From the NCBI GenBank assembly GCA_044892525.1, contig CM097888.1, positions 81,840,001 through 81,904,000 of the forward strand: a stretch of 64,000 nucleotides of DNA, written 5' to 3'. A program made the translations under genes and the position numbers. Positions 1 to 64,000 of the stretch are shown here, piece after piece. Position 1 is the first letter of the stretch. The number at the start of each line of letters is the position of its first letter. The notes under the pieces were generated by a model. It ran no database searches, was not told the DNA's origin, and saw nothing but the letters and a program-made list of their open reading frames with translations. This DNA comes from Schmidtea polychroa. Lineage: Eukaryota.

Positions 1-104
1 AAATAAAAAGAGGAATATAAGACAAAAAATCCAGAAAGGAAATCTAAAAAGTTAAAAAGGGTAATAAAAAATCTTTAAATATAATATATTATAGAAATAT
101 AAAC

Positions 105-3100
105 CTCAAGAATTTCGTTTGGGCGAAGTTTTGATAAAACAAATTCTTGCTGATCATCATTCAGACCCCCTGCCTTCAAATCTATTGAGATTGATTCAAG
201 TTTTATGTAATTTGGATCCCGATAAGATAATTCATTCATATTGAATAAATCTCGATAAAATTTCAATTTTCTCTCTATGTCCAACAGATCTGCTATTTCC
301 AATAAGTCACGACANNNNNNNNNNNNNNNNNNNNNNNNNNNNNNNNNNNNNNNNNNNNNNNNNNNNNNNNNNNNNNNNNNNNNNNNNNNNNNNNNNNNNN
401 NNNNNNNNNNNNNNNNNNNNNNNNNNNNNNNNNNNNNNNNNNNNNNNNNNTAAGCCTTTTGCTGCAAATAATGTATTTAATGAAAGAATTTTCGACTATA
501 CGATAATCCTTGTCAATCTCCTGGAATTTAGCAATGTTCTTCTTCAAAATACCCTTCAATCTTTCTTTTATTTCCTTTCTCTTAATTCTCATTGGTTGTA
601 AATATAATGAATTGTTTTACTAAAAACTTTTAAAATTTTTTTATAATTTTTACATTTAAAATTCCAAAATGACACAAACTAAAAATTTTTAAATTTTTTT
701 ATACAGCTTCTATAATTAGCTTCTAGAAGCCTAATAAAATATTTCAAAATATTCAAAATAAAGTCTCCAATAACCACTTATATATGCTATTTAAATATTT
801 CAATAAATGTGTCAATTTTGATTTTCAAATCCTATTTTTTAACATTTTCTATATTATTATATTTTAATTATATTTTTTTATAATTTCTTTATATATTGTC
901 AGTTATTCTCAAGGTCAATGACAACAGATAAAATTCATGATTTCATTGATTTCTTCTTTAGTGTTGATCTTTGGCTGTCTGTTTATGATGAGAATTGCTT
1001 CTTTGAATCTGACATTTTTCTTTTGGATGTTTCCATTAGCTATGATTTCTATTGAAATATTTTTTCTTTCCTCTGTTGGCTGACACTGCCGGAGATGTCT
1101 GCTCAACGAGGATGCTCCACCAGGATCTAGATGTTCTTTAACTCTTTGATGCAAGGTCCTGAGGGCATTCCAATGTAGATTTCATTTCATACATTGCACG
1201 TGATGCAATAGATGATGTTTCTCAAATTCAATAAATTGAGGGATCCATCTTCCGGATATTCGATTTCAAACTTAATATCTCGGTGAGCCGCATTGAATGT
1301 ATGAAATATTTCCTCCGCTTCTTTTCTGCTTTTGGTCGTGAATCACGTGATGAAGATATCATCTACATATCTTGCATAGAAACCGATGGATTGTATGGTC
1401 CTCAGTGTCTGTCGCTCGAGGTTATCCATAAAGATGATTGCTAGCAGTCCTGATATGCTAGAACCCATGGGCAGACCCTTAACTTGTTTATAGATATTTT
1501 GCTCAAAGGTAAAATAGGTGTTCTCAAGGATAACAGTAAGTAGTTTGGTGATATTCTCGATATTCATTTCCTTTATTAACAAGTTGCTTTCTCTTAATTT
1601 CTTTTCTAAACATTGAATGATGAATATTGAATAGCCTCTTTTGGTTCGATAGATGTGTATATCACTATACATCACTATACACATCTATCGAACCAAAAGA
1701 GGCTATTCAATGTTTTCCATTATTTGCGTTCTGTAAAAGATCTATATAATGAATTAAACACAAATGACAATCGCTTGGAAGAATTAAAAGAAGACATTCG
1801 AATTATATTCAGCTCGCTTATGGATGTCAGTTTCTCAAGTTCTACATTTCTGACAGTCACTGATACCGTTGATTCAAATTTTACAACGCCTTCCGAATCT
1901 CTAGTATCTACAAATGATACAATTCAGAAAACATTTAAACCAAAACAAACTTANNNNNNNNNNNNNNNNNNNNNNNNNNNNNNNNNNNNNNNNNNNNNNN
2001 NNNNNNNNNNNNNNNNNNNNNNNNNNNNNNNNNNNNNNNNNNNNNNNNNNNNNNNNNNNNNNNNNNNNNNNNNNNNNNNNNNNNNNNNNNNNNNNNNNNN
2101 NNNNNNNNNNNNNNNNNNNNNNNNNNNNNNNNNNNNNNNNNNNNNNNNNNNNNNNNNNNNNNNNNNNNNNNNNNNNNNNNNNNNNNNNNNNNNNNNNNNN
2201 NNNNNNNNNNNNNNNNNNNNNNNNNNNNNNNNNNNNNNNNNNNNNNNNNNNNNNNNNNNNNNNNNNNNNNNNNNNNNTACAATATTGCCTTTATGGAAAA
2301 TAAAACAATATCACCATATTTTGTCGATGAAATTTATTCAAACAGACGCCAAACAGATTTGGTGGCTGGTTTCACTAAATTATGATAAATTAATATTAAT
2401 TGACATTTTGAAATGTTTGTGTAGTTAAACAATACAATAACGGTAAATACATCACCCTGAAAATATAGCTATTTATTTCCTTGTTAGAAATTTGTCTATT
2501 AAACTGCATATGNNNNNNNNNNNNNNNNNNNNNNNNNNNNNNNNNNNNNNNNNNNNNNNNNNNNNNNNNNNNNNNNNNNNNNNNNNNNNNNNNNNNNNNN
2601 NNNNNNNNNNNNNNNNNNNNNNNNNNNNNNNNNNNNNNNNNNNNNNNNNNNNNNNNNNNNNNNNNNNNNNNNNNNNNNNNNNNNNNNNNNNNNNNNNNNN
2701 NNNNNNNNNNNNNNNNNNNNNNNNTTGGACCCAGGGTGCTTAAATTTTGCATGTGACCCTCATTTGACTCGGGACAGGTCATAGGCTCTGTTTTTGAACC
2801 AGAAGGAAAAACCAAAAATATAGCTTTATCACAAGTAATATATAAATTATATGTACTTTTTTTTAATTAAATTTTTATGTATTTTTTAAATTATTTTTTT
2901 TAAATAAATGAACTGAAATAATTTTTTTTATTTTGAATCGGTTTACTATTTTTATATTATAATGCTAGTATATTATAAATGTATATTTGACTGGTATGTG
3001 CCAATAAATAATGAATCAGACTATGATTATATTAATATATTATTTTGTACTTGTTATATTAAATAAAATTACAAAAAAAAGAATTTGCGGTTCAGATTTT

Positions 3101-6100
3101 TTATTATTGAAACAAATTTCAAAATGGTACCCAATTCATTAATATTAGTTGCTTGATGAAGAGACAATGGGGACAAAAATGTTAGATTTCCAATAGAAAT
3201 ATCCAATATTACCAATGACGCTCAGAATTAAATATGATTCGACACCCCCTTCCCGAATAAACTTACATCACCATTCAGTAAAAGCTTACTCTAATTTCGT
3301 CATCCGGTCTCCGAGAGCAGCGATAACTGAAAACATACGGAATGTAATTTCTGTATGTTTATTAATATCAAGAGCCATTAGAATGAAGTCTGTTTGTTTT
3401 TCTGTTAAATTGCTGATCACTTGTGTTCGCTTAAGATTTCCAAGCGCAGTTCGACAGCCCTAAATTTTGAAAGCGTTCTAAATGAAATTAAACCGAATTG
3501 AGTCAAAGGAAACCTTATAATTGATGATACCATCCATATCATCGTGGTCTTCTATCGCAAAAAATCGAGCATATTTCTCCAAATTATTTGGATCAACCAA
3601 ACGATATGTTGACAAGAAATTAATTTTTGAATCTAGAAATAGCAATTAAATTGTAAAAAATGTGAAAATTTTCATAACTCTTTTCGTCTGTTGATTGAAA
3701 TTCTTGAAGGTTCGATTTTTCCATGACGATTTTCGCGTGATCTTTTAGTTGTTGGCCGAATCGCTTTTCAATGATTTTCACTCGTTGTCCAGGATTCACT
3801 GTTTTTTATGACAAATATGAATTATGATAACAGAATTATTGTATGTCATCAGGGGGTACCCATTTTGTACGATGTCTCTAATATATGTATGAAACGTTAG
3901 ATTTTGGTGTTTGGAATTATTCAAATTATCTTCCAAAAATATATTACGAATATAACGCGACAATTTTTAACATTTTATTTTTATTAAATTTTGGTTTAAA
4001 TTAATTAAATTTATTGTCATGAATATAACCTATGTATTACTTATAATTACCTAACCAAAGGCTTATCTGATTGAATTTCCGTTAATTTTAATTTTTTTAT
4101 ATATTTTTTCTAAATTCGGGGTCGCGTTATATTCTGCTTAATACGGTAGTTTATTTTCTATATCACAATATTACATTATCTGATTTTAAGTCATTCTTAA
4201 TGTCATCAATAGTATCCATATGATTTATTTTTATATCCTTTTCCATTTCTTTATCATCTAATGAATTTTCCAATAACAATAATTTAAAGGAACCTATTTT
4301 TGACCATTTTGAACCCACTCCCTCCTCATGTCACAAACTGTCACCAAGCTCGTACCCCTCCCCTAAAGTACGTCACACTTTCGACGAATTTTTTTTAATT
4401 AACACCAAATTAAAATTTATTCTAAATATAATATAATATTTCATAAATTTTACTAACCACCTGGAGGACTTAAACAGGTTGTTGGTCTTGAAATTGTTTT
4501 TTTATTTATTCATAAAAATCCCACCGGCCTGAAATAAATATAACCATTTACCTAACCCTCTAAACCCTAGGTTACTATTTCTAATCCGTCCGATACGCAT
4601 TTTATGCTTTTTTGACATAAACTAATTCAAATGTTTCACAAAATTTTGAAAATTATTTTTAAAGTTATAAATTCAACTAAAAAATAAAACTAAAATTTAA
4701 AAAAATAAATATGCACACATGGCCTGAACCCCCTTCCCTGTCACAAACCGTCACATTTTCTTACAGCCGCAATCCCCCCCCCCCCCCCCCTTGGAGAGTG
4801 ACGTAATTTATGGTGGGTCCCAAAGCTTTTACCAACATAAGAGATGTAAATCGCATAAAATCATTGTAAGTTCGAATACGTTTCATCTTCGAATCTAAAG
4901 ACTTCTAATGCTAATTTACTTGTAGTCACCATATTTGTTCAAGTAAAAATATATATTTTTTAGAGAAATATTTATTTATTAAATAAGTTTCTGGGTCTTA
5001 AAAATTTGTAAATCTGAGAATATTTAAACATCCTTATTTTGATAATCTTCTATTATTTACAGTGGCGGAACTTCAAAATTTGGGCCCCCCGCGCAATATA
5101 AAATATTTCCACTTAAATTTTTCGGTTAAAGTTTAATACATAGTTATTCACAGCAGCCGCTATTCAATGATAGTTTTATGTTTGTAGGCAAATATAAAAG
5201 TTTCAGAAAATGATTGTAAATATCTTTTTAGTAATAATTTTGGGCCCCCTATAGCTGGTGGGCTCCCGCAACGCAGGGTCCTGCGTCCACTAGTTACGCC
5301 ACTGATTATTTATTTATAGTTTTAAAATAAATTATTTAGAAAATATGAATTTAAATTCCAAATATTCTATCACGAAAAATAGATTAGTTCTGATATATTC
5401 AAACAAACATTTGGTATTAGTATAAAATGTTTTTTATATATTTTATAAAATTTTACATTAAATTAATGTGAAAATATTTTAATTTTTTTAAAAAAGATTT
5501 TATATAAAAGTGAAAAAACAGAGAGGAACATGCAGTGATCTTACTTTTCTCGTCTGAATTTTGAAATTCTCCTTTTTATTTAAAAGAATATTAAAATATA
5601 TTAATATATAAAGGAGGGATATGAAACTGTCATTAATAAAAAAAAATAATAAGTAAGAATTATTAAAGAGTGCAAATTAACCTTGGAGCGGGCGAGTAAA
5701 ATTTTTTACTACTTACCGTATTTTTATACAACAAACTTTTTCTGAATTTTTCTGAAATAGTTAATGAATGTGTCTATATAACAAATTAAATTTCATTAGA
5801 ATTATTCCAATATATTAGTATTTGCAAATAACTAAAATATAACTTCCAAAACAAAAACATTAAATGTTACAGAAAATATCTTAATTGGAAAAAACAAAAA
5901 TTTGTCCTAAATCTTACAATAGTGCGCCTATTCAAAGGTTAATTGTTTTCTAAAAGAATCCAACTGATAAAATAATATAATAAATTATCCAAATAATCTG
6001 GAGAAACCATTAATAATGAACTATTCCAAAATCAAATAATATTTATTATTAGAAGCTGCTAACACATCTTCTAAATTATTTTTTAAATCCGGTTCAAAAG

Positions 6101-9100
6101 TTAACGACATAATTCCAAGTATTCATTATATGACATATTGCATAATTTTAAACAAATTTTCAGCGTTGAATAAAATATTTTTAAAACCATTTATTAAAAT
6201 TTCAATATTTAAAATATATTTAATTAAAAATTCTTCATTAATAAAACTTCTTTTTTAAAAAGCTATTTTAATTTTTAATTCAAAAATTTCAATTTAAAAA
6301 ATCCAATTTAAAAATTATTTAAAAGTTATTTTAATAGTCAATTATTTACAATTTAAAATTATTTTGATAAATCATTGAAATATTTAATTTTCAGCTGAAA
6401 ACACCTCATAATTGTGTTGATTCAATTTATTATTTTACTGAAAGACTGGGACGAAGCTTGTATAAATGTGCGACTTTTAGTCCAGGATTTAAGGTAATTT
6501 ATTAAAATAAAATGAATGCACAATTAAGGAACATTTATTAATGATGAATTAAAAATATTAAATACCAAATATGACAACTATTGCATTAAAAAAAACCCTC
6601 ACTACTAACATGCCGCGTGTTAAATCCATAATTGGCAAGTTATTCTAACTTGTATAAGTATGCCGGGTGCTATCTAATATATAACTTGTTGATAAAACGT
6701 CAAACTTAGCAAAGATCACATAAAGTTCTATTTACGTCATTCCAGTGAAAATGCTTAATAAAAATATTTTTTATTTATTAAAAAGCTTAAAGACTATGAA
6801 TCAGTAAATGTATCGATGTTTTTGATATATTTACTGATTCATAGTCTTCAAGATTTTTAATAAACACAATGAAAAAAAAATCAGTGGCGAAATTGGAAAT
6901 AAAAAGTTCTTATAATATTTTTATGTTTATTAAATTTTTAAAAAATTAAATTGAATTAAATGTTTGTAATTTGCAAGTACATGTAACAGAGCACAATACC
7001 CATTATTCCTCAATAATTCCATCAATTTCTTTTATGCTTTTCACAGTTTTGACAAATGATGAGGGTAAAGGTCATAACCAAAAAGTCAACCCTATCACGA
7101 CAACTATCGAAATACACAAAATCTATTATGAGAAATTTATTTTTTGACTTTCTACTTACTTCTTTCATTGACAGTTTTAAAAAAGCAGTCAAAGAATTGT
7201 TGTCTTTGAAGACAAATTATCACGCTGATTGTTCATTTTATTCAAAAAAGTATGTACGTAATTGTTAATATTGTTAATATACCGTTTATACACAATTGGA
7301 TTTAAAAATTAATATGCAAAATCCTAATCTCTAAATTTAAAAGAAATATAGGGGAGTCTAGTTACCAAAGGGAAATCCATTGAAACACCATAACGAATTT
7401 ATATTTTATTATACATTTATTATTATAAAAATTACTACTACGAACCTGTATCAATATCTATATCACTATTTTCAGCTAGATCGGTTGTATGGGCATCGCT
7501 GCCATAGTCTTCTGCATTTTTTGTACCAACTTTTTTCTTATTGTAAACAACTTCAATGTTATCTCCAAACATTTCCTTAAATAAAAGTCATAAACAAAAA
7601 TAATAATCATGCCATACCTTTAATATTCGAAGCTGATCGGCTTTAGACAAATTAGGATCAATACCAAGTTTCAGCAAATCGTCTTTTGAAATGTTCTTCA
7701 AATCTATTTTTGTTTTACCAGCTTTGATTCTGATTTTTCCATCGGGCCCAATTTCAAAAATATCTCCATCATCGTCGTCTTCATCATTCTTTCCAGCTTT
7801 CTTTTTAACTTTCGTATTAATGACATTCCCATCCTTATCTATTAAGTCAACATGAAAAAATTTCATCAAGTAATTTCATTACCATATTCAATCTCAATTA
7901 CATTCCCATCTTTGTCTTTTTTAATTCGTTTGATAATATTTCCATCTTTATCCCGAATCTGTGCAATAAAAATTACCATCAAACTATTGAAATATGATTG
8001 TCTAACTCAGCGGTTCCCAATTTTTTCTGATTACGGCCCTCTTTGAAAATTCGATAAATTTTGTGACCCCCGAATTTTTAGGGTTTGGAATATTTATTTG
8101 CAATGCAGTAAATTCATGACGATAACTGTAGGTCTTAAATCAAATATTTAGTTTCATGTATACGTCTTCTAGGAAATGGCATTATTTCCAATCAAAACAG
8201 TACGAGAAGATTTATTAAAAAGCCTATTTATGGATGACAGAGGGTGGGGAATTATTTGACGTATTATAAAAAATTAAATTAAATTCCGAAATGATTTTTT
8301 AAAGTGGTTTAAAAATAAAATGCCTCTATATCTAGCTATATATCTAGCTATCCGTTTGTTGGGGTCCAATACCAAATCTTGTAGCTACTTATGAGATATT
8401 TCCATTAAGTCGATAACTAGCAATTGTATTTAACTTATGCTTGTTTTTATATTTCTTATTTGCCATAAATGGATATTTAAATTTTAATAATATTCAAACA
8501 AAACCCAAAAATAGTAAAGTTCTGCAATTTAGAAAATTTATGAACTTTTTTAATATTTATTCAAATAACGATAATTCTCGATGGGGAATTATTTCGGGAG
8601 GAGGGATTAATTCGAGTTTTAGAGTATATAATTTTACCGACGACGGGCTTATTTTATTTTGAAATATTTCATGGCCCTCCGCCAGTTTATGGGGTCTCTC
8701 TTTTTTAAAAGTTTGTTTTTTTCTTTGTTCTTTGAAAACCTATATGGATCAGGTTTGGAACCCCATATCTAACTTACTACTTCTAGCAGCGAGTCTTTAC
8801 TGCCTTTCCTGAGATTTTTCTTTTTTTTTCCATTTATATTTTCTCCATCACTATCGATATCAGCATCATCTTCAGCGAATTTAGCAAATTTTTTATCACT
8901 TGCTAACCTAATGTCAGGGTAAGTTTGGAATTGACGTGAATGCTAAAATTACTTTTTTTCAATGAGTTCTTTTTTTGCTTTCTCCAATTTTTCTATATAC
9001 ACTTCTTTTTTTCTAAACAATTTTCAAATTTTATAGTTAATTTTTGTTAATTTTTACTTTTCGTATTCATTTTTCATTTCTTCATACTTCTCACCATATT

Positions 9101-12100
9101 TTTCTTTTCTTTTTTGTTCTCGTTCAGTAGCTCTTTGCTCTCGATCGGCTAGATATTTGATTTTTTCCTCTTCAGTCATATTTTTCATCTTTTCTCGAAC
9201 GATTTCAGAATCAGTAGTAGCATCAGAAAAAACTGGTGAAAACTTTCGTTGCTTTTCAAATTTCTTATATCTAAAATTCATAAATTTGAAATCAAGTCGA
9301 AAATATAATTTTACTTTTCATGTAATTTCTTCATTTTTTTATATTTGGCTCCGTACTTTTCTTTTCGATTTTGTTCTCGTTCTTTTGCTCGTTCAGCTCG
9401 ATCTGCTAAATATCTTATTTTCTCTTCTTCTGTCATATTTTTCATCAGTTCATTTACAATATCTGAGTCGGTAGTTGCATCGGAAAATACTTTTGAAATC
9501 TTTCTGTCTTTTTTATTTGGATTAGGTACTTTGATTTTTCCACCTTTCCCATCACTAACTGTTATATAACTGGAACGAAGAATTTTAATAATTATATTTA
9601 TAATTTTCTCTTACCACTTTTTTTTTATTTTACATAATTGAAGTTAAATGACAACAAAAGACAACTGAACAATATTTTTTTAATTAAAAAAATCAACCAT
9701 AAAAAACATGGTTTTGTGAAACTCGCTTTATATTTAACTCTCTTAATTTCACTCAAAACTAAAATTGTTCATACTATTTTGCACTTTAAGTACCTGTTGG
9801 GACTAGCACAAAAATTTTCTTTATGTATAAAAGGAAGGCGTAACAAATATAGGAAAAATTAATAAAAGTGCAAAATTAATTAAAAAGTACTAAAACTCAA
9901 AAATCAATATTGAATGGGGGTATTGGGTATTGTTGAAAGCCAAATTGATAGACGAGTTCAGAAATTATAATTAAAATTTAATAAGGGGTTCACGAAGAAG
10001 TTAATGCCAAAAACAAATTAGGCAATGGGAAGCACAAGCCTACTGGTAACCCGAGCGCTGAAGGAAAATGCGCAGTGAGACCCGATAGATCAGATAAGAG
10101 AGAAAATATTCCCAGTGCCAATCTAAGATAAAGAAATTAAAATAATTTGGAAACCCCTAAATGTTTACCTAGCATTTTAGGGAGATAACTAATTGCAATT
10201 CTGTTAATAATTGCCCTCTCAGAAACAATATAAAAAGAGAGCTCAGAAACAGACAAGCCGCCAGTTGGTCGAAGAAACAAAGAGAAGCTCAGAGAATCAG
10301 GAATCAGTGATAGGAGCACGAAATATAATAATTGAAAAAAAGGTTTAAATTCTCGTTTAAATTCTCATTGGGTTATCTATGTTATCGAGAAATAATTATA
10401 TTGAGTGAAAGTTGCAAATATAGTCAAAAATTGTAATTTGATTGAAATTGAATAGTTATTATGTGTTGCATTTCGATTTATTTGTTTAAATTAGAACACG
10501 AGGAGTCAGAAAGAACCGAATTGAAAAATAAAACCCAGCAAAACTTATATAACATATTTTAGATATAGTTACGTTATCTCTTTAATTCGAAGTTAATAAA
10601 TAGATAAGAATTTATATTGAAATAAGGAAATCACACTAGATTTAAAATTAACTAACTTATTTTTAAATTAATTCACTTTCAGTGATCGGATCTATCTGAA
10701 ATTTTGAGAGCATGCAGTGTTCTCGACAACTGATCTACAAAAAATTTCAGTTCAATACGACCACATGAAGTAGGTTAATTTGACCTCACAAAATTTGGCT
10801 GGCAAATACAAACATACAAACATCAGCGAAGTAAAAGCATGAAATTTAATATCTAATCAGACATAATTCTATGGTGAAAATAGATATCAGATATTTAATC
10901 CATTAAATCAAGAAAAATAAAAAGGAAGAATATGAATTGCTGACAAAATGTAAGTAATTACTTTTTACTTTCAATTTTACACATTATTTAAATACATTAC
11001 GTTATTTTTTAAATAAAATATTCACCATTGGTCAAATATATTCAATTTCTTTTCTTTCATTTTCATATTATTGTATATCAATAAATTCAAAATAATAGTT
11101 AAATATTTAAGTACAATATTTAAAATTATAATTAAAAAAATACAAATAATAATTTACCTTGATTCAGAATCTGAAAAAATATAAAAAAATAAAATTCAAT
11201 CACAAAATATTAAAAAAATTAAACCAATTACAATTTAAAATTATTTTTGAAATAAAGATGGCAACGTATATTCCATGATTACCAAGAAATTACCAAATAG
11301 AATGATATTTATTAAATATAATACAAAATATTAAATAAAAATTGATGTTTATTCTACAATCTTTCTCATATTTGCTTTTAAAATCCACAAGAACTTTATT
11401 TCCTATAAATTCTCCAGTTTCATACGCTATTTGGAACTCTTCTAATATATATCTATGACTATCATTAGGGTACTCAGTACCATAGATTAAAAAAGCTGTA
11501 AAGAACATGAGCATAAAAATTCAAAAGAGTTAATTTTTTTCTCTTTGGATCTTAAAAAATCAGTAATAATTAAGTTTATATCCATCTTAAGCGCAATTTT
11601 GGGATAATTGACAGCATCAACTATCTGAAAAGATGAAATTGATGACCAAAGTTCGGAGAATATGTATAAGCAAATTAAAGTTCATTGTGACGATCGGTTT
11701 GTGGGATGACACTTTTTCGAGCCACACTTCGTCTTTTCCCTTAAATTCTTCCTTCAAACTGCTCAACTATGACACTTCGAATCTCAAAAAAATAGTGACC
11801 AAACCCCTTCTTCATTATCGGCGTATGCTTATTAGTTGCTGCTAATTGTTGCAGTAAAGGTAAAAATATAAGTAAAATATAAGTAAAATCTATATACAAA
11901 CTACCTACACGTGTTATAACTAATATTTGTGGAGTCAGATTTACGATTGTGTTAGTTCGAGTACCTACCCATTGAACCTAACATATAGACAATTTAAACA
12001 AATTAACATTTAATTTTTTTACTCTTTATATTTGTAAGCGATTAAAATCAGAATTAAATAATTTCAGTTAAAAAAAGTCAAATATTAAAATAAATAAAAA

Positions 12101-15100
12101 TACATGGCTATGATTTAATTATAAGAAAACGCCAATCAAACATTCTTTTCACGATATACTTTGACAGTTTTCCTGTCATCATCAGGTGGGATATAATAAC
12201 TATATAAATTAAGAATTTTAAACAAATTTATTAATTTTATTAATTATATAAAAAAATTTTTATTTAATAAAAACATTTTTAAAAATTATAATTTAAATAA
12301 TATATTATTTTTAATATTTTTTAACATTTATAATTTAATTTAATATTTTAAAAATTTTTTTATTAATTATTTAATTTAACAAACAACAATCAAAACATTA
12401 TTCAAATACATTATACAATACAATATACAAAAAATTATTTAAAAATATTTAAAACACAAGTATTCACTGCATTCTGCATATTAATATTCATATAGTTATT
12501 ATATCCCACCTGATGATGACAGGAAAACTATCGAAATATATCGTGAAAAGAATGTTTGATTGGCGTTTTCGTATTATTAAAATAAACTTGTATATTTTAT
12601 ATTTCATTTAAATTAATAGCATAATATAACGAGTTGTTTTTATTACGCTTTCTGAGTTTTGAATACCATAATTGAATTTGCAATTAAAATTTACGCTATA
12701 AATTACGTGTTATTATTTCAATTTAATAGCCAACAATTACCATACTTTTAGAATTTTTCTTACAAAAATTATTTTATTATATAAAAACCGTACAAATTTG
12801 TTACAAATTGTTATGTTTGATTTTTAATTTTTCTTTTAATATTTCTACAACTAAATATATTCCGATGTTTTTTGACCCGAGTCGTCTTATAATCATAGGA
12901 AATTCTTGCAGTTAATTTTATTTTTATTATAAAATATTATTTACTATTCATTCAAATATTCTCTATATTTTTTATAAATAATTCATAAAATTATTTTTAT
13001 TACAATTATTATCGAATAGAATTAAAAGAATTTAAAAGAATTTGATTAGGTCAGCGCTGGCGAACCTTTTTCAGATCGTGTGCCAATGTTTTAATTTTTA
13101 AAAACAAAAACATTCTCGCATGCCAATAATATTTTTTGGTTAATGTGCGTTATACTGTGCAATTAAAAACAAATTAAAATCCAATTAAAAGTGATATAAT
13201 TTAAATGACAAAACACTAATGGAAATAACAAAATTCTTATACAATTGTCTAAATAAGAACACATTTAATGTGATTTGGTGACTTGGTAAAATCAATGTGG
13301 TTTTTGCTTTTGTATTGCAGATGATAGAAGTTTAATATCTGGAGAATATTTTATTATTGGTACATTATCAGAAGTTACTGAGACTATTTTTTGTATATCC
13401 AAATCTTCTTTTAATTGATTTTCAATATTTGAATTCAATATTTGAATTCTCTCTTTTACTGTATTCCGACTAATTGGTAGATCTTTTATTCGCTGGAGAA
13501 TTTTGTCTTTATTTTGAAAATCTTTAAACAAATACGGTGCACATTCTAGCCAAGATTCTTTGATGTAATCACCATCACTGAAGGGCTTTCCATGCCTGGC
13601 TATTATTTTTGAAACTTCAAAACTTGGAGACACAAAGTTACATGTACTTTTAACAAACTTTACAAAAAAATCGGAAATTAAATTTACATATTTAACTGAC
13701 GCGATATATACTTTTTTGTTCATCTTAGCTTTTGGCAAGAAGCCACTTGTGATTACTTTCATAGTGACGTTTAACTGATGATTTTCGACAAACAACGCCT
13801 TCAGAACACATGGTACACAATGCCTTATTTTGGAAATCCCTGCCACTTCCTTCTTCTGAAAGTTTTGTTTTTTTCGGCTTTGAACACGACATTTTATTTT
13901 ACAAAATTATTATTATTAATTATTCAAATATTTATAAAATGAAAATTATCTTTTAATAATAATTATGTCATACAATACGGTGGCCGGGAAGTTTCAATGT
14001 TGGATATTATTTTTGTATAAGCTGTAGCAGTAAATTCTAGTTCTCGAATTGTAGAATTTAAAATATCTACTTTACAAAGTCGAAAATTTGAATTATAATT
14101 TTTGAGAACTGGAATATATAGAGTCGTATAGAGTCTATAGACGGTAGACTGTCGCGAGATCTCATTCAAATCCGCGTGATCTTATGCTACAAAATTACTC
14201 TCAACACCATCCTCATCTAGCGAAAGAATAATAGAAAATAATTTATAAATTCAATCATAAGTAATATTATATTCTGACATCTTCAATAGACCTATTGTCC
14301 GACTCGTAGTGAAAGGTGTGTAAAATATTTTTACAGTAAAATCATGCTGAAGTGCATAATTGCGATTTCAATGTTTTCAATTTACTAAACTTAACTCAAA
14401 TGTATTTTATCGCAAGAGCATAACGAGCCACGCAAAACCGTTTCGCGTGCCATGGGTTTGTCAGCGCTGGATTAGGTTGTTCTTAATCAATAATTCAACT
14501 ATTTAAATAAACTGGTACTGGTATAAATGTCAATAACAAAAATTATATTTGTTACTAATGTATAAAAAATAACATTAACTTTATAAAACGTGTTCTTTAA
14601 TTATAGTAACAAAAGTCATAAATTCATTTGTGAAAAAAAAAGTTTTATTTTGTAGGAATTTTGAATTGAAATTGCACGACCAGTCTAAATGACTGGTCTG
14701 GTAAATCTAGTGTTAAATGATTTTATTAAATTTAATAATTGAAGTTTTATTTATTGATTATGAAAAATAATATTTTTCGTTTTTAAAATGCTCGATATGT
14801 TGTAATTGTAATTCGAAAATTGTAATTGGTCAAAATTTTACACAGACAAAATATGCTGGCCAATCACAGATTTCTTGAACTTTGATCGCTCAAATATATA
14901 TATCATAGTTTTTTATATTATAACAAAATATATTATATTATATCATATTATTTATATTATTACAAAATTAGAATTTAACTATCTTATTTATTGTGTTATT
15001 AGGTTTTTATTTAAATAAATTCTTAAAAATTTGATATAAAGGAATGAAATTGTGGGAATAAGAACTTAATGAAAAAGATCGCGACATGAGTATGAAAAAT

Positions 15101-18100
15101 TTCTGGAAAATTATGAAAAGTTTGAAAATAAAAGAATGGGAAGGTTAATAATTGAGTATATCGGAACAATATGGTAAAAGGAAATTTTGTATAAGAAGGT
15201 TAAAACAAGAGTAATAGAAGCGGAATAATTGATCACTTAATTGGGTTAGTGATGATTAAAGAGATGAATAGGGGAATTACAGAACTGCCGTTTAAGGGAG
15301 TCGTAAAACAAATAGCTAGTATCATATAAAATGAGCGAAAATTCGAAGAATTAGGATTAAACTCAAGCAAGTCACAAAGAAATAGAAATTTGATAAAAGA
15401 AATGTTAAAACATAATTGGAAGGAAATCATTAGAAACATGTAAGTAAACGAAAAGGTGAAAATTTTTGAATATTATTTGTTGGTTGAATCTGAGTAATTA
15501 TTTTATTTTTTTCTGTTTAAAACCCAACAAAATAAATTTCCCTATCTGGAATGATTTTGAAGTCTTTTAAACTTTGTTTTGGTGTTAAAACTCGTTCAAC
15601 TATTCATAGAAAATTACTTTCAGAATAATTTGTTAATGAAACATTTCATAGTGAACACGAAGACATACGGCGGAATAAATTTTAGTTTTACTTCCTTTTT
15701 ATAAATTCTAAAAGATTACCTGAACTATAATCTTCCGCTTTTTTATAGCCAATTACTTTGCCATCTTTGTCACGGATTTTTTGTTTTCGTTTTTGATAAT
15801 GAGTACCACCGACACTTACGTCACTGAAATAGGAGTAATCACTATCAGAATCGTGGTTTCTTCTTTTTTTACCGTTCTTATCTCTGATTGGTTTCCCTTA
15901 AATATGTGTAAATTTCACAGAAATTTCCAATAAAAAATTTTAAATTTATTTTTAAAATATATTTTATTTTTAAAGAAATTTAAAAATATATATTTTGTAA
16001 ATTTTGTTGTTGAATTCAAATATTAACAATAGTGTCACAGACCACAGTTGACAAGGAGACCCAACAGAGTAAAATATAAAATAAGAAATAAAGGGAATAT
16101 AATGTTTGGAAAAGAATATAACCGTTCTGGAAAACGAGAATTTTCCCATTGAAGTATTTTATTTATTCTAGATTCTTTTTACACCGTACAACCATCATTT
16201 CAGAATAACAAATTCTTAAATCTTAGGATTTAAATTTTAACACGGCCAATTAATTAATAACGACAAGGTTTATACATTGGCTTAGCAAGGTTTCTGGAGT
16301 CAAACAAAAAGGTCAAGAATTAAAATACAAAAACTTAAATTCTTGATATATATTGTAAAAACTATATGCGAAACAATTAACATATTTTTTAGACTACGGG
16401 AGCCCTTTTATACGCCTAAACCTCTGTGATTTGTACAGCCTGCCCAATGCATTGCTACGATACTGGGGATTCATGTATTTTTCAAAGTTTGAACATCAAA
16501 TTCAGAGAATGAATTCATAAATAGAATACTTAGTAGCAAATCTGTACAACGTATAATTTTTAAAATTAAAATATTATAATAGATCATCAGTAAAATCATT
16601 AATATGCTACAATTTTTCAAATCGCGACACACCTAAGTAATTTTTTCGCGATTGAAAGCGTTACCAAAAACATTTAATTAAATTCTTTTTGAAAAAGTTA
16701 GAAAAACATTGACCGGTTTGCCAGCGTTGAATGACAAATTAGACAGAAAGGAAATGAGTCATCTTTTTTTTAGAAAGAACAAACCCATATTTAATGTAAT
16801 CTTCATAATATTTGCGCTTTTTTGACGTCGTTGAATCACCTTTTGTACTTTTTTTAGAAATATTTTCATTATTAAACTAAGAAATAATAAACTATTGAAT
16901 TGATATCACAAAAGCTGGGAATAAGCTACTTACGGATATATATTTTAATTCGTTCAATAAGAATAAAAAACTCCAAAGAAAATATTAAAATAAATGTAAA
17001 CAATGATTTTTAGAATTCAATAATTTATTTTGGAATTTAAACTTACAGTTTTTACTACAAGTATTATGGCAATACATACACCATTGATTGATTTTCAATT
17101 GACATTGTATTTACTAACAAAGCTTGACTGTGAATCAGTAAATATATCGATGTTTTTGATATTCACAAATTTTCGGCACTGCCTTTTCTCAAGTGAATAT
17201 AATTTTCATATCCATAAAATTTCTTGGTTAATGGGTTAGAAAATATAGAAAAAATAATAATTTGTAAATATATTTTGATTTAATTTTAATTTTAAAATTT
17301 ATGGCTTTATTATTAAAAATAGATTCAAATAATATGTTGCATACCTGTACTGTCAACTTCGATTTTAGTACCATAGCCAACACCAGCACCAAGCTCATTC
17401 TTAATTCGTTTCCTACAAAATATTCAACAATATTATTCATAATTAATCTCAATATACCAGATAATCTGTTAAATTTTTTTTAATTTAAAAATTTTTTATT
17501 AACATTTTATTAGGTTTTAAAAATGCAAGTTATTTTTAGCAGGCTTTGGGTAAACGTCTATTGTCAGACCTATGGTGACTTTTTTCTTTTCTTCGTCACG
17601 TGTGATTAGTTAAATCTATATTTGTTTTTTTCTTTACTTGGGATCGCTTCATAAGTTTCTGAGATATCATAAAACACCAAAGACGTTTAGTGTATAGAGT
17701 ATTCAGGTCTCATAAAATGCCATCTTTCTCTTTCTTTGTTTCTCTACGCAATTATTCATTAAAAATTGTTTTAATTCATTATTTAAAAGTTCTAATATAA
17801 AAACATGGAAGGGCCAAATTCCAGTGTCATCCATGAGTAGATTTAATTTCGTAAAATTATTTTCTCCCGACGTTCAGGTCAAAATTTCAGAAAGAAGTCT
17901 TACGCCTGTCTACTTTAACTAAATGAGAAATAAATTAAAAGATCTGAGTTGAGAGTCCCCATGAATAGTACACATTTCAATGATTATGTCATTTTTTTTA
18001 TTGAATATATTACATAAAATTGCATAATAAAATTTATTACCTATATTCACTGTCACTTTTCGAATCACGTCTCCCTTCTTTATAATTTTTTCTTTTTTTG

Positions 18101-21100
18101 ATGTCTTTTTCCGTAATAATTCGACCATCTGCCGTCCTGAAAACCACGGCGTCATCGGCCTTTTTTACTAATCTGCAAAAAAAATTATTAAATTTTTTCT
18201 TTTATTATAAACAAATTTAATATTTCAATATAGCCTGTCTATCAAAACATTATAAAACATTTTGTATTAGCTCTAAACAGTTCTCAAATAGAACTTTTCT
18301 GAATATTCTAAATATTATACATTTAAACCCTGTAACGACTGACAGGAGTGACAAGAGGGTCGACTGTACCCAATTATCCCTTTCCGAGGGGCGACAAATT
18401 TCTGTCGGACATTCGAGATATCAGAGTTTATTATCTGTAACCGCAGTTAGTGATGAGTGAAACTTACAGATGACAACATCCGTTTTATAAATGTAGTCAG
18501 TAAATTATTTCAAGAAATATTTTTAGATGGATCTTTAGAAAGACACAATTAAATCATTAAATCATGGTTTGAGGTCAAATAATTAACCCTTGTAAGTAGC
18601 TATGTTACAGATGTGATCCATCCATGGTGAAAAGCCTTAAAGGATTTTTGTTCACAAAACCATGGATATTAAATTAGATTAAAAGAAATCTCACAAGTAC
18701 GATTGGACATTTAGGAAGTTTTTGGTACAATAGTTGGTTTCTAGGAAGGTTTTAACTTTGAATTTGGCAATGAAAAGATGTAGAAAAGCTATATACATTG
18801 AAAAAGTCGAAAAAACTAAAAGTGCCAAATTTCAAGTCAAGCAGTAAATGTCTAGAAGTAAAGTATCCACAAGTCGATAATTTGAATTACCTTTTTTTAT
18901 AGATTTTCAGATTATTGATCAATATTTTTTTTCTTATTGAGCACAAAATTTTGGAACTATTTTTTCAAGTGTTTGTTCAATATATATTTTTTCAATATCT
19001 TGATTTGTACGAATATTTATTTGTTTATTTAATAATAATCAGCATTTATAATTATCGGTTTACGAACATAAGGAACTTTTGTTGATCAATTGCAACTATT
19101 ATTTTATATTTATTATCCATTTAATATTATAACAGAATATCGTGAAATATTGTTTCTATAAATATTTTAATAAATGTTATCTACATATATAATTACTGTT
19201 GTACGTAAGTCCCTTACGTCTAGGGCTTGCAATACCGGGATCCCGGTATTACCGACATTTTTAATACCGTTCAATACCGGTATTAATGACCACTTAATAC
19301 CGGTCCGGTATTAAATTTTTTTGCTGTAAGTTAACATTCATATCATTTTTATTTAACTATTTTATTTTTTATAAGTAATTAGCATATGTTTAGGTGTTGT
19401 CATGTTTAAAGATTAAATCTAATTTTGAAATTTACGTACAGGTGGCCCTACTGAAGTAATTTGTTTTTTTTTACATTAAGAAAGAGCCTTTTCGTACGTT
19501 AATTTTTCTAATACTAAAAAAATACTAAAAAAGACACAAATTCACATAGCAAGCCGTTTCTATGGGAAATTATTGTTTTCTATTTTTCCAAATTTTCAAT
19601 ATTGAAGCTATGTTTTTTTTTATAAAGAATAGTTAGTTAGTTCAGTTGTAAAGTTTTTGAAAATTTAGAGAATTGTGTTTGTGTATAATATAAAAGTTAA
19701 AAAATATTTAAAATCATAATTATAATTAATAATCATTAATTCAATTGATAAATAGCAGATAGGTAAAGGTAAGTTAAAAGTGTGAAAATTAATTATTGTA
19801 TAAGTAAAATTTTTATTTTCTATATATTTATATAGATAGCGGCGCTATCATAGCGCACTGCTGCGGGTTTTTTAAAAATTAAAATTAATAAATAATGTTG
19901 GGCTGAGTCGAAAATTTAATCGTTGAAAAATAAGAAAGTAGGGAAGTAGAACATTAAGAAAAATAATAATAAAATAAATAAAATCAGAAATAAAATAGAA
20001 TAAGATATAAGGAAAATAATAATTAAGACATAAGAATTAAAACAAAAAATAAAATTAAGAAAAGATTAAAATAGAACAAGTTGACAAATAAATAAAGAGG
20101 AATTCAAGAAATAAAAAGGAAATTAAGGAAATAAATAGAAAAACATATTAAAAATAAAGAAAATAAGGAAAAAACAACCTAAAAACAAGAAAATTATATT
20201 AAATTAATAGAAATAAGCGGTACTCAACTCTGATTGGTCCGCACAAATAAGAATTTGATATATATACAACTACCAAAAACATTAAATTTACTATTAACCC
20301 CGAGCATTTCATAGGTAAGAAAAATGTTTACTGGTTTTACTATTAACCCCGAGCATTTCATAGACATCTACAACTCACGGAGACTTAATTCAAGGATCAG
20401 CAATACTAGTAGAGCAACAGTTAATTCGGAAAACTTCACAGCAATTCGAAATCAGTCACAGCAATCGACATTCGACGAACCATCATCAGACTAATTTGGA
20501 ACGACTAACGTTAATTTTCCGATTCAGCCTAATTCCATAGTAAGGGATTTTTATTTATGATATTGTTTTTCGAAGTTAATAGTAAATATGTATATTTGAT
20601 GAGCAATTAAACTTTTAAATTTAAACAGACTCTCTTTTCATTTGATCCCGAATAACGATTTTGATAAAGTAAATAGTTTAAATGTTTAAAAGTATTTATT
20701 GGTAACAGGTGAACTCTTACATAATTTTTATGGATATTTATTTTGAAGTGATAGTTTTATGATTTCTAATATTAACGAGAAACGTGGCGTTGAGATACTC
20801 CATGTCATGGTGTGAGGTGCCTTCGGGAGCTCAGCCGGTGGACATGGAGTATTTCAATCACGCAGCTAGATTGGGCCGAAATGTGAAGGCTTCTTCACGG
20901 GTCCAATTGCTGAAGGACTTAAAATCTGTCAGAGTACCGAAATATAGACCGAAAGGAAACCTTCTGAAATTTTCGAAAATAGGATATGTGCTTCACAGCG
21001 ACTGAGGGAGTTCTCATATTAACTCTGTATTGTCCAGAGTCGTCTTACAAGACATTCATGCCACTTCTGTCTATAAACCCGAACTTACCATGTGGGGGAA

Positions 21101-24100
21101 AATACCATTAAACATCCATCGCTGGTCTTCTAACATATCGAGAAGTCGAAATTGCATTCGGTAGATTTTTGAAAAAGTAAATCTAATTTAGGTCATCTCT
21201 TTCAGATGCGACATCCAAATCTTAGCATATGATGAGGAATTTACAATAAAGGAAAAGTAAAACATAAAACCACAATAATACTGTATTCAATCACATATAT
21301 TAACAAAATCTGGTAATACCATTGAATAATTTTCATGCTGTTGCGTCGAAATATCCACTACTGAAATATGCTTCATAGAGTCTAGTTGGCTGGTTCGTAG
21401 AGATCTTCCATCGTTCAAAAACATCCAATATTGAGGAAATTACTAGTCGTAGTAAATAAATCCAACATCATAAGCTCAGATGGGAATCGACACGCGATGT
21501 AACATTTGTAGTTCGCTCAGTAAGGTTGATAGTTACAGATAAAATTTCCATCGAATAGGCACCCATACATACAGACATACTGCTAACATAACTATGAGTA
21601 GCGTCATCCGGTCAGAAATATGCATGAGAAACAGCAGAATCATTCCGAATGCCTCTCACCGCAGGGAATGCCGCCATGTGTCACCCTCTCTAGGATTCTT
21701 AGTGTGTGAGTAGTAATCAGTGGTCATATTAGATAATGCTGACATGAGATGTGACTTCCAGATGACTGACTCTTAAATTTCACTACTGATAAAGGTCATT
21801 CGTACCACTAAAAAGATAAGCCAAAATAACCAGTAACCGACTACTAGGATAAGAGACTCTCTAAAGTGCACTCATTAAAGATAATTTTGCTTAAATTAAA
21901 TATTCTAAATAAAAATCGAAATTGTTGAAGGGGTATTTTAATTAATAACCGAAAATTCAAACCAAACTTTATAACTCAACCATAGGAAGTTTTACCTAAG
22001 TGTTGTAGAGGTTTATCGTAATTCTAATTAGATGTTACAAATAATAGTAGTAGCCTTCGAGCCAAACTTAAATTAACTAAAGCATCTACAGGAATTTTTG
22101 GGTTATAAAATAGCTAGTAATATTGTATTTAAATTTCTCATATTCCATGTAGATTACGTATTGTAATAGAAAACTAAATCCGATAACAAATTATTATGTA
22201 ATTACAATATTTTTACGATGCTATATTTCTACGACGATATCACCGTATGGTATGGATAAGGGGTAATCATAAAATAGTGACGCATAGTTTATACGAAATT
22301 ACGAGTTGTTACTTATTCCGCTACTTGAGGTAAGGGTGCAAGTTTTTACTAGTTGCATTTGGTCCAAAAACCTTATTTTGCATTAGAATAACAACAAATA
22401 ATCAGCGAAATTTAAACGAAGTGTAGTATAGTGTATTTGCAATGAAATAGGTTTATTCACTCCGGCATGAACAAATCCGTAAATTGCCTTTATGTGCGAT
22501 AGATAGAAATCCAACTCGAACGCGATAGACGAAAATTTAAATTTTTACAAATAATTTGCATTCGTCAGGGAAGCAATCAGGGCGTTGAGGAATAATTTTG
22601 TAAAGGATACGTAAAATATTAGTAATCAAGGGTGAAGGGAGGGATCCTGTTTCATCGACTCGTCTTGTTTTCTTCCAGCACTAAGTATCCAATAGCGAAT
22701 AAACCGTATATCTGATCCGAAATTTTTAGATATAGTCATCATAGTTTTCTTCTTTAGCCATCCATTATGTTATCAAACAACAACTCAGCTCTACGTCCCT
22801 GCTTCTCCTGCTCAGATAAAAATGCAGTGATTAAAGATCTTCAAGCCCAGATCGGTCGATATAAACGACAAATCGACGAGCTGGAAGGGACATGGTTTAG
22901 TCCCGCTCGGATGAAGGAGATCCAAAAGAAGCTCGATCGTAGCGAGCATTGCCGGGACGCGCTAATATCTGAGAGCCGTGCCCAAAGAAGTCTAATCAGA
23001 GAACAATCCGAGGCACTGCATAAGGTTTACGTGCAGGCGGCTACAACCCGAAAAATTGTGCAGATTCCCATCCGAGAGGCCGATGACATCTTTCCGCCTC
23101 ATCACAACCTTTCCTCGAATCCATCTCCACCGTTCAAGAGACCGTGCCGAGACTGCGTCGAAACCGAATTGTCTCCCCAGCGACCAGATGTTGTCATCAC
23201 GGGTACCAGTAAGCCCCCCACTGCTAGTCCATCCGTATCAGTCACCCTTCCGCAAGTGGCATCTTCAAGCAAACCCAAGCGAAAACAACTTTCTCGTGCA
23301 GAGCGCAAGAAGAGACAGCGCGAGCGCGCTACTACAAAGCCAAACATCCCATCAATAGAGGACTCAACTAACGATGGCAACTCTCACGTGTCCCTCGACC
23401 TAACAACGGGACCCTCGGCACGAATCATATCAGCCGCTGGTGTAACGTGGGAAGAGAACGCTTCCGAGTTCTTTAACCTCGACGAATTATTCGCCGACGC
23501 TGAATGGGAGAAACAATAAAACCCCAGTGGCGGTCAGGATGAGGAACAAGGATCCGATCTATGTTGATTATGGTGTTTTCTCTTCTTTCGACAAACATTA
23601 GTAAAGTGTACAGTTGAATCCTTATGTTATAACGTTGAAATTAATAAATCTTGTTGTCTTACACGTTTTCGTTCATGAATAATTATACTTTAATTAAGTG
23701 GGTGGGGTAGAGAACCCGCAAGATCTAGTGAGAAATTCCCAATTTGCATTCAGCGAATCCCGATAAGCGGTTGTGTAAGGAAATGGACGTAAGCCCTTCT
23801 ATCGGCAGTCGTGAATGGGAAGTCGAGGCCTCAGCAAGGAGTAGTTTTAAGGCAGAAGCTCACCTGCTTGCTGGCGTCTCGCCTGCATAGTGCAGTACCA
23901 ACGTGAAGTGATTCACGGGCACTATGTTGGAAGAAAGTTATGTGGGGTTTCACTCCAGGTTGACAAATCGGTGGCACCTTTTATTCGAGATGGACAATCA
24001 ACCCTTAGACCCGTCAACATGGTAGAGTGGTCAGCCGAGGTGTAACCCCAACATGATTTTTGGGGGCTCAGCCGGGATACAGTCGATTGAATTTCTATTA

Positions 24101-27100
24101 ACGAATGCGAAATTCACCGGGATTTTCATACAAAATTAAAGGGATTTATCACATCGATTTTCTGTTTTCGACCGACCATTGCTTGACGAATGCAAATTGA
24201 CTATTGATTATTAAATTATATTAGGAACTAAGTAGAGAAAATCAAAATGTAGATAATAGAAAAATTAAGGATATATATAAATAAAGGAGATAAAGTAGTC
24301 AAATTAAATAATTAACAATGGTTAAAGAAACCAATTAACGAATTAACTATTAATTTACTACATATTATTAAAACATTACTTTTCCAACAGCTATGACAGA
24401 ATTCGCGAACCAAATGCAACAACTGCTCAAGTTTATCGATATAGAAAACGACTCCCTAACAACACTGACGCATAAAAGAGAAAAAATCAACGCGATATTA
24501 CTACAAGCAATCGGACAAACACCAGTCGTACCTAATCCTATGATATTAGCCACAGGCCTAAGTCGCCCAGATGGGAAAATAAACCCCGAAACCGTATATC
24601 AGTGGTATCAAGAGAGATTGAACCACCCAACATTAAATCTAGATTATCAGCGTCTAAAAGACTCACTAAATACAATACCAGATGCAATCGAACAAAAAAT
24701 ACAGGAAAAAGTTAACCAATTACGAACTTGTATAGCCTGCAAACTCCGTCCTATTCGCGTATTATTCTTGCCGTGTGGACACCTCAGTCACTGTGAAGAG
24801 TGTGTAAAAGACCTAAAAAGATGCACGATGTGCAAATATGAAATAAAAGAGACCCATATGGTCTATTATGGCGAATGAAACGGCCGGCGATGTAACAGCA
24901 AGTATACGATGTTTGAACAAGAATGCATGAAATTGTTGAAGTAACACGTACTGTTAATGATTCAATCTTTATGTTTATGATAAATAAATTCGTCTTTAAA
25001 AAGTTTTGATGATTAGGACTAATAAAATTTGCATGACGAATGAATATTTGCGTGTTTGTTTGGTTTTATTCTTTTTCTTCGGAATCAAATGAAGAGAGGG
25101 TTGAATAACGTGGAATTAGTCCCAATATAGACTGCAGGGGTACAAACCGAGCCACCTTCGGGCGGTACGTCTTATTGCAAGAACCCGTTGGGAGGGGATA
25201 ACTGATCAACCCAAGTAAGAAGCGTAGGGCGGGGTACCATCGCATATGATGAGAAGTTTTTGCGACATGACTGATCACCATGCCAATGTAGAAATGGATC
25301 ATCGCGATCGTCGTGCGTTTTGAGCAAGGGGGGAAAGGGGAAACACTCCCAAGCGGTAAAGATTAAGTCGACAAATTAAAAGTAGACAGAGAAAATGGTA
25401 AACTAGAGTAAAAGAAGAAAAGAGAAATAGAAGCATGCAGAGCGAGGAATATTGAAGCCGAGCTGTCGAATAATCCAGCCGGTCAAGGAGGAAGACTGAG
25501 CTGTTGAATAGTGCCAGCCAGTCGTAAGGTCGAGTTGTGAAAAGTCCAACCGATCAGGAAGGAGGAAGATTGAGCTGTTGAATAGTGCCAGCCAGTCGTA
25601 AGGTCGAGTTGTGAAAAGTCCAACCGATCAGGAAGGAGGAAGATTGAGCTGTTGAATAGTGCCAGCCAGTCGTAAAGGCCTAGAAAAGCGGGAGATAGCA
25701 GTTAAGCTACAATGAGATAATATTTAAATTACTAGTGATATGGAATATTAAAGCTAGCTAGAACAAACTGAATGTAATTTTGAAAATTAGAGTTTAGAGA
25801 GGAAATAAACGAGCTCGTGGAAAAGAAAATAAGATTATAAGGAAAAAGGAAAGGGAAGAAGGAAACGAATTAAAGAGATAATAGAAAATAAAGAATAGAT
25901 GAAATGATGATAATGAGTAAAGAGGAAAGTAACTAACTAATTAAAGGGATCCCAGTGAAGTAGAGAAACTCTACGGAATATTTTTTTTGGTTAAACCGGG
26001 AAAATGCATTTTATTGGTTCCAGAGTAGAACCGAGCGTAATAATAGTGAATATGAAAAGTAAAATAGCGACAACAGCGCAAAAGGATTAGGAAAATGAAA
26101 GGGGGGTAATAAGCAGAGACCGACAACGACCTATTTTTACTATAATTGATAACGAATAGATAATTATTACGACTTTATAGATAATTGTTACTACCCCATA
26201 TAGATAATTTAAAATCGACGGAAAATACGGGCTGATGGGATATTATAAACCGCAGAAAGGATTTCACAAAAGATAGGGGAAGCACAAACAGAAACCTAAA
26301 AGGCGTCTGTTTTTGAATGTTGTAGAAAGAATGATGAAGTCGTGTAAGCAAATGCAACACGAGATCATTTTTTCATTTTAGATATCAAGCCAATCCAGCC
26401 AACCAAGACAATCTAGAACCTGCACAAAAGGAATTCGAAGAAATCGACAATCAACCAAGGATAAATCCATTCAGAACCCGCACCGAGAGACACAGCAACC
26501 GGAAGACTCCAGAACGGAAGAAGTATCAGCAGCCATCTGCCAAGGATTAGTAAATCTCCTCAGGACCTCAGTAGCAGATTCATACAGAATATTTATCGAA
26601 GGAAACACAATCAGAACCGAACGCGTCCAATTCAATAGCCGCTAATTACCAAGAAGCGTAAGGAAGGAATCACGGATAAACCCAATCTTAGATCTTCTAG
26701 TAAGCCAGGAGACGTATTATTTTCAGGAGACGAATTACAACAACTCAAAAGAGGACGATCCATTAAACATCAAAGAGGAATATCACAAGGATCCAGAAGA
26801 ACCAATCAAGTACCCATATTTGACCAAGAAAATCTCGGATATACCCCTAGTCGATCTCGAAGTAGAGAAAGTCTGTCCGATATCACTAATAGTTTAGCAA
26901 CGTCAACCGAAGAATTATCAGCCCAAAGTTTAGTCACATCGTTAGACAATTTAAAAGAAACAGACGAACCTAGAACACCAATCATGACGAATGTCGTAAA
27001 AACCGACGAGTATAAAGAGAAGTTCAGAGGAGAACCGTTCAACGGAAATGCAAACAAGCTAGCAACGTTCATAACTAATTTTGAAGTTTATATCACTGTG

Positions 27101-30100
27101 TGTGGATGGACACCCGAAGCAATTAGTAAAAGGATGCCGTTGTTTTTGTGCGATAGTGCATTAGAGGTATATTTAGAAGCTAAAGAGAGAGACACGAAAT
27201 TAGAAAAGTGGGAAGATATTAAAACATTCCTGAAGAAAACCTTCGGAGCCAGTAAGCCAATCAACCAGGCGTTGGGCGAACTAGCAAATAGGAAACAAAG
27301 AGCAAACGAATCGATAACATTATATGCCAGTGAATTGCGGAGATTAGCGAAGAAAGCAATGAATGGAAAATTACCCGAAGAAAATCTGATCGGTTATTTC
27401 ATAGAGGGATTACGCCGAGAAGAAGTAAGAGCCTCAGTAGGTTGTCAAATGTGCAAAACATTAGAGGAAGCCATAGATTGGGCTACAAGATGCGAGCTCC
27501 ACCTTCCAGCTCAAATGAATATTATGCAAGAGGAGGGAAGGATAGCGACAGCAATAGCGAAAGCGGATAACGGAGATAACAACAATCAAGAACCGAAAAT
27601 GAATCAATTTATACCAGGAGCGCACCAAATTTTCAAACCACCACAAGGACGATCAAACGGGAATAATGGTAATCGTAACAACCCGAATAATGAGAACAAT
27701 TTCAATAATCGGCGAAATATGAACGATAACAAGCAGTGCCGAACATGCGGTAAACCAGGACACTGGGACAGAGATTGTTATAGAAATTCAACTTGTAATC
27801 GTTGCGGACGGCGTGGACATACCGAAAATGTATGCCAATTGCGAGGCTGTTTTAACTGTGGTCAGCCAGGTCACATCTCCAGAGATTGCCGAGAAAGGGG
27901 CCAACAACAACGACCACCACAGCGAAATAATAATTATATAGCGAATCCGCAACGACAAAGTAACCCTAACGAAGGAAAACAAATGAACGTTATGCAGGAA
28001 ATTTCGCAGATGAAACAGATGATGCAACAAATGATGAGACCAAGACAAGAATCAGCACCACAACAAACCCAGAATATACGTATGATGAGGAGTACCGAAA
28101 ATCTCAACAATTATGAAGTGCATCAACATGTACAAGAATGGCAAAGGTTACAGGCCGAGGAAGAGAGGATAAAACAAGAACGCAACCAACAACGACAAGA
28201 ACAACCATTGCGAATAAATATGATGAAGTTAGTAAAAGACATGAAGAGCCAGTATTGCTACAATTACGGGAAAAGCCCAAGGGTAGTACCCATGACTGAA
28301 CCAGAAAAGGTAAAAGAAATAACAACGGAAATGAAAACAGAGAATTCAACCACGATTTTAAAAGGAAACCAGAGAATTCAGAAAATATTCTGGAAAAAGA
28401 TGAAGGATAAAATCGAAAAAGAACATAATAAAGCGAAAACCGAGACAGAAGATGAAAATAACAAGAGCAAGGAACAAACCAGTCAACTAAACCACCAAAT
28501 GCTACAAGAATCAGAATCAGAAGAAACAACAATATTCGAAAGAAAGAAACTAAAGAGAGTACCAAGGATGAGAAACTTGCAAATCAATATGATGAAAAGG
28601 ACAAAAGATGTAGCATCGTCAGACGAAGAAGAAGATTATGTAAGTAGTTTGGGTGGAGAAATACTACAGCCGAATGAAATAAGCGAACCCCCAAAAGGGG
28701 AAATCAAAGAGGAAGAAAGCGGAAACGAGATAACCAGTGAAAGTGAAGACGAAGATATCGAAATAAAGTTGAGAAAAGCAAGGGAGGAAGCGATAAAACA
28801 GGTAGTCGAAATACTCCCAGTAGTAGTGAGGAACCAGGAGTTCATCGACGTAATACCATTCAGGCGATTCGTACAAAAAGTGATGAAATTGGAAAGAAAC
28901 GAGAAAGATCTAATACCAAACGAGGAAAAATCAATTATAAAAAATTATATGGAAAAAATGAAGCAGGCCGATACCACGCGGTATGTAATAAAAATTGGAA
29001 CGAGTAGAGGACTTGAAAGAATGTGGATAAAAAATACAGTCACCGACGAACTTTTCGATTGGATACGAGAACATTTGGGAAGTTCGAGAAAGAAAGAATA
29101 TCTGTATCAATACCAAGGAGAACAGATCAAACCAGATATGCACTTAGTAGATGCACTAATATGGCCAGGAGAAACGCAAATACTGAAGTTGCATAAAGAA
29201 AAACAACCAGCCAACCTTTACGATTGGGCTAAAGATGCCAAGGCAGAATATGATTTTAATATCAAATTGAAATTAGAACAAATAAAACAATGTACTCTGA
29301 GACGAAACCTGGATAAGCTGATCAAACAAATTCAAGAACAAGTAGAAGACAACTGGGATTTACTCATCACCAGACGAGCCCCAGCCATGTACGAACTAAT
29401 GAGCCGGTTGCGAGATACAGAAATGCTCCGAATGAGTGATTGGAGAACCATAAATTTGATCCACAAATATGGAAGGTTAAAAGAAACCCAGCCACAGAGG
29501 TTGGAAATAACCATATGGTTACCGAACGAAGAAAAACGACGAATAAAAATGAGCAATCAGAGTACAGTGGACGACTTGGTATCAAAAATAAACCAAGAGA
29601 TAACGGAAAAGGTACGTAGCGAAAGTAGTGATGGTATGGTGGATGATGTAGTCATGATGTACGATAAGATAATATTACGAGCGGAGGACGACACCTCGCT
29701 AAGCGAAATGGGTATGTGGGACAATCATCAGATAATCAGGATAGTACCAATGGATGAATTCCGAACAAGAGATGTAACATATCAAAAAGAAATACGAGAC
29801 CGGATGAAAACGTTATATCAAAAATCTACAGAAATAATTGAAATCCACCAACAATGGTTAAAAGAAAAAGAGCTACAAGGAAAAATCACGAAATTAAATA
29901 CCAGATCCTGCAGACGAACCCCATGGGAAAGAGTGTGGAATGCAGAAAGTAAGGAATGGGAAATCCGGAAAGGAATCTTCGTAGAAACAGACATCGGTGA
30001 GACAGAAAGTGAATCGGAGGAAGAAGAAGAGGAACCCCCAGAATATGAAGAGGAAGCAAGGGGACAGACATCAGATGACGAAAGCGAGACGGATGTCACA

Positions 30101-33100
30101 TCAGAAAGCGAAAATGAAGCGAGACATATTCATGCAATGAGGAAAAAGGAACGTGAATATGCTGATATGGACGGCGAAGAAGCGACGGAAGCAAGAGAAC
30201 GAGAAGAGACAGAAAGGTATAAACAATTAGGCGATATCTTAGCAATGGGAGCGAAAAATCAAAAACGCCAGGTAGTAGCGTTGGCTAATATCATCTTAAA
30301 AACATCAGAGAATATCCACAATCTGAGAGGAATGGCAAAGGCAATAGAGGAATACCGGCAATATAATGAATGGTATCCAGAACAGCTAGAACAAATTATT
30401 CGAAAATGGAGAAATCAGGAATGGGCACAAGACACCCAGGAGAGGTATCACATCCGAATCAAGTATCCGGACAAGAGCATCGAGGAACTAGAGGTGCATC
30501 CAACAACAAAAATTAGAGAATTAAAAAAGAAATTAGCATATGAAACTCCATTCCATCTGCAACTGTTCGGAAAATCACTAGACGATAATGCAGACGTCGG
30601 GATAACACCCATGAGATTGGAAGAGACAAATGTATTAACAATGGCGGAAACGTTGGGGAAACCGTTAAAAAGGAAAAGTAAAATTATTAAACCAACAAAA
30701 GGCAGTTTGAGTACTCCAAGTCCGAACAAAGCACCAAATAAATCTAATGAAACTGAAGAAGTTGAAGAGATAATCCTGGAAGATAGTGACGATGAACCAG
30801 GAGAAAGATCACCGCTATTAGTGAGATGGCCGACAGGAGCCGAAATGTGGACTAATAACCAGCCATCAACGAGTTATCAACAACCAACGAAACTGAACAT
30901 CAAAGAAATCATCGACAATACTACGGAAACCGAAACGGATGAACAATTCCAGAAGCAAAGAGAACCAACGAAAGTAACACCAGAAAGTCAAACCGACAAA
31001 ATAATAGACGAATGGAATGAGTGGCTAAGAAATAACGATAGCTCATTACCCAGAACGGATAACGAAAGAAATCCGAATTACGAAAATACCAGAGAAGCCG
31101 GAACGATGATGGAAAAACGGGCAAAAGGAAGACCTAAGAAACAAGGAGAAAAGTCTGAGTTCAAAACCAAAGAACAATTAAAGCAAGAACAAGGGCAAGT
31201 TCGATTAGAAAAATTGGATAAAATAGTATGGGATCTAAAGGAAGCCCAACCAACGATCGAAAGAGGAGAAAAATGGATACGAGAATTGTTAAAAGATATG
31301 TTAATAATAACAAACCCACAACTTAGACGTTTGTGGCAACGGAAAGTAGCCAGTACGGAAGCTAGACAATTATGGCACACCATTTCGGGGATAATCCCAA
31401 AGTTAATCAAAGAGAAAACGAAAACCACCAAAACGGATTGGGACGAAACAAAGAGAGTGATTGAGCAGCTCACGACAAATGCAAATGATGACGAACATCA
31501 CCTAGTGGTAATCACGTATTTAATGTATAATTTGATGGGACTAGCGGCGAGGAAAATACCAAATAAACAGTTTGCAAATCATGTGGAAATGACCGTTTCA
31601 ATCATAGAGAATACTATTGAACCACATATTATTCGTGCAGGAGGATGGAAAAGACTGATACAAGCGCCACGGAAAAATGAGCAAGAAAGGTCGATGCAAG
31701 TTAGATTGAAAAAATTATTAAATGAACTAGAATGGGAACTACCGATGAAAGATCCCGCAAGCAGAAAAGCATCAATAAATTCGTTAATGATGACTATGAT
31801 GATATGGATGTTGTGCACAAGTGGAGCAACAGGTTTCACCATCTACGATTGTGATAATATGATAATGAGAGATAAATACTCATTGAGAGACATAGAAGAA
31901 TGCAGACAAGCCTCACCCAACAAATTGGACATCGTGAGAACAAAAGTTACTTACCATGTATATCAAGAATCAGATTTCATCAGAACGCAAGCAAGGGAAT
32001 GCGTAGTATCAAAAAAGGTACTCGCATATTACTGTGGACAATATTCGTATTCGACTCTTATACTACCCGGTCTGGATAAAGAAATCGTATCAATACAACG
32101 AGAGGATTGTAAAGAGCTATTTAGAACCGGAGCGCTAAAAATGCATAACGGAGTGACAATTCACGGACAAACTGGAATGATTAAAACCGAAAGTGTTTAC
32201 GTATCCGGAAAAGTAAAATCATCAGATGGGTCATGTAACGGGGGGACGTATACGATCCGAGGCGAGGTAATATCGGGAGTTGTAGTGATCGAGTCTTACA
32301 CGGTCGAATTAAAAGAATACGAAGCGCAATTTGACGCAAATAATTACCAAATGAAGACCAACCCAGCGTGTAAAGCTACAGAAAACGTATGCAGGACAGG
32401 AGTATCAACTATAATCTATGAGGCTAATACCCAAAAATGCCGACTCCAACTGTTAAAAAGTGCTTTGTTCAATGAAGTAAAAGGAGAAATATATGAGAAC
32501 GAGAACGACGAGGATGGAAACGACAGAGTGAGAATGCGAAATGGAAAACCAATGCCACCATCTCCCAGAGAAAAGAGACTTTCAACGCAGAAGACACCAA
32601 CAGCATTAATCACAGACGACCCAGATCTAGGTATGAGATTTATCAAAGAGAAAGAAACCACCAAATGTGACAGTATAGTATATAAAACCAATTACGCAGG
32701 TATCTATATGTCGAGACAAATAATCGATAGAGCAGTGGGAAAGATAGCAACGGAGGACGTAAAACTATACTTATATGCAAATAATAAAATGGATTTTCTA
32801 TTTCATCGCGGACAAACGACCTTGCAAAAAGTATATTACGATCTGATACAAAACGATTGTTCATTGAATAAAGAAATATTGAAAACAAAGCTAGCTATTG
32901 CGATAACGCACCCCGATAACACGATGCCATCACTCCCATTACCAGATGGACACTTTGGTAGAATGGTAGGAGAAGTGATGTACACATACCAGTGTACCAA
33001 GACGTATGCACGAATGCCAGAAAAATCCATACTACCCGAAAAGAGATGTGCAAATGAATTAGAAATCCGTTACAAAGGACAAAATCGATTCGTCCAACCA

Positions 33101-36100
33101 GTCACTAGAATTATGAATCCAGTGGGTTTCTACCCAAATCTCTTTAACTGTTCTAATGCATACGGACCTTTATATGAAAGGCCCGATGGGAAATGGATGA
33201 TGTTACCGGGAAAAACCATATCCGAGGAGCCCAAGAAATTTGGATTAATAGAACTCGCCACAGAGCTGGATTTCAAACCTATAGACGTGTCAAACGGTGG
33301 TATGTATTCCCCAGAAGATCTAGAAACAGCACGACTTAACGTACTCTTTCCAGCCAGACGAGAATCCATTTTGTCAAATATGGTTACAATAACGGGGGGA
33401 ACAAATTATCAATCAGGCCCGAATTACGAGCTGCTATTATCGCCAGACCATTTTCAACAGGCTACGTCAAACATGATGAAAGCAATGTGGGGAAGATTCT
33501 TAGTTTTTGGACAAATGATGGCCGGGATATTAGGGATCATACTCATAATTCAGATAGTCAGAGTAATACTAACACAAATGTTAGCTTGTTTTGATATATA
33601 CAAGCGAGAAAAGAAAGTAAATTGGAAAATGATAGTAGGCTTTTTACCATTTTTAGCTAAAACCATGGTATTACATGGTCACTCAAAAGACATTCATCGG
33701 ATAAAGCGATTGATTAAAATATTAACAAAGATTAAAGGAACCGACGAAGAAGTAGGCAGACGATTCCGGAAAGTAATGTACGATGAAGCAACAAGACGAC
33801 AATTGAAAAAGAATAAGCCAAAATTCTTGGACCGATTTAGAAGCCAATCATCTAACAGCGATAGTGACGACGATGATAACGGGAACGATAAATGTCTTTA
33901 TCCGAACAGAAACCCAAACGAAAAACCAATGGAAACGGCACCATATTGGGAAAAGGAAAAGACAAACACCTGGATCGCCAATGGAAGCTATATACCACCG
34001 GATATCGTGGGACCACAAGCAGCTTTGACCATGACACAAAATATGTATCCGCAATTACCGAGTCAACCCGGTATGCATTATATGCCAACACGACGTACCA
34101 AAAGTGTAGATCAAGCAGATGACGTAAGAACAATCGCAGCAATGAGTCTACCTGGAGGTCCAGCAGTGACAGTCATGATTCAAATCAATGGTAAAGAAAC
34201 CAATGCTATGATAGACACAGGAGCTAATGTATCAGCGATAGCGATTAATCAAATTCCCAGTAAACACTGGAAAGATATCGAATCAACAACAATTCACATC
34301 ATAGCATGTAGTAAAGAAACAGTGGACGTGGTCGGAAGATGGTGGACTACATTGAGATACCAGGACAACGAAATTGAAACGTATTTGGCAGTAATACCAG
34401 AACTTAGCGTACCATGCATAATCGGAACGGATTTGATGCCAGAATTGTTAAAAGAAGTCGTAATTGACTTAACAACCATGTGTTTAAAAGACAAAACCGG
34501 TAGAATATGCAAAATGAATGCAGTCATCAGATGTCCAGAAAAAATAATAGTACCAGCAAAATCGCAGATGATTTGTCAGATAAAAGTGGATACGGGTATG
34601 GAAGGAGAAGTTATCTTTGAACCAAGCAAGTCATTCGAAAAGCGACGAGAATTACCACTCGCAAGAGAAATAATCACAATAAACCAAGAAGGAGTGATAC
34701 CGCTCAACATCACGAATTTCGAAGAGGAAGACAAAATCATTTATGAGAACGAAAAATTGGGAAGATTGACCCCAATGATGGACATAGAATTACCGAAAGT
34801 GACCAACGAGATGATCAAAGATGATGAATTATGGACAATAGATAGTATGTTGTTGACGAATGATGAAAAGAAAAAATTACACCGATTGTTGGTAGAATAT
34901 AAAGATATATTCGCCATCTCAGACTTAGATTTGGGTACATGCGATGTTACCCTACATGCAATACCCCTCATAGATGAAATTCCAATTGCATTAAGACCAT
35001 ACAAGCTAGCAGAAATGCAAAAAGAAATAGCCGAAGCAGAAGTACAAAAGATGCTGGACGCAAAAGTAATCGAACCAAGTTGCTCACCTTGGCAATTCCC
35101 AGTGGTCATGGTGAAAAAGAAAGATGGCACCCAACGATTCTGTATCGATTATCGGAAGTTAAACGCAGTGACCAAGAGAGATACCTATCCATTGCCGGAC
35201 ATCAATGAGATGTTATTGATGTTGCAAGGGGCAGCATATTTTACTTCTTTAGATCTAAAAAGTGGATACTGGCAGATTAAAGTCAAAGATGAGGACAAAG
35301 AGAAAACAGCTTTCACGTTGGGACGAGATCTATATCAATTCAGGAAAATGCCATTTGGACTGACCAACGCACCAGCATCATTTCAACGGTGTATGAACTT
35401 TGTCACCCATGGAATCAAACAATGTATGGTATATATTGATGATTTACTAATCTATTCAGCGACATTTGAACAACATCTGGAAGATATCCGAAACGTATTT
35501 ATTAGATTAAGACAGTGGAAACTCAAACTCAAACCATCAAAATGCGATTGGGCAAAGGAAAAAGTCACGTTTTTAGGACACATAGTGTCAGCTAAAGGAA
35601 AGGAGCCAGATCCAAGAAACATTGAGAAAATAAAAACATGTCCAGCACCGAAAACTGTCACCCAAGTTCAGGAATTTCTAGGATTATGCGGATACTATCG
35701 CAAATTTATCAAAAATTATGCAGGAATTGCAAAACCAATCCAGGAATTAGTAAAGAAGGACATTTCGTTCATTTGGGGGAAGGAACAACAAGAGGCGTTC
35801 GAAACGCTGAGAGATAAACTAATCGAAGCACCTATCCTCGTACACCCAGATTTTAAGAAGCCATTTCTATTGGCAACGGATGCAAGCGGGTACGCGGCAG
35901 GCGCGATTCTGGGACAATTAGATGATGAAGGAAAAGAGAGAGTAATCGGGTATTACAGTCGAACATTCAAAAAGCACGAAAAGAACTATTCGGTAACAGA
36001 ACGAGAAGCATTGGCTATAATACAAGCTATCAAACACTTCCGATATTTACTATGGGGACATGAGATATGCATAACCACAGATCATCAACCATTAGTGTGG

Positions 36101-39100
36101 TTAGGGCAACATAAAGAAGCGTCCAGTAGACTGATGAGATGGGCCATGCAATTGCAAGAATACTCCCCATTTATAAAATTCAAAGCGGGAAGAGCAAATG
36201 CCAACGCCGATTGTATGTCAAGATTTATTTTCCCAGATTTGGTGGATTCAGAAATGCAACGCATATGCTTAATAGTAGCGGAAGATTTGGATTTCTGTCA
36301 ATTACGAAAGGACCAACAAGAGGACGCGGAATTAAAACAAATTATCGATTATGTAAAAACCGGAAAGACAGAGGTATATGCGAAAGACCAAAAATTAAAA
36401 GAACATATGGATAAACACCGACACCGATATATTATAGAGAAAGATTGGTTGCTGATAATGGATGGGGAAAAACGATTAATGTGTATACCGGGAAACCGAC
36501 GAAAAGAGTTACTAACGCAATATCACGACGGGAGATTGGGAGGACATATGTCATCGAAAAAGACGTTAGCAAGAATGAAACAGAAATATTTTTGGCCTAC
36601 GTTAACTGAAGATGTAACCGAATGGGTAAAAAAATTGTCTAACTTGTGCAACCAGGAAGAATACTGGATCGAAATGGAAAGCACCTTTAACACCAATGCC
36701 AGTACCAATAGAACCAATGACGATGATATCCATGGACGTAGTTGGTCCACTACCAGAGTCAGATAAAGGAAACGTTTACATTCTAGTGATCACAGACTTT
36801 CTTACGAAATTCCCAGAAGCATTCGCGATGCCAGACCAAAAAGCTAAAACAATCGCAAAAATTTTGGTAGAAGAGATATGTTGCCGATATGGAACACCAA
36901 AACAAATCTTAACCGATCAGGGAACTAATTTTATGAGTGAGATAATGAGCGAAGTAACAAATTACTTCAAAATAGCAAAACTAAGAACCTCTCCATACCA
37001 CCCTCAAACCAATGGGATGACGGAAAGATTTAATGGAACACTTATACAAATGTTATCAAACTACGTTGACCGTCACCAACGAGATTGGGACGAATATATA
37101 AACCTATGCCTTATGGCATACAGAATGTCGATTCACGCATCAACGAAAATGAGCCCATTCAAATTAATGTACGGAAGAGAATGTAATATGCCAATGGACC
37201 TAGAATACCAACCACCGATATCACAGTATATGGAGATCGATGATTATGTTACGAAATTCAAGGAAAGAATGCAAGAAATTTGGGAAACTGCGGGATTAAA
37301 TATCAAGTTCTACCAGGAAAGTTATAAAGATTTACACGATCGAAAGAAAAACGTGAAGCAACATACGTTCCAAACAGGTGATTGGGTAATGATAGAAACC
37401 CCGGAATTAATTCCAGGAACCACAAAAAAGTTACAACGCAACGGAAAAGGACCATATGAGATCTTATTCGTAGGCGAAACTAATGTAAGAGTGAAATTGG
37501 TAAATAACCCCTTTACCAGACCAATATACGTAAACGTGGCACGATGCAAATCAATTCCAAAAACAGCCACCAGTCAACCAGAAGGCCGTACATTAACCAC
37601 ACGTTCGCAAACCTACCGAATGAACATGATGCAACAACTCGCAGAACCGATCACCGGACGATTGGGTATCCAACCATCAGAAGCGGAAAAAATTGTAAAA
37701 GAGGTAAAAATTAAAATACCTGGATGGGCAGAAGATCGATTAGATTTCGAAATATTAGGAGGATTATTGACGATGATCGAGAACTATGCAAATAGAGAAA
37801 GGACACACCCATTATTGCGAGTAGTCCAAAGCCAATGGCCAATATTATTTACAATAACAGATCATTACGGAGACACACCATTACACAAACTCATGAAAGT
37901 AGGTAACAACGAGCAAATACTAGAAACAATAGAAGCATTTCACGACTGCAAGCGATCAACAGAACAAACAAACAACCAAGGTTACACACCATTAATGATA
38001 GCCGCAAACAGAGGTAAAACAAAGGACATTATAACCGCATTACTCGATACCGGATCGAAAATAACTACACAAGACCACGAGCGGAAAAACGCTCTACATC
38101 ATGCTATCGAAGGGAGAAGTACCGAGGCGTTCACGTCATTGATGGAACTACTATCATATGAGGACAATCGGGAAGTCGGAAACATGTATGATGGATTGTT
38201 AACAGCGATCAAAGAAAAACTGACGACAATTACCGGAATATTAATTACATGGAGAAATCCAATTCGAAACGATTATATGATCAACGTAAACGAAGCGTTC
38301 ACGAGAGGAGAGAACACGCTGATGAGAGAAGCTATGAAAGGACATCATTTATTCGAAATCCCGAATCAATTACTAGAACGAGGGATAAAATTCACAAATC
38401 ATAAAGACGAACAGTTAGCAAAAAAGCGAATCGACACATTCGAAAAATCCCTATTCCAATTTACTAACCAAGTACGAAATAAATATTGGGAAACGGTAAG
38501 TGTGTTATATATGATGGACACGATGAATAACATCCGCGAGAATTACCTGGATATTATCCAAATACTTACAGCAGAGGAACGAATCAATAATCCAAACGGA
38601 AAGAAAACGAAAATAAGGTATGAGAAATCCAGGGAATCAAAGTCAACAACGAACCAAACGGTCACAAACAACGTCATCAAAACCAAATCAATGAGTACAG
38701 ATCAAGAGGCAATAATACGCAAAGCAAAAGAAGTGTTCTTTGAGGAAATGCTAGAGCTGCCAGACGAAATAATATTATCCAAAATCATAAAAGCCGTACA
38801 CACATACGCAAGAGATCAAACCACGGGTTTAGATATCGGGAAAATCAAAACCTTCTTGCCTCGAGCATTTACGATGGTAACGAAGGATTCCAGAACACCC
38901 CTACAACAAGCAATACTAGCAGCGAAAGAAAATAGAGCAATAACGATCGTGAGAATCCTTGGAGAGATGGGCGAGGAAACCAACACGAAAAATGAACAAG
39001 GTGAAACCGCCATGATGTATGCAGCTATAACGAAAATACACCCAAAAACACTCCACATCCTACATCAATCAGGATCGAAACTAGACGAAAAGTCCAATGA

Positions 39101-42100
39101 AGGAAATTCCACCTTGGACTGGGCAACCATACAGCCAAACTTAGAAATGATCAGATTTATTTGCAAAAATGCGACAAAAGAAGAAGTTGAAAATATGTGC
39201 AAAAACACATCTCAGTTTCAATGGAATACGGTACGGAAAAATCTAGAAGCAATGAAATTATTATTAACCTGGAGAGTACCACAAAATAATAAATATGCGA
39301 TAAACGTAAACGAATTCTACGAAAACGGAGAAAATGCGATGGTAAAGGATACCCTAACTAAGGGGGGGACGCCTAAAATTATTTTAATAGTATTAAATAG
39401 AGAAGACCTAAAATTCACGCAAAATCAGAACGAGCAACAACGAATTGGGAAACATCGTCGTATGCAATTGAGAGAGTTAGTTAAAGAATGGAATAGAAAG
39501 AGACATGCTGCAACGGGTAGAAAAGAGTTTGAATTCGAAGCAAAATTAGCAAGAAACAGAGTGCTAACAGCATATCGCAGATTATTGAACGATATAAATG
39601 TCGAGGACGACATTTTAAATGACAGCGGGGGAGATAAATACGATGACAATGATGGAAAAGGCCGGAAAGAGGATAAAGGGAAAAGAGAACCGGAAGAGGA
39701 TAAACCGGAAAACAAGGATTTGGATACGAAAAGAGAGGGAAACAGGCCGGGAACCAAGACCAAAGAGGAGGAAAAATCGAATAATGGAAAACAGAGGGTA
39801 TGCCTACCTTTCACTAACAAAGAAATAGAGACAAATATGATATTAATGATAATTATGCTTACCATGATAGAGTTAGTAACAGCTCAGGGAGGGACGAGAA
39901 CGATAAAAGAAACCAAAGAAGCGGAGAATCAAGATAGCAAAGAGGATGAACTAAAGCAAGAAAAGAAAAAGCAAACACAAGAGCAGCAGTGGGATTTAAA
40001 GGAAGAATGGGACTTAAAGGAAAGGTGCATACTAGGAAGATGCATGTCTAGAGCGTATCAGAAACTAGTACTGATAAATGAGGACACAGAACCAATAACA
40101 GAAGTAAGAATACAAGAAGCATACCGAAATCGAGACGGGAAGAGAATAACGAACGTCAAAGGAAAAGAGGTACACCTAGGAAAAGGTGGTGAAGTAGTAA
40201 TAACGCAGCTCCAACCAAGAAAAGAGCACAAAGTCTGTATTTCAAGATTAGGACCGGGTGAGAGATGCCATCAATATGTGACGCAGCAGCAGCCCCCGAA
40301 GGAATATACGGTTTGTATCTGGAGGAACGAATCAAAAAGAGAATGCCGACGATACCCGGGGAAAAGAGGAAAGAAAAGGAAAAACCACGACGAAAAGGAC
40401 GAAGGAGGAAAGCACAAGAAAACCGGCGAGGAAGCTCAGGACAACTATGTTTCGGAGGAAGAGATGGAAAAAATACAAAAGATGGCAAAGGAGGGTATGA
40501 ACGAGGAAATAGCAAGAATACGGGAAATGATGAAAGGAAATGGCAAAAGAGGAAACGAGAAAGGTACAGGAGCAATATCAACATTAACAAACAAGGAAAA
40601 ACCAGAGAGTATAAGCGTGAAGCAGATGATGTGGATCAGTGGGATAATAATAACAGGGGCATTCCTAATCATAACGGGGGGAACAATAAAAATAATTAAG
40701 GATAAACGACATCGCGGAGAACTAGAAATGACTCGAATCAGAAATTTCCAACATCGAGTGAAACGACCAAGTGATATCAAACAAGAACAGTGGGTGGAGG
40801 CCTGGAACGCTCAGCGCCCCCCAAACTCACGTATATAGAAAGGAATATGACTGTATATAATTGTAAAAAGTAAGTATATCTTATGTATATAACAGTACTA
40901 TATCTTTATATAAGCGCGGTATCAATATTATACAATAACGGGAATCATAAAATAAAATTAAATTTACATAAGAGTTGAAAAGTGTATATAAATTAGGAAT
41001 GGATCAAGGAAATAACGAAATGAACCACAATACCGTAACTGAAGAATTATGGAAGCAACAATGTGCCGTATTAGCACAATTAGTGTCCAATTTGCAAGAA
41101 CAAGGACTAACGATGCACAGAAACCTGATCGAGAGTATGAACAGAGGATTTAGTTATTTGAAGATAATTGAAGACCAGAGGTTAAAAATCGAACAAATGC
41201 AAAGAGAGATAGAGAGGATAACCCAATATAGCCGTCGACAGGAAATTGAAATAGACAGAATGATGGAGGAAGCAGAACAGACAGAAATAGAAGACTGGTC
41301 GGAATGGCTAATGAATAGAGAGGAGAGCGGACACGAAGCCGACTCTTCCGAACCCTAAACTAAACCTAGCTTAAAATGTAAACAATTGTAAATAAAATAT
41401 CGAACCTGTATCGATAAGAACTATTTGTACATATAATTATAGAATGGATAAACGACAAAGAGAAGAGTTCAGAGAGATTGTCGAGCAAGTCCGAAAATCT
41501 ACAACGATCAGAATACACAAACATGTTATGTGCGGAATATGTGAAAAGTTGTTAAAGGAACCTCACCAAACGCAATGTGGATGCAGAGTATGTAAAGAAT
41601 GTATCAGTGAAGCAATAAAAAATAGACCACAGAGGTGCCCGGTGTGTAAAGAGACACTAATATCGAGTTTAGAAGACACTAACGAGGATAAAGCCGCAGT
41701 GAAAGACATGTTAAACACCAACCTGGGATGCAAAAATGCCCCATGCGAATGGAAAGGAGTAATATGGAAGGTAGTACAACATATGGGAGAATGTATGTAC
41801 AGAATTGGCCAGTGTGAAAGGTGCCATAAAACCATTCGAGCAAGCGAAGAAAAAGAGCATCAAAGGCAGTGTGAAGAGAGATTGGAAAGATGTGAACACT
41901 GTGGAGAAATAGATACGTGGAAAAATCTCACCCTCAAACATCACAATGTCCAAGAGGAGAGAGTATGTGCAGAGTTCAGTGGGGAATGCCCAAACGGATG
42001 TAACCAAGGGGAAATAATGAAGGTGGCACAGCATCTAAGGGAATGCGAAAAGAAAAGAATGACATGTGTACTAGGTAGATGGGGTTGTCAGAAACTACTA

Positions 42101-45100
42101 CACCGAGGTGAGTTACCACATCATTTAGTAGGAAATGCTTCAACTCACGCAGAAATGTGGTCGACTGCGTTACAAGAAAGCGAAGAGAAAGTAAAACAAA
42201 TGGAGATAGAGATAACATCGTTGAAAGTGTTAGTCAAAGAACTACTAGAAGAAAGGAAAGCGTTCGAGGAAGCCCGAGCAAACATAAAGATGCAAATAAA
42301 CCGAACAGAAATCAGTAATAATCAGGCCAAGGAGCTACATCAGAAAATACGAGAAATAAATCTAAATGAGATAACCCCAACAGCACCCTACATATGGAAA
42401 ATAACGGGAGTAAAAGAAAGAATACGAAAAGCAAAAACCGGAGAAGAGACAAGAATAACAAGTCCTACATTCCATTCTTGGAAAAATGGGTACAAAATGA
42501 AAATGAAGATATATCCCAACGGGGACGGAACCGGATTAGATACGCACTTTTCGATTTTCTTTCTGTTATGTAAAGGAGAATACGACGAAATATTAGAATG
42601 GCCGTTCCAGGCAAAAATCGATATTACGCTGATGAACAACCGAAGTATACATGAGCAAAGCTTCAAAACAACGGGGAATCAAATAGCTTACCAGAGGCCC
42701 CTCAACGAAGAAGGATCAGCAACAGGAGCACCTACGTTCATCTCACAACAAAGAGTAGAAGATATGGCGAGAAATGATACCATATATATCAAGATGACCG
42801 TGAGGAAAGAGGAGAAGGGTAGAACGGAGTAACCAATCGAATAATGTTGTATATAATAATCTGTATATATCGGTGTATATAACCAATAAAATATTATATA
42901 ATAATAGTATGAAAACCCTAAATACGAAAACCCAAAAATGATGCGAAAATTTCCCAAGAAACAGTAAATAATGAATAAATTCCTTTTTCATAATAAAAAG
43001 ATTAATCGATGTCTATGATTTAGAGATGACACAAGAGAAAATAACCGAAATTGCGATAGACCCAACCAATGTCAACAAGACACAAATTCCCCGAGAACAT
43101 AACAAAAAATGGAACAAAGTAATGTTCCAACTAACTAATCTCACCCGAAATCACATCGAAGAAACTAGAGAAGATGAGAATAGTCAATACCAATGGTTAA
43201 TACACAACTTAAGAGCGGAAGCAGAAGCATGCAAAAGAGCATCAAAATGGGCGTCACTAGAAAATACCCGCCAAGAAGCACACAGCCACTACTTAAAGCA
43301 GCTAGTGCAGGAAGCGAGAAAGAGACTTACCGATGAGAACACCAAGCGCGAAGCGGAAAAACGAATAGAAGACAGGAAAATGATGCACTTAGTGGCAGAA
43401 GCGAGAAAATGGAAAAGACAAAACAGAGAAATGAAAAAAGAGATGAAAGAATTGCCCATGAGACTCGGATATGAAAGCGAACAAGGTAAATGGGAAGAGA
43501 ATTTAATAATAAAGGAAGAATTGAAAAGGTTGAGAAAGGTCGCCGCCCGAAGCCAAACCTGGCAAACAAAGGCTATGGAATTTGAGCGACATTTGGCATT
43601 AAAATGCGACATAAGAGAGCACGAGAATGCCGCAATGGAAGAAATGATAACCCAACAAGCAGGACGGATTGTGGAATTGGTAAATCAGGTCGGAGAGATG
43701 AAAAGAGACCTTAATGGATTACAAGGATCGTTAGAACAAAGAAACATGGTCCTAGCGGGAAAAAACAGAAAATTAGAAAACGAGAGGAAAATGTATACCG
43801 AAAATATCAAAAACTTGGAAATAGAAATTGAAAAATGGAAGGGCGACGAGAAAATCAAGGCCCTAGACAAACAGATAGAGGCGAAAGATGAAGAGACAAG
43901 GTATCTCACCTATCTGCTCGACGAGGAATTGAATATCACTCGAGCTCTAAGAGACGAAGTTAGTGAATTGAGAGCTCAAATTCCCCAATATTACCTACCA
44001 TACGACCCTATTGCGATACAGTTACATTCCGCGGTCGATAGTGATGAAGGTTATGTAGGCCAGGAGGAAACCTTCGTATGAGGGTGGATGAAAAGATGAA
44101 AAACTAAAAACCGGGACGTATATCCCAAACAAAAAAAAAAAAAATTTAAAGTATTGTAAAAGTATTCAAGGGACTGTAACCCAAACTATTAAATTTTATA
44201 TCAATGTATACGTATAAGTCGCACTATAGCGCACCATTAACTGTACATATTATAGATATGAAAATCGAGGAAATGATAGAAATTATGAGCGACATAGAAG
44301 AGGGAGAGATTGAGGCAGAAACAACAGAAACACAAACGCTAAAGGCCGAGTTACGGGAAGAGAAATACGAAAACGGGAGATTAATAAACAAATACCTGGA
44401 GGACCGGAAAATGATAAAGGTGTTAAAGAAAGAGTGCGAAGCGTTGGGGGAAATAAAAAGAGAAACGGAAGAGGAAAATGAATGGCTACACGAACAAAGG
44501 AAGCGAGGGAAAAACTGGGAAAAGATAGCGGAAGAACTATGGAAAGAGAGGGCAAGCTTCAAAGCAAAGGAGGTAATCCAAGACTACTGGAAAACTGAGG
44601 CGAAGGAGCGCCAAACAGCTATAAATAAATTAAAACGACAACTAGAAGAAAACCAACGGGAAAGTAAAGAAATGAGGAAGTGGGTCCGCAAATATAGAGA
44701 AATAGAAAGAAAACATCAACAACAAAATTACCTGCAAGAAAACGAACAAGATCTCCTACAAATCGAGCTAAAAAGAAACCTTGAAAAGAAAAGGGAAGAA
44801 ATTAGACGCTTGGAAAAGGAAATTAGACATCTAAAGAGAGAAGCCCGTGAAAAAGACCGACAATTGGAAATGCTGCCCGAGTTAAGACACAGGGTAATTA
44901 ACGCAGAGTCCACCTTGATGAGAATCGGCGAAAATAATCCAAATCAGAACCATTAAATTAAGGGTCATTAAAACCAATTGTAAATAAACATAATGAATGT
45001 ATAATAGTATCATGCGAGGCGAGATGATGATAACAATGATGGTATTGATGATTCTGATGGAGAGCAAACAGATAGACGCCCAACCGAAAATCGTACGAGA

Positions 45101-48100
45101 TTACCGAAATCAAAATCAAGAACCTAAACAAGAATCCAGTCAATGCACATACCCGATGACCGTAAAAACCCATATCATCCAAACCATTCAATCAACCCGA
45201 TCACACATCAACAACATCCAAACAATGTGTAAAAAGAATCCCATTTGTAAAATGATAAACAAACAAATCCTCGAACAAATTCAACAATTCGACCAGTTGG
45301 AACAACAAATGCAACAAGAGAATTTTGGAAATCTGGTAGAAAAGCCAAAAATACCTCCCGAAATCAATGACACCCATTATCTCATATATGTGGTGATCGC
45401 AGAGACCCTCCTCCTATGTCTACCAATATTCATGAAGATTTACGAAATTCGAAATAGATGTAGAGTCTCGACATCAATAAGAGTAACCTCGAACCAAAAT
45501 CCTCAAGAAGTGCCCCTGACAAATCTTAACCCAACCCCATTCCGACCTCGAACCCCGAGTAATCAACCAATCCAGCCGAAATCTAATAGTCAGACCTATC
45601 TCAACATCAATACCCAAACCAACCAACAGCCGCCAGCAGAAGCATCAATGGTTAACAGTTCATAGACTCTAATTCAAACATTTGTGTTATTATATGTGGA
45701 AACTTTTATTGTACGTACAAACTATCACCTTAAGTGATACTTGCTTGGTCTTGCTTTGACCTTGATCTTACAATAAAATTTTTATCATTGTTGTATAATT
45801 TTCGTGTTCGTGTTATATTTTTTTTTGAATGAATGAATTAAGTTAATTATGCAATTGCGGGACGCAATTTTGATGGGTCCCCGAGTGATTTGTTGGGCTG
45901 AGTCGAAAATTTAATCGTTGAAAAATAAGAAAGTAGGGAAGTAGAACATTAAGAAAAATAATAATAAAATAAATAAAATCAGAAATAAAATAGAATAAGA
46001 TATAAGGAAAATAATAATTAAGACATAAGAATTAAAACAAAAAATAAAATTAAGAAAAGATTAAAATAGAACAAGTTGACAAATAAATAAAGAGGAATTC
46101 AAGAAATAAAAAGGAAATTAAGGAAATAAATAGAAAAACATATTAAAAATAAAGAAAATAAGGAAAAAACAACCTAAAAACAAGAAAATTATATTAAATT
46201 AATAGAAATAAGCGGTACTCAACTCTGATTGGTCCGCACAAATAAGAATTTGATATATATACAACTACCAAAAACATTAAATTTACTATTAACCCCGAGC
46301 ATTTCATAGGTAAGAAAAATGTTTACTGGTTTTACTATTAACCCCGAGCATTTCATAGACATCTACAACTCACGGAGACTTAATTCAAGGATCAGCAATA
46401 CTAGTAGAGCAACAGTTAATTCGGAAAACTTCACAGCAATTCGAAATCAGTCACAGCAATCGACATTCGACGAACCATCATCAGACTAATTTGGAACGAC
46501 TAACGTTAATTTTCCGATTCAGCCTAATTCCATAGTAAGGGATTTTTATTTATGATATTGTTTTTCGAAGTTAATAGTAAATATGTATATTTGATGAGCA
46601 ATTAAACTTTTAAATTTAAACAGACTCTCTTTTCATTTGATCCCGAATAACGATTTTGATAAAGTAAATAGTTTAAATGTTTAAAAGTATTTATTGGTAA
46701 CAGGTGAACTCTTACATAATTTTTATGGATATTTATTTTGAAGTGATAGTTTTATGATTTCTAATATTAACGAGAAACGTGGCGTTGAGATACTCCATGT
46801 CATGGTGTGAGGTGCCTTCGGGAGCTCAGCCGGTGGACATGGAGTATTTCAATCACGCAGCTAGATTGGGCCGAAATGTGAAGGCTTCTTCACGGGTCCA
46901 ATTGCTGAAGGACTTAAAATCTGTCAGAGTACCGAAATATAGACCGAAAGGAAACCTTCTGAAATTTTCGAAAATAGGATATGTGCTTCACAGCGACTGA
47001 GGGAGTTCTCATATTAACTCTGTATTGTCCAGAGTCGTCTTACAAGACATTCATGCCACTTCTGTCTATAAACCCGAACTTACCATGTGGGGGAAAATAC
47101 CATTAAACATCCATCGCTGGTCTTCTAACATATCGAGAAGTCGAAATTGCATTCGGTAGATTTTTGAAAAAGTAAATCTAATTTAGGTCATCTCTTTCAG
47201 ATGCGACATCCAAATCTTAGCATATGATGAGGAATTTACAATAAAGGAAAAGTAAAACATAAAACCACAATAATACTGTATTCAATCACATATATTAACA
47301 AAATCTGGTAATACCATTGAATAATTTTCATGCTGTTGCGTCGAAATATCCACTACTGAAATATGCTTCATAGAGTCTAGTTGGCTGGTTCGTAGAGATC
47401 TTCCATCGTTCAAAAACATCCAATATTGAGGAAATTACTAGTCGTAGTAAATAAATCCAACATCATAAGCTCAGATGGGAATCGACACGCGATGTAACAT
47501 TTGTAGTTCGCTCAGTAAGGTTGATAGTTACAGATAAAATTTCCATCGAATAGGCACCCATACATACAGACATACTGCTAACATAACTATGAGTAGCGTC
47601 ATCCGGTCAGAAATATGCATGAGAAACAGCAGAATCATTCCGAATGCCTCTCACCGCAGGGAATGCCGCCATGTGTCACCCTCTCTAGGATTCTTAGTGT
47701 GTGAGTAGTAATCAGTGGTCATATTAGATAATGCTGACATGAGATGTGACTTCCAGATGACTGACTCTTAAATTTCACTACTGATAAAGGTCATTCGTAC
47801 CACTAAAAAGATAAGCCAAAATAACCAGTAACCGACTACTAGGATAAGAGACTCTCTAAAGTGCACTCATTAAAGATAATTTTGCTTAAATTAAATATTC
47901 TAAATAAAAATCGAAATTGTTGAAGGGGTATTTTAATTAATAACCGAAAATTCAAACCAAACTTTATAACTCAACCATAGGAAGTTTTACCTAAGTGTTG
48001 TAGAGGTTTATCGTAATTCTAATTAGATGTTACAAATAATAGTAGTAGCCTTCGAGCCAAACTTAAATTAACTAAAGCATCTACAGGAATTTTTGGGTTA

Positions 48101-51100
48101 TAAAATAGCTAGTAATATTGTATTTAAATTTCTCATATTCCATGTAGATTACGTATTGTAATAGAAAACTAAATCCGATAACAAATTATTATGTAATTAC
48201 AATATTTTTACGATGCTATATTTCTACGACGATATCACCGTATGGTATGGATAAGGGGTAATCATAAAATAGTGACGCATAGTTTATACGAAATTACGAG
48301 TTGTTACTTATTCCGCTACTTGAGGTAAGGGTGCAAGTTTTTACTAGTTGCATTTGGTCCAAAAACCTTATTTTGCATTAGAATAACAACAAATAATCAG
48401 CGAAATTTAAACGAAGTGTAGTATAGTGTATTTGCAATGAAATAGGTTTATTCACTCCGGCATGAACAAATCCGTAAATTGCCTTTATGTGCGATAGATA
48501 GAAATCCAACTCGAACGCGATAGACGAAAATTTAAATTTTTACAAATAATTTGCATTCGTCAGGGAAGCAATCAGGGCGTTGAGGAATAATTTTGTAAAG
48601 GATACGTAAAATATTAGTAATCAAGGGTGAAGGGAGGGATCCTGTTTCATCGACTCGTCTTGTTTTCTTCCAGCACTAAGTATCCAATAGCGAATAAACC
48701 GTATATCTGATCCGAAATTTTTAGATATAGTCATCATAGTTTTCTTCTTTAGCCATCCATTATGTTATCAAACAACAACTCAGCTCTACGTCCCTGCTTC
48801 TCCTGCTCAGATAAAAATGCAGTGATTAAAGATCTTCAAGCCCAGATCGGTCGATATAAACGACAAATCGACGAGCTGGAAGGGACATGGTTTAGTCCCG
48901 CTCGGATGAAGGAGATCCAAAAGAAGCTCGATCGTAGCGAGCATTGCCGGGACGCGCTAATATCTGAGAGCCGTGCCCAAAGAAGTCTAATCAGAGAACA
49001 ATCCGAGGCACTGCATAAGGTTTACGTGCAGGCGGCTACAACCCGAAAAATTGTGCAGATTCCCATCCGAGAGGCCGATGACATCTTTCCGCCTCATCAC
49101 AACCTTTCCTCGAATCCATCTCCACCGTTCAAGAGACCGTGCCGAGACTGCGTCGAAACCGAATTGTCTCCCCAGCGACCAGATGTTGTCATCACGGGTA
49201 CCAGTAAGCCCCCCACTGCTAGTCCATCCGTATCAGTCACCCTTCCGCAAGTGGCATCTTCAAGCAAACCCAAGCGAAAACAACTTTCTCGTGCAGAGCG
49301 CAAGAAGAGACAGCGCGAGCGCGCTACTACAAAGCCAAACATCCCATCAATAGAGGACTCAACTAACGATGGCAACTCTCACGTGTCCCTCGACCTAACA
49401 ACGGGACCCTCGGCACGAATCATATCAGCCGCTGGTGTAACGTGGGAAGAGAACGCTTCCGAGTTCTTTAACCTCGACGAATTATTCGCCGACGCTGAAT
49501 GGGAGAAACAATAAAACCCCAGTGGCGGTCAGGATGAGGAACAAGGATCCGATCTATGTTGATTATGGTGTTTTCTCTTCTTTCGACAAACATTAGTAAA
49601 GTGTACAGTTGAATCCTTATGTTATAACGTTGAAATTAATAAATCTTGTTGTCTTACACGTTTTCGTTCATGAATAATTATACTTTAATTAAGTGGGTGG
49701 GGTAGAGAACCCGCAAGATCTAGTGAGAAATTCCCAATTTGCATTCAGCGAATCCCGATAAGCGGTTGTGTAAGGAAATGGACGTAAGCCCTTCTATCGG
49801 CAGTCGTGAATGGGAAGTCGAGGCCTCAGCAAGGAGTAGTTTTAAGGCAGAAGCTCACCTGCTTGCTGGCGTCTCGCCTGCATAGTGCAGTACCAACGTG
49901 AAGTGATTCACGGGCACTATGTTGGAAGAAAGTTATGTGGGGTTTCACTCCAGGTTGACAAATCGGTGGCACCTTTTATTCGAGATGGACAATCAACCCT
50001 TAGACCCGTCAACATGGTAGAGTGGTCAGCCGAGGTGTAACCCCAACAATAATAATAAAGAATAGCAAGATTTCTGCCGTTTTAATAAGTGGGTACAAAT
50101 ATTCAAAAAATTCTGTAATTTACTTAAAGTTAAAACGCTGTTTTTTAGCCATGGAAAACTATGTTTTTGAGGAAAAATCAGCTGATGAAAATTCCGTATG
50201 GTTCTATTTTCTTCGTGAGAAAAGGGACAAATATCAAAATGTAAGAAGTGTAACAAAGTAATAAAGACGCAAGGAGGTAGTACAAGTGGTTTGCATACCC
50301 ACCTAAAGACACTCCACCAAATTAATTTAAAAAAAAGGAATGCTCCGAGCTCCAACCTTCTGATTGAAATTGAGCCAGAACTATCAACTTCTAAAGTGAA
50401 CAAAGTTTCTAGCGGGAAAATAACAACATTTTTCGTTTCGGAAACGGACAATTCTTTGTCTGCAGTTTTAGCTCGTATGACGGCATGTGACGGTTTGTCG
50501 TTTAACATATTTTGCACTTCCGTGGATATCAGAAAAGGTTTAACTGCCAGAGGGTATGAAAATATACCAAAATCTATAAACTCTATAAAACATTTAGTTG
50601 TGCAGTACAGTGAAAAAATTGGTGCAAATATGATTAAAGAGTTAGAATCTCAAATTCTTTCGGGACAACGATTTAGTCTTACATTTGATGAATGGACATC
50701 GGTAAAAAACCGACGTTATTTAAATATAAATGTTCATGCTGGCATCAAGAAATTCTGGAACCTAGGATTAGTTCGCGTGCAAGGATCATTGCCTGCAGAA
50801 AAGTGTGTTGCCCTCGTTGAAGAAAGGCTTAAATTATTCCAAGTTTCTTTAAATAAACACATTGTGTGCATTACAACCGATGGTGCATCTGTCATGACCA
50901 AAGTTGGAAAGTTGATTTGTGCAAGAAAACAACTTTGCTTAGTTCACGGAATTCAATTGGCTGTCATTAAGGTTTTATATATAAATATGATACACTAAAA
51001 TTTAGAAAATGAACATTCTAATTGTAACGAAGATGATAACCAGTATACAAGTGATGAAAATGATAGTGATCTTGATGATAATAGTTTATCCATACTTCAA

Positions 51101-54100
51101 GAAAACAATGCAATTGACTGTTTAATTATTCATGAACAGATAGGTCCATTGATTAAAAAAATAAGAAAGGTTGTGAAGCTATTCAGACGTTCGCCAATGA
51201 AAAATTATAAAGCTTTACAGAAACATGTTAAAGAACAATTTGGAAAGGAACTGAATTTAATTCTAGATTCTAAAACACGTTGGAATAGCTTACTTGCCAT
51301 GCTAGAACGCTTTGTCCAGTTAAAGAACTGCATACAAAAGGCTTTGATTGATTTAAATTTAAATGCCGAAATATCATTTTCGGAAATTGATTTTTCTTTA
51401 GCATCATCAGTTATTTCAGTTCTTCTTCCAATCAAATTAACTGTTGAAGCTTCTTGTCGTCAAGAGGCTACTCTTCTTAGCGCAGATGCAGCTTTACTAT
51501 TTATGTTTAATCAATTGACAGAACAGAATACTGCTTTAAGTAATGAATTCAAAGAAGAGCTAATTATTCGTATAAAACAAAGGCGTACTGATTTATCGAG
51601 TCTACTACAATACCTGCACAATCATACTGAATCAGCAGATGACGACCAAAATGAAATTTTTAATCGAATTAACAACGCAACAATTATAAAAATAATTATA
51701 AATTTATTGGAACGCTTATATACTATCGATGTCATCGATATTGAAAACATAGGAGCCTCTTCCATCGACGTTTCTGAGTTATCTGCTGATTCTGAGCCAG
51801 AAATTCTAAGTTCGATGACAATGAAAGAAAAACTAGAAATGGCAATTTCCAAGAAAGTTAATGTGATGAATACTGCGAGTGGAATTTCAAAAACGATGAA
51901 TTCTAAAGTACTTTATAAAGTTATAAAACAGGAACTAGCATACTTCGAAGTAGAACATATTAGAGGAAAATATCTTCAACTAGTATATGACTGCCTTATG
52001 TCCATACCACCAACTAGCGTCGAGTCCGAAAGAGCCTTTTCAGCAGCAGGGCTGTTGTGCACAAAAATTCGATCCAGCTTAAGCGACAAAACTCTTGATA
52101 GTTTAACATTTTTGAGGGCATATTTTAAAGGCAAATCACAACAATAGGACATAGGACTTATTATTCTTATATATTATTAATTATATTATTACTCTTTTTT
52201 TATTTTATATTTTTTTTGTCTTTTGTGGCACTTTAAAAAAAAAGTTTATTGTTTCGAATTATTCGTTATTGAATTAAATATTTTATTTTCTTTATAAATA
52301 TTTTTTTTCTATTTTTTGCGGTGTAGTTTTGCGTTTTTTTGTTTTTTCTTAAATACCGGTATTAATACCGGGATCCCGGTATTAATATATTGAAATACCG
52401 AAATACCGGTTTTGAAAATTTGATCCGGTATTGCAAGCCCTACTTACGTCAGTAACTATTGTTGATGTTGGCATAGTTATGCATAGTTATGCTATTATAT
52501 GCAGATATTACATGCATGTATGGCTAAGTAGCAACTGTTATTATAAATTGTGTCAATACACCACGTGATTTTACGCCGGGTTTTTACATCCAAAATTGAA
52601 AGAAAATAAGGCCAAAATCATTGAAAATAACAATTGAAGAGAATTGCGTTTGTATGTAAGAATGTCAAAATATATGTTTTAGTCGAACAGTCAAAACTAT
52701 GACAAATTGTAAGCTTATATCATAATGGAATTTATCTAATACATAAAATGTCAAATTAAGAAAGTTTAAGAATTTATCATTTTTTTATTGTATTTTGATG
52801 TAAACTACGATTTATGTTTTTCTGCAAAATCTTGGTAATTTTTACATAAAAGAATCATTTTGGTTTGCTGGAAAAAAGAAAGTTCTTTCGGCACAAGATC
52901 AAAACTAAATAGAAAGAGTCACAAATTTGTATTGATTAAGAAGTTTAGGCTATAGGAGTCATGGATGGGAAAACGTTACAATTGGACAAAGTATTCATGT
53001 GTATTCATTGTATTAGATGTGTCATTATTTCGTAAGTTGTAAAAGTTCCTCTTTTTGGTCAAATTTTCATACAGACTATCAATATTTTTAGTCATTAACC
53101 ACCTAATGATACCAAATTGGAACTGCATTACCATAAATGCCTTTCAAGCGGTTCAAGATGTACTAACGCAGATCACAGTGTAGCACGACTTGACCCGGAA
53201 TTTCGAAAAGCTCACTTTTACAATGAGAGAGTTTGATTTGACATTTATAGAAATTGAAAAATAATAAAATATTATTAAGCTCAACATTTATTAAACAGAA
53301 TTTTCAAAATAAATCGAACTTACTTTTTGTACTTCTTTCCCGTTATAGGATCAACTACAACTTCATATTCATTGCCATCTTTGTCTTTGAGTATTTGACC
53401 ACCTTTTGCTAAGAAAAGCAAACGTCATTTAGTCATGTAAAATATTATTAATTCAACCTTTAACAAGTTCTTCGTCATCAGAACCCCCATAGACTGTAGA
53501 TGACTTTTCCCAGCCTTCAATAGTTTCGTTTTCTTTTAAATTCAAATATTTTTTTAAAAAATTAGGATCTCCCTTGGAATTAAGAAATTCTTTATATTCT
53601 TCCTCTGTCATTAAAATCGTTTTTTCGACTAGTCGCCCACTTTTAGTTTGAATGAAAGTTTTTAGAACTTTCATTGCGGGTTTAGGTGCTTTCTTCCAAT
53701 CTATGACATCGAGATCTGGATCATTTTTCATGTATTTTGAAATGATATCCTTTAAATTTCCTCCTTTTTGTAACTTTTCATAGTCTTCTTCCGAAATCAT
53801 TATATTTTTTTCAGTAATTCTACCATTCTCAGTTTGAATTTTCGTTGTAATAGTTCTCATTTTTGATTCGGTCCATCCTTCAAGTTTGTCTCCACTTTTT
53901 AATCCCAATCTTTTTCTTAATAATGCATTAATATCTAAATCTCCTCTTTGAATAGCATCAAAATCCTTTTTGGAAATATAAATGACTTTTTCAATGAACC
54001 GCCCACTTTTAGTTGTAACATAATTTTTTAAGGCAACATTTTCATCTTTGTCAAAGGAATCTAAATTCTTTAATTCGTCTTTTGTAAGATATTTTTGGAA

Positions 54101-54231
54101 AAGTTTCTTTATGTCTTCACCTCTTGCCAATGAATTATTGATAGCTATGAAATCTTCTTCACTAACATAAATGATCTTTTCTATTCGTCTTCCACTTTTC
54201 GTCATTATGTATGTTTTTATCGCTCTTGTGT
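105..54231 (-). CDS. Multi-exon host gene, partial (5' and 3' ends not located); large charged protein with TKSGR-type repeats and an EF-hand-like C-terminal region; function unknown
   Basis: Hand-built GT-AG exon chain with compatible phases: 54231-53458, 53408-53324, 9569-9315, 9270-9058, 9012-8953, 8907-8778, 7958-7883, 7838-7618, 7575-7446, 3798-3679, 3632-3514, 3459-3290, 461-105 (last exon spans an N gap). Seven introns are 42-54 nt. Translation is continuous, e.g. ...DPITGKKYK-N-YITVSDGKGG..., ...DIDT-V-NPGQRVKII..., EDHDDMDGIINYK-GCRTALG...ITFRMFSVIAAL...CRDLLEIADLLDIERKLKFYRDLF. Additional exons inside the long introns cannot be excluded. Confidence 0.75.
315..2724. other. Three assembly gaps (N runs at 315-450, 1954-2277, 2513-2724)
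   Basis: Runs of n in the sequence; ORFs spanning them are artefacts. Confidence 0.99.
915..1710 (-). mobile_element. Penelope-like element remnant (RT + GIY-YIG), 5'-truncated and internally deleted
   Basis: Minus strand: YTSIEPKEAIQ...ILENTYFTF...YKQVKGLPMGSSISGLLAIIFM...YARYVDDIF (PLE-type RT), then FNAAHRDIKFEIE fused directly to IIYCITC..NEIYIG and HQRVKEH...FKEAILI...PKIN (GIY-YIG). Contains stops, frameshifts and a deletion between RT and endonuclease. Confidence 0.9.
5060..5304. mobile_element. hAT-type MITE (245 bp)
   Basis: TIRs CAGTGGCGGAACT / AGTTACGCCACTG; perfect 8-bp TSD ATTATTTA. Confidence 0.85.
5681..5938. mobile_element. Possible piggyBac-type MITE (258 bp)
   Basis: TTAA on both sides; imperfect TIRs CCTTGGAGCGGGCG vs CCTTTGAATAGGCG (4 mismatches in 14). 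Confidence 0.4.
8008..8766. mobile_element. hAT-type MITE (759 bp) inside a host intron
   Basis: Left end CAGCGGTTCCCAA, degenerate right end TTGGAACCCCAT; near-perfect 8-bp TSD GTCTAACT/ATCTAACT. Removing element plus one TSD restores a 52-nt intron. Confidence 0.7.
12125..12570. repeat. Inverted pair of Penelope-type terminal-repeat segments, each carrying a minimal hammerhead ribozyme motif
   Basis: ~80-bp arms (about 12125-12205 and 12490-12570) are reverse complements. Each has CAC-CTGATGA-T-GACAG-GAAAA-CT(G/A)TC-(GAAA/AAAG)-TATATC-GTG. The AT-rich body matches 59593-59896. Confidence 0.7.
13052..14469 (-). mobile_element. Internally deleted hAT transposon (Buster/Charlie-like, GTF2IRD2/ZBED5-type transposase fragment)
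   Basis: TIRs CAGCGCTGGCGAACC / CAGCGCTGACAAACC; perfect 8-bp TSD GATTAGGT; ORF 13292-13846 contains SFEVSKIIARHGKPFSDGDYIKES...LPISRNTVKERI. Confidence 0.9.
20233..20300 (+). promoter_or_regulatory. Candidate LTR promoter: inverted CCAAT (ATTGG 20233-20237), TATATATA (20259-20266), predicted start near 20290 (copy at +25,995)
   Basis: Motif spacing only; followed by an AUG-free leader and strong GTAAG donors at 20315 and 20540. Confidence 0.45.
22767..23519 (+). CDS. LTR-encoded 250-aa protein, putative nuclear regulator/transactivator
   Basis: Intact ORF in both LTRs; two RPCxxC motifs bracketing a coiled coil, Pro/Ser-rich linker, basic KPKRKQLSRAERKKRQRER, acidic-aromatic tail EFFNLDELFADAEWEKQ; acceptor TTTTCTTCTTTAG 9 nt upstream and AATAAA at 23643. 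Confidence 0.75.
   Translation: MLSNNNSALRPCFSCSDKNAVIKDLQAQIGRYKRQIDELEGTWFSPARMKEIQKKLDRSEHCRDALISESRAQRSLIREQSEALHKVYVQAATTRKIVQIPIREADDIFPPHHNLSSNPSPPFKRPCRDCVETELSPQRPDVVITGTSKPPTASPSVSVTLPQVASSSKPKRKQLSRAERKKRQRERATTKPNIPSIEDSTNDGNSHVSLDLTTGPSARIISAAGVTWEENASEFFNLDELFADAEWEKQ
23643..23648 (+). terminator. Candidate LTR polyadenylation signal (R/U5 boundary near 23670; copy at 49638)
   Basis: AATAAA followed by GT-rich TTGTTGTCTT, 124 nt after the LTR ORF stop. Confidence 0.5.
23700..24053 (+). ncRNA. Conserved structured RNA element at the U5 end of the LTR (copy at 49695-50048); family unidentified
   Basis: Several helices with compensatory substitutions relative to the related LTR at 63706-64000 (see findings). 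Confidence 0.7.
24061..24078 (+). promoter_or_regulatory. Primer-binding site, tRNA-Pro type
   Basis: TGGGGGCTCAGCCGGGAT, 16/18 identical to the MLV PBS-Pro TGGGGGCTCGTCCGGGAT; 7-nt spacer after the LTR. Confidence 0.85.
24393..24878 (+). CDS. 161-aa coiled-coil + C-terminal IAP-type RING (C3HC4) protein, putative E3 ligase, upstream of gag
   Basis: CIACKLRPIRVLFLPCGHLSHCEECVKDLKRCTMCKYEIKETHMVY matches the C-terminal RING pattern of IAP-like proteins; no BIR domain; strong acceptor TTTTCCAACAG 2 nt before the ATG. Confidence 0.9.
   Translation: MTEFANQMQQLLKFIDIENDSLTTLTHKREKINAILLQAIGQTPVVPNPMILATGLSRPDGKINPETVYQWYQERLNHPTLNLDYQRLKDSLNTIPDAIEQKIQEKVNQLRTCIACKLRPIRVLFLPCGHLSHCEECVKDLKRCTMCKYEIKETHMVYYGE
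25498..25675 (+). repeat. 74-bp tandem repeat (about 2.4 copies) in the pre-gag untranslated region
   Basis: GAGCTGTTGAATAGTGCCAGCCAGTCGTAA... recurs at 25498, 25572 and 25646; a degenerate half-copy lies at ~25460. Confidence 0.95.
26984..36766 (+). CDS. gag-pol: Polyprotein part 1 (3,260 aa as annotated): Gag with 3 CCHC knuckles, Ubl x3, Bcl-2-like, Env-like glycoprotein, aspartic protease, RT, RNase H, first half of the IN zinc finger
   Basis: CCHC x3 at 27737-27889; protease DTG at 34214; YIDD at 35432; RNase H LATDASG...TDHQPL; IN H-x6-H at ~36523; reading frame slips at the A7 run 36628-36634. Confidence 0.97.
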   Translation: MTNVVKTDEYKEKFRGEPFNGNANKLATFITNFEVYITVCGWTPEAISKRMPLFLCDSALEVYLEAKERDTKLEKWEDIKTFLKKTFGASKPINQALGELANRKQRANESITLYASELRRLAKKAMNGKLPEENLIGYFIEGLRREEVRASVGCQMCKTLEEAIDWATRCELHLPAQMNIMQEEGRIATAIAKADNGDNNNQEPKMNQFIPGAHQIFKPPQGRSNGNNGNRNNPNNENNFNNRRNMNDNKQCRTCGKPGHWDRDCYRNSTCNRCGRRGHTENVCQLRGCFNCGQPGHISRDCRERGQQQRPPQRNNNYIANPQRQSNPNEGKQMNVMQEISQMKQMMQQMMRPRQESAPQQTQNIRMMRSTENLNNYEVHQHVQEWQRLQAEEERIKQERNQQRQEQPLRINMMKLVKDMKSQYCYNYGKSPRVVPMTEPEKVKEITTEMKTENSTTILKGNQRIQKIFWKKMKDKIEKEHNKAKTETEDENNKSKEQTSQLNHQMLQESESEETTIFERKKLKRVPRMRNLQINMMKRTKDVASSDEEEDYVSSLGGEILQPNEISEPPKGEIKEEESGNEITSESEDEDIEIKLRKAREEAIKQVVEILPVVVRNQEFIDVIPFRRFVQKVMKLERNEKDLIPNEEKSIIKNYMEKMKQADTTRYVIKIGTSRGLERMWIKNTVTDELFDWIREHLGSSRKKEYLYQYQGEQIKPDMHLVDALIWPGETQILKLHKEKQPANLYDWAKDAKAEYDFNIKLKLEQIKQCTLRRNLDKLIKQIQEQVEDNWDLLITRRAPAMYELMSRLRDTEMLRMSDWRTINLIHKYGRLKETQPQRLEITIWLPNEEKRRIKMSNQSTVDDLVSKINQEITEKVRSESSDGMVDDVVMMYDKIILRAEDDTSLSEMGMWDNHQIIRIVPMDEFRTRDVTYQKEIRDRMKTLYQKSTEIIEIHQQWLKEKELQGKITKLNTRSCRRTPWERVWNAESKEWEIRKGIFVETDIGETESESEEEEEEPPEYEEEARGQTSDDESETDVTSESENEARHIHAMRKKEREYADMDGEEATEAREREETERYKQLGDILAMGAKNQKRQVVALANIILKTSENIHNLRGMAKAIEEYRQYNEWYPEQLEQIIRKWRNQEWAQDTQERYHIRIKYPDKSIEELEVHPTTKIRELKKKLAYETPFHLQLFGKSLDDNADVGITPMRLEETNVLTMAETLGKPLKRKSKIIKPTKGSLSTPSPNKAPNKSNETEEVEEIILEDSDDEPGERSPLLVRWPTGAEMWTNNQPSTSYQQPTKLNIKEIIDNTTETETDEQFQKQREPTKVTPESQTDKIIDEWNEWLRNNDSSLPRTDNERNPNYENTREAGTMMEKRAKGRPKKQGEKSEFKTKEQLKQEQGQVRLEKLDKIVWDLKEAQPTIERGEKWIRELLKDMLIITNPQLRRLWQRKVASTEARQLWHTISGIIPKLIKEKTKTTKTDWDETKRVIEQLTTNANDDEHHLVVITYLMYNLMGLAARKIPNKQFANHVEMTVSIIENTIEPHIIRAGGWKRLIQAPRKNEQERSMQVRLKKLLNELEWELPMKDPASRKASINSLMMTMMIWMLCTSGATGFTIYDCDNMIMRDKYSLRDIEECRQASPNKLDIVRTKVTYHVYQESDFIRTQARECVVSKKVLAYYCGQYSYSTLILPGLDKEIVSIQREDCKELFRTGALKMHNGVTIHGQTGMIKTESVYVSGKVKSSDGSCNGGTYTIRGEVISGVVVIESYTVELKEYEAQFDANNYQMKTNPACKATENVCRTGVSTIIYEANTQKCRLQLLKSALFNEVKGEIYENENDEDGNDRVRMRNGKPMPPSPREKRLSTQKTPTALITDDPDLGMRFIKEKETTKCDSIVYKTNYAGIYMSRQIIDRAVGKIATEDVKLYLYANNKMDFLFHRGQTTLQKVYYDLIQNDCSLNKEILKTKLAIAITHPDNTMPSLPLPDGHFGRMVGEVMYTYQCTKTYARMPEKSILPEKRCANELEIRYKGQNRFVQPVTRIMNPVGFYPNLFNCSNAYGPLYERPDGKWMMLPGKTISEEPKKFGLIELATELDFKPIDVSNGGMYSPEDLETARLNVLFPARRESILSNMVTITGGTNYQSGPNYELLLSPDHFQQATSNMMKAMWGRFLVFGQMMAGILGIILIIQIVRVILTQMLACFDIYKREKKVNWKMIVGFLPFLAKTMVLHGHSKDIHRIKRLIKILTKIKGTDEEVGRRFRKVMYDEATRRQLKKNKPKFLDRFRSQSSNSDSDDDDNGNDKCLYPNRNPNEKPMETAPYWEKEKTNTWIANGSYIPPDIVGPQAALTMTQNMYPQLPSQPGMHYMPTRRTKSVDQADDVRTIAAMSLPGGPAVTVMIQINGKETNAMIDTGANVSAIAINQIPSKHWKDIESTTIHIIACSKETVDVVGRWWTTLRYQDNEIETYLAVIPELSVPCIIGTDLMPELLKEVVIDLTTMCLKDKTGRICKMNAVIRCPEKIIVPAKSQMICQIKVDTGMEGEVIFEPSKSFEKRRELPLAREIITINQEGVIPLNITNFEEEDKIIYENEKLGRLTPMMDIELPKVTNEMIKDDELWTIDSMLLTNDEKKKLHRLLVEYKDIFAISDLDLGTCDVTLHAIPLIDEIPIALRPYKLAEMQKEIAEAEVQKMLDAKVIEPSCSPWQFPVVMVKKKDGTQRFCIDYRKLNAVTKRDTYPLPDINEMLLMLQGAAYFTSLDLKSGYWQIKVKDEDKEKTAFTLGRDLYQFRKMPFGLTNAPASFQRCMNFVTHGIKQCMVYIDDLLIYSATFEQHLEDIRNVFIRLRQWKLKLKPSKCDWAKEKVTFLGHIVSAKGKEPDPRNIEKIKTCPAPKTVTQVQEFLGLCGYYRKFIKNYAGIAKPIQELVKKDISFIWGKEQQEAFETLRDKLIEAPILVHPDFKKPFLLATDASGYAAGAILGQLDDEGKERVIGYYSRTFKKHEKNYSVTEREALAIIQAIKHFRYLLWGHEICITTDHQPLVWLGQHKEASSRLMRWAMQLQEYSPFIKFKAGRANANADCMSRFIFPDLVDSEMQRICLIVAEDLDFCQLRKDQQEDAELKQIIDYVKTGKTEVYAKDQKLKEHMDKHRHRYIIEKDWLLIMDGEKRLMCIPGNRRKELLTQYHDGRLGGHMSSKKTLARMKQKYFWPTLTEDVTEWVKKLSNLCNQEEYWIEMESTFNTNASTNRTNDDDIHGRSWSTTRVR
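28979..30646 (+). other. Three ubiquitin-like domains within the polyprotein (28979-29194, 29498-29746, 30443-30646)
   Basis: The third reads IRIKYPDKSIEELEVHPTTKIRELKKKL...LQLFGKSLDDNADV versus ubiquitin [28 protein letters not shown]...LIFAGKQLEDGRTL. The first two show the same beta-grasp pattern more weakly. None ends in GG. Confidence 0.65.
31268..31663 (+). other. Bcl-2-like domain within the polyprotein
   Basis: Helical domain ending in BH2-like IIENTIEPHIIRAGGWKRL (cf. WIQDNGGW); BH1 position VIEQLTTNANDDEHHLVVITY lacks NWGR. Confidence 0.7.
31781..33700 (+). other. env: Envelope glycoprotein, chuvirus G / herpes gB-like (class III fusogen), in frame between Gag and protease
   Basis: Signal peptide SLMMTMMIWMLCTSGATG then FTIYDC; C-x10-CG motif (CVVSKKVLAYYCG); Cys-rich ectodomain with DCSLNKEILKTKLA, GEVMYTYQC, FVQPVTRI, GGMYS; furin-like REKR at 32567-32578; C-terminal WGRFLVFGQMMAGILGIILIIQIVRVIL TM. 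About 620 aa. Confidence 0.85.
36633..40838 (+). CDS. Polyprotein part 2: integrase (CxxC + DDE), two ankyrin-repeat modules, internal signal peptide, FN3-like ectodomain, TM
   Basis: The +1 frame from 36633 gives NCLTCATRK; D 36735, D 36915, E 37023; ANK motifs GDTPLH, GYTPLMIAA, KNALHHAI, RTPLQQAI, GETAMMYAA, GNSTLDWA; hydrophobic segments at 39837-39884 and 40626-40697. Confidence 0.93.
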   Translation, partial: NCLTCATRKNTGSKWKAPLTPMPVPIEPMTMISMDVVGPLPESDKGNVYILVITDFLTKFPEAFAMPDQKAKTIAKILVEEICCRYGTPKQILTDQGTNFMSEIMSEVTNYFKIAKLRTSPYHPQTNGMTERFNGTLIQMLSNYVDRHQRDWDEYINLCLMAYRMSIHASTKMSPFKLMYGRECNMPMDLEYQPPISQYMEIDDYVTKFKERMQEIWETAGLNIKFYQESYKDLHDRKKNVKQHTFQTGDWVMIETPELIPGTTKKLQRNGKGPYEILFVGETNVRVKLVNNPFTRPIYVNVARCKSIPKTATSQPEGRTLTTRSQTYRMNMMQQLAEPITGRLGIQPSEAEKIVKEVKIKIPGWAEDRLDFEILGGLLTMIENYANRERTHPLLRVVQSQWPILFTITDHYGDTPLHKLMKVGNNEQILETIEAFHDCKRSTEQTNNQGYTPLMIAANRGKTKDIITALLDTGSKITTQDHERKNALHHAIEGRSTEAFTSLMELLSYEDNREVGNMYDGLLTAIKEKLTTITGILITWRNPIRNDYMINVNEAFTRGENTLMREAMKGHHLFEIPNQLLERGIKFTNHKDEQLAKKRIDTFEKSLFQFTNQVRNKYWETVSVLYMMDTMNNIRENYLDIIQILTAEERINNPNGKKTKIRYEKSRESKSTTNQTVTNNVIKTKSMSTDQEAIIRKAKEVFFEEMLELPDEIILSKIIKAVHTYARDQTTGLDIGKIKTFLPRAFTMVTKDSRTPLQQAILAAKENRAITIVRILGEMGEETNTKNEQGETAMMYAAITKIHPKTLHILHQSGSKLDEKSNEGNSTLDWATIQPNLEMIRFICKNATKEEVENMCKNTSQFQWNTVRKNLEAMKLLLTWRVPQNNKYAINVNEFYENGENAMVKDTLTKGGTPKIILIVLNREDLKFTQNQNEQQRIGKHRRMQLRELVKEWNRKRHAATGRKEFEFEAKLARNRVLTAYRRLLNDINVEDDILNDSGGDKYDDNDGKGRKEDKGKREPEEDKPENKDLDTKREGNRPGTKTKEEEKSNNGKQRVCLPFTNKEIETNMILMIIMLTMIELVTAQGGTRTIKETKEAENQDSKEDELKQEKKKQTQEQQWDLKEEWDLKERCILGRCMSRAYQKLVLINEDTEPITEVRIQEAYRNRDGKRITNVKGKEVHLGKGGEVVITQLQPRKEHKVCISRLGPGERCHQYVTQQQPPKEYTVCIWRNESKRECRRYPGKRGKKRKNHDEKDEGGKHKKTGEEAQDNYVSEEEMEKIQKMAKEGMNEEIARIREMMKGNGKRGNEKGTGAISTLTNKEKPESISVKQMMWISGIIITGAFLIITGGTIKIIKDKRHRGELEMTRIRNFQHRVKRPSDIKQEQWVEAWNAQRPPNSRI
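40999..41358 (+). CDS. Small coiled-coil accessory protein (119 aa from ATG 40999)
   Basis: Intact ORF with heptad-like EQ-rich sequence; AG 2 nt before the ATG; TGTAAATAAA downstream. Confidence 0.7.
   Translation: MDQGNNEMNHNTVTEELWKQQCAVLAQLVSNLQEQGLTMHRNLIESMNRGFSYLKIIEDQRLKIEQMQREIERITQYSRRQEIEIDRMMEEAEQTEIEDWSEWLMNREESGHEADSSEP
41444..42832 (+). CDS. Full-length TRAF-family protein (RING, TRAF zinc fingers, coiled coil, MATH), intronless
   Basis: CGICEKLLKEPHQTQCGCRVCKEC...CPVC RING (His position is Cys); CKNAPCEW...H..EC fingers; MATH domain YIWKITG...SPTFHSWKNGYKMKMKIYPNGDGTGLDTHFSIFFLLCKGEYDEILEWPF. Confidence 0.95.
   Translation: MDKRQREEFREIVEQVRKSTTIRIHKHVMCGICEKLLKEPHQTQCGCRVCKECISEAIKNRPQRCPVCKETLISSLEDTNEDKAAVKDMLNTNLGCKNAPCEWKGVIWKVVQHMGECMYRIGQCERCHKTIRASEEKEHQRQCEERLERCEHCGEIDTWKNLTLKHHNVQEERVCAEFSGECPNGCNQGEIMKVAQHLRECEKKRMTCVLGRWGCQKLLHRGELPHHLVGNASTHAEMWSTALQESEEKVKQMEIEITSLKVLVKELLEERKAFEEARANIKMQINRTEISNNQAKELHQKIREINLNEITPTAPYIWKITGVKERIRKAKTGEETRITSPTFHSWKNGYKMKMKIYPNGDGTGLDTHFSIFFLLCKGEYDEILEWPFQAKIDITLMNNRSIHEQSFKTTGNQIAYQRPLNEEGSATGAPTFISQQRVEDMARNDTIYIKMTVRKEEKGRTE
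43026..44081 (+). CDS. 351-aa long coiled-coil accessory protein
   Basis: Intact ORF, E/K/R-rich heptads; acceptor ATTTAG immediately upstream. Confidence 0.8.
   Translation: MTQEKITEIAIDPTNVNKTQIPREHNKKWNKVMFQLTNLTRNHIEETREDENSQYQWLIHNLRAEAEACKRASKWASLENTRQEAHSHYLKQLVQEARKRLTDENTKREAEKRIEDRKMMHLVAEARKWKRQNREMKKEMKELPMRLGYESEQGKWEENLIIKEELKRLRKVAARSQTWQTKAMEFERHLALKCDIREHENAAMEEMITQQAGRIVELVNQVGEMKRDLNGLQGSLEQRNMVLAGKNRKLENERKMYTENIKNLEIEIEKWKGDEKIKALDKQIEAKDEETRYLTYLLDEELNITRALRDEVSELRAQIPQYYLPYDPIAIQLHSAVDSDEGYVGQEETFV
44258..44956 (+). CDS. Coiled-coil accessory protein (232 aa from ATG 44258; ORF open from 44204)
   Basis: Intact E/K/R-rich ORF; acceptor ATATTATAG 2 nt before ATG 44258. 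Confidence 0.75.
   Translation: MKIEEMIEIMSDIEEGEIEAETTETQTLKAELREEKYENGRLINKYLEDRKMIKVLKKECEALGEIKRETEEENEWLHEQRKRGKNWEKIAEELWKERASFKAKEVIQDYWKTEAKERQTAINKLKRQLEENQRESKEMRKWVRKYREIERKHQQQNYLQENEQDLLQIELKRNLEKKREEIRRLEKEIRHLKREAREKDRQLEMLPELRHRVINAESTLMRIGENNPNQNH
45012..45665 (+). CDS. Small type I membrane protein (217 aa from ATG 45012; ORF open from 44997)
   Basis: Signal peptide MMITMMVLMILMESKQIDA, Q/N-rich ectodomain with three Cys, TM YLIYVVIAETLLLCLPIFM, P/N/T-rich tail. Confidence 0.75.
   Translation: MRGEMMITMMVLMILMESKQIDAQPKIVRDYRNQNQEPKQESSQCTYPMTVKTHIIQTIQSTRSHINNIQTMCKKNPICKMINKQILEQIQQFDQLEQQMQQENFGNLVEKPKIPPEINDTHYLIYVVIAETLLLCLPIFMKIYEIRNRCRVSTSIRVTSNQNPQEVPLTNLNPTPFRPRTPSNQPIQPKSNSQTYLNINTQTNQQPPAEASMVNSS
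45891..50048 (+). repeat. 3' LTR (4,158 bp)
   Basis: Direct repeat of 19896-24053; followed by TSD ATAA. Confidence 0.97.
48762..49514 (+). CDS. Second copy of the LTR-encoded 250-aa protein
   Basis: Identical translation to 22767-23519. Confidence 0.75.
   Translation: MLSNNNSALRPCFSCSDKNAVIKDLQAQIGRYKRQIDELEGTWFSPARMKEIQKKLDRSEHCRDALISESRAQRSLIREQSEALHKVYVQAATTRKIVQIPIREADDIFPPHHNLSSNPSPPFKRPCRDCVETELSPQRPDVVITGTSKPPTASPSVSVTLPQVASSSKPKRKQLSRAERKKRQRERATTKPNIPSIEDSTNDGNSHVSLDLTTGPSARIISAAGVTWEENASEFFNLDELFADAEWEKQ
50151..52147 (+). pseudogene. hAT transposase pseudogene (BED finger, DDE core, C-terminal dimerization domain)
   Basis: VWFYF...(frameshift ~50220)...CKKC...LHTHLKTLH; SLTFDEWTS, ITTDGAS, CLVHGIQL, DSKTRWNS, SVESERAFS; in-frame TAA at 50996-50998. 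Confidence 0.93.
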
Positions 54232-55463
54232 CTGAATAAAGAAACTATTAAATATGAAAAAAAATTATGTATTTATACATATATATATTATAAAAACTTT
54301 TTTCAATTTTCACCACTGATTTCTTTTCAATTGACATTGTATTTATTGAAAAACTTAATTATGAATCAGTAAATATATCGATGATTTTTTATATTCACGA
54401 ATTTTTGGTCTTGACTTTTTCAAGTGATTTTTCAAAAAAATTAAAACATTAAAATTAGATTTTTATTTTAATTTGAGTGTCAATATCATGTTAAAATGTT
54501 CTTATACTTATTTCCGTTTTAACAAAAGATCAAAAAAATAATTTAGTGCTATGCAACACAAATTTTTAATCTTTTGTCCAAATAAAAATTAATGAAAAAT
54601 CAATAAAAAAGAAAACAGATGAAAAAAGTTTAAAACCAATGTTTCTTAACGAAATCACGGTTTCTTGGTAGTAGGATATTGTAAATGATAAATAACGAAT
54701 GAATGAACTGTAAAATAATTATTTTCAATCTAATATACTAATTTGAGCTAATGTAGTAATCATTCCAAAAGAATGTTTTCTTTCTCTAACTATCTTTTTC
54801 AGAGCTACTCGGGCCTCAGGTATATAAAATAAAAAATAAAAGAGATAAAAACTCAATTTTATTTTTTAATTTTAAAAATTGAAATTAAATTGTTTTAAAT
54901 TGCTACAAAGTTTTTCTTTTTTATCATCAAAAACCAAACGAAAAAAAGATAAAGATTTGGAAAAATTACTACATCAGTTAAGTTTCGTATTAGATTGAAA
55001 ACCTTTTCATAATAATAAATTAGCATTTATTAAAATTTTCGCAAGCGCTCCCAATACATGACGCAATGAATTTATCCTTGAGGAAGAAATATAAAGCTAA
55101 GGTTACGGTCTTTTTTATTTAACTTTGTAAATTTTGAAGAATAATCTAATTTTTATTTACAAAAAGAATAATTTAATTTTTTTGCATGAAATATTATTTT
55201 ATACAGTAATTTACTCATACATTTAAACAAATCGTAATTATAGCATAAATATATATTGAGAGAATTAACTTATTCACTACAGGTGATTAAACTCACAAGA
55301 AAGACAATTTTTATTTTCATTAACTTCCGCGGGATCTAGATCACTTGTCATTAACTGTTTTTCAAGTAACCTTTTTCGTAAACATGTCCTGATGATCTAT
55401 TAAGAACTGGAACTTCAGGAATTTCGTTGGAAACAGAGCAATTTAACGACATTTTAAAGAAAA

Positions 55464-55793
55464 TTAGAACTGAATCATAGCTTTCAAATCTCCAACCGAA
55501 ACTTTATTTTCCAAATCCCAAATCTTGATAGACGATCCAGTTGCAGCACATAGCCAATATAGGTATGGTGAGAAGATAAGTTCATTGATAATATCACATC
55601 TTTCTAAAGTGTATAAATGTCTTTCTTCAGATAAAATCCATAACATTAAAGTTCCGTCCCATGATCCAGACAATGCAAATTGACCATCATCTGATACAGA
55701 AATAAGACTGTTTGGATAGATTGGGTTAGTTGCAATCTGTATAATAGGTCCATCATGATCAGTAAGTGATCTGTTCAAATACAAATTTTCCAT
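55464..55793 (-). pseudogene. RACK1: Internally collapsed, intronless RACK1 pseudogene
   Basis: Three RACK1 segments joined: [34 protein letters not shown], and HLYTL...[25 protein letters not shown]; most intervening WD40 blades are missing. Confidence 0.85.
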
Positions 55794-56209
55794 TAATTTC
55801 CTTTTGACTTTCCTTCAATAATTCAAAAATTTAAACCATTCGCTCCAAAAAACTCTTTTAAACAACCAAGAACTAATTCTAATTAAAGAAAACAATAAAA
55901 TACGTTAAAATAAAAATTCCTTATTCCTCGCGTCTGTGTGCGCACACCAAAACGAACACAGGTCTTACAATAACGCGCACACAGACGCGATAAAAAACGA
56001 CAAAATGGACTGAAACAACAGGTAACCCTCGATTAACGCGGTACTTATACAGTTTTGTTTCGACATAACGCAGTCAACATATTGTAGCAAAACTTATACA
56101 GCGCGATGGAGGTTTTGATATAGCGCAGTCTATTTTTGATTTTGAGAAAAAAATATGCATGCTAAAATTTAGTTTGTACCCAATGCAATTGTAAAATATG
56201 GATATATTT

Positions 56210-56666
56210 CAGGGGTGGCCAAGCTCCTCGATAGCTCGAGCCATTTTTCGAAATTCAAAATCTTTCGCGAGACGCAAAACATACGTATTTAAAAGATAAG
56301 CAAAAAAATAATAAAAGATTTTTTCATAAGAAATACATTTTTAGAAAACATAAATAATAGTACAAAACATGTGTATTGAATTAAAATTTTTGAAAATTAA
56401 ACTCATTCATTTTATTTCTTTTGATAATTGTTTAAAATTTCATTTCTTTTTTAGCTTGGACGAAAATAAAATTTGTTACAACGTTGCATTTATTCTTTAT
56501 ATTTGTGATGAGTAATTTAAAAGACATTTTGAGACACATACTCAACGACAATAATTCTTAAATATAATGGAAAAATAAAAAGTGAATCAAGTACATTTAT
56601 CAGGAGCCGCAAGTAAATCTACAAAGAGCCGCATGCGGCTCGCGAGCCACAGTTTGGCCTACCCTG
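56210..56666. mobile_element. hAT-type MITE (457 bp)
   Basis: TIRs CAGGGGTGGCCAA / TTGGCCTACCCTG; GAGCCGCATGCGGCTC subterminal motif; perfect TSD ATATATTT. Confidence 0.88.
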
Positions 56667-57915
56667 ATATATTTTATAACAATTCAAAATAGTTAATCTT
56701 AGTAACAATTATGGATCTATGGCAATTTGAAAATATTTTCATTTGACAATCAACTATCAATACTGGCAACTTAACCCTTTGCGGTCCGTAAAAAAACGTT
56801 ACCCACCAGGTCCACAATTGTTTTAATGATTTTTTGTATATATGATTTTCTTGAACTAAATTGGGTGTTTTTAATAAAGAGTATTTTTTGGAATTAAAAT
56901 TTTATTTTATGATAATCAAACAATCACACTATTTACCGCGTTATCTGAATTTATTATTATTTTTTTTAATTATAATAGAATTTTCACAATATTATAAAGA
57001 GATAATTTATGATTTATTTATAAAAATTTAATGAAGTCGTACTTCCTTCAGATATGGCTTCAAGTCTGCGTCGGAGTAATTCATCTCTCTGTTTTTTCAG
57101 CTCAATTTGTTCCAGTAACATTCTGACGTAATAGTAACTGTGACGATACCCTCCACCGACACGAATATATTTATGCTAAAAATTATGATCAAATTTTATT
57201 ATTATTTTCATTATAATAGAAAAACAGTAGAACTAGTATTTGCAAGTACACTGGCGCATGCATTGACAATTATTGTCATACATCTTCTAATCGAAATAAT
57301 GTTATTTAATCTAAACCTCTGTTTCTCAACAATTTTACCCGTGGCTTTCATTTTTTATTAATATTTAAAATTTCATTCCATTACAATATCATTAGAGGTG
57401 TAATCAGAGAGACCTGAGTACATGATCTATGTAACTATAATACATACTTAATAAAATGTCACGGAATTCAGAATTGCAGTACTTAATTATTATCAAACCT
57501 ATATTTTTCTATTTTCATTAACTTCTTCCTGATTTATATAAAATAATATTATTATTCAAATATTATATCAATATCGATCAAATTTTTTATATATTTATGT
57601 TTCTTTACATATATTATATATTTCGTAATTTGTAATTTGGGAAACAGTAATGTTATTGAGCATAATAAGACATGGAAGTTGAAAATAGATCATAACTTTA
57701 AAGTTTTATCTAAGGATTTCAAAACAGTTATTGCTTATGTACTGTTGGTATTACTAACGTATTATTAAAATCATTTAACCTAAAAATAAACATACATAAT
57801 GCATTAACCACATTCATTTTATTAAGATTAATAAATTTTATTAGATCTCGCATAAATGGTTATGTAATTATTAATAAACCTATAGATATAATTTTTTTAT
57901 TGAAACTGTTTAATG

Positions 57916-58131
57916 CAGGAGTTCCCAAAGAGCTGCCCTCGAACTGTTGAAATGCCGCTCATGAATCGCCAATGTAAGATTGGAGATCTTAATTTTAAAA
58001 GATATTTTGCCTTTTTATTAAAAAAAAGTTCAGTTCAAGTGACTTCAGGCCAAATACGAATTGTATTTTGGTCGGTCAGATATTTTGGAATTTAGAATTT
58101 GGCCCACTAAGTAAAACTTTTGGTACATCTG
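57916..58131. mobile_element. hAT-type MITE (216 bp)
   Basis: Ends CAGGAGTTCCCAAA / TTTTGGTACATCTG; perfect TSD GTTTAATG. Confidence 0.75.
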
Positions 58132-59415
58132 GTTTAATGATTGACAGAGTTGTCGAAATATATTGCAAAAATTCATTTTAAAACACGGTGTTCTTACGTT
58201 TTATGAAAAAATTATCGTTGCTATTTAATGGTTTATTGAAATAATAATACTTTTCTAATATAAAATAAAACAAATAATTAAATATTATCTCTCAAAATGT
58301 TTTGGGTGAAGGGTTGAGTCTAATAGAATTATATTTGCCAAGAAAAGATGAAGACAGAAAGGTTTTTTCTAAATTTTAAATAAATATTTTAATTTTACAC
58401 TATACAAGTTTTTTCGGGTTAAATCTTTATATTGCAATTGTTGGAAATGTTGAGTTTAATTTCAAATTTAATGTAAATATATGTAGGGTTGTCAGATTTC
58501 TTGCGAGTCAAACCGGGACATCCCTCCAAAAATAATTCAACAATATTAGACCACTTAATTTCTATTAAATAATAAAATAAAATTTATAAATTTTGATATT
58601 TATTATTTATTATTAGGAACAAAAGGAATCATAAACATTTAAATTTTTAAAACAAATGGCAATATAATATATACATAGGAATAAAAACAGTTATAAACAT
58701 CTTAATTAAAAAAAACATTATAAAGCGTGCATAAAACACATTAATAAGAATAATAAAATTTTCCACACAGTTCTCCAAAATTAGTGAGAGAGAGAGAGAG
58801 CACATCGATGAGTAAATCGTTGGATATCTCTGCAGACTACAGTAATTTACAAGACATATAGATTTTATTTATAAATTATAGTTCATGCTTAAATTCTAGT
58901 TAACCGTTGGTAGGTATCTAAAGATTTTTAACCTGAGACTTTGGGACTTTGGATATGATTAAAACTACTATAAGGAATTTCATCGTAATCAATTTTTGGC
59001 AATATTTTAAGTAGATGGTATAAAAAAATTTGCATTTTTTTTGAACTTACTGATTCACAATTTTTGTGAGGAATCTTAAGCATGCATTTTAAACATTCTT
59101 CATCCTTTTTCTGTTGATAAACAATTAAAATCACCAAATAAATATTTAACTGCATACTCGTCGTACAAATCCATCGGGATCTCGTCCTCCTCCAGCAGTT
59201 GATATATGATCCATCATTCTAGATTGAATACTCTAATTTAAAATTATCATTACAGAACTTTTCTACAAAATCTTACAGATCGAGAACTTGGGCGAATAAA
59301 AGGTTTTCTAATATTGTTATAAATAAATCGACTTTCTTTTCTTGGTTTTCTGTAAGTCATATTATTATCTAAAAATACATTTTTAATAGTGATTATCATT
59401 TAAAATATCAACGAA

Positions 59416-59493
<78 letters not shown>
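59416..59493 (+). repeat. (AAT)26 microsatellite
   Basis: Direct reading. Confidence 0.97.
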
Positions 59494-59496
<3 letters not shown>

Positions 59497-59592
59497 GATT
59501 GAAAAGGACTATCTTATAGTAGAAACTTTTTTCATTAAATACATTATTCGCAGTAAGAGGCTTATATTATCACTTTATTGTTTCTATAAGAT

Positions 59593-59896
59593 AACGCCAA
59601 TCAAACATTCTTTTAACGATTAATTTCGACAGTTTTCATCAGGTGGATATAAAAACTCATTAAATTAAGGATTTTAAACAAATTTATTAATTATATATAA
59701 AAAAATTTTTATTTAAAAAAAATATATTATTTTTTTTAAAATGTTAACATTTAAAATTTAATTTAATAATTTTAAAAAATTTTTATTAATTATTTAATTT
59801 AATACAACAATCAATACATACAATATAAAAAACCTATTTAAAAACTTATTTAAAAACATTCAAAACACAAGTATGTACTGCATTCTGCACATTAAT
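59593..59896 (-). repeat. Second locus of the Penelope-type terminal-repeat family with a damaged hammerhead motif
   Basis: Similar to 12128-12485 throughout; the hammerhead has lost 7 nt of stem II. Confidence 0.7.
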
Positions 59897-62800
59897 TTTC
59901 GGATTCAATGATTTTTTCAACAACGCCTCACAAATCACACGTTCCCTATAATTAACGAAATTTTTTAATAAAATTTTAAAATCAGAAATACCTATTTTAA
60001 TCTTTCAGCCCTTATTGTGCTCACCAATATGGGTCAAAGCCTTCGGTCTACAGTGTTCTCGAGCTCGAATACAAAGATGACGGGAAGTCTCTCCAATGTA
60101 TGTATTGTTTTATATTGTTTTATATGTATTGTTTTTAATAATAAATACTGCTACCAAGAAATCATCACTTTATAATAATAATAATAACAATAATAATAAT
60201 CAAAGTAATTAGAATAAAATTAATAATAGTAATAATTTATTATAGAAAATTGTCACCAGAATAATTTTAGAAAAACAGAATAAATATTTATACAAGTTGT
60301 TGATTAATAAAAATTTTCGACACAATAGGTTCACTCAAATTTAAAATTTAGGTAATGTTGTTAAATTAAATTTTAACTATAGGTAATTTTTAACAATCAA
60401 ATGCCACATTAATAATTTTAAAAATATATAAAAACTAATTAAGTTAAATTTGCAAATATTTTTTTTATTTTTGAAATATTTTGTTTAAATTATTATTGGC
60501 AATTATAAAATTATACGAAAACCAATAAAAATGAAATAATATAAAGATTCTATTTACATTTTGAATAAAAACAATTATAAATTAGTCTGATAATAGTTTG
60601 TAATAAAAAATTTTTTCATGACTCAAAGACAGTATAACTTAAATTTTAAATAAAATTGTTTATCATAATTAATTTGTAAAATTATCAAAGTAAACATAAA
60701 TTATTTTAAAAATTATTTCATAAAATTACTTACAAGTAACATTTATTGCCAAATAGTTATGAGTACATAGTTTTATATTTGTGAATAATTTAATTTGAAA
60801 TAGTTAAATTTATGAATAAATTACCATGATTTCTTGAGGAAAGTTGGGTAGGACTTTCATTATCGCTATATGCGTTCGACAACTGAGAAGAGCGGTCACT
60901 GTCATAAATAGAATTATTCATTTGTAATTAAATTCATAAAATTTCACAAGTTGATTAAACTAATTTTACAATAAAAGCTGGCAAAATTTATAATTGTTGA
61001 TGGTTATAACATATTGTTCTAAGCAATATATTGCGTTGCACCTGTCAGCCAATAATAATTAAATTTTTCTGTGTCTGAAAAACAATATAATTCAATCATT
61101 TGTAAAATTTATTATGAAAGTAAAATCTTTACCAAAAAATCATAGCAACTGGTTGATAGAATGAAATTGGTTGTTCAATTAAATTCAGTATTATATTAAA
61201 TTTTATATATTTATAAATATGATAAATTAATGACTATTAAAAAGTAGCAACACCTTTAAATTATTTAATGTAAATTTGTAATTTATATTTATAAAAATAT
61301 TAATGTATAAAATTGTTTAAATACACTATGTTATTAAAAGTCATTAGGCGATCGTTGAAACGATTCAAAAATAAATTTTATATAAATAGTTGTATTTACC
61401 TAATACAGACAAACTTTTAGAAAATTAGTATCGTCCATATGTTACAGTTATGGTATATTTAAAATTATATTTAAAATCAAAAACAAAAATCACATTAAAT
61501 GAAAGGTATGATACCTTTGAATGGAATAACTAAATCAAGTAATATTTAGGTTTTCAAGATTAGCCAAAGCAAAAGATGATAGCAAAGTAAGAAAACTTTT
61601 CTATATTTTAAACGTTATTAACGAATAATGAAATTATTTATAATTATAATTACTAGAATTTTCAACAAAATCCTTATAATACAAATAAAAATAGCACGGT
61701 GAATCGAAACAGAAAATGTAATATAAATTATTTTATAGATATTTGATTGTTGTAAAGTTGAAAGTTTTAATCGACAAAAGTCGCAAGACTTAATTCGAAA
61801 AAGTCGAACATTTTATAATAAAAAAAATCAACAAAAATTTCAAAACCAATACCAAAATGAAGAACAGGAATTCCCCGAAGATAATTCAGTTGATCAACAG
61901 TACAATGAAAATAATTATAATAAACCCAACTATTCCAATTCATGTTGGTCATTGGTTTGATTTTTAAAGATGATTGATTTGAGATTTCAAGATAATCGAC
62001 AAAATAACCAAAATTTCCAAACCAAGAGACAAATACAGCCATATAATCATCGAACTAATACTGGATTTATTCCAAATTATAATAAAAGACCGTTTCTACG
62101 GTGAGTGATTGATTTAGGAGATTTAGAACATTATTGAAAATATTTTCGAGGGATTTGGTAGGTTAATCTATTTATTGGCAATGCGTACAGTAGGCTGTCG
62201 ACAGAGGATATCTGCATTAAATGGACCCCCTTTGTATCCTATCTAGTTATTGTAAGCTCTCAATTATATGAATTGATTTTATTTCCCGTATAAGCTTCCG
62301 TTCCATATTTAGTGATGAAGTTTCTAACCGACTAATCATTTGGTTTTATGTTCTCCTTTTATTTATAGTCGTGTTGTAAAGTGATGAACTTGATCATTGC
62401 TCAAGCGCCACGCTGAATTGAGATTCTATTCTATGAGACTTCGTTTATATAGCGGCGTCCATTTGCGGGGAATTATAAGGATGTCTTTCTATCTCTCTCC
62501 TTCTTCATCTCATAAATTATCAAGATCATAGAGATCATGATAACGATTATCTCAGAATTTAAAATTTATTAATTGTTGCTTTGTTTTTGTGTGTGTGTGT
62601 TCAGGCCTTATTGCTGTCTCAATGCCAGTCAGCCAGTCACCGAGGGCATGTTTGTACAGGCTACTAACCCAGGAGGTTTCAAAGGAAAAGTCTCCGTTAA
62701 AACTTGTGGCGGGACAATCGGGGTGCGTGCTGTAATTACAGATAAAATAAAAATAATAATGAACAATAATATTTAGTGAAATAGAACTTTTATTCAAATA

Positions 62801-63705
62801 CAAATTTTAAAACCTTGAGTTCGGAGGTAGACAGTAATCTTGTTAGCTTTTACGGCCTTTGAGTTTTCTTTTTTAATATTAAGCAGCCTTCAGTTTATTT
62901 ATGATCGGTTTATTTATTTTCCGTCTCTAGAGTTATCTTTTGATATTCTACAGTCTTCAGATTCTTCGTGTTACCTTCGAATTTTTTTTTAAAATTAAGC
63001 GGCCTTCAGTTTATTTATTTTCCGGCTCTAGAACTATCTTTTGATATTCTACTGTCTTCAATTTCTTTATGTCCTTTCTTTTAATAAAATTTCAAACAAT
63101 GATTTCTTTTCTTTAATCTTCCTTTTAGAATTATTTTGATATGTTATTAGTCCGTAGTTTTTTATTGATTTTTTTTAATTTTTCCAATTTACTATAGCGA
63201 TAATTCACTATAGTAAATTATCGGTATATAGTTTTTTTTTTGAAAATCTGGATTTCCCAGATGGTGACAATTTATATTTAGTATTCACAATTCCTAATTG
63301 TGAACACTAAAATACAAGTAAAAATAACTATACATTAACTGAAATACTAGTAAAAATAACTATACATTACAATAATAATAATAATAAATAATATATATAA
63401 AGTAATAATTATGAAGTACTGAGATACATAATTATATTCCATAATATTCCTATGTCCTCTTCCTAAATAACATAATTCCCAGTGAAATCAGAACCGTTAT
63501 CTTGAAAGATTTTGCCGCTTAGACTTGCCTCAAAAGTGACGATTCAAATAAAGTTGCAAAAAGCGAATCCAGCCGTTGCCAAGGATACTAGAGAAAATGT
63601 GTATGAGATTACGTATTCCTGATCTGTATTTGTTATTATTATATTGCTTGGGTTGCGTAGATTGGCCAAAATATTCTGTGCAAATCAATTAAAAATTATA
63701 AAAAA

Positions 63706-64000
63706 TGCTGGGGTAGTGCTTGGTTGACTCTGCTCGATCTACGTCCTTGTCTAGGGGATGCGTGTCCATATCAGTACGCTACATACGCCCGTGTCAACCC
63801 GGAGCAGGACCCCGCACAACCTGCCCTCCAACATAGCACCCGCGAATTGCTTCACGTTGGAAATGTGCTATGCCGGCGAGACTCCAGTAAGCAGGTGAGC
63901 CCCTACCTTAGGACTACTCCTTACTGAGGCCTCGACTTCCCTTTCTGACGGCCGATGGAAGGACTTACGTCTGTTTACCTCATCAGATTCTCTCTCTACC
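63706..64000 (-). mobile_element. 3' (U5) end of an LTR from a related Gypsy family, continuing beyond the window
   Basis: Reverse complement aligns to 23785-23965 at roughly 80% (hand alignment) and terminates CCCCAGCA versus CCCCAACA; no PBS follows, so it is a 3' or solo LTR. Confidence 0.85.

Follow-up and report, generated by a model that had tools for sequence, protein, structure and literature searches.

A giant Ty3/gypsy element of Schmidtea polychroa, very probably of the Burro kind, with a gB-like envelope protein and cargo genes largely under purifying selection

The element and its insertion site

The window (the whole 64,000-nucleotide stretch of the Schmidtea polychroa genome analyzed here) contains a giant Ty3/gypsy element of 30,153 bp at positions 19,896–50,048, as placed by the initial annotation. 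The element and all features described below are on the forward strand. Its 5′ LTR (19896..24053) and 3′ LTR (45891..50048) have TG...CA ends and show 0 mismatches over 4,158 bp. Target site duplications (TSDs) of 4 bp, ATAA, flank the element at 19892..19895 and 50049..50052, and a primer binding site (PBS) at 24061..24078, 7 nt inside the LTR end, pairs with the 3′ end of the host genome's own tRNA-Pro(TGG). TSD, PBS and identical LTRs had all been annotated before and are borne out. TSDs of 4 bp were also found in 8/8 other copies of the same family, these being the copies with both ends located. The target was a hAT DNA transposon, now split into a left part (19220..19895) and a right part with zf-BED and hATC domains (50049..52442); all four fetched copies of this transposon have an empty insertion site. 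None of the contigs listed bridges the left junction. The leader carries a tandem repeat (25485..25675) with 2.6 copies of a 74-bp unit.

LTRs, TSD, tRNA PBS, the order PR-RT-RH-IN and the catalytic motifs are all as expected for Ty3/gypsy. No purine run that could serve as polypurine tract was seen upstream of the 3′ LTR in families A, A′, and C, where a conserved GC-rich stretch occupies the expected place. The Ty3/gypsy placement is unaffected by this, since it rests on the RT and the gene order. A hairpin considered as a substitute for the tract was unconvincing (z-scores −2.4 to +1.7), and an Rfam search gave no match.

The polyprotein and its frameshift

Gag, three ubiquitin-like (Ubl) domains, a Bcl-2 fold, the fusion protein, Pol and the ankyrin repeats share one polyprotein. 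In the window copy this is split into two frames. The first (26984..36766, 3,260 aa) contains Gag, three CCHC knuckles (Retrotrans_gag and knuckles at 27137..27889), the three Ubl domains, the Bcl-2 fold, env, PR, RT and RNase H (34172..36163, catalytic motifs retained) and the start of the integrase. A linker between PR and RT is present and constrained, and Pfam gave no match to it. The second frame (36696..40838) holds the integrase core, two ankyrin blocks, an ectodomain and a tail, with a hydrophobic, signal-like internal stretch at 39825–39893 and a transmembrane segment between ectodomain and tail at 40623–40697.

At an A-run at ≈36.6 kb a frameshift breaks the integrase zinc-binding domain (36485..36700), and the main frame of the window copy is unable to yield the complete tail of integrase, ankyrin and membrane parts. 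A programmed frameshift was rejected, since the frame at the integrase differs from that of the window in all 21 fetched copies covering the site and the same short frame occurs in no more than 3 of the 150 copies scored, one of which is the window copy. The shift may be a mutation or an assembly slip. Among the 150 copies scored out of 402 candidates, 69 have a single frame that reaches 4,700 aa or more and 81 a shorter one. The earlier description of intact ORFs does not hold for the main polyprotein of the window copy. A recurring frame of 3,334 aa is that of another and shorter family, B.

The envelope-like fusion protein (env, 31856..33598) lies in frame between Gag and PR and consists of a gB-like class III fusion ectodomain and a transmembrane helix. 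It matches Pfam PF24664 (E 3e-67), and its predicted structure (pLDDT 87) matches herpesvirus gB in Foldseek (E 1e-12), in agreement with the fusogen domain proposed initially. Its dN/dS is 0.01–0.04, a constraint comparable to that of RT, and its position beside Gag and Pol is retained in distant relatives.

The Ubl domains (28970..30670) are located at 28970–29209, 29498–29773, and 30431–30670. The third matches ubiquitin in Pfam (E 0.004), and a pooled profile of eight segments (three from the window, five from relatives) matches ubiquitin/ISG15/RAD23. Together these agree with the ubiquitin-like domains first noted, the first and second being assigned, as candidates, by the pooled profile.

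The Bcl-2-fold domain (31250..31690) has a BH2-like GGW motif, while NWGR, the BH1 motif, is absent from its sequence. A single-sequence PDB search with this region gave nothing, and the assignment required profiles and fold. The domain profile matches Bcl-xL (E 9e-4), and the predicted model (pLDDT 77) aligns with VIA over 137 aa (Z 13.5, rmsd 2.9). The best 34 rows of the structure search are all Bcl-2-fold proteins, and A52, B14, and A46 are among the matches listed. Profile and predicted fold thus agree on the Bcl-2-like domain seen initially. Bcl-2 folds also serve non-apoptotic roles, as in A52, B14, and A46, so the fold does not settle the function; the chances that the domain is anti-apoptotic are about even.

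The ankyrin blocks, fused downstream of the integrase, were confirmed by Pfam. The FN3-like domain that had been suggested gained no support: for the post-integrase ectodomain, neither Pfam nor the ESM Atlas nor a profile search of the PDB gave an FN3 match. FN3-like motifs were seen by eye in the relatives P0007 and P0011.

Stand-alone and LTR-encoded genes

The IAP-type RING, the full TRAF and the orphan ORFs are genes separate from the polyprotein. The RING gene (24393..24878, 161 aa) encodes a coiled coil and an IAP-type C3HC4 RING (Pfam zf-C3HC4_3, E 3.5e-11), with the RINGs of cIAP2, cIAP1, and XIAP as best PDB matches. The RING part of the IAP-type assignment stands; a BIR domain was not found in the Pfam search. 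Downstream of the polyprotein lie an orphan ORF (40999..41358, 119 aa; 66% identity to A′, 32% to family C) and an intronless TRAF gene (41444..42832, 462 aa). The latter is full-length, with RING, zinc fingers, coiled coil and MATH, and its annotation is upheld. Then follow two coiled-coil ORFs (43026..44081, 351 aa, and 44204..44956, 250 aa, the true start of which may lie later than annotated) and, as the least conserved gene, a 222-aa ORF (44997..45665) that contains TM-like as well as signal-like stretches.

The LTRs themselves encode a 250-aa ORF (22767..23519, with a second copy at 48762–49514 in the 3′ LTR) that has a CxxC motif, a coiled coil, a basic stretch and an acidic end. Database searches, one of which covered only proteins of 137–438 aa, gave no known family or homolog for it. 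Open homologs with 41–69% identity exist in other LTR types, and the ORF is a possible regulator.

Copy comparison, selection and age

Variants shared among up to 22 fetched copies and the window were counted as nonsynonymous/synonymous (N/S). The ratios are 2/52 for env, 0/17 for integrase, 8/38 for RT-RH, 11/29 for Ubl, 4/12 for Bcl-2, 28/50 for ankyrin, 23/37 for the post-integrase membrane part, 21/41 for the LTR ORF (dN/dS 0.22) and 14/13 for TRAF (dN/dS 0.40 within the family, 0.06–0.09 against A′). Selection within the family is weak or non-significant for the 250-aa coiled-coil ORF at 44204..44956 (dN/dS 0.64), the 222-aa ORF (0.45) and the RING gene (1 N/3 S shared variants, 14/4 private).

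Compared with subfamily A′ (5/5 fetched copies), 49–90% of silent sites differ, and the aligned parts are without stops. Identity to A′ is 97% for RT, 94–95% for Bcl-2, 91–92% for Ubl, 90% for env, 82% for ankyrin, 68–69% for TRAF and 40–43% for the RING gene, which also has an open homolog in family C (30%). As judged from these sequences, env and nearly all of the cargo are under purifying selection, both within and between subfamilies.

All 21 LTR pairs are at least 99.94% identical and 14 are fully identical, to which polishing or gene conversion could contribute. The window element is a very young copy that was recently inserted, and its family is active and high-copy. About 20 fetched copies are collinear across the internal region at ≈98% (per-copy identities cover 16 of 24 copies), and a few are deleted or recombinant; the copies were drawn from the best-scoring matches, which biases them toward young and intact ones. 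For most of the 40 matches listed, the two LTRs of a pair are separated by ≈26 kb, and contigs of three runs span all 30 bins of the element.

Relationship to Burro and other elements

In Schmidtea mediterranea, Burro1/GYPSM1 and Burro-2 to -4 exceed 30 kb and have long LTRs and a polyprotein of ≈4,600–4,900 aa (Jurka 2007, Grohme 2018, via PMC6431247). This polyprotein contains Gag, three CCHC knuckles, Ubl, Bcl-2, an in-frame env, PR-RT-RH-IN with a dUTPase-like domain in the PR-RT interval, and ankyrin; coiled-coil and TRAF/IAP-type genes are accessory (PMC6431247). The window family has the same length class (30,153 bp with 4,158-bp LTRs), layout, in-frame env and cargo set (Ubl, Bcl-2, ankyrin, MATH/TRAF, coiled coil), Burro-2, -3, and -4 being compared by published description only. 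Frames of at least 4,700 codons are found at the family level (69/150), with the window copy split. The host is likewise a planarian, and another family in this genome differs from the Smed_errantivirus_2 env, by eye, at ≈3 of 200 residues. The RT phylogeny proposed as a check, built on RT-RNase H, places the window family as sister (100/100) to family C of the same genome, which has a Burro1-type layout with MATH within the polyprotein and a BIR-RING gene after TRAF. We are nearly certain that the element belongs to the Burro kind.

The doubt voiced earlier about the novelty of its size was justified, as planarian Burro elements above 30 kb are already in print. Nor is the architecture undescribed: for planarian Burro, section 7 of PMC6431247 already presents the same domains, an env kept in frame, the hypothesis of a provirus and the idea of interference with apoptosis and ubiquitin. 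The same review does not mention the LTR-encoded ORF, the post-integrase membrane protein or dN/dS.

Platyhelminth errantiviruses with a gB-type env between gag and pol and many young copies are described by Chary and Hayashi (PMC13524379). The window family, whose gB-like class III env is intact and precedes pol, fits this GAG-ENV-POL HSV/gB type of errantivirus in env kind, place and youth. It is distinct from all six S. mediterranea errantiviruses listed there; the nearest of the six listed env pieces is Smed_errantivirus_5 (≈55% over 182 aa, by eye). The words "Burro" and "Bcl" are absent from the main text, so the cargo does not come up there by those names. BEL/Pao elements are reported to carry a Jingchuvirales-related (chuvirus-like) glycoprotein (PMC7642597, PMC10084718). 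These are retroelements with such a glycoprotein as well, though of a different superfamily. We know of no comparable cargo in BEL/Pao elements. Pox-, herpes- and baculoviruses are large DNA viruses that carry Bcl-2, IAP and ankyrin proteins, a functional parallel for the survival of host cells; the likeness of viral Bcl-2 proteins to the window domain is at the level of the fold (8–16% identity), and the viruses are unrelated.

Proposed biology

The conservation of env and cargo by selection suggests that they aid in moving between cells and in keeping those cells alive. As a joint explanation we consider it probable, from sequence and predicted folds, that this Burro-type family spreads from cell to cell in enveloped particles and that the Bcl-2 fold, RING and TRAF blunt death or stress signaling. 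Taken by itself, the use of env for entry into other cells is somewhat more probable than its opposite. The class III env fold and the purifying selection favor the functional enveloped retroelement with host-directed cargo that was proposed initially. The IAP of Burro1 (B-IAP), reported in work cited by PMC13465017 to protect stem cells from apoptosis, speaks for this picture; against it, that tested anti-apoptotic gene has a BIR, which the window family lacks.

From general LTR-element biology, LTR-driven RNA would be reverse transcribed from a tRNA-Pro primer and integrated with a 4-bp TSD. The hydrophobic segments suggest that the ≈4,600-aa polyprotein would cross the ER membrane twice, with Gag-Ubl-Bcl-2 and Pol-ankyrin on the cytosolic side and the fusogen and second membrane protein on the lumenal side, before signal peptidase and the protease of the element cut it. 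The small genes may be expressed from spliced RNAs, given AG acceptors before their ATGs. Enveloped particles bearing env would then likely carry the element between host cells, where the Bcl-2-fold, RING and TRAF proteins would likely blunt cell-death and stress signaling.

A Burro member might instead retain its cargo mainly because stem-cell survival benefits the host, and its env might work intracellularly or in cell-cell fusion rather than in free particles. B-IAP is reported, again as cited in PMC13465017, to support regeneration and the maintenance of stem cells, and the Burro passages of PMC6431247 describe no particles. Against this, selection spans many dispersed, still-inserting copies with near-identical LTR pairs in two subfamilies, the pattern to be expected if these genes work for the element itself, and env is constrained like RT and stays beside Gag and Pol in distant relatives. 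We regard this alternative as unlikely.

Less likely still is a large-virus-style kit directed at TNFR/TLR-NF-κB immune signaling, with IκB-like ankyrins. A full TRAF and ankyrin repeats do occur, and planarian TRAFs are wound- and TBK1-induced according to PMC13563047. Against it, the repeats are generic, with no IκB among the best 60 of 170 PDB matches, and sit fused behind the integrase; according to PMC13563047 and PMC7958881, planarians have neither canonical TLRs nor clear homologs of NF-κB. The comparison gives the IκB-like label no support and leaves the proposed signaling target weak, and NF-κB itself is an unlikely target. A Rel-domain search of the host genome, run without a positive control, was blank.

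A cargo carried along neutrally, or a chimeric assembly of the internal region, as the frameshift of the window copy and the few deleted or recombinant copies might suggest, is hardly credible: the collinear copies, the paired LTRs, the contigs of three runs and low dN/dS even in stand-alone genes speak against it, and for most genes the comparisons within the family and with A′ refute it. The refuting outcomes named initially, decayed cargo and a chimeric assembly, did not materialize.

Implications

The 2019 review left the functionality of env and cargo open (PMC6431247). The copy comparisons provide population-level evidence that both are functional in a family without B-IAP, and the Bcl-2 fold, TRAF, RING and LTR ORF are testable candidates. 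A wider joint reading, tentative and rather improbable as a whole, is that Burro elements may be live enveloped viruses that spread from cell to cell by means of two surface proteins, one of them the gB-like fusogen. Their kit would comprise a Bcl-2 fold conserved like RT, an IAP-type ligase without BIR and a regulator encoded in the LTR. Much of the puzzling expansion of TRAFs in planarians, and of the wound-induced TRAF transcripts, would go back to the many intronless TRAF genes of these elements. Burro-type elements may also be the source of many TRAF, IAP and ankyrin transcripts in planarians, a caution for work on regeneration and immunity that relies on RNAi or expression data.

Burro families gain, lose and relocate modules. 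The window family shows neither MATH in the polyprotein nor a BIR-RING gene (Pfam), both marks of Burro1/GYPSM1; unlike in Burro1, its TRAF is confined to a complete gene downstream, and a RING-only gene lies upstream of gag. In a Burro-like element of Dugesia tigrina MATH-TRAF is also a separate ORF, but an upstream one, and its Gag has two knuckles (PMC6431247), compared with the downstream gene and three knuckles of the window element.

Element structure and priming

The element extends from 19,896 to 50,048 (+), and pairwise comparison found its 5′ and 3′ LTRs (4,158 bp each) to be identical. ATAA on either side forms a 4-bp target-site duplication, and 4-bp duplications were also present in all eight other same-family copies with both ends located. 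The insertion lies within a hAT transposon, whose left flank abuts the right flank directly in 4/4 other fetched hAT copies. The primer binding site (PBS) at 24,061–24,078 (+) matches the genome's tRNA-Pro(TGG) over 18 nt. The LTR comparison, the empty hAT sites and the tRNA match thus bear out the initial annotation of an LTR element with duplication, PBS and identical LTRs. There are no N bases inside the element.

The PBS is set 6–8 nt in from the end of the 5′ LTR in the window's family (A), its diverged subfamily A′ and the related families B and C (window 24054–24078; fetched stretches L081, L088, L144), which is longer than the usual 0–3 nt. Family B uses a different tRNA. The tRNA-Pro(TGG) pattern has 2,164 matches across the whole searched genome (G000), where a long tandem array of tRNA-Pro(TGG) genes with 475-bp spacing was seen at 130.90–130.95 Mb of sequence C1 (L161). 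No polypurine tract was found ahead of the 3′ LTR (window 45850–45890; L152, L074); the same positions hold a GC-rich conserved stretch, possibly a hairpin, with weak folding scores and one compensatory change in A′.

The polyprotein and its domains

The main frame (26,984–36,766, +) covers Gag and three CCHC knuckles, a fusion glycoprotein, the protease, RT and RNase H, and the beginning of integrase. The integrase core follows in a second frame, which reaches 40,838 (+) and also encodes two ankyrin blocks and a signal-ectodomain-TM end (membrane tail). All 21/21 fetched copies spanning the integrase zinc finger have another frame there than the window copy. A programmed frameshift is therefore ruled out, and one frameshift breaks the polyprotein of the window copy at this point, contrary to the intact ORFs described initially. 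Using the post-integrase ectodomain as query, 402 candidate copies were found and 150 scored; 69 keep a single frame of 4,700 codons or longer, and three, the window included, show the short frame of the window copy.

The fusion glycoprotein (env) matches PF24664 (E 3e-67). Its model (pLDDT 87, built from 102 sequences) matches herpesvirus gB (E 1e-12, TM about 0.39), and the proposed fusogen is therefore, by predicted fold, a class III fusogen-like protein. Its relatives in the searched library are similar env-PR-RT polyproteins, followed by stand-alone glycoproteins of about 660 aa (20–28% identity). By eye, the window env is nearest Smed_errantivirus_5 (about 55% over 182 residues).

The Bcl-2 domain is weak by sequence (Pfam E 0.03–0.08). 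Its assignment is firm by profile (E 9e-4; 60/60 of the matches listed belong to the Bcl-2 family) and modelled fold (Z 13.5, rmsd 2.9, 137 residues). The NWGR motif of BH1 is missing. Three ubiquitin-like (Ubl) domains are backed by a pooled profile of eight segments, the third also by a weak Pfam match. An FN3-like domain found no confirmation in Pfam, the ESM Atlas or a PDB profile search. Ankyrin repeats are present, but they are not IκB-specific among the PDB matches listed.

Accessory genes

A full TRAF gene is present, separate from the polyprotein. The RING gene is of IAP type as proposed, but without a BIR domain. Two coiled-coil ORFs and two orphan ORFs are also separate. Six of the seven small genes have AG within 10 nt ahead of an in-frame ATG (by eye); three of seven pass a strict acceptor rule vs 30/547 background ATGs.

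Each LTR carries a 250-aa ORF, a candidate regulator, for which family and homologue searches recognised no known family. Open homologues of this ORF (window 22767–23519) occur in other LTR types, and it shares a TWFSP motif with family C (L081:6589–7068). The LTR middle (window 20915–22767; L005, L009, L041) falls into at least two non-alignable types among copies whose internal regions are about 98% identical. A related RING was seen in a 205-aa ORF (L076:3911–4528) outside the fetched Burro copies.

Copies and selection

Twenty-four copies were fetched from among the best matches, a choice that favours young copies. Within each of the 21/21 copies compared, the two LTRs were 99.94% identical or better. 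One internally deleted copy (L002–L003) is a recombinant with a near-identical LTR pair; its LTRs are only about 75% like the window's, while its internal part is 99% identical.

Shared variants among fetched copies (nonsynonymous/synonymous) numbered 2/52 for env, 0/17 for integrase, 8/38 for RT-RH, 4/12 for Bcl-2, 11/29 for Ubl, 28/50 for ankyrin, 23/37 for the membrane tail, 21/41 for the LTR ORF, 15/25 for a 351-aa ORF and 14/13 for TRAF (dN/dS 0.40, p 0.014). Purifying selection within the family was not significant for the downstream 250-aa coiled-coil ORF (0.64), the 222-aa ORF (0.45) and RING (1/3). The downstream 250-aa frame of the window has a stop in 6/22 copies.

Five A′ copies differ at 49–90% of silent sites, so near saturation that dN/dS ratios are rough, though their direction is clear. 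Protein identity to A′ was 97% for RT, 94–95% for Bcl-2, 91–92% for Ubl, 90% for env, 82% for ankyrin, 81% for the membrane tail, 68–69% for TRAF, 40–45% for RING and the LTR ORF and 26% for the 222-aa ORF. The aligned parts contain no stops. Env and most cargo are constrained both within the family and against A′, and from these substitution patterns the cargo looks functional.

Relation to Burro and other families

Elements of this kind are already published, and the window's family is a BIR-less sister family of Burro1, which has a BIR-RING IAP. Burro was described with BIR, MATH-TRAF, ankyrin, Bcl-2, Ubl and in-frame env, and its provirus nature and meddling with apoptosis were proposed (PMC6431247). 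The initial observation was largely right, but the architecture is not new. In family C, which measures 35 kb in one copy and gave at least 150 BIR matches, MATH lies within the polyprotein and a BIR-RING gene downstream of TRAF; this is the published Burro1 layout. An RT-RNase H tree of 24 rows, none of them a named reference, places family C as sister of the window's family with 100/100 support. Family B (about 19 kb) gave no ankyrin or TRAF match and by eye is nearly identical to Smed_errantivirus_2.

Flatworm GAG-ENV-POL elements are classed as gB-type (PMC13524379), a tested Burro1 IAP is credited to Lee et al. 2026 (PMC13465017), Burro1 and Burro4 are controlled by PIWI (PMC8532177), and 121–282 MATH transcripts are reported (PMC7586133). 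By our count, about 60/150 scored MATH matches in G000 sit in frames of family C lengths. A cluster of many short MATH-domain open frames (about 180–210 aa), separate from Burro-length frames, lies at about 105–124 Mb of G000 sequence C2 (L098:79–654). A literature search, mostly below full-text level, found no published dN/dS or LTR-encoded ORF for Burro; the text or supplements of Grohme 2018 and Lee et al. 2026 may already cover the window's family, its LTR ORF or its membrane tail.

Proposed mechanism

LTR elements replicate by a common scheme, which this element would follow. The hydrophobic pattern (env signal placed by eye, remaining segments by computed prediction) suggests a single polyprotein threading the ER membrane twice. 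Cleavage would release Gag-Ubl-Bcl-2, env, Pol-ankyrin and a second membrane protein. That env is selected as strongly as RT would best be accounted for if env served to enter other cells, and selection on Bcl-2, RING and TRAF if these kept the entered cells alive. With neither NWGR in its Bcl-2 domain nor a BIR, this family may use another route than Burro1. The suggested targeting of TNFR/TLR-NF-κB signalling fared less well: NF-κB is an unlikely target, since clear NF-κB homologues (PMC13563047) and canonical TLRs (PMC7958881) are reported missing in planarians.

Other features of the window

A 250-aa ORF with repeats of about 62 aa and no clear Pfam family lies at 53453–54205 (−). An inverted fragment at 63706–63971, about 80–84% like the LTR 3′ end, is probably another family member beginning at the window edge. 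Short inverted-repeat elements at 1616–1721, 6769–6869 and 12097–12598 are probably MITEs.

What the first reader, a model, noticed from the sequence alone, without database searches (positions are those of the whole stretch)
20290..45012. Every ORF has its own splice acceptor: one LTR leader spliced to eight alternative acceptors (adenovirus major-late-like program)
Seen: AG acceptors end at 22757 (9 nt before ATG), 24390 (2 nt), 40996 (2 nt), 41442 (1 nt), 43023 (2 nt), 44255 (2 nt) and 45007 (4 nt). For gag, TTTTTCATTTTAG at 26381 is followed by 602 nt with no ATG until the gag start. Most ORFs are followed by AATAAA, often as TGTAAATAAA. The LTR offers an AUG-free exon (20364-20539) ending in a GTAAGG donor at 20540. 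Inference: monocistronic mRNAs made by alternative splicing and polyadenylation, or by spliced-leader trans-splicing. The flatworm SL ends in AUG, which would be out of frame at most of these sites, favouring cis-splicing.
Basis: partly seen in the sequence, partly recalled or inferred. Interest (0 to 1): 0.85.

Follow-up and report, generated by a model that had tools for sequence, protein, structure and literature searches.

The report
Leader splicing in giant planarian retroelement
A giant retrovirus-like jumping gene of a kind known from planarians keeps a splice-acceptor signal in front of each of eight genes and likely makes their messages by splicing one short leader from its own end repeat onto each, though its last five genes sit in a differently built cluster that may instead use the host's spliced-leader system.

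Summary
The stretch is a 30.2-kb Burro-like gypsy element (19896-50048; identical 4158-bp LTRs). Acceptors persist in sister lineages down to about 30% protein identity. Gag follows a T-rich TAG and 503-666 ATG-free bases in 7 of 7 elements. A 49-nt LTR intron shows DNA signs of having been spliced.

The sites form two classes. The three 5' acceptors are T-rich, and LTR-leader cis-splicing is likely (about 0.85). The five 3' acceptors lack T tracts and lie in 55-193-nt spacers. These spacers hold all 10 sense TGTAHATA (Pumilio-type) motifs of the element, while their AATAAA count is at chance. So 'own poly(A) per gene, adenovirus-like' is unsupported, and a nested retrovirus-like set fits better.

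No spliced junction was seen. For the 3' five: cis about 0.5, SL operon about 0.28. This scan noted the same acceptor pattern before on other copies in this genome.

The parts
19896..24053 (+). 5' LTR, 4158 bp, TGTTGGG...CCCCAACA; identical to the 3' LTR; AATAA target-site duplication at 19891-19895 and 50049-50053
20233..20266 (+). Promoter-like pair: reverse CCAAT (ATTGG, 20233) and TATA-like box (20259-20266), kept in 7 LTR types
20287..20314 (+). Leader exon 1 (about 28 nt; inferred start of transcription); its sequence is repeated at the 3' end of intron 1
20315..20363 (+). Intron 1, 49 nt, AG|GTAAG...TTCATAG; holds the only ATG of 20290-20539 (20324); absent exactly in 4 of 10 sibling elements
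20364..20539 (+). Leader exon 2, AUG-free
20540..20545 (+). Donor 2 (GTAAGG), kept in a sister LTR whose surrounding exon is about 46% alike; 65 of 65 exact leader ends in the genome are followed by G
22744..22757 (+). Class I acceptor (T-rich TAG) for the LTR ORF; TAG to CAG with the same 9-nt spacing in a sister LTR
22767..23519 (+). LTR-internal ORF, 250 aa, no Pfam family; Cys-rich N-terminus, basic stretch, acidic tail; AATAAA at 23643 with U-rich downstream sequence
24061..24077 (+). Primer-binding-site-like motif 7 nt after the LTR (tRNA-Pro type is recalled, not tested); 1077 exact matches in the genome
24377..24390 (+). Class I acceptor (CAG) for the RING ORF; AG 0-2 nt before ATG in lineages A, A2, B and C
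24393..24878 (+). RING (C3HC4) ORF, 161 aa; AATAAA at 24983 and 25021, the latter with U-rich downstream sequence
26368..26381 (+). Class I acceptor (TTTTTTCATTTTAG) for gag, followed by 602 ATG-free bases
26984..36766 (+). Polyprotein part 1, 3260 aa: Gag, CCHC knuckles, mononegavirus-type fusion glycoprotein, protease, RT, RNase H, integrase zinc domain
36696..40838 (+). Polyprotein part 2, 1380 aa: integrase core and ankyrin repeats, after a frame break in this copy; no acceptor of its own was looked for, as it is read as the continuation of part 1
40839..40998 (+). Spacer 1: 3 TGTAHATA, donor-like GTAAGT at 40870, class II acceptor TAG at 40996 (AAG in lineages A2 and B, TAG in C)
40999..41358 (+). 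ORF 119 aa, no Pfam family
41359..41443 (+). Spacer 2: 2 TGTAHATA, TGTAAATAAA, class II acceptor at 41442
41444..42832 (+). TRAF-like ORF, 462 aa (RING, MATH)
42833..43025 (+). Spacer 3: 3 TGTAHATA, 7 ATGs above the class II acceptor at 43023; AG in 72 of 73 copies with this exon start
43026..44081 (+). ORF 351 aa, no Pfam family over its cut-off
44082..44257 (+). Spacer 4: 1 TGTAHATA, no AATAAA, class II acceptor at 44255 (TAG to CAG in a sister copy)
44258..44956 (+). ORF 232 aa from 44258 (250 aa from 44204; that upstream ATG is not kept in two B copies)
44957..45011 (+). Spacer 5: TGTAAATAAA, class II acceptor at 45007 only 19 nt after AATAAA (TAG or CAG in sisters)
45012..45665 (+). ORF 217 aa with hydrophobic N-terminus and one membrane-span-like stretch (read by eye); AATAAA at 45772 with U-rich downstream sequence
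45891..50048 (+). 3' LTR, identical copy, with second copies of leader, donors and LTR ORF (48762-49514)

Best explanation
This Burro-like element keeps an acceptor AG before each of eight genes and likely expresses them as a complex retrovirus does, by cis-splicing one AUG-free LTR leader (donor 20540) to one acceptor per RNA. Transcription would start near 20287 and intron 1 would be removed. Three strong T-rich acceptors would then give the LTR-ORF, RING and Gag-Env-Pol messages. Five weaker AT-rich acceptors 20-24 kb downstream would give a nested set of accessory messages, probably sharing the strong poly(A) signal at 45772 or in the 3' LTR rather than one each. RNA that keeps the intron from 20540 would be the packaged genome. 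Shown: the sites, their conservation, the two classes, and the concerted exon 1 duplicate. Inferred: every splice event, the start site and the poly(A) sites. Confidence is about 0.85 for the three 5' acceptors and about 0.5 for the full eight.
For: (1) CCAAT, TATA, donor 1, donor 2 and the 22757 acceptor are kept in a sister LTR whose middle is only 27-50% alike. The same leader layout is seen in 7 LTR types of lineages A and B, and TATA plus one donor in 3 lineage C LTRs. (2) Gag follows a T-rich TAG and 503-666 ATG-free bases in 7 of 7 elements with a gag start in view; the nearest upstream ATG lies 27-51 nt above the AG. (3) Exon 1 equals the intron 1 tail in 7 LTR types with different letters (exact in 6, one base of indel in 1). 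The window differs from all 20 sibling LTRs by the same base in both repeat copies, as expected if a spliced 5' end is copied into the tail during strand transfer. (4) A YAG lies 0-10 nt before the ATG in 7 of 7 ORFs (A), 4 of 5 (A2), 6 of 7 and 6 of 7 (B), and 5 of 7 (C), with TAG/CAG exchanges and varying distance. (5) Spacer 3 has 7 ATGs above its AG, which argues against an unspliced 5' UTR. (6) Two host enolase introns also end in AT-rich acceptors with weak pyrimidine tracts, so class II sites are usable in cis (two examples only). (7) 0 of 65 leader ends are joined to anything but the intron, which fits packaging of RNA that keeps this intron.
Against: No junction was observed in DNA. 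No processed copy turned up for the leader end or for 4 of the 8 exon starts searched, and two internally deleted siblings break at non-splice places. The five 3' acceptors must win against three stronger upstream acceptors and two strong poly(A) signals over 20-24 kb. They carry their own signature (all 10 sense TGTAHATA of the 26-kb unit; none after the LTR ORF, RING or last ORF) and spacing like flatworm operons. Spacer 1 has AAG in A2 and B. One lineage C ORF has no AG within 10 nt, and another has AAG. Lineage C leaders carry an ATG. Exact loss of intron 1 in 4 of 10 siblings could also arise by slippage between the two repeats.
Confidence: 0.5

Rival explanations
1. Hybrid: cis-splicing of the LTR leader for the three 5' genes, while the five 3' genes form an operon-like cassette. 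The read-through RNA would be cut in each spacer and the host spliced leader added at the AG a few tens of bases further on.
For: Spacers of 55-193 nt meet the 300-bp criterion for flatworm operon candidates (PMC12582326, passages) and match the 100-bp mode in M. lignano (PMC8629364, section 4). The AG lies 19-62 nt after the last AATAAA/ATTAAA in all five. TGTAHATA occurs before each 3' ORF but not after the last one (lineages A, B, C), so it tracks the junctions. SL trans-splicing is described in S. mediterranea (PMC12582326, section 4). In S. mansoni, outron acceptors are less conserved and long introns favour trans-splicing (PMC5832876, passages).
Against: The spacer AATAAAs are at chance level and lack a U-rich downstream element (T fraction 0.18-0.32 against 0.42-0.56 at 23643, 25021 and 45772), so cleavage in each spacer is not evident. 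The SL AUG would be out of frame at all five window sites, and planarian ribosomes start at the first AUG in a reporter test (PMC9606109, passage). No ORF relies on an SL AUG as its only start. No precedent turned up in one paper search.
Confidence: 0.28
2. Foamy-virus-like: an internal promoter near the end of pol, or one per spacer, drives the 3' genes, possibly through the donor-like GTAAGT at 40870 spliced to the five acceptors.
For: GTAAGTA at 40870 is kept in A, A2 and B. Six of the ten motifs read TGTATATA, which is TATA-like. Foamy viruses use an internal promoter for accessory genes (PMC3185757, passages).
Against: The donor is absent from the lineage C spacer and lies in a block that is conserved throughout. 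The motif also takes TGTAAATA and TGTACATA forms, which fit a PUF element and not a TATA box. Spacer 3 has 7 upstream ATGs. No CCAAT/TATA pair like the LTR's was sought or seen upstream of 40870.
Confidence: 0.12
3. The 3' AGs are not processing sites. The cassette is translated from longer RNAs by re-initiation or leaky scanning, or is rarely expressed, and the AGs survive as part of a conserved start context.
For: The chance of a YAG near an ATG is 0.13-0.39 per site. The 3' spacers are 97-100% alike in the nearest sister, so close copies add little. No junction was seen.
Against: An AG is kept at varying distance in lineage C, whose proteins are about 30% identical, with TAG/CAG exchanges. 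The ORFs are long and separated by many ATGs.
Confidence: 0.08

Closest known systems
Burro / GYPSM1 giant gypsy-like LTR retrotransposons of planarians (PMC6431247, section 7 read whole)
   Same: Over 30 kb with LTRs; Gag, CCHC, mononegavirus-type env in frame before PR-RT-RH-IN; ankyrin, MATH/TRAF and RING cargo; accessory ORFs; very many copies.
   Different: MATH/TRAF lies here in a separate ORF 3' of pol (inside the polyprotein in Burro1, upstream in the D. tigrina element). A BIR domain was found only in lineage C. The section read says nothing on how accessory ORFs are expressed.
Complex retroviruses (HIV-type major donor to many weak acceptors, recalled; foamy viruses, PMC3185757, passages)
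   Same: Donor in the R region ahead of the primer site, many acceptors, accessory genes at the 3' end, and RNA that keeps the major intron serving as genome.
   Different: Here Gag itself needs a spliced message because two ORFs lie ahead of it, one ORF lies inside the LTR downstream of the start, the span is 24 kb, and the RT is of gypsy type.
Adenovirus major late unit (recalled, no paper read)
   Same: One short multi-exon leader for many acceptors over about 25 kb.
   Different: Adenovirus uses a poly(A) site per gene family. Here strong poly(A) signals are seen only after the LTR ORF, the RING ORF and the last ORF.
Flatworm SL-resolved operons (PMC12582326, PMC8629364, PMC5832876; passages and named sections)
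   Same: Same-strand genes with spacers under 300 nt and an acceptor shortly before each start.
   Different: Known cases are host genes. SL addition here is untested, and an upstream cis donor exists.

Membership tests
Burro giant gypsy elements | Over 30 kb with long LTRs, many copies | tested here: met
   30,153 bp, LTRs 4158 bp; 40 scored of 366 candidates at 99%
Burro giant gypsy elements | Gypsy order PR-RT-RH-IN | tested here: met
Burro giant gypsy elements | Env-like fusion protein in frame between Gag and protease | tested here: met
   PF24664 at residues 1868-2207, E 3e-67, before RVP at 2397
Burro giant gypsy elements | Ankyrin, MATH/TRAF and RING cargo | tested here: met
   MATH lies in a separate 3' ORF
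Burro giant gypsy elements | BIR, BCL2-like, SUMO-like and dUTPase-like motifs | tested here: inconclusive
   None in the window by Pfam at E 0.01; BIR in a lineage C accessory ORF; the paper used HHpred, which was not run
Burro giant gypsy elements | One polyprotein of about 4900-5100 aa | tested here: inconclusive
   3260 + 1380 aa with a frame break inside integrase in this copy
Burro giant gypsy elements | Sequence identity to Burro-1 to -4 | not testable with these tools
   No named Burro sequence was available; the source paper is not held
Complex-retrovirus splicing program | Major donor in R upstream of the primer site | tested here: met
   Donor 20540 after TATA and before the PBS at 24061, conserved; use inferred
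Complex-retrovirus splicing program | Integrated copies keep the major intron | tested here: met
   65 leader ends followed by G, 0 by another base
Complex-retrovirus splicing program | Leader-to-acceptor junctions in RNA | not testable with these tools
   No run on record as RNA held the stretch (see Tried and rejected)
Adenovirus major-late-type unit | Separate poly(A) site per gene or family | tested here: inconclusive
   AATAAA 6 against 5.6 expected in the five spacers, none in spacer 4, no U-rich downstream element; planarians use many variant signals (PMC5068929)
Flatworm SL operon | Same-strand genes at most 300 bp apart | tested here: met
   55-193 nt for the five 3' spacers
Flatworm SL operon | SL joined at the downstream acceptors | not testable with these tools
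   No SL-bearing reads available; no processed DNA copy for the two 3' exons with hits examined or the one without hits
Flatworm SL operon | Cleavage and polyadenylation in each spacer | tested here: inconclusive
Foamy-virus internal promoter | Second promoter upstream of the accessory genes | not tested
   Only a donor-like site at 40870 was noted (kept in A and B, not in C)

The most novel reading that the evidence does not exclude
A retrovirus-like element that carries a eukaryotic operon: Gag-Env-Pol and two 5' genes are made by cis-splicing from its LTR, while five accessory genes are cut out of the read-through RNA and capped by the host's spliced leader at junctions marked by clustered Pumilio-type sites, which would tie their expression to stem-cell RNA machinery.
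Probability: 0.28. Interest if true: 0.82.

Novelty: new variant of a known kind. Interest (0 to 1): 0.5.

Why it matters
Burro elements are abundant in planarian genomes and carry ubiquitin- and apoptosis-related cargo, but the papers read do not say how a 26-kb unit with eight starts is expressed. A common-leader program would show that a gypsy-type element reached the expression complexity of complex retroviruses on its own. The SL alternative would be an element using host trans-splicing as an operon. The eight predicted junctions and two leader types give a cheap, decisive test on RNA from animals in which Burro is de-repressed (BURRO1 rises after smedwi-2 RNAi; PMC8532177, passages).

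Tried and rejected
RNA evidence: no RNA holder listed. Four contig-only runs (two guessed RNA, two of unknown kind) were laid on 36000-45900 only. None of the 15 joints shown (5 not shown) is GT..AG or lands on a claimed acceptor, and none of the 24 loose ends shown (371 not shown) lies at one. The leader and the three 5' acceptors were never laid. This says nothing for or against splicing.

Processed DNA copies: leader end plus non-G gave 0 hits. TRAF exon start gave 2 hits, both ordinary lineage-B-type acceptors. The 43024 exon start gave 1 hit, a chance match. The 44256 and 26382 exon starts gave 0. The other four exon starts were not searched, and these patterns cannot see joins from donor 1. 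A search for the intron-1-less LTR gave 0 because the pattern held the window's private base; one search found such LTRs directly.

Two internally deleted siblings break at non-splice places. A protein search for N-termini that an SL AUG would extend found no homolog. Host enolase showed no close upstream gene within 1.5 kb, so it gave no host operon spacer to compare. TGTA as a CFIm poly(A) element was rejected, because planarian poly(A) sites lack upstream UGUA (PMC5068929, passages). The SL-frame argument was rejected as non-discriminating. Of ten sister elements fetched, the 3' pieces of five (L054, L056, L060, L062, L064) held no accessory cassette and were left out of the spacer counts. 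Lineage D (L061-L064) shares the primer site but not the layout. Grohme 2018 and Rossi 2014 could not be read; their text or supplements may describe Burro transcripts or SL targets.
Full report
What it is. The finding lies in one LTR element at 19896-50048 (30,153 bp). Its two 4158-bp LTRs are identical and it has an AATAA target-site duplication. It encodes Gag, CCHC knuckles, a mononegavirus-type fusion glycoprotein, protease, RT, RNase H and integrase, then ankyrin repeats after a frame break in this copy. Accessory ORFs include a RING protein and a TRAF-like protein. This matches the Burro/GYPSM1 elements of planarians (PMC6431247, section 7 read whole). The host is therefore probably a planarian (inference). 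The family is young and large: 40 scored of 366 candidates are 99% identical, and the primer-site motif occurs 1077 times. The first ORF (22767) lies inside the LTR.

Checking the observation. All eight AGs, the AUG-free exon 20364-20539 and the donor at 20540 are exactly as described. A YAG lies 0-10 nt before the ATG in 7 of 7 short ORFs. The joint chance is 2e-5, or about 4e-4 for the five ORFs where the ATG was not chosen after the fact. The poly(A) claim is weaker: the five 3' spacers hold 6 AATAAA against 5.6 expected. What is enriched is TGTAHATA, 10 against 0.56, with 0 in 4143 nt of the five ORFs.

Sister lineages. Thirty of the 1077 primer-site matches were sampled and ten were fetched as separate 10-kb pieces. 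They gave lineages A2 (proteins 81-97% identical to the window's outside the LTR ORF), B (mostly 35-80% for accessory proteins) and C (about 30%). A fourth group, D, lacks this layout. A YAG lies 0-10 nt before the homologous ATG in 4 of 5 (A2), 6 of 7 and 6 of 7 (two B copies) and 5 of 7 (one C copy). The misses are AAG at spacer 1 in A2 and B, AAG before the last C ORF, and one C ORF with no AG. For three B ORFs the ATG aligned to the window's was used rather than the first. TAG/CAG exchanges occur at 22757, 44255 and 45007, and distances vary from 0 to 9 nt. For gag, all 7 elements with a gag start in view have a T-rich TAG followed by 503-666 ATG-free bases, and the nearest upstream ATG lies 27-51 nt above the AG. 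This is the strongest sign that an mRNA is joined at that AG to an AUG-free leader.

The leader. A sister copy beside the window has an LTR whose middle is only 27-50% alike, yet it keeps the CCAAT box, TATA box, both donors and the 22757 acceptor with the same 9-nt spacing. Seven LTR types share the order CCAAT, TATA, exon 1 of 24-30 nt, GT, an intron of 44-51 nt ending in a copy of exon 1, exon 2, and a donor (second donors in three B types read by eye). Three C LTRs have TATA and one donor, with an ATG in the leader. In 10 sibling elements (20 LTRs), 4 lack intron 1 exactly in both LTRs. The window differs from all 20 by the same base in both repeat copies. I had noted the concerted duplicate (note). 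The mechanism, in which a spliced 5' end overwrites the intron tail at strand transfer, came from earlier finding e1-8146218, and fits it. Exact loss alone could be slippage, but the shared private change needs a copying route. This points to a start near 20287, to cis-splicing in the LTR, and to a packaged RNA that begins with the element's own exon rather than a host SL (all inferred). None of 65 leader ends is followed by anything but the G of donor 2, so the packaged RNA appears to keep the large intron.

Two classes of acceptor. Class I (22757, 24390, 26381) has 10-12 pyrimidines in 14 nt. The strong poly(A) signals, with U-rich downstream sequence, are at 23643, 25021 and 45772 (T fraction 0.42-0.56). 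Class II (40996, 41442, 43023, 44255, 45007) has 5-8 pyrimidines in 14 nt and lies in spacers of 55-193 nt, 19-62 nt after the last AATAAA/ATTAAA. The AATAAAs there have A-rich downstream sequence (T 0.18-0.32). All 10 sense TGTAHATA of the 26-kb unit lie in these five spacers; B copies have 8 of 8 in theirs, and C has 5 in its first five spacers. The motif is absent after the last ORF in A, two B copies and C. It matches the PUF core UGUANAUA, and a planarian Pumilio is expressed in stem cells (PMC5855632, passages). It is unlikely to be a CFIm element, since planarian poly(A) sites lack upstream UGUA (PMC5068929, passages). What binds it is untested.

Mechanism. The best reading is one LTR leader spliced in cis to one acceptor per RNA, as in complex retroviruses. 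Class I gives the LTR-ORF, RING and Gag-Env-Pol messages. Class II are weak distal acceptors giving nested accessory messages that probably end at 45772 or in the LTR. I put class I at about 0.85 and all eight at about 0.5. The main rival for class II is SL trans-splicing of an operon-like cassette (0.28). The spacers meet the flatworm operon criterion (PMC12582326, passages; PMC8629364, section 4), S. mediterranea has SL trans-splicing, and long introns favour it in S. mansoni (PMC5832876, passages). Against it, cleavage signals in the spacers are not evident, and an upstream AUG blocked a downstream ORF in a planarian reporter (PMC9606109, passage). An internal promoter as in foamy viruses (PMC3185757, passages) gets 0.12; a donor-like GTAAGT at 40870 is kept in A and B but not in C. 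No processing at the 3' AGs gets 0.08.

What was not shown. No junction was seen in DNA: searches for processed copies found none, and at 43023 72 of 73 copies keep AG. The RNA attempt was uninformative (see Tried and rejected).

Novelty. The element type is known. Four searches and the Burro passages of PMC6431247, PMC8532177 (0 occurrences of 'splic') and PMC11410931 gave no account of how Burro accessory genes are expressed. Grohme 2018 and Rossi 2014 were not held, and their text or supplements may bear on this. The adenovirus and HIV comparisons and the tRNA-Pro label are recalled. This scan reached the common-leader reading before on other copies (e1-8578977, e1-8575156); those are not independent evidence. 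Verdict: a real and conserved feature, a new variant of a known kind, interest 0.5.

Noticed in passing
window 26672 (312 nt before gag ATG); L047, L049, L051: An in-frame ACG with A at -3 and G at +4 opens about 104 stop-free codons before Gag in 4 of 5 A/B copies (out of frame by one base in L045): a possible non-AUG start for an N-terminally longer Gag.
   Followed up: partly
window 45850-45890; L048, L052, L070: No purine-rich tract before the 3' LTR; instead a block with an inverted repeat (AATTGCGGG.CGCAATT) and GG.CCCC.GAGTG is kept in lineages A, B and C. The plus-strand primer is unexplained.
   Followed up: no
Not tested.
   Followed up: no
L011 vs window 45891-50048; L045: LTR middles diverge far faster than the internal region (27-50% against 92-96%); at least three LTR types go with nearly the same internal sequence.
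   Followed up: partly
window 25485-25706; L066, L067: A 74-nt tandem repeat between RING and the gag acceptor has 3 copies here and many more in a sibling.
   Followed up: no
window 50477-52147: The element sits beside hAT-type transposase remains (DUF659, hAT dimerisation) and may have inserted into a DNA transposon.
   Followed up: no
G000:C4:81903790-81915925 (L011, L012; begins at window about 63790): A minus-strand sister copy holds the 3' cassette and LTR and is cut off by another gypsy-type element.
   Followed up: partly
G000:C1:39424153-39471575 (L068, L069): Four primer-site matches 15.8 kb apart: a tandem array of a lineage C unit with LTR ORF and RING but no other ORF of 90 aa or more that matches the window's proteins in the pieces fetched.
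   Followed up: partly
L058:6003-7178: Lineage C carries a BIR plus RING (IAP-like) accessory gene with TAG directly before its ATG; the window has no BIR gene.
   Followed up: partly
P0001, P0002: Two unnamed 4029- and 4057-aa polyproteins in public assemblies have the same Gag-env-protease-RT-integrase order (39-43% identity over the part searched).
   Followed up: no
window 36600-36770: The polyprotein frame is broken inside the integrase region in this copy although its LTRs are identical.
   Followed up: no
window 44221-44233: A short inverted-repeat block (CGCACTRTAGCGC) upstream of the 44255 acceptor is kept in lineages A, A2 and B.
   Followed up: no

Follow-up and report, generated by a model that had tools for sequence, protein, structure and literature searches.

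A compensated RNA fold at the U5 end of Burro-like LTRs in Schmidtea polychroa, next to a tRNA-Pro primer binding site

The window analysed here, 64,000 nt of Schmidtea polychroa DNA, contains a retroelement whose 5' LTR ends in an interval (23700-24053, the final 354 nt of that LTR) that a preliminary description had taken for a structured, functional RNA. The locus raises the question of whether such an RNA exists, how far it extends and what it might do beside the primer binding site (PBS).

The host element spans 30.15 kb (19896-50048), is flanked by a 4-bp target duplication and has 4158-bp LTRs with a mutual identity of 100%. By Pfam, a single 3260-aa frame holds Gag, CCHC knuckles, a Monjiviricetes-type fusion glycoprotein, protease, RT, RNase H and the integrase zinc domain; it overlaps the frame that follows, which encodes the integrase core and ankyrins, and further ORFs of the element carry RING and TRAF/MATH. 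Its structure (multi-kb TG...CA LTRs, target duplication, about 30 kb in total) and its coding content by Pfam (RT, RH and IN in that order, ankyrin and MATH domains, and an env-like fusion protein that lies in frame with gag and pol, between the two) are those of a Burro-like element, and the textbook signal of LTR retroelements, a tRNA primer binding site after the 5' LTR, is present. The planarian Burro/GYPSM1 elements, in the section of PMC6431247 devoted to them, are giant gypsy-like LTR elements with the same domain layout: 30 kb, Gag-Env-PR-RT-RH-IN, ankyrin and MATH/TRAF domains, and a mononegavirus-type fusion protein encoded in frame after gag and before pol. That section describes neither LTR RNA structure nor a primer or polypurine tract. 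Burro RNA levels go up upon PIWI knockdown, according to PMC8532177. The Burro1/GYPSM1 layout, with MATH within ORF1 plus a BIR ORF, is found in the group III elements introduced below, whereas MATH sits in its own ORF in the window element. Burro-like proteins also exist in ENA assemblies (P0116-P0118), at 53-57% over the RT region, and the LTR of the window element contains another conserved hairpin at 20785-20865 (z -5.8). The features used in this study are as follows.

19896..24053, plus strand: 5' LTR of the Burro-like Ty3/gypsy element (TG...CA, 4158 bp, 100% identical to the 3' LTR)
23643..23648, plus strand: AATAAA, candidate poly(A) signal and putative R/U5 boundary, read as a motif
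23786..23821, plus strand: 5' knot, a predicted nested pseudoknot with covariation in its first two helices
23822..23825, plus strand: position of the T-arm complement, GAACCC(G) in groups II-IV against linear nt 49-55 of the tRNA-Pro T arm; GAAGUCG in group I, with one mismatch
23825..23880, plus strand: hairpin Pa, from covariation, with an inner stem-loop and, at 23841-43/23860-64, an invariant C-loop-type 1x3 internal loop
23882..23930, plus strand: hairpin Pb/Pc, with a conserved bulge (23894-23902 versus 23917-18) and a second C-loop-like loop, CCAAC*GG, from covariation
23934..24060, plus strand: long terminal hairpin (23943-49/24044-50, 23958-64/24030-36, and 23934-43 with the LTR end and spacer at 24051-60)
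24001..24011, plus strand: D-arm complement in the variable top of the terminal hairpin, 11 nt with one G-U, against tRNA-Pro nt 9-19, found by inspection
24054..24060, plus strand: spacer between LTR end and PBS, 7 nt (8 nt in group III)
24061..24078, plus strand: PBS, 18 nt, complement of the 3' end of host tRNA-Pro(TGG), by match to genomic tRNA genes
45853..45890, plus strand: conserved motif in the place of the polypurine tract, 21 nt before the 3' LTR
49781..50048, plus strand: identical copy of the U5 RNA in the 3' LTR, followed by neither spacer nor PBS
63706..63976, minus strand: U5 RNA in the 3' LTR of a neighbour; this LTR, the second and diverged variant, continues to about 67460, past the window

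The PBS has 1073 exact copies in the genome, compared to none for the control, and variants at two tested positions numbered only 3. Taken in genome order, 90 of the first 100 PBS loci were fetched, and their upstream ends fell into four groups (9, 35, 30 and 14 loci) plus 2 copies interrupted by insertions; the window element belongs to group I. Full elements were seen for groups I, III and IV (one long stretch per example), and the group II example is a 15-kb short element with 1.66-kb LTRs that retains the U5 core. While RT is 84-99% identical across groups, the remainder of the 4-kb LTRs is unalignable between them: in LTRs of up to 4.3 kb, BLAST aligned no more than stretches of 25-38 nt in the U5 core and a single ORF piece, and it gave no alignment between the group III LTR and the other groups. 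The four groups share a single core of about 145 nt, made of a small nested knot, two C-loop-like loops and three covarying helices. A motif-anchored parser that required CAC parsed 101 of 110 loci, missing the 2 interrupted copies and 7 others with point changes or deletions; for pair counts, 35 of 37 chosen representatives were parsed. Every sequence was taken from a single genome and belongs to one of four lineages that are related, and the controls keep this kinship, so the figures given below are not to be read as probabilities.

In each of the four groups, compensatory changes on the plus strand preserve the base-pairing pattern of this core. Among 30 proposed pairs with both columns variable, 20 were at least 90% canonical and showed a double change, compared to 146 of 3845 other column pairs. 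When 18 sequences from groups I, II and IV were aligned independently with MAFFT, 27 proposed pairs were 97.5% canonical and partners slid along the alignment just 34-50%; 13 of the pairs were doubly changed, a result that none of 500 shuffles equalled, and the number of further pair types was unexceptional in that alignment (171/500 shuffles). A covariance model built from groups I, II and IV recovered all 8 group III loci, which had been held out (E 7e-13 to 4e-9), and did not pick up any of the 9 controls. With the added copies, the pairing is far in excess of chance. Across the 31 selected pairs, 996 of 1085 cells were Watson-Crick, 77 G-U, 4 A-C and 8 other, and in each of 13 cores folding was better for the plus than for the minus strand (z -1.2 to -5.0). 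The excess of G-U over A-C and the better folding of the plus strand indicate an RNA of the element's sense strand. Judged from these sequences, a functional, selected plus-strand RNA structure adjoining the PBS is strongly supported, in agreement with what had been proposed.

The Rfam check suggested for this unrecognised family came back blank. A covariance-model search of Rfam 15 returned no family match at the window locus (one 18-bit chance match lay upstream) and nothing at 8 loci spanning all four groups. Viral contigs gave 0 matches to two U5 patterns and no related locus when searched by protein, and a metagenome scan gave 5 matches, none with the flanking stems and none scored by the covariance model. 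Likenesses to SRP, RNase P, VS, hairpin, twister-sister, glmS, xrRNA, the T-box bulge and a Pol III promoter all failed across groups.

The domain opens with the knot. Its outer helix S1 (23786-88/23808-10) changes between C-G and G-C and between A-U and G-C (group IV), and measures 3 bp in groups I, II and IV; positions 4-5 are 46-49% canonical. The 3-bp inner helix (23793,23795-96/23804-06) changes between G-C and A-U and between C-G and U-A. Within the 6-7-nt loop, UUC pairs with the GAA immediately downstream (23797-99/23819-21); this helix is paired in 34-35 of 35 rows, and its nearly invariant columns lend it support by fit, not by covariation. The knot is absent from the thermodynamic fold.

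Both hairpins that follow contain loops resembling C-loops. The sequence features of that motif (an asymmetric loop in a hairpin, C first on the long strand, 0-2 extruded bases) occur in 35 of 35 parsed rows, with a closing pair that varies between G-C and A-U, under a parser that itself required CAC. UCACC*GUA / UCACU*AYA and CCAAC*GG resemble C-loop sequences given, along with the definition, in PMC9516175 and PMC4551918, and CCAAC*GG is close to the C-loop CCAAU*AG. A C-loop proper has two crossing non-Watson-Crick pairs in triads, and the U5 loops, matched by sequence, may be of this type.

The terminal hairpin measures 70-130 nt across groups, with a conserved base and a variable top. Its last helix joins the linker to the LTR end and the spacer: at least 6 bp form in 99 of 102 loci (8 of 110 were skipped), compared to 395 of 1632 control windows, and the letters on both strands differ group by group. 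The spacer of group III makes just 3-5 bp with the linkers of groups I, II and IV, and group III linkers discriminate poorly among spacers (5-7 bp). This is a stem of the retroviral U5-leader type, in which U5 pairs with sequence outside the LTR by the PBS, with group-specific compensation. Since sequence within the LTR co-evolves with a spacer outside it, the domain appears tied to the 5' leader. The last helix is predicted to close only there, and to be impossible for 3' LTRs and solo LTRs. As the hairpin reaches the PBS, the 3' end of the primer would lie at the hairpin foot.

Several details of the preliminary description can now be revised. Its comparison with the minus-strand LTR holds for three stems, where the alignment agrees on compensatory changes: CAGCAAG/CUUGCUG (23832-38/23867-73), GCAUAGUGC/GCACUAUGU (23885-93/23919-27) and UUUU..AGAA. 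Other pairings have different partners. GUUGAC, assigned to GUCAAC at 24013-18, has its conserved partner in GUCAGCC at 24030-36; GUGGGGUUUCAC, drawn as a local hairpin, is one strand of the long terminal hairpin; and the terminal C-run pairs with 23943-49 instead of with GGGGU at 23704. The GGGG of the latter occurs among 30 close copies only in the two LTRs of the window element itself, the other 28 reading GGGUYGAG. The columns of the proposed CCAAC/GUUGG pairing are invariant and hence lend it no covariation support. Of the two bases (CC) predicted past position 64000, one fits the minus strand, which reads ...GGGUCAG-GGUAG. The length of about 350 nt shrinks to about 275 nt of conserved RNA (23786-24060), as 23700-23785 cannot be aligned even with the second LTR. 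Finally, the "two different LTR families" are diverged variants of one Burro-like lineage, with internal regions 93% identical over 8.9 kb, but the structure is indeed common to four remoter groups. The two LTRs align only in islands of 75-81% identity (one being 23786-23965), and the minus-strand copy, a 3' LTR, is followed by host DNA and no PBS.

The position of the domain at the LTR end, with the PBS 7 nt downstream and matching host tRNA-Pro(TGG), points to the start of reverse transcription. The core was compared with the tRNA-Pro sequence taken from the genome. Downstream of the knot, GAACCC complements linear nt 50-55 of the tRNA exactly in 22 of 27 group II-IV representatives, and three more have a wobble-compatible variant. 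GGACC, upstream of GAACCC, complements nt 44-48 and occurs in 25 of the 27. In group I, to which the window belongs, all 8 representatives carry a G-G mismatch in the T-arm match and none of the 8 has GGACC. Against shuffled tRNA windows, the T-arm duplex scored 0-1/40 (group III), 1/40 (IV) and 4/40 (II) and was not significant in group I (31-34/40), and the D-arm duplex scored, in its best windows, 0-1/40 (I), 1-2/40 (II) and 3-5/40 (IV) and was not significant in group III (8-11/40); these matches were chosen post hoc, 16 windows in 4 groups were tested with just 40 shuffles, and the effects are modest. A random 6-mer would match by chance in 1.3% and a 5-mer in 5% of cases. Seven of ten invariant motifs tested had no tRNA-Pro match. 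As for competing partners within -500..+4000 of the PBS, GGUCC was absent in 4 of 4 group II-IV elements and GGGUUC was present in 1 of 6 elements. CCAA fits the anticodon loop of tRNA-Pro, and the C-loop explains this motif equally well.

With moderate confidence, we propose that the U5-end RNA domain of Burro-like LTRs controls how the tRNA-Pro primer is placed and used when reverse transcription begins. Annealing of the 3' 18 nt of tRNA-Pro to the PBS would free its T-arm strand and D arm, which could then pair with U5 through GAACCC and GGACC (groups II-IV) and the D-arm box (groups I-II). The GAA half of GAACCC would be masked by the UUC/GAA helix of the knot, as the PAS of HIV is by the U5-leader stem, and nucleocapsid would open the knot, which would thereby serve as a switch. 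The C-loop-type loops may be contact sites for a protein (Gag/NC or RT) or packing sites, and reverse transcriptase would start at the foot of the long hairpin. Retention of the core in the 15-kb short element with 1.66-kb LTRs is expected of a cis signal. Among the functions listed by the preliminary description, a primer-activation scaffold is the best supported, by the helix closing on the LTR-PBS spacer and by the motifs complementary to the primer.

Such contacts have precedents. In the parts of PMC3675109 that deal with it, the HIV-1 PAS pairs T-arm nt 48-55 and is masked until nucleocapsid acts, a model challenged in the account of PMC3185550; PAS/anti-PAS, the U5-leader stem and the A-rich loop are treated in the relevant portions of PMC3675109, PMC11251516 and PMC11181671. 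The HIV-1 PBS segment, as presented there, shares with the Burro U5 a structured RNA upstream of the PBS, and a helix from U5 to extra-LTR sequence; a motif that complements the T arm of the primer on its 5' strand and is masked by pairing may be a further parallel. The Burro U5 differs from HIV-1 in that its core is pseudoknotted, has two C-loop-like loops and lies about 130-270 nt upstream of the PBS, in its 7-8-nt spacer and use of tRNA-Pro, in the imperfect T-arm match of one group and in its dissimilar sequence. In Ty1 and Ty3, according to the sections of PMC5371799 on initiation, the T and D arms of the primer contact element RNA outside the core PBS, whereas Burro has a full 18-nt PBS, would have its extra boxes in U5 and differs from Ty3, whose polypurine tract is normal.

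The main alternative, unlikely in our view but serious, is that the core serves the genome-length RNA as a protein-binding signal for packaging, dimerisation or export, recognised by Gag/NC or by an Arg-rich protein encoded in the LTR (Rev/Rex-like). It may be compatible with a role in initiation. If AATAAA at 23643 is used, U5 would be present only in read-through RNA; C-loops are protein-binding motifs in the treatment of PMC9516175; and the invariant loops without tRNA match could serve packaging instead. The LTR ORF at 22767-23519 has a basic run, with basic ORFs present in the group III LTR too, and a homologue search with the LTR-ORF protein was empty. However, the group II LTR keeps the core without any ORF of at least 90 aa (the protein could act in trans), the LTR hairpin at 20785-20865 would be a better placed target for a basic protein, no loop palindrome is conserved across groups, and the spacer helix links the domain to the PBS.

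A new self- or trans-cleaving ribozyme, distantly HDV-like and serving RNA processing or the making of the plus-strand primer, is very unlikely. P1 of HDV-like ribozymes is 6-7 bp long. The nesting order of the knot is like that of P1/P3/P1.1, with covariation in the first two helices, a 3-bp inner helix, a 6-7-nt loop starting UUC and then a P4-like hairpin; many unpaired bases are invariant, and the elements are without a polypurine tract at 30 of 30 junctions. Against this, P2 and the J4/2-like strand are missing, only 4 free nt remain for J1/2 plus P2, and the outer helix is just 3 bp in three groups, so that membership among HDV-like ribozymes fails; the Rfam search gave no match near threshold. 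Cuts within U5 of both LTRs would also part the template from its repeat, and the complementarity to the motif before the 3' LTR is not conserved. The HDV-like architecture with P2 and J4/2, as laid out in the relevant part of PMC4908430, resembles the predicted Burro knot in the order of outer helix, 3-bp inner helix and downstream loop pairing, followed by a long hairpin; that part places such ribozymes at the 5' ends of non-LTR elements, in contrast to the LTR position found here.

Less probable still is a fold that governs 3'-end formation, either by poly(A) read-through in the 5' LTR or by blocking exonuclease after cleavage. The group I fold begins about 140 nt past AATAAA at 23643, and, given a TATA-like box and a first exon near 20257-20315, that signal would fall within a very long R and have to be bypassed. 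Yet the group II and III LTRs that were examined have neither AATAAA nor ATTAAA in their final 900 nt, and the core is identical in both LTRs, the spacer helix alone being different. An internal ribosome entry site, also suggested previously, is highly improbable: the size and tertiary-type motifs of the domain are IRES-like and an ORF starts 340 nt past the LTR end in all full elements, but its 3' end has no conserved start codon (AUG in some groups, AUA in others) or open frame, the PBS and a long hairpin intervene, and gag starts about 2.9 kb downstream. Common descent or a signal in the DNA itself (integrase attachment, promoter), the pairing then being accidental, seems barely credible: the groups form one lineage by RT, but this reading is largely refuted by the unalignable remainder of the LTRs, by double changes that preserve pairs, and by the one-stranded excess of G-U over A-C.

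No polypurine tract was found before the 3' LTR in any group, the longest purine run in the last 60 nt being 3-6 nt at 30 of 30 junctions. A 17-nt inverted-repeat motif 21-22 nt before the LTR has 1267 genome matches (at most 1 mismatch; control 0), approximately one per PBS. A pre-LTR pseudoknot proposed from four elements was rejected: A-C stands at its varying pair in further copies, and shuffled sequences fold as well as the 61-nt region does (z 0.06). Two matches of the motif in viral contigs were both coding DNA, without the downstream motif or the U5 core. In group II the motif contains GGUCC, an alternative partner for GGACC. Fungal GalEa Copia elements, in the portion of PMC5445492 on priming, have a Conserved Hairpin Site (CHS) that replaces the PBS; as in Burro, a conserved hairpin-type motif stands where a textbook priming signal belongs, but in Burro the PBS is normal and the motif takes the place of the polypurine tract.

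A search of the literature combining planarian, retrotransposon, RNA secondary structure and primer binding site found no report among the papers covered, and one for ribozymes in LTR elements found, in the records seen, only non-LTR and retrozyme work. The U5 fold is real, undescribed and of an expected kind; the absence of a polypurine tract nearby is unexpected. Structured U5-PBS leaders are generally expected, and the role of extra primer contacts is still debated, even in HIV-1. To our knowledge, nearly everything learned about U5-PBS leaders comes from a few retroviruses and yeast elements. The four lineages offer natural covariation data on an elaborate fold, found in an animal retroelement that carries env, and the fold yields testable predictions of primer contacts. 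The missing polypurine tract, common to about a thousand recent copies, challenges the textbook rule for plus-strand priming. A broader reading is quite unlikely: a T-box-like RNA machine, knotted and braced by C-loops, that grips tRNA-Pro by its T arm, D arm and anticodon, or else a new ribozyme, together with second-strand priming from a structured motif without a polypurine tract. The invariant CCAA would there be the Pro codon plus the partner of U33. Were this reading true, RNA structures unknown in other LTR elements would run both ends of reverse transcription in Burro-like elements.

Upstream of the 3' LTR, no polypurine tract was found in any of the four groups of Burro-like elements, either at the 30 junctions retrieved from the genome (L181-L210) or in the window (45853-45890). 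All 30 instead carry in this position a conserved inverted-repeat motif together with GGGYCCC and a 7-8-nt spacer; the inverted-repeat motif has 1267 matches genome-wide. In the window element, 7-8-nt spacers are found at both LTR-internal junctions (24054-24060 and 45883-45890). Integrase or RNase H would therefore need to remove more than the 2 nt that are usually trimmed. Two features of this plus-strand element are:

45853-45890, motif before the 3' LTR in place of a polypurine tract
22767-23519, ORF inside the LTR, 250 aa, with an Arg/Lys-rich run

The LTR ORF has no Pfam family, and a search for homologues of it returned none. The LTR also holds a very stable hairpin (20785-20865, z -5.8), which is one of the islands conserved among LTR variants. 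A PBS-like GGGAGCUCAGCCGG lies inside this hairpin. Closer to the LTR 5' end, the segment 20257-20365 holds a TATA-like box upstream of a repeated 24-nt sequence, whose two occurrences, at 20291 and 20340, flank a GT...AG intron. Together, box and repeat/intron suggest a start close to the 5' end of the LTR, with an R region of about 3.4 kb.

Internally, the neighbouring minus-strand element (G000:C4, 67026-75925 in window numbering, past the end of the window) is 93% identical to the window element, whereas their LTRs are 75-81% alike, and in islands only. Such divergence despite internal identity would reflect either replacement of the LTRs or a very rapid turnover of their sequence. Group II elements, the most frequent in our sample (35 of 90), are nonetheless short, about 15 kb long with 1.66-kb LTRs and a gag-like ORF; no RT match was found in them. 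They are likely non-autonomous derivatives.

Downstream of the PBS, more conserved leader islands at 25064-25320 and about 26100-26210, the latter alignable even to group III, are candidate packaging signals. A cUUCGg hairpin occurs at 25155, within the first island. The gag-env-pol frame of the window element terminates within integrase (36696-36766), whose core continues in a second frame that overlaps the first. The start of this second ORF is the same in another group I copy, in contrast to the single 4688-aa frame of the group III copy.

Genes for the primer, tRNA-Pro(TGG), are tandemly arrayed with a 475-bp period (L141, G000:C1, 130.9 Mb), and the pattern has 2190 genome matches. Burro-like polyproteins carrying an in-frame fusion glycoprotein (P0116-P0118), with 53-57% identity over the RT region, are present in ENA assemblies, and thus the group reaches past the Schmidtea polychroa genome studied here.

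Follow-up and report, generated by a model that had tools for sequence, protein, structure and literature searches.

A diverged Bcl-2-family domain lies directly before the predicted Env signal peptide in the polyprotein of a giant LTR retroelement of Schmidtea polychroa, and cleavage by signal peptidase at this junction would leave the domain with the signal helix at its end, likely tethered to the ER and with a function that is likely not that of a classical BH3 groove. Taken as a whole this reading is tentative, and is given a little less than an even chance. The element lies within the window, i.e. the whole stretch of 64,000 nucleotides of DNA that was analysed, and the features on which the argument depends are as follows (window coordinates and strand).

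19896-50048 (+): LTR retroelement, 30,153 bp (30.15 kb)
19896..24053 (+): 5' LTR, 4158 bp with TG...CA ends and the same sequence as the 3' LTR; ATAA on either side of the element is a 4-bp target duplication
24372..24878 (+): accessory ORF with a C-terminal RING finger (zf-C3HC4_3, Pfam E 3.8e-11)
26639..36766 (+): ORF1 polyprotein, 3375 codons from stop to stop (ORF list and Pfam)
30452..30556 (+): weak match to the ubiquitin family, ahead of the Bcl-2-like domain and lacking a GG end (Pfam E 0.0057, below cut-off)
31274..31660 (+): Bcl-2-like helical domain, approximate limits from profile evidence (Pfam stretch 31433-31648)
31478..31534 (+): turn at the BH1 position, NANDDEHH, without Trp-Gly-Arg, and the hydrophobic central helix LVVITYLMYNL, from alignment
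31625..31657 (+): BH2-like motif HIIRAGGWKRL, polyprotein residues 1663-1673
31661..31762 (+): linker after BH2, predicted to be helical
31763..31834 (+): predicted signal peptide of Env, in which a basic RK is followed by the apolar run LMMTMMIWMLCT and a polar c-region, SGATG, that places A at -3 and G at -1
31835..33571 (+): Env glycoprotein (Monjiviricetes_fusion PF24664, Pfam E 1.4e-69), with FTIYDC as its predicted mature start and the transmembrane helix as its far end
36630..40838 (+): downstream frame with integrase core, ankyrin repeats, a second signal-like helix (39837) and a transmembrane helix (40641)
41396..42832 (+): accessory TRAF-like ORF with RING and MATH domains (Pfam E 3.7e-27)
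45891..50048 (+): 3' LTR, a copy identical to the 5' LTR

The identity of the 4158-bp LTRs, together with their TG...CA ends and the ATAA flanks, marks the insertion as young. In ORF1, Pfam matches follow the order Gag, zinc knuckles, ubiquitin-like segment, Bcl-2-like domain, Env, protease, RT, RNase H and integrase zinc domain, and the copy in the window is broken at the integrase, since the integrase core and the ankyrin repeats continue in a different frame. A genome search with a 211-residue query returned 1128 candidates; all 150 that were scored are 92-100% identical, 140 of them have no stop within the match, and many lie within a frame of 4732 codons. The element is Gypsy-like, ~30 kb in size and multicopy, with long LTRs, an ORF with Gag, ubiquitin-like, BCL2-like, Env, protease, RT, RNase H and integrase segments (in one frame in many of the other copies) and a cargo in which Pfam detects ankyrin, MATH and RING modules. 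By these features it is a Burro-type giant LTR retroelement, a class assigned from the published description of Burro.

Burro/GYPSM1 elements are giant Gypsy-like elements of dugesiid planarians and share with the window element the size of ~30 kb, the long LTRs, the order of the giant ORF and a cargo of ankyrin, MATH/TRAF and RING modules (PMC6431247), whereas in the window element TRAF has an ORF of its own further downstream, and the 12 proteins scanned with Pfam gave no BIR match. Section 7 of PMC6431247, which refers to Grohme et al. 2018 and to Jurka 2007 on Burro, lists a ubiquitin-like motif, a BCL2-like motif (credited to Grohme et al. 2018) and an Env between BCL2 and protease, and contains nothing on the fate of the signal peptide. 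The Bcl-2-like domain and its position next to Env are thus already published for Burro (PMC6431247). A Gag-Env-Pol order in Platyhelminthes is also a feature of the GAG-ENV-POL errantiviruses with HSV/gB-type Env, in which the ectodomain likewise has a signal peptide on one side and a transmembrane helix on the other, or a transmembrane helix on each side (PMC13524379); the terms 'BCL' and 'Burro' are absent from the main text of that paper, supplements apart. Our literature search returned nothing on the fate of the helix in such elements, and the anchor idea may be contained in the primary Burro papers or their supplements. Since the literature already has both the domain and its location, and rubella virus offers a known case of a retained signal peptide, the gain is one of testable detail and not a new kind of system.

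Several other features of the element and its surroundings were observed. Each LTR contains a 253-codon ORF (22758-23519 and 48753-49514, +) with no convincing Pfam match, and the 5' leader contains a 74-bp unit in three tandem copies (25485-25706, +). Three further accessory ORFs are present at 42975-45665 (+), two of them coiled-coil-looking and the third hydrophobic over an N-terminal stretch, with a transmembrane helix likely. Just past the 3' LTR, a hAT transposase remnant, split by a stop, occupies 50219-52147 (-).

The window domain taken alone gives a thin signal. It matches the Pfam Bcl-2 family (PF00452) at E 0.043 and 14.8 bits, where the cut-off is 31.4, has no Bcl-2 chain among its PDB matches, and reaches a probability of 26.7% with free-standing Bcl-2-type exons of the same genome. 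It is the profiles of its relatives that settle the matter. Seven element families were compared, consisting of the window family, five families from genome searches (with PF00452, PF24664 and P0002) and P0002 from the representative library, the one protein found in a search of a 1.84-billion set; domain identity is 18-35% among the five that were compared pairwise. Two element-only profiles found Bcl-2 or Bcl-xL in the PDB in 60 of 60 rows among the matches listed (165 and 158 matches at E <=10), with best E-values of 1.7e-4 and 2.7e-5, and the match spans the alpha5-alpha6-BH2 half of Bcl-2. All six members of alignment A1 match PF00452 at E <=1 (best 4e-7), three copies of family B exceed the Pfam curated cut-off (L052, 33.3 bits; L074, 32.6; L063, 32.2), and profile-profile comparison with the free-standing Bcl-2-type exons of the genome gives a probability of 95.4% (E 1.7e-8). 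Moreover, a profile without the window family and without the helix, whose alignment columns had been built with the window row included, scores the window domain at 33.2 bits, as opposed to <=12.2 for 1000 shuffles, and its sole positive match in the 3375-aa frame is to residues 1584-1673. The domain is, on this profile evidence, a diverged Bcl-2 homologue, as had been proposed in the preliminary description of this DNA. A match to Ribosomal_L17 (Pfam E 0.027) is present in one of six family members and was taken as chance.

Wider searches added little to this picture. Nothing was found at E 0.001 in an external search of a 5.8-billion set, none of 262 pattern matches was confirmed in a metagenome scan, and the ESM Atlas had no usable match for two domains; absence is not implied by any of the three. 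Among eight joints listed in contigs of four runs, three of these runs only guessed to be RNA, none leads into the Bcl-2 or Env region, a result that is uninformative on a spliced message. Fold models are of low confidence, with a pLDDT of 46.7 for a single-sequence AlphaFold model of the domain and 51.3 for a second model. Foldseek with the latter gave no match at E 0.001, and its top probabilities are to the Bcl-2 family, the highest, 0.72, being to mouse A1. With VIA-align, the Bcl-2 family accounts for nine of the 50 rows listed, at Z 4.0-4.9 (a level the tool terms common), rmsd 3.9-5.0 and 109-133 residues aligned, and the top row is unrelated to Bcl-2 (Z 5.0, 80 residues aligned).

The domain is under purifying selection, though no more than its neighbours. 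Comparison with six ungapped sister-subfamily copies (81-82% nucleotide identity; eight were fetched, two being left out for gaps or partial cover) gave dN/dS ratios of 0.016-0.025 for the Bcl-2-like domain, 0.021-0.030 for the Env N-terminus and 0.035-0.043 for the upstream spacer, which are rough values because dS is near saturation. In the same copies the signal helix has 1-3 non-synonymous and 10-12 synonymous differences. Since selection on Env is as strong, and that on the upstream spacer nearly so, purifying selection does not single out the domain.

The BH motifs differ in their preservation. The GGW of BH2 is the same in every element family aligned and in the alignment's three rows of free-standing Bcl-2 type, and in the window family the first Trp of BH2 is replaced by His while the GGW ending is kept. 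NWGR, which had been noted as missing, is indeed absent from the window domain, where the aligned position reads NANDDEHH. At the position of the BH1 Trp-Gly-Arg the seven families have D-E-H (window family, by alignment and with an insertion), K-S-R, R-D-K, G-D-R, E-N-R, R-D-V and K-E-V, so that Trp and Gly are replaced in every family and Arg is retained in three, the window family not among them. In human Bcl-2 the mutation Gly145Ala has been reported to abolish Bax/Bak binding (PMC5841437). Nevertheless, several free-standing Bcl-2-type genes of the same genome also lack the BH1 Gly, and its loss is therefore no proof that BH3 binding has been lost. Judged from its motifs, the domain is not likely to work as a classical BH3-groove apoptosis inhibitor. 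Poxviral Bcl-2-fold proteins would provide the comparison for a hypothetical inhibition of NF-kB by the domain.

Compared with the cellular and viral Bcl-2 family at large (PF00452; Bcl-2, Bcl-xL, BHRF1, CNP058), the element domain shares the alpha5-alpha6-BH2 core, by profile, and a hydrophobic helix at the tail position, but differs in having no BH1 Trp-Gly, in its location inside a polyprotein and in a tail that cleavage would create and that does not end in basic residues. The preliminary description had placed a cleavable Env signal helix about 40 residues after BH2, with no other transmembrane segment ahead of Env, and this arrangement is confirmed, the cleavage as a prediction. The hydrophobic run LMMTMMIWMLC begins 42 residues past the BH2-like motif, at residue 1716 (31784), and residues 1-2292 contain no 19-residue Kyte-Doolittle window >=1.4, the sole such window in the frame being the Env transmembrane helix (33515-33571, from residue 2293). 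The signal helix itself scores no more than 1.15 in a 19-residue window and 2.05 in an 11-residue one. The predicted cut is at G|F, after G1732 (31834/31835) and before TIYDC, 62 residues past GGW. In two sister families the Pfam Env match starts, at positions 5-6, on the signal helix, which is accordingly best taken for the signal peptide of the glycoprotein itself.

The same arrangement of Bcl-2-like domain, signal-peptide-like helix and Env, each directly after the other, recurs in all seven families, where the conserved Env start, x-x-x-Y-D-C, comes after a patch of basic residues, a brief apolar run and a polar segment. The length from GGW to the cut varies between 42 and 70 residues, and the shortest, 42, is about that from GGW to the end of the protein in free-standing tailed Bcl-2-type genes of the same genome (43). 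Under the (-3,-1) rule, a signal-peptidase site has small residues at -3 and -1; such residues occur at the same site in six of the seven families, as against 10% of positions in ORF1, and also in a second family-B copy. With 3-4 K/R within eight residues ahead of the apolar run in 8/8 rows, a short apolar h-region and small residues at -3 and -1 (by rule), the helix has the make-up of a cleavable signal peptide, and the predicted signal-peptidase product has a single C-terminal hydrophobic helix. The apolar run has 5-14 residues by strict count, and every family has two to three helix-destabilising residues (Asn, Ser, Cys, Gly) in or beside it; one family has an Asp within the helix. Only 0-1 of the last six residues are basic in the element helices, compared with two in four of the five free-standing tails examined. 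Nothing was drawn from a biological hydrophobicity scale, on which the free-standing tails scored as poorly as the signal helices.

In the reading preferred here, the helix would act as an internal signal sequence that sends Env into the ER lumen, with a predicted cut three residues before YDC, and after the Env transmembrane helix the protease and Pol are predicted to be back in the cytosol. Because the signal-peptidase cut makes the helix the end of the upstream arm, whose N-terminus is cytosolic, the arm would have the topology of a tail-anchored protein, and the Gag-ubiquitin-like-Bcl-2 arm would initially be membrane-bound. The element protease would subsequently free the domain from Gag and the helix would keep it on the ER, where it may be one of several host-modulating cargo proteins, together with the TRAF, RING and ankyrin modules, working through a non-canonical surface. 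The membrane-anchored viral Bcl-2 made by signalase, as first envisaged, is consequently upheld in its topology, in that the helix is left on the domain, and weakened in its permanence as an anchor, the helix being short, devoid of a basic C-terminal flank, ER-directed and seemingly open to signal peptide peptidase (SPP). If the helix persists, it would constitute a Bcl-2 anchor made by viral polyprotein cleavage, with a location tied to Env synthesis.

The HCV core and the flavivirus capsid had been put forward as precedents for a retained helix, and in this role they fail, as both lose the helix on maturation (PMC7601889). As predicted for the element, signal-peptidase cleavage leaves an internal signal sequence attached to the upstream protein; unlike the proposed anchor, this sequence is later removed, by SPP in the HCV core, and likewise in the pestivirus core, or by NS2B/NS3 in flaviviruses, whose mature capsid is without the anchor, while full-length C may serve assembly (PMC7601889). 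By analogy these three favour a transient anchor. A fitting precedent for retention is the rubella virus capsid, which keeps the E2 signal peptide, so that the signal peptide of the downstream glycoprotein forms the hydrophobic C-terminal anchor of an upstream anti-apoptotic protein (PMC3040668). The analogy has limits, since the capsid is no Bcl-2 homologue and acts through an arginine-rich motif, its helix is required for mitochondrial targeting but dispensable for blocking apoptosis, and retention has been shown there and is predicted here (PMC3040668).

The strongest rival, itself rather unlikely, is that the helix is an ordinary signal peptide, cut by SPP after signal peptidase, leaving the domain soluble or peripheral like the tail-less poxviral Bcl-2-fold proteins. 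SPP prefers helix-destabilising residues (PMC4457021), a preference matched by the short apolar core and the residues of this kind in all seven families, and removal would follow the HCV and pestivirus core precedents (PMC7601889). The same geometry, moreover, is seen after the ankyrin block, and as this layout recurs there, a domain placed before a helix needs no Bcl-2-specific explanation; the geometry may be a by-product of polyprotein layout, with membrane proteins inside a polyprotein. What speaks for an anchor is that free-standing Bcl-2-type tails are no more hydrophobic than the element helices (KD19 1.03-1.44 in four of them and 1.15-2.43 in the elements), and that the domain is beside the helix in every family, whereas the TRAF module shifts its place between elements. 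It was also observed that the second internal signal-like helix and transmembrane helix (39837-40697, +) could tether the ankyrin-bearing product in like manner; a small second surface protein, of no clear Pfam family, is predicted from this region.

Two further explanations concern what the tether would be for. The helix might mainly hold the uncleaved Gag arm on the Env-bearing membrane for assembly, with the Bcl-2 fold as a spacer or adaptor close to the membrane in the particle and not a regulator of cell death. This is decidedly unlikely, even though Gag, the ubiquitin-like segment and the Bcl-2-like domain form one chain until the element protease acts, BH1 is degenerate, and no di-glycine signal for release by a ubiquitin hydrolase was found, the only GG in residues 700-1730 being that of BH2; rubella capsid (PMC3040668) and full-length flavivirus C (PMC7601889) would be its precedents. 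Against it are the invariant GGW of BH2, the other death- and ubiquitin-pathway cargo of the element, and the ~200 low-complexity residues between the ubiquitin-like segment and the domain, within which the protease could cleave. Two more segments of ORF1 (28931-29800, +) look ubiquitin-like by eye and have no Pfam ubiquitin match. Alternatively, a classical tail-anchored viral Bcl-2 at mitochondria might sequester host Bak/Bax or BH3-only proteins and protect the host as the Burro1 IAP does, which we regard as very improbable. The rubella E2 signal peptide can target mitochondria (PMC3040668), the BH1 Arg is kept in three families, and Burro1 reportedly uses a captured BIR-RING protein to protect stem cells (second-hand, PMC13465017). 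These points are countered by the window family, which has none of the BH1 Trp, Gly and Arg, and by the missing basic C-terminal flank of the helix. Insertion as an Env signal also implies the ER.

A more speculative scheme, itself unlikely, goes further. A captured Bcl-2 would have had its own tail swapped for the Env signal peptide, and one helix would translocate Env, tether the Gag arm for budding and then anchor a protease-released, groove-less and host-protecting Bcl-2 on the ER, which would explain the adjacency to Env across families that are ~20% identical. A Bcl-2 homologue that purifying selection maintains in retroelements both abundant and recently active would be a second candidate, with the reported Burro1 IAP, for tampering with cell death in planarian cells. 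Burro1 transcripts have been described as being under PIWI control (PMC8532177).

The free-standing Bcl-2-type genes of the genome deserve mention in their own right. The best-scoring free-standing exons (L042 and L053) are too distant to name a donor. Many short, dispersed Bcl-2-type genes lie beside a TBP-like ORF (L093:4155-4502, -; L094:4775-5233, -; L046-L051; L053-L060), and at L093 an A32-like packaging ATPase is also adjacent, which makes them Polinton/Maverick-like cargo. With these copies besides the Burro-type domain, two unrelated mobile elements in the genome carry Bcl-2-type genes. In addition, seven near-identical Bcl-2 exon copies with NWGR intact (L031-L037) are found within ~0.9 Mb on contig C4.

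Follow-up and report, generated by a model that had tools for sequence, protein, structure and literature searches.

A full-length TRAF gene under purifying selection in a Burro-type LTR retroelement of Schmidtea polychroa

The carrier element and its TRAF gene

The window, a 64,000-nt stretch of Schmidtea polychroa contig CM097888.1, holds a 30,153-bp gag-env-pol LTR element, and a TRAF gene is one of its accessory genes. The parts of this element (family A) are listed below together with what they share with a sister family, family C.

19896..24053, + strand: 5' LTR, 4,158 bp, TG...CA, ATAA just before it
22767..23519, + strand: 250-aa ORF within the LTR (second copy at 48762-49514), without a Pfam family
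24061..24078, + strand: primer-binding-site-like stretch, common to family C
24393..24878, + strand: 161-aa ORF with a C-terminal C3HC4_3 RING (Pfam), homologue in family C
26984..36766, + strand: polyprotein part 1, with gag, zinc knuckles, env-like fusion glycoprotein, protease, RT, RNase H and start of integrase
36696..40838, + strand: polyprotein part 2 in another frame, with integrase core and ankyrin repeats
40999..41358, + strand: 119-aa accessory ORF, homologue also precedes TRAF in family C
41444..42832, + strand: full-length TRAF ORF, 462 aa, from the ATG at 41444 to the stop at 42832 in a single unbroken frame
43026..44081, + strand: 351-aa accessory ORF, homologue in family C, no Pfam family above cut-off
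44204..44956, + strand: 250-aa accessory ORF, no Pfam family above cut-off
44997..45665, + strand: 222-aa accessory ORF, without a Pfam family
45891..50048, + strand: 3' LTR, same sequence as the 5' LTR, ATAA just after it (4-bp target-site duplication)

Pfam families in the polyprotein run in the order gag, CCHC, PF24664, RVP, RVT_1, RNase H, integrase and Ank, and the frame is broken once in the window copy, at the integrase region. The primer-binding-site-like stretch may resemble tRNA-Pro; no tRNA genes were found within the window. The flanks show short exon-like frames. The element is a giant, recently active flatworm retroelement and a Burro-type LTR retrotransposon, a class assigned by layout. 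Burro1 (GYPSM1) itself is ruled out, as Pfam finds neither MATH_TRAF_C in ORF1 nor a BIR gene; family C carries both of these Burro1 marks.

An earlier note on this DNA had described a complete, intronless RING-zinc finger-coiled coil-MATH ORF. Pfam, AlphaFold2 and Foldseek bear this out and confirm the domains in that order:

41531..41647, + strand: RING finger, C4C4 type, aa 30-68 (Pfam and ligand conservation)
41729..42148, + strand: five TRAF-type zinc-finger clusters, aa 96-235 (Cys/His clusters, alignment, PDB-chain match)
42137..42370, + strand: predicted coiled-coil helix, aa 232-309 (AlphaFold2)
42389..42802, + strand: MATH/TRAF-C domain, aa 316-453 (Pfam and Foldseek)

The RING, in which Cys occupies the usual His position, scored 22.2 bits against PF00097, just above the cut-off of 21, while MATH matched PF21355 (E 3.6e-27; 95.6 bits, cut-off 27.4) and PF22486 (E 4.9e-27). 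Pfam did not call PF02176 in the zinc fingers of the window TRAF, although it did so in family C and host homologues; the five Cys/His clusters align with the Pfam-called fingers of host TRAFs, and aa 28-154 match TRAF6/TRAF5 RING-finger constructs in the PDB (5vo0, E 1.7e-14). The AlphaFold2 model, built on a 73-row alignment (mean pLDDT 93.4; a single-sequence fold reached only 40.6 and was set aside), has the helix (block pLDDT 88-98) followed by a beta sandwich. Its top Foldseek matches are the TRAF domains of TRAF3, TRAF2 and TRAF1 (E 1e-18 to 1e-17, best 1.4e-18), and a HMMER search with the TRAF returned 6,136 relatives. By its likeness to TRAF2/3, the element protein would be a trimeric adaptor with E3 activity. 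At the receptor-groove positions aligned to what we take, in label and numbering, to be the "serine triad" of TRAF2, the window TRAF has Q-I-A and the copies vary, so its partners may differ.

Copies, selection and predicted expression

The earlier note had named absence of TRAF from other copies of the family as an argument against capture. TRAF is present there: the genome has at least 279 matches to its start, a ratio of about 279 to 320 polyprotein ends, and 69/69 checked copies sit inside the element. Many copies are 98-99% alike. Family C has a full TRAF in the same place in the element, 29% identical to that of the window and with at least 233 matches in the genome; directly after it comes a BIR-RING IAP, which is absent from family A. 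Among the matches listed, gene order is unchanged in subfamilies whose proteins are 89, 86 and 69% identical. These observations support TRAF as stable element cargo. Since smaller env-bearing relatives (~40% pol identity) had no element TRAF in 5/5 stretches, the gene was probably gained by the giant-element lineage.

The dN/dS check proposed earlier shows purifying selection on the element TRAF. A codon model over 64 distinct coding sequences gave an omega of 0.13, with a log-likelihood of -8933.7 for free omega versus -9517.9 for omega fixed at 1. Pairwise omega was 0.16, 0.15 and 0.10 across three divergence classes, leaving out eight copies with two indels; the 29 best-scoring copies pull the under-2% class towards low omega, and the higher classes and the codon model are less affected. 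Each domain lies at 0.09-0.25 (pairwise). An ungapped, open 462-aa frame is retained in 79/93 loci, and all 8/8 RING ligands are kept in 80/80 open copies. A neutral passenger that is intact merely because its copies are young would fit the identical LTRs of the window copy and the close likeness of many copies. That explanation has next to no standing and is refuted: omega stays at 0.10-0.16 between subfamilies at dS 0.16-0.60, and the model with omega at 1 is rejected, being worse by 584 log-likelihood units.

Two candidate expression signals flank the ORF:

41440..41442, + strand: YAG just 5' of the ATG, predicted splice acceptor
42848..42890, + strand: three TGTA and AATAAA 3' of the stop, predicted polyadenylation signal

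YAG stands ahead of the TRAF ATG in 92/92 loci versus 78/547 background ATGs, the 92 being related copies with 8 distinct upstream strings and not independent events. Two other ORFs have YAG 2 nt 5' of the ATG (72/72) and TAG 4 nt 5' (32/32), and the 119-aa ORF has YAG in 34/92 and AAG in most others. TGTA and AATAAA also occur in spacers. Contigs of six runs, whose RNA nature is a guess, hold related sequence (~85-99%); in the rows listed, neither a joint nor a loose end falls on the predicted acceptor. From the sequence motifs we predict that TRAF would have a separate mRNA, spliced and polyadenylated.

Host TRAFs and the origin of the element gene

Capture of a host mRNA had been proposed from the contrast between an intronless TRAF and a genome whose genes have many mini-introns. 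This contrast fails for the nearest host TRAFs, which are 29-31% identical to the element TRAF and have no coding introns: nine host-like TRAFs hold RING and MATH within one frame, one of them with 71% ungapped identity to Dugesia japonica TRAF2-like A. An LTR element would in any case shed introns. For both reasons the missing introns are no evidence for an mRNA route, and what stands of the proposal is a host-type gene carried as element cargo.

In the tree, element TRAFs fall into a single clade, placed either within the planarian TRAF radiation or next to it. Those of families A and C group at 99/97, and a 95/96 group of 23 rows unites element TRAFs with host and Dendrocoelum TRAFs; the element rows sit on long branches and are unusual in composition. 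The Cys-for-His RING (CGC) is found in 7/7 element and 9/9 RING-bearing host rows versus 15/78 database rows. Tree and RING together support a host-type gene akin to the planarian radiation. Orthology to a named vertebrate TRAF was rejected, as the element TRAF groups with planarian-type TRAFs, apart from fish TRAF2 rows P0015/P0018. The phylogeny called for earlier thus yielded kinship, but it did not pin down the direct donor: AU tests leave unrejected (i) a host-only clade excluding the elements (p-AU 0.39), (ii) an independent origin of family A next to TRAF2A-like host genes (p-AU 0.073) and (iii) elements joined to a host tandem clade (p-AU 0.28). The tree suggests a single capture. The element TRAF has the base make-up of the element (GC 0.41, AT skew 0.39), whereas single-exon host TRAFs have GC 0.29-0.35 and AT skew 0.09-0.18. 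This composition, the gene order kept across subfamilies and the diverged family C TRAF in the same place point to an old capture.

It had also been suggested that such elements may inflate the host TRAF count. In raw DNA they do, as the element-borne loci of the two families compare with at least 56 host-like loci (56/150 rows, classed by frame length and place, with context checked for 37 genes in 42 stretches), but the element copies amount to about five sequence types only. Moreover, the host has a tandem TRAF expansion of its own on C2, outside elements, two-exon in 17 of the best 30 loci and forming a 100/99 clade of 15 rows with zero element rows. The host TRAF expansion is genuine and distinct from the elements, which narrows the question of its significance, called unresolved in PMC8807557. 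In planarian work, more than 500 element-borne TRAF loci can mislead those who count TRAFs, map RNA-seq reads or design RNAi. Of the 99-121 MATH transcripts given in PMC6109357, counted as distinct transcripts, probably few lie within Burro elements.

Could the elements have seeded the host expansion, so that host paralogues are domesticated element genes? Single-exon host TRAFs exist, LTR-like fragments (66-82%) occur in 7/42 host-like stretches, and the joining of elements and tandem cluster stays unrejected. We nonetheless regard seeding as very unlikely, because Burro internal neighbours were found around host-like TRAFs in 0/42 stretches, host lineages are also represented in Dendrocoelum and Dugesia, host rows never nest within the element clade, and the cluster genes carry an intron while single-exon host genes have host-type composition.

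Possible role and comparison with known systems

The account that we favour, and hold to be reasonably probable as a whole, is that a Burro-type retroelement captured a complete TRAF once, long ago, from the planarian radiation, that purifying selection retained it, that it would be expressed from its own processed mRNA, and that it would act as a virus-style modulator which keeps element-expressing cells alive or dampens immune signalling. That it steers cell-death or immune signalling is likely. The direction of effect is suggested by its company, namely the IAP of family C and the ankyrin and RING ORFs of the window element, and by the survival role of host TRAFs, whose knock-down gives more cell death (PMC7586133). 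Two reports count against it: BURRO1 RNAi gave no improvement of the smedwi-2 phenotype (PMC8532177), and ORF111L of the iridovirus ISKNV, the one characterised viral TRAF in the literature covered, is a TRADD binder that triggers apoptosis through caspase-8 (PMC3352826).

There are at least two other possibilities for the role. Like ORF111L, the element TRAF could activate stress or death pathways and so raise LTR transcription or particle exit. Every domain is kept, RING included, as one would expect of a working adaptor and not of a truncated decoy, and the element has an env-like gene. Activation is unlikely in our view, as the other cargo is of anti-death type (the IAP, and a BCL2-like motif described in PMC6431247, which Pfam did not find in the elements here) and host TRAFs favour survival (PMC7586133). 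Alternatively, TRAF could work within the life cycle of the element, as a scaffold or as an E3 that ubiquitylates an element protein or host restriction factor, with no link to receptor signalling. Its low identity to the nearest host TRAFs and its changed, variable groove loop allow new partners, and the element has a second RING ORF. Related env-bearing families multiply without TRAF, however (LTR pairs 99.6-100% identical), and most groove residues (Y357, D361, G362, F373, F407) are kept in 80/80 copies, which makes this role quite improbable.

A wider, speculative and rather improbable extension of the favoured modulator account casts Burro elements as complex parasites in the manner of retroviruses, whose accessory genes would each be spliced and polyadenylated on their own. 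In this reading, a captured TRAF (with IAP in family C) would rebuild the host TRAF-IAP death/immune checkpoint, and the host side of the arms race would be its TRAF expansion together with the control that piRNAs exert over traf, ankyrin and E3 mRNAs (PMC6824462). The idea that element piRNAs also target host TRAF mRNAs finds no support: element TRAFs and 30 host-like loci share no exact DNA stretch longer than 15 nt. In the first of ten parts of the table of PMC6824462, the TRAF ids run in blocks, which seems to fit host clusters better than dispersed elements. The element TRAF gives an experimentally accessible way into the question of why Burro elements bear cell-death domains.

MATH/TRAF cargo has already been published for Burro/GYPSM1 of planarians (PMC6431247), and the element TRAF extends this cargo. 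Shared with the window element are a length of ~30 kb with LTRs, ankyrin repeats, accessory ORFs, and one polyprotein in which gag and an env-like fusion protein precede PR-RT-RH-IN; MATH_TRAF_C, BIR and RING cargo recurs too, with BIR here in family C only. In PMC6431247, MATH_TRAF_C lies within ORF1 (Burro1) or on an upstream accessory ORF, and in D. tigrina on an accessory ORF. The window element instead has a polyprotein without MATH and a full RING-zinc finger-coiled coil-MATH gene downstream of pol, while family C combines MATH inside ORF1 with a full downstream TRAF. The Burro sections of PMC6431247 give no selection, tree or copy count for the cargo. In the literature covered, we found no report of a full-length downstream Burro TRAF or of its selection; Grohme 2018 and its supplements, outside that scope, may show it.

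Planarian TRAF2-like genes (ADF47429.1, D. japonica TRAF2-like A; Dendrocoelum TRAF-2/-4/-5; Smed-TRAF-2A/B, PMC7586133) share domain order, CGC RING, single coding frame and the 95/96 group, whereas the element TRAF has only 27-31% identity to them, element-type composition and hundreds of dispersed LTR-element copies. With vertebrate TRAF2/TRAF3 it shares the TRAF-C fold (PDB 1ca9, 1f3v, 8t5p; target TM 0.76-0.84). RING, five fingers and coiled coil are common to both. It differs in the RING His-to-Cys change, a TRAF-C identity of 30-35% and absence of the presumed serine triad. ISKNV ORF111L is likewise a host-type TRAF in a virus-like parasite, there a large DNA virus of fish and shown to be pro-apoptotic (PMC3352826). 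Full TRAFs under selection would mean that these elements rely on the signalling machinery of their host in the way that large DNA viruses do.

A full-length TRAF in a giant LTR element

The TRAF ORF lies within a 30,153-bp element whose LTRs (4,158 bp each) differ at no base and are flanked by ATAA on both sides. According to Pfam, its polyprotein runs in the order gag, zinc knuckles, env-like fusion protein, protease, RT, RNase H, integrase and ankyrin repeats, as in published planarian Burro elements (PMC6431247). Five short ORFs follow pol, and the TRAF is the second.

19896-50048: Burro-type element (family A)
25485-25706: three tandem repeats, 74 bp each, in the leader that separates the RING ORF from the polyprotein
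36630-36770: break in the integrase region
41444-42832 (+): TRAF ORF, one open frame of 462 aa
13292-13762 and 50477-52147: transposase-like frames outside the element (judged by eye)
63792-63971: inverted match to the LTR end, 81%

Just past the window, the opposite strand carries another copy of the family (G000:C4:81910720). The integrase break sits in a copy with identical LTRs and is absent from all 35 other copies aligned there; the lesion is either particular to this copy or an artefact of assembly.

The RING-zinc finger-coiled coil-MATH architecture described in the earlier note was confirmed. Pfam places the RING at aa 30-68 and MATH (the TRAF-C domain) at aa 316-453, and PDB sequence matches cover the TRAF domains of TRAF2, 1, 3, 5, 4 and 6 and RING-finger chains of TRAF6/5. 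A predicted structure (mean pLDDT 93.4, from 73 aligned relatives) shows the RING, fingers, a helix of 78 residues and a beta sandwich, and Foldseek with this model returned TRAF domains (E 1e-18 to 1e-12). Judged from sequence, the protein retains the full set of parts expected of a trimeric adaptor and E3.

Copies, selection and a sister family

Of 1,920 candidates from a protein search, 92 were scored; each was full length at 95-100%, and 91 were stop-free. A pattern for the TRAF start, allowing up to 2 mismatches, matched the genome 279 times, a polyprotein-end pattern 320 times and controls 0 times. Since these patterns recovered 58/65 and 63/65 fetched loci, respectively, most element copies carry the TRAF. 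In all 69 loci looked at (the 29 best-scoring, another 18 hit by the pattern only and the 22 lowest-scoring), element DNA surrounded it, so the TRAF belongs to other copies of the family as well.

The 462-aa frame was ungapped and open in 79 of 93 loci, with stops in 7, in-frame gaps in 4 and partial sequence in 3. RING ligands were conserved in 80/80 open sequences and finger ligands in 79-80/80 (64/64 distinct sequences). Pairwise omega, from pairs that are not independent, was 0.16 below 2% divergence, 0.15 at 2-8% and 0.10 above 8%, whereas the integrase and ankyrin parts gave 0.01-0.03 and 0.12-0.20, respectively (pairs likewise not independent). A codon model on the 64 distinct sequences gave omega 0.13 and beat omega 1 by 584 log-likelihood units. 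The element TRAF gene is maintained by selection.

A search with a host TRAF retrieved subfamilies at 89-90, 86 and 69% identity with unchanged gene order. Subfamilies in stretches L145-L170 are mosaics (polyprotein end versus TRAF identity: 99% and 89%, 75% and 86%, 86% and 69%), which suggests module exchange through recombination.

In two copies read of family C, a sister Burro-type family, the 4,688-aa polyprotein carries a MATH in frame, the arrangement reported for Burro1, and a separate full TRAF of 474 aa is preceded by a 119-aa ORF homologue. A BIR-RING IAP lies directly 3' of the full TRAF (L079:2042-4782 = G000:C1:21552042-21554782); vertebrate TRAF2 and cIAP work as a complex. A 22-mer of the family C TRAF has 233 exact genome matches. 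Five of five stretches from smaller env-bearing families (~40% pol identity) held no element TRAF. One family C copy contains an inserted 13.9-kb block (G000:C4:59317023-59330908) that has inverted repeats of 337 bp, an A32-like ATPase and a double jelly-roll capsid-like ORF; we take this block to be Polinton/Maverick-like.

Origin and the host TRAF count

Among 1.8 billion proteins, the best single-domain-set relatives were 27-32% identical; with 20 of 150 looked up, three Dendrocoelum TRAFs and D. japonica TRAF2-like A are among those that carry names. A 36-row mixture-model tree groups the four element TRAFs together (99/97), inside a 95/96 group of 23 host, Dendrocoelum and unnamed rows, and a 94-row FastTree was concordant. 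Every element and host row with a RING shows the Cys-for-His form, as do 15 of the 78 database rows; ~10 of these 15 belong to the 95/96 group. Phylogeny thus argues well for the host origin proposed earlier, and one single capture is likely; topology tests were weak (host-only clade p 0.39; separate family A origin p 0.073). Because base composition is wholly shifted to that of the element, the capture is old, though this insertion is young.

The further argument that an intronless gene means a captured mRNA was not borne out. Among the 30 best MATH loci, RING and MATH share one frame in 6 and occupy two in 17 (7 not classed); in most two-frame loci, GTAAG or GTAAA and CAG stand where they would be expected. 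Three more single-frame host genes lie in stretches L068 and L069, and one single-frame host gene is 71% identical, gapless, to D. japonica TRAF2-like A; this match and the Burro layout suggest a planarian-type host. Since such host TRAFs exist, intronlessness is no proof of mRNA capture. LTR elements nonetheless usually capture genes through RNA.

The suggestion that elements inflate the TRAF count holds for raw DNA, where at least 279 + 233 element TRAFs, plus the family C in-frame MATH, exceed the host-like loci seen (at least 56; 56 of 150 rows). However, element copies collapse to about five sequence types, and host TRAFs form separate tandem clusters on C2, with Burro internal neighbours in 0/42 stretches and LTR-like fragments (66-82%) in 7 of 42. 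In the MATH tree, host cluster TRAFs make up a 15-row clade (100/99) that contains no element rows; joining elements to it gave p 0.28 (AU test). The clusters, at about 1-5 Mb and 105-124 Mb, hold short two-exon TRAFs (RING, few fingers, MATH) whose groove loops vary. Given the five element types and the separate host clusters, the expansion reported in PMC6109357 (99 transcripts, 121 domains) is probably mostly real.

Expression signals and a proposed role

PMC6431247 already contains the MATH_TRAF_C, BIR and ankyrin cargo of Burro and the proposal that Burro interferes with apoptosis and ubiquitination. Our literature search turned up no description of a full-length Burro TRAF in the downstream position, its selection or tree (Grohme 2018 may show the ORF), and TRAF is unmentioned in the portions available of PMC11410931 and PMC13524379. 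The element TRAF is real and functional-looking, a variant of known cargo.

In both families, accessory ORFs are spaced by 59-226 nt, AG precedes each ATG by 0-4 nt, and TGTA, mostly with AATAAA, follows every stop. The TRAF start has YAG in 92/92 loci, TAG-to-CAG changes included, against 14% of all ATGs. The AG-ATG...stop-TGTA cassette spans window 40838-45891 and L079:1345-8457. From these signals we infer that TRAF and other accessory mRNAs would be separately spliced and polyadenylated, with a leader from the LTR or a spliced leader.

The protein may keep expressing cells alive or blunt immune signalling. We favour this account as a whole, with somewhat better than even confidence, because host TRAFs are required for cell survival (PMC7586133 and PMC8807557) and the cargo includes IAP, RING and ankyrin. 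Alternatively, the element TRAF could activate stress or death signalling, for which ISKNV ORF111L is a precedent (PMC3352826), or have a private E3 role; the survival or immune-blunting role is the likeliest.

Loss of SMEDWI-2 leads to BURRO1 expression in differentiated cells (PMC8532177), and SMEDWI-3 piRNAs target traf, ankyrin and E3 mRNAs for degradation (PMC6824462). These target domain classes are those carried by Burro (window 36696-42832); element TRAFs share no exact DNA match beyond 15 nt with 30 host-like loci. In its sequence signals, the repeated, putative expression cassette of the Burro accessory ORFs resembles those of complex retroviruses or trans-spliced operons.
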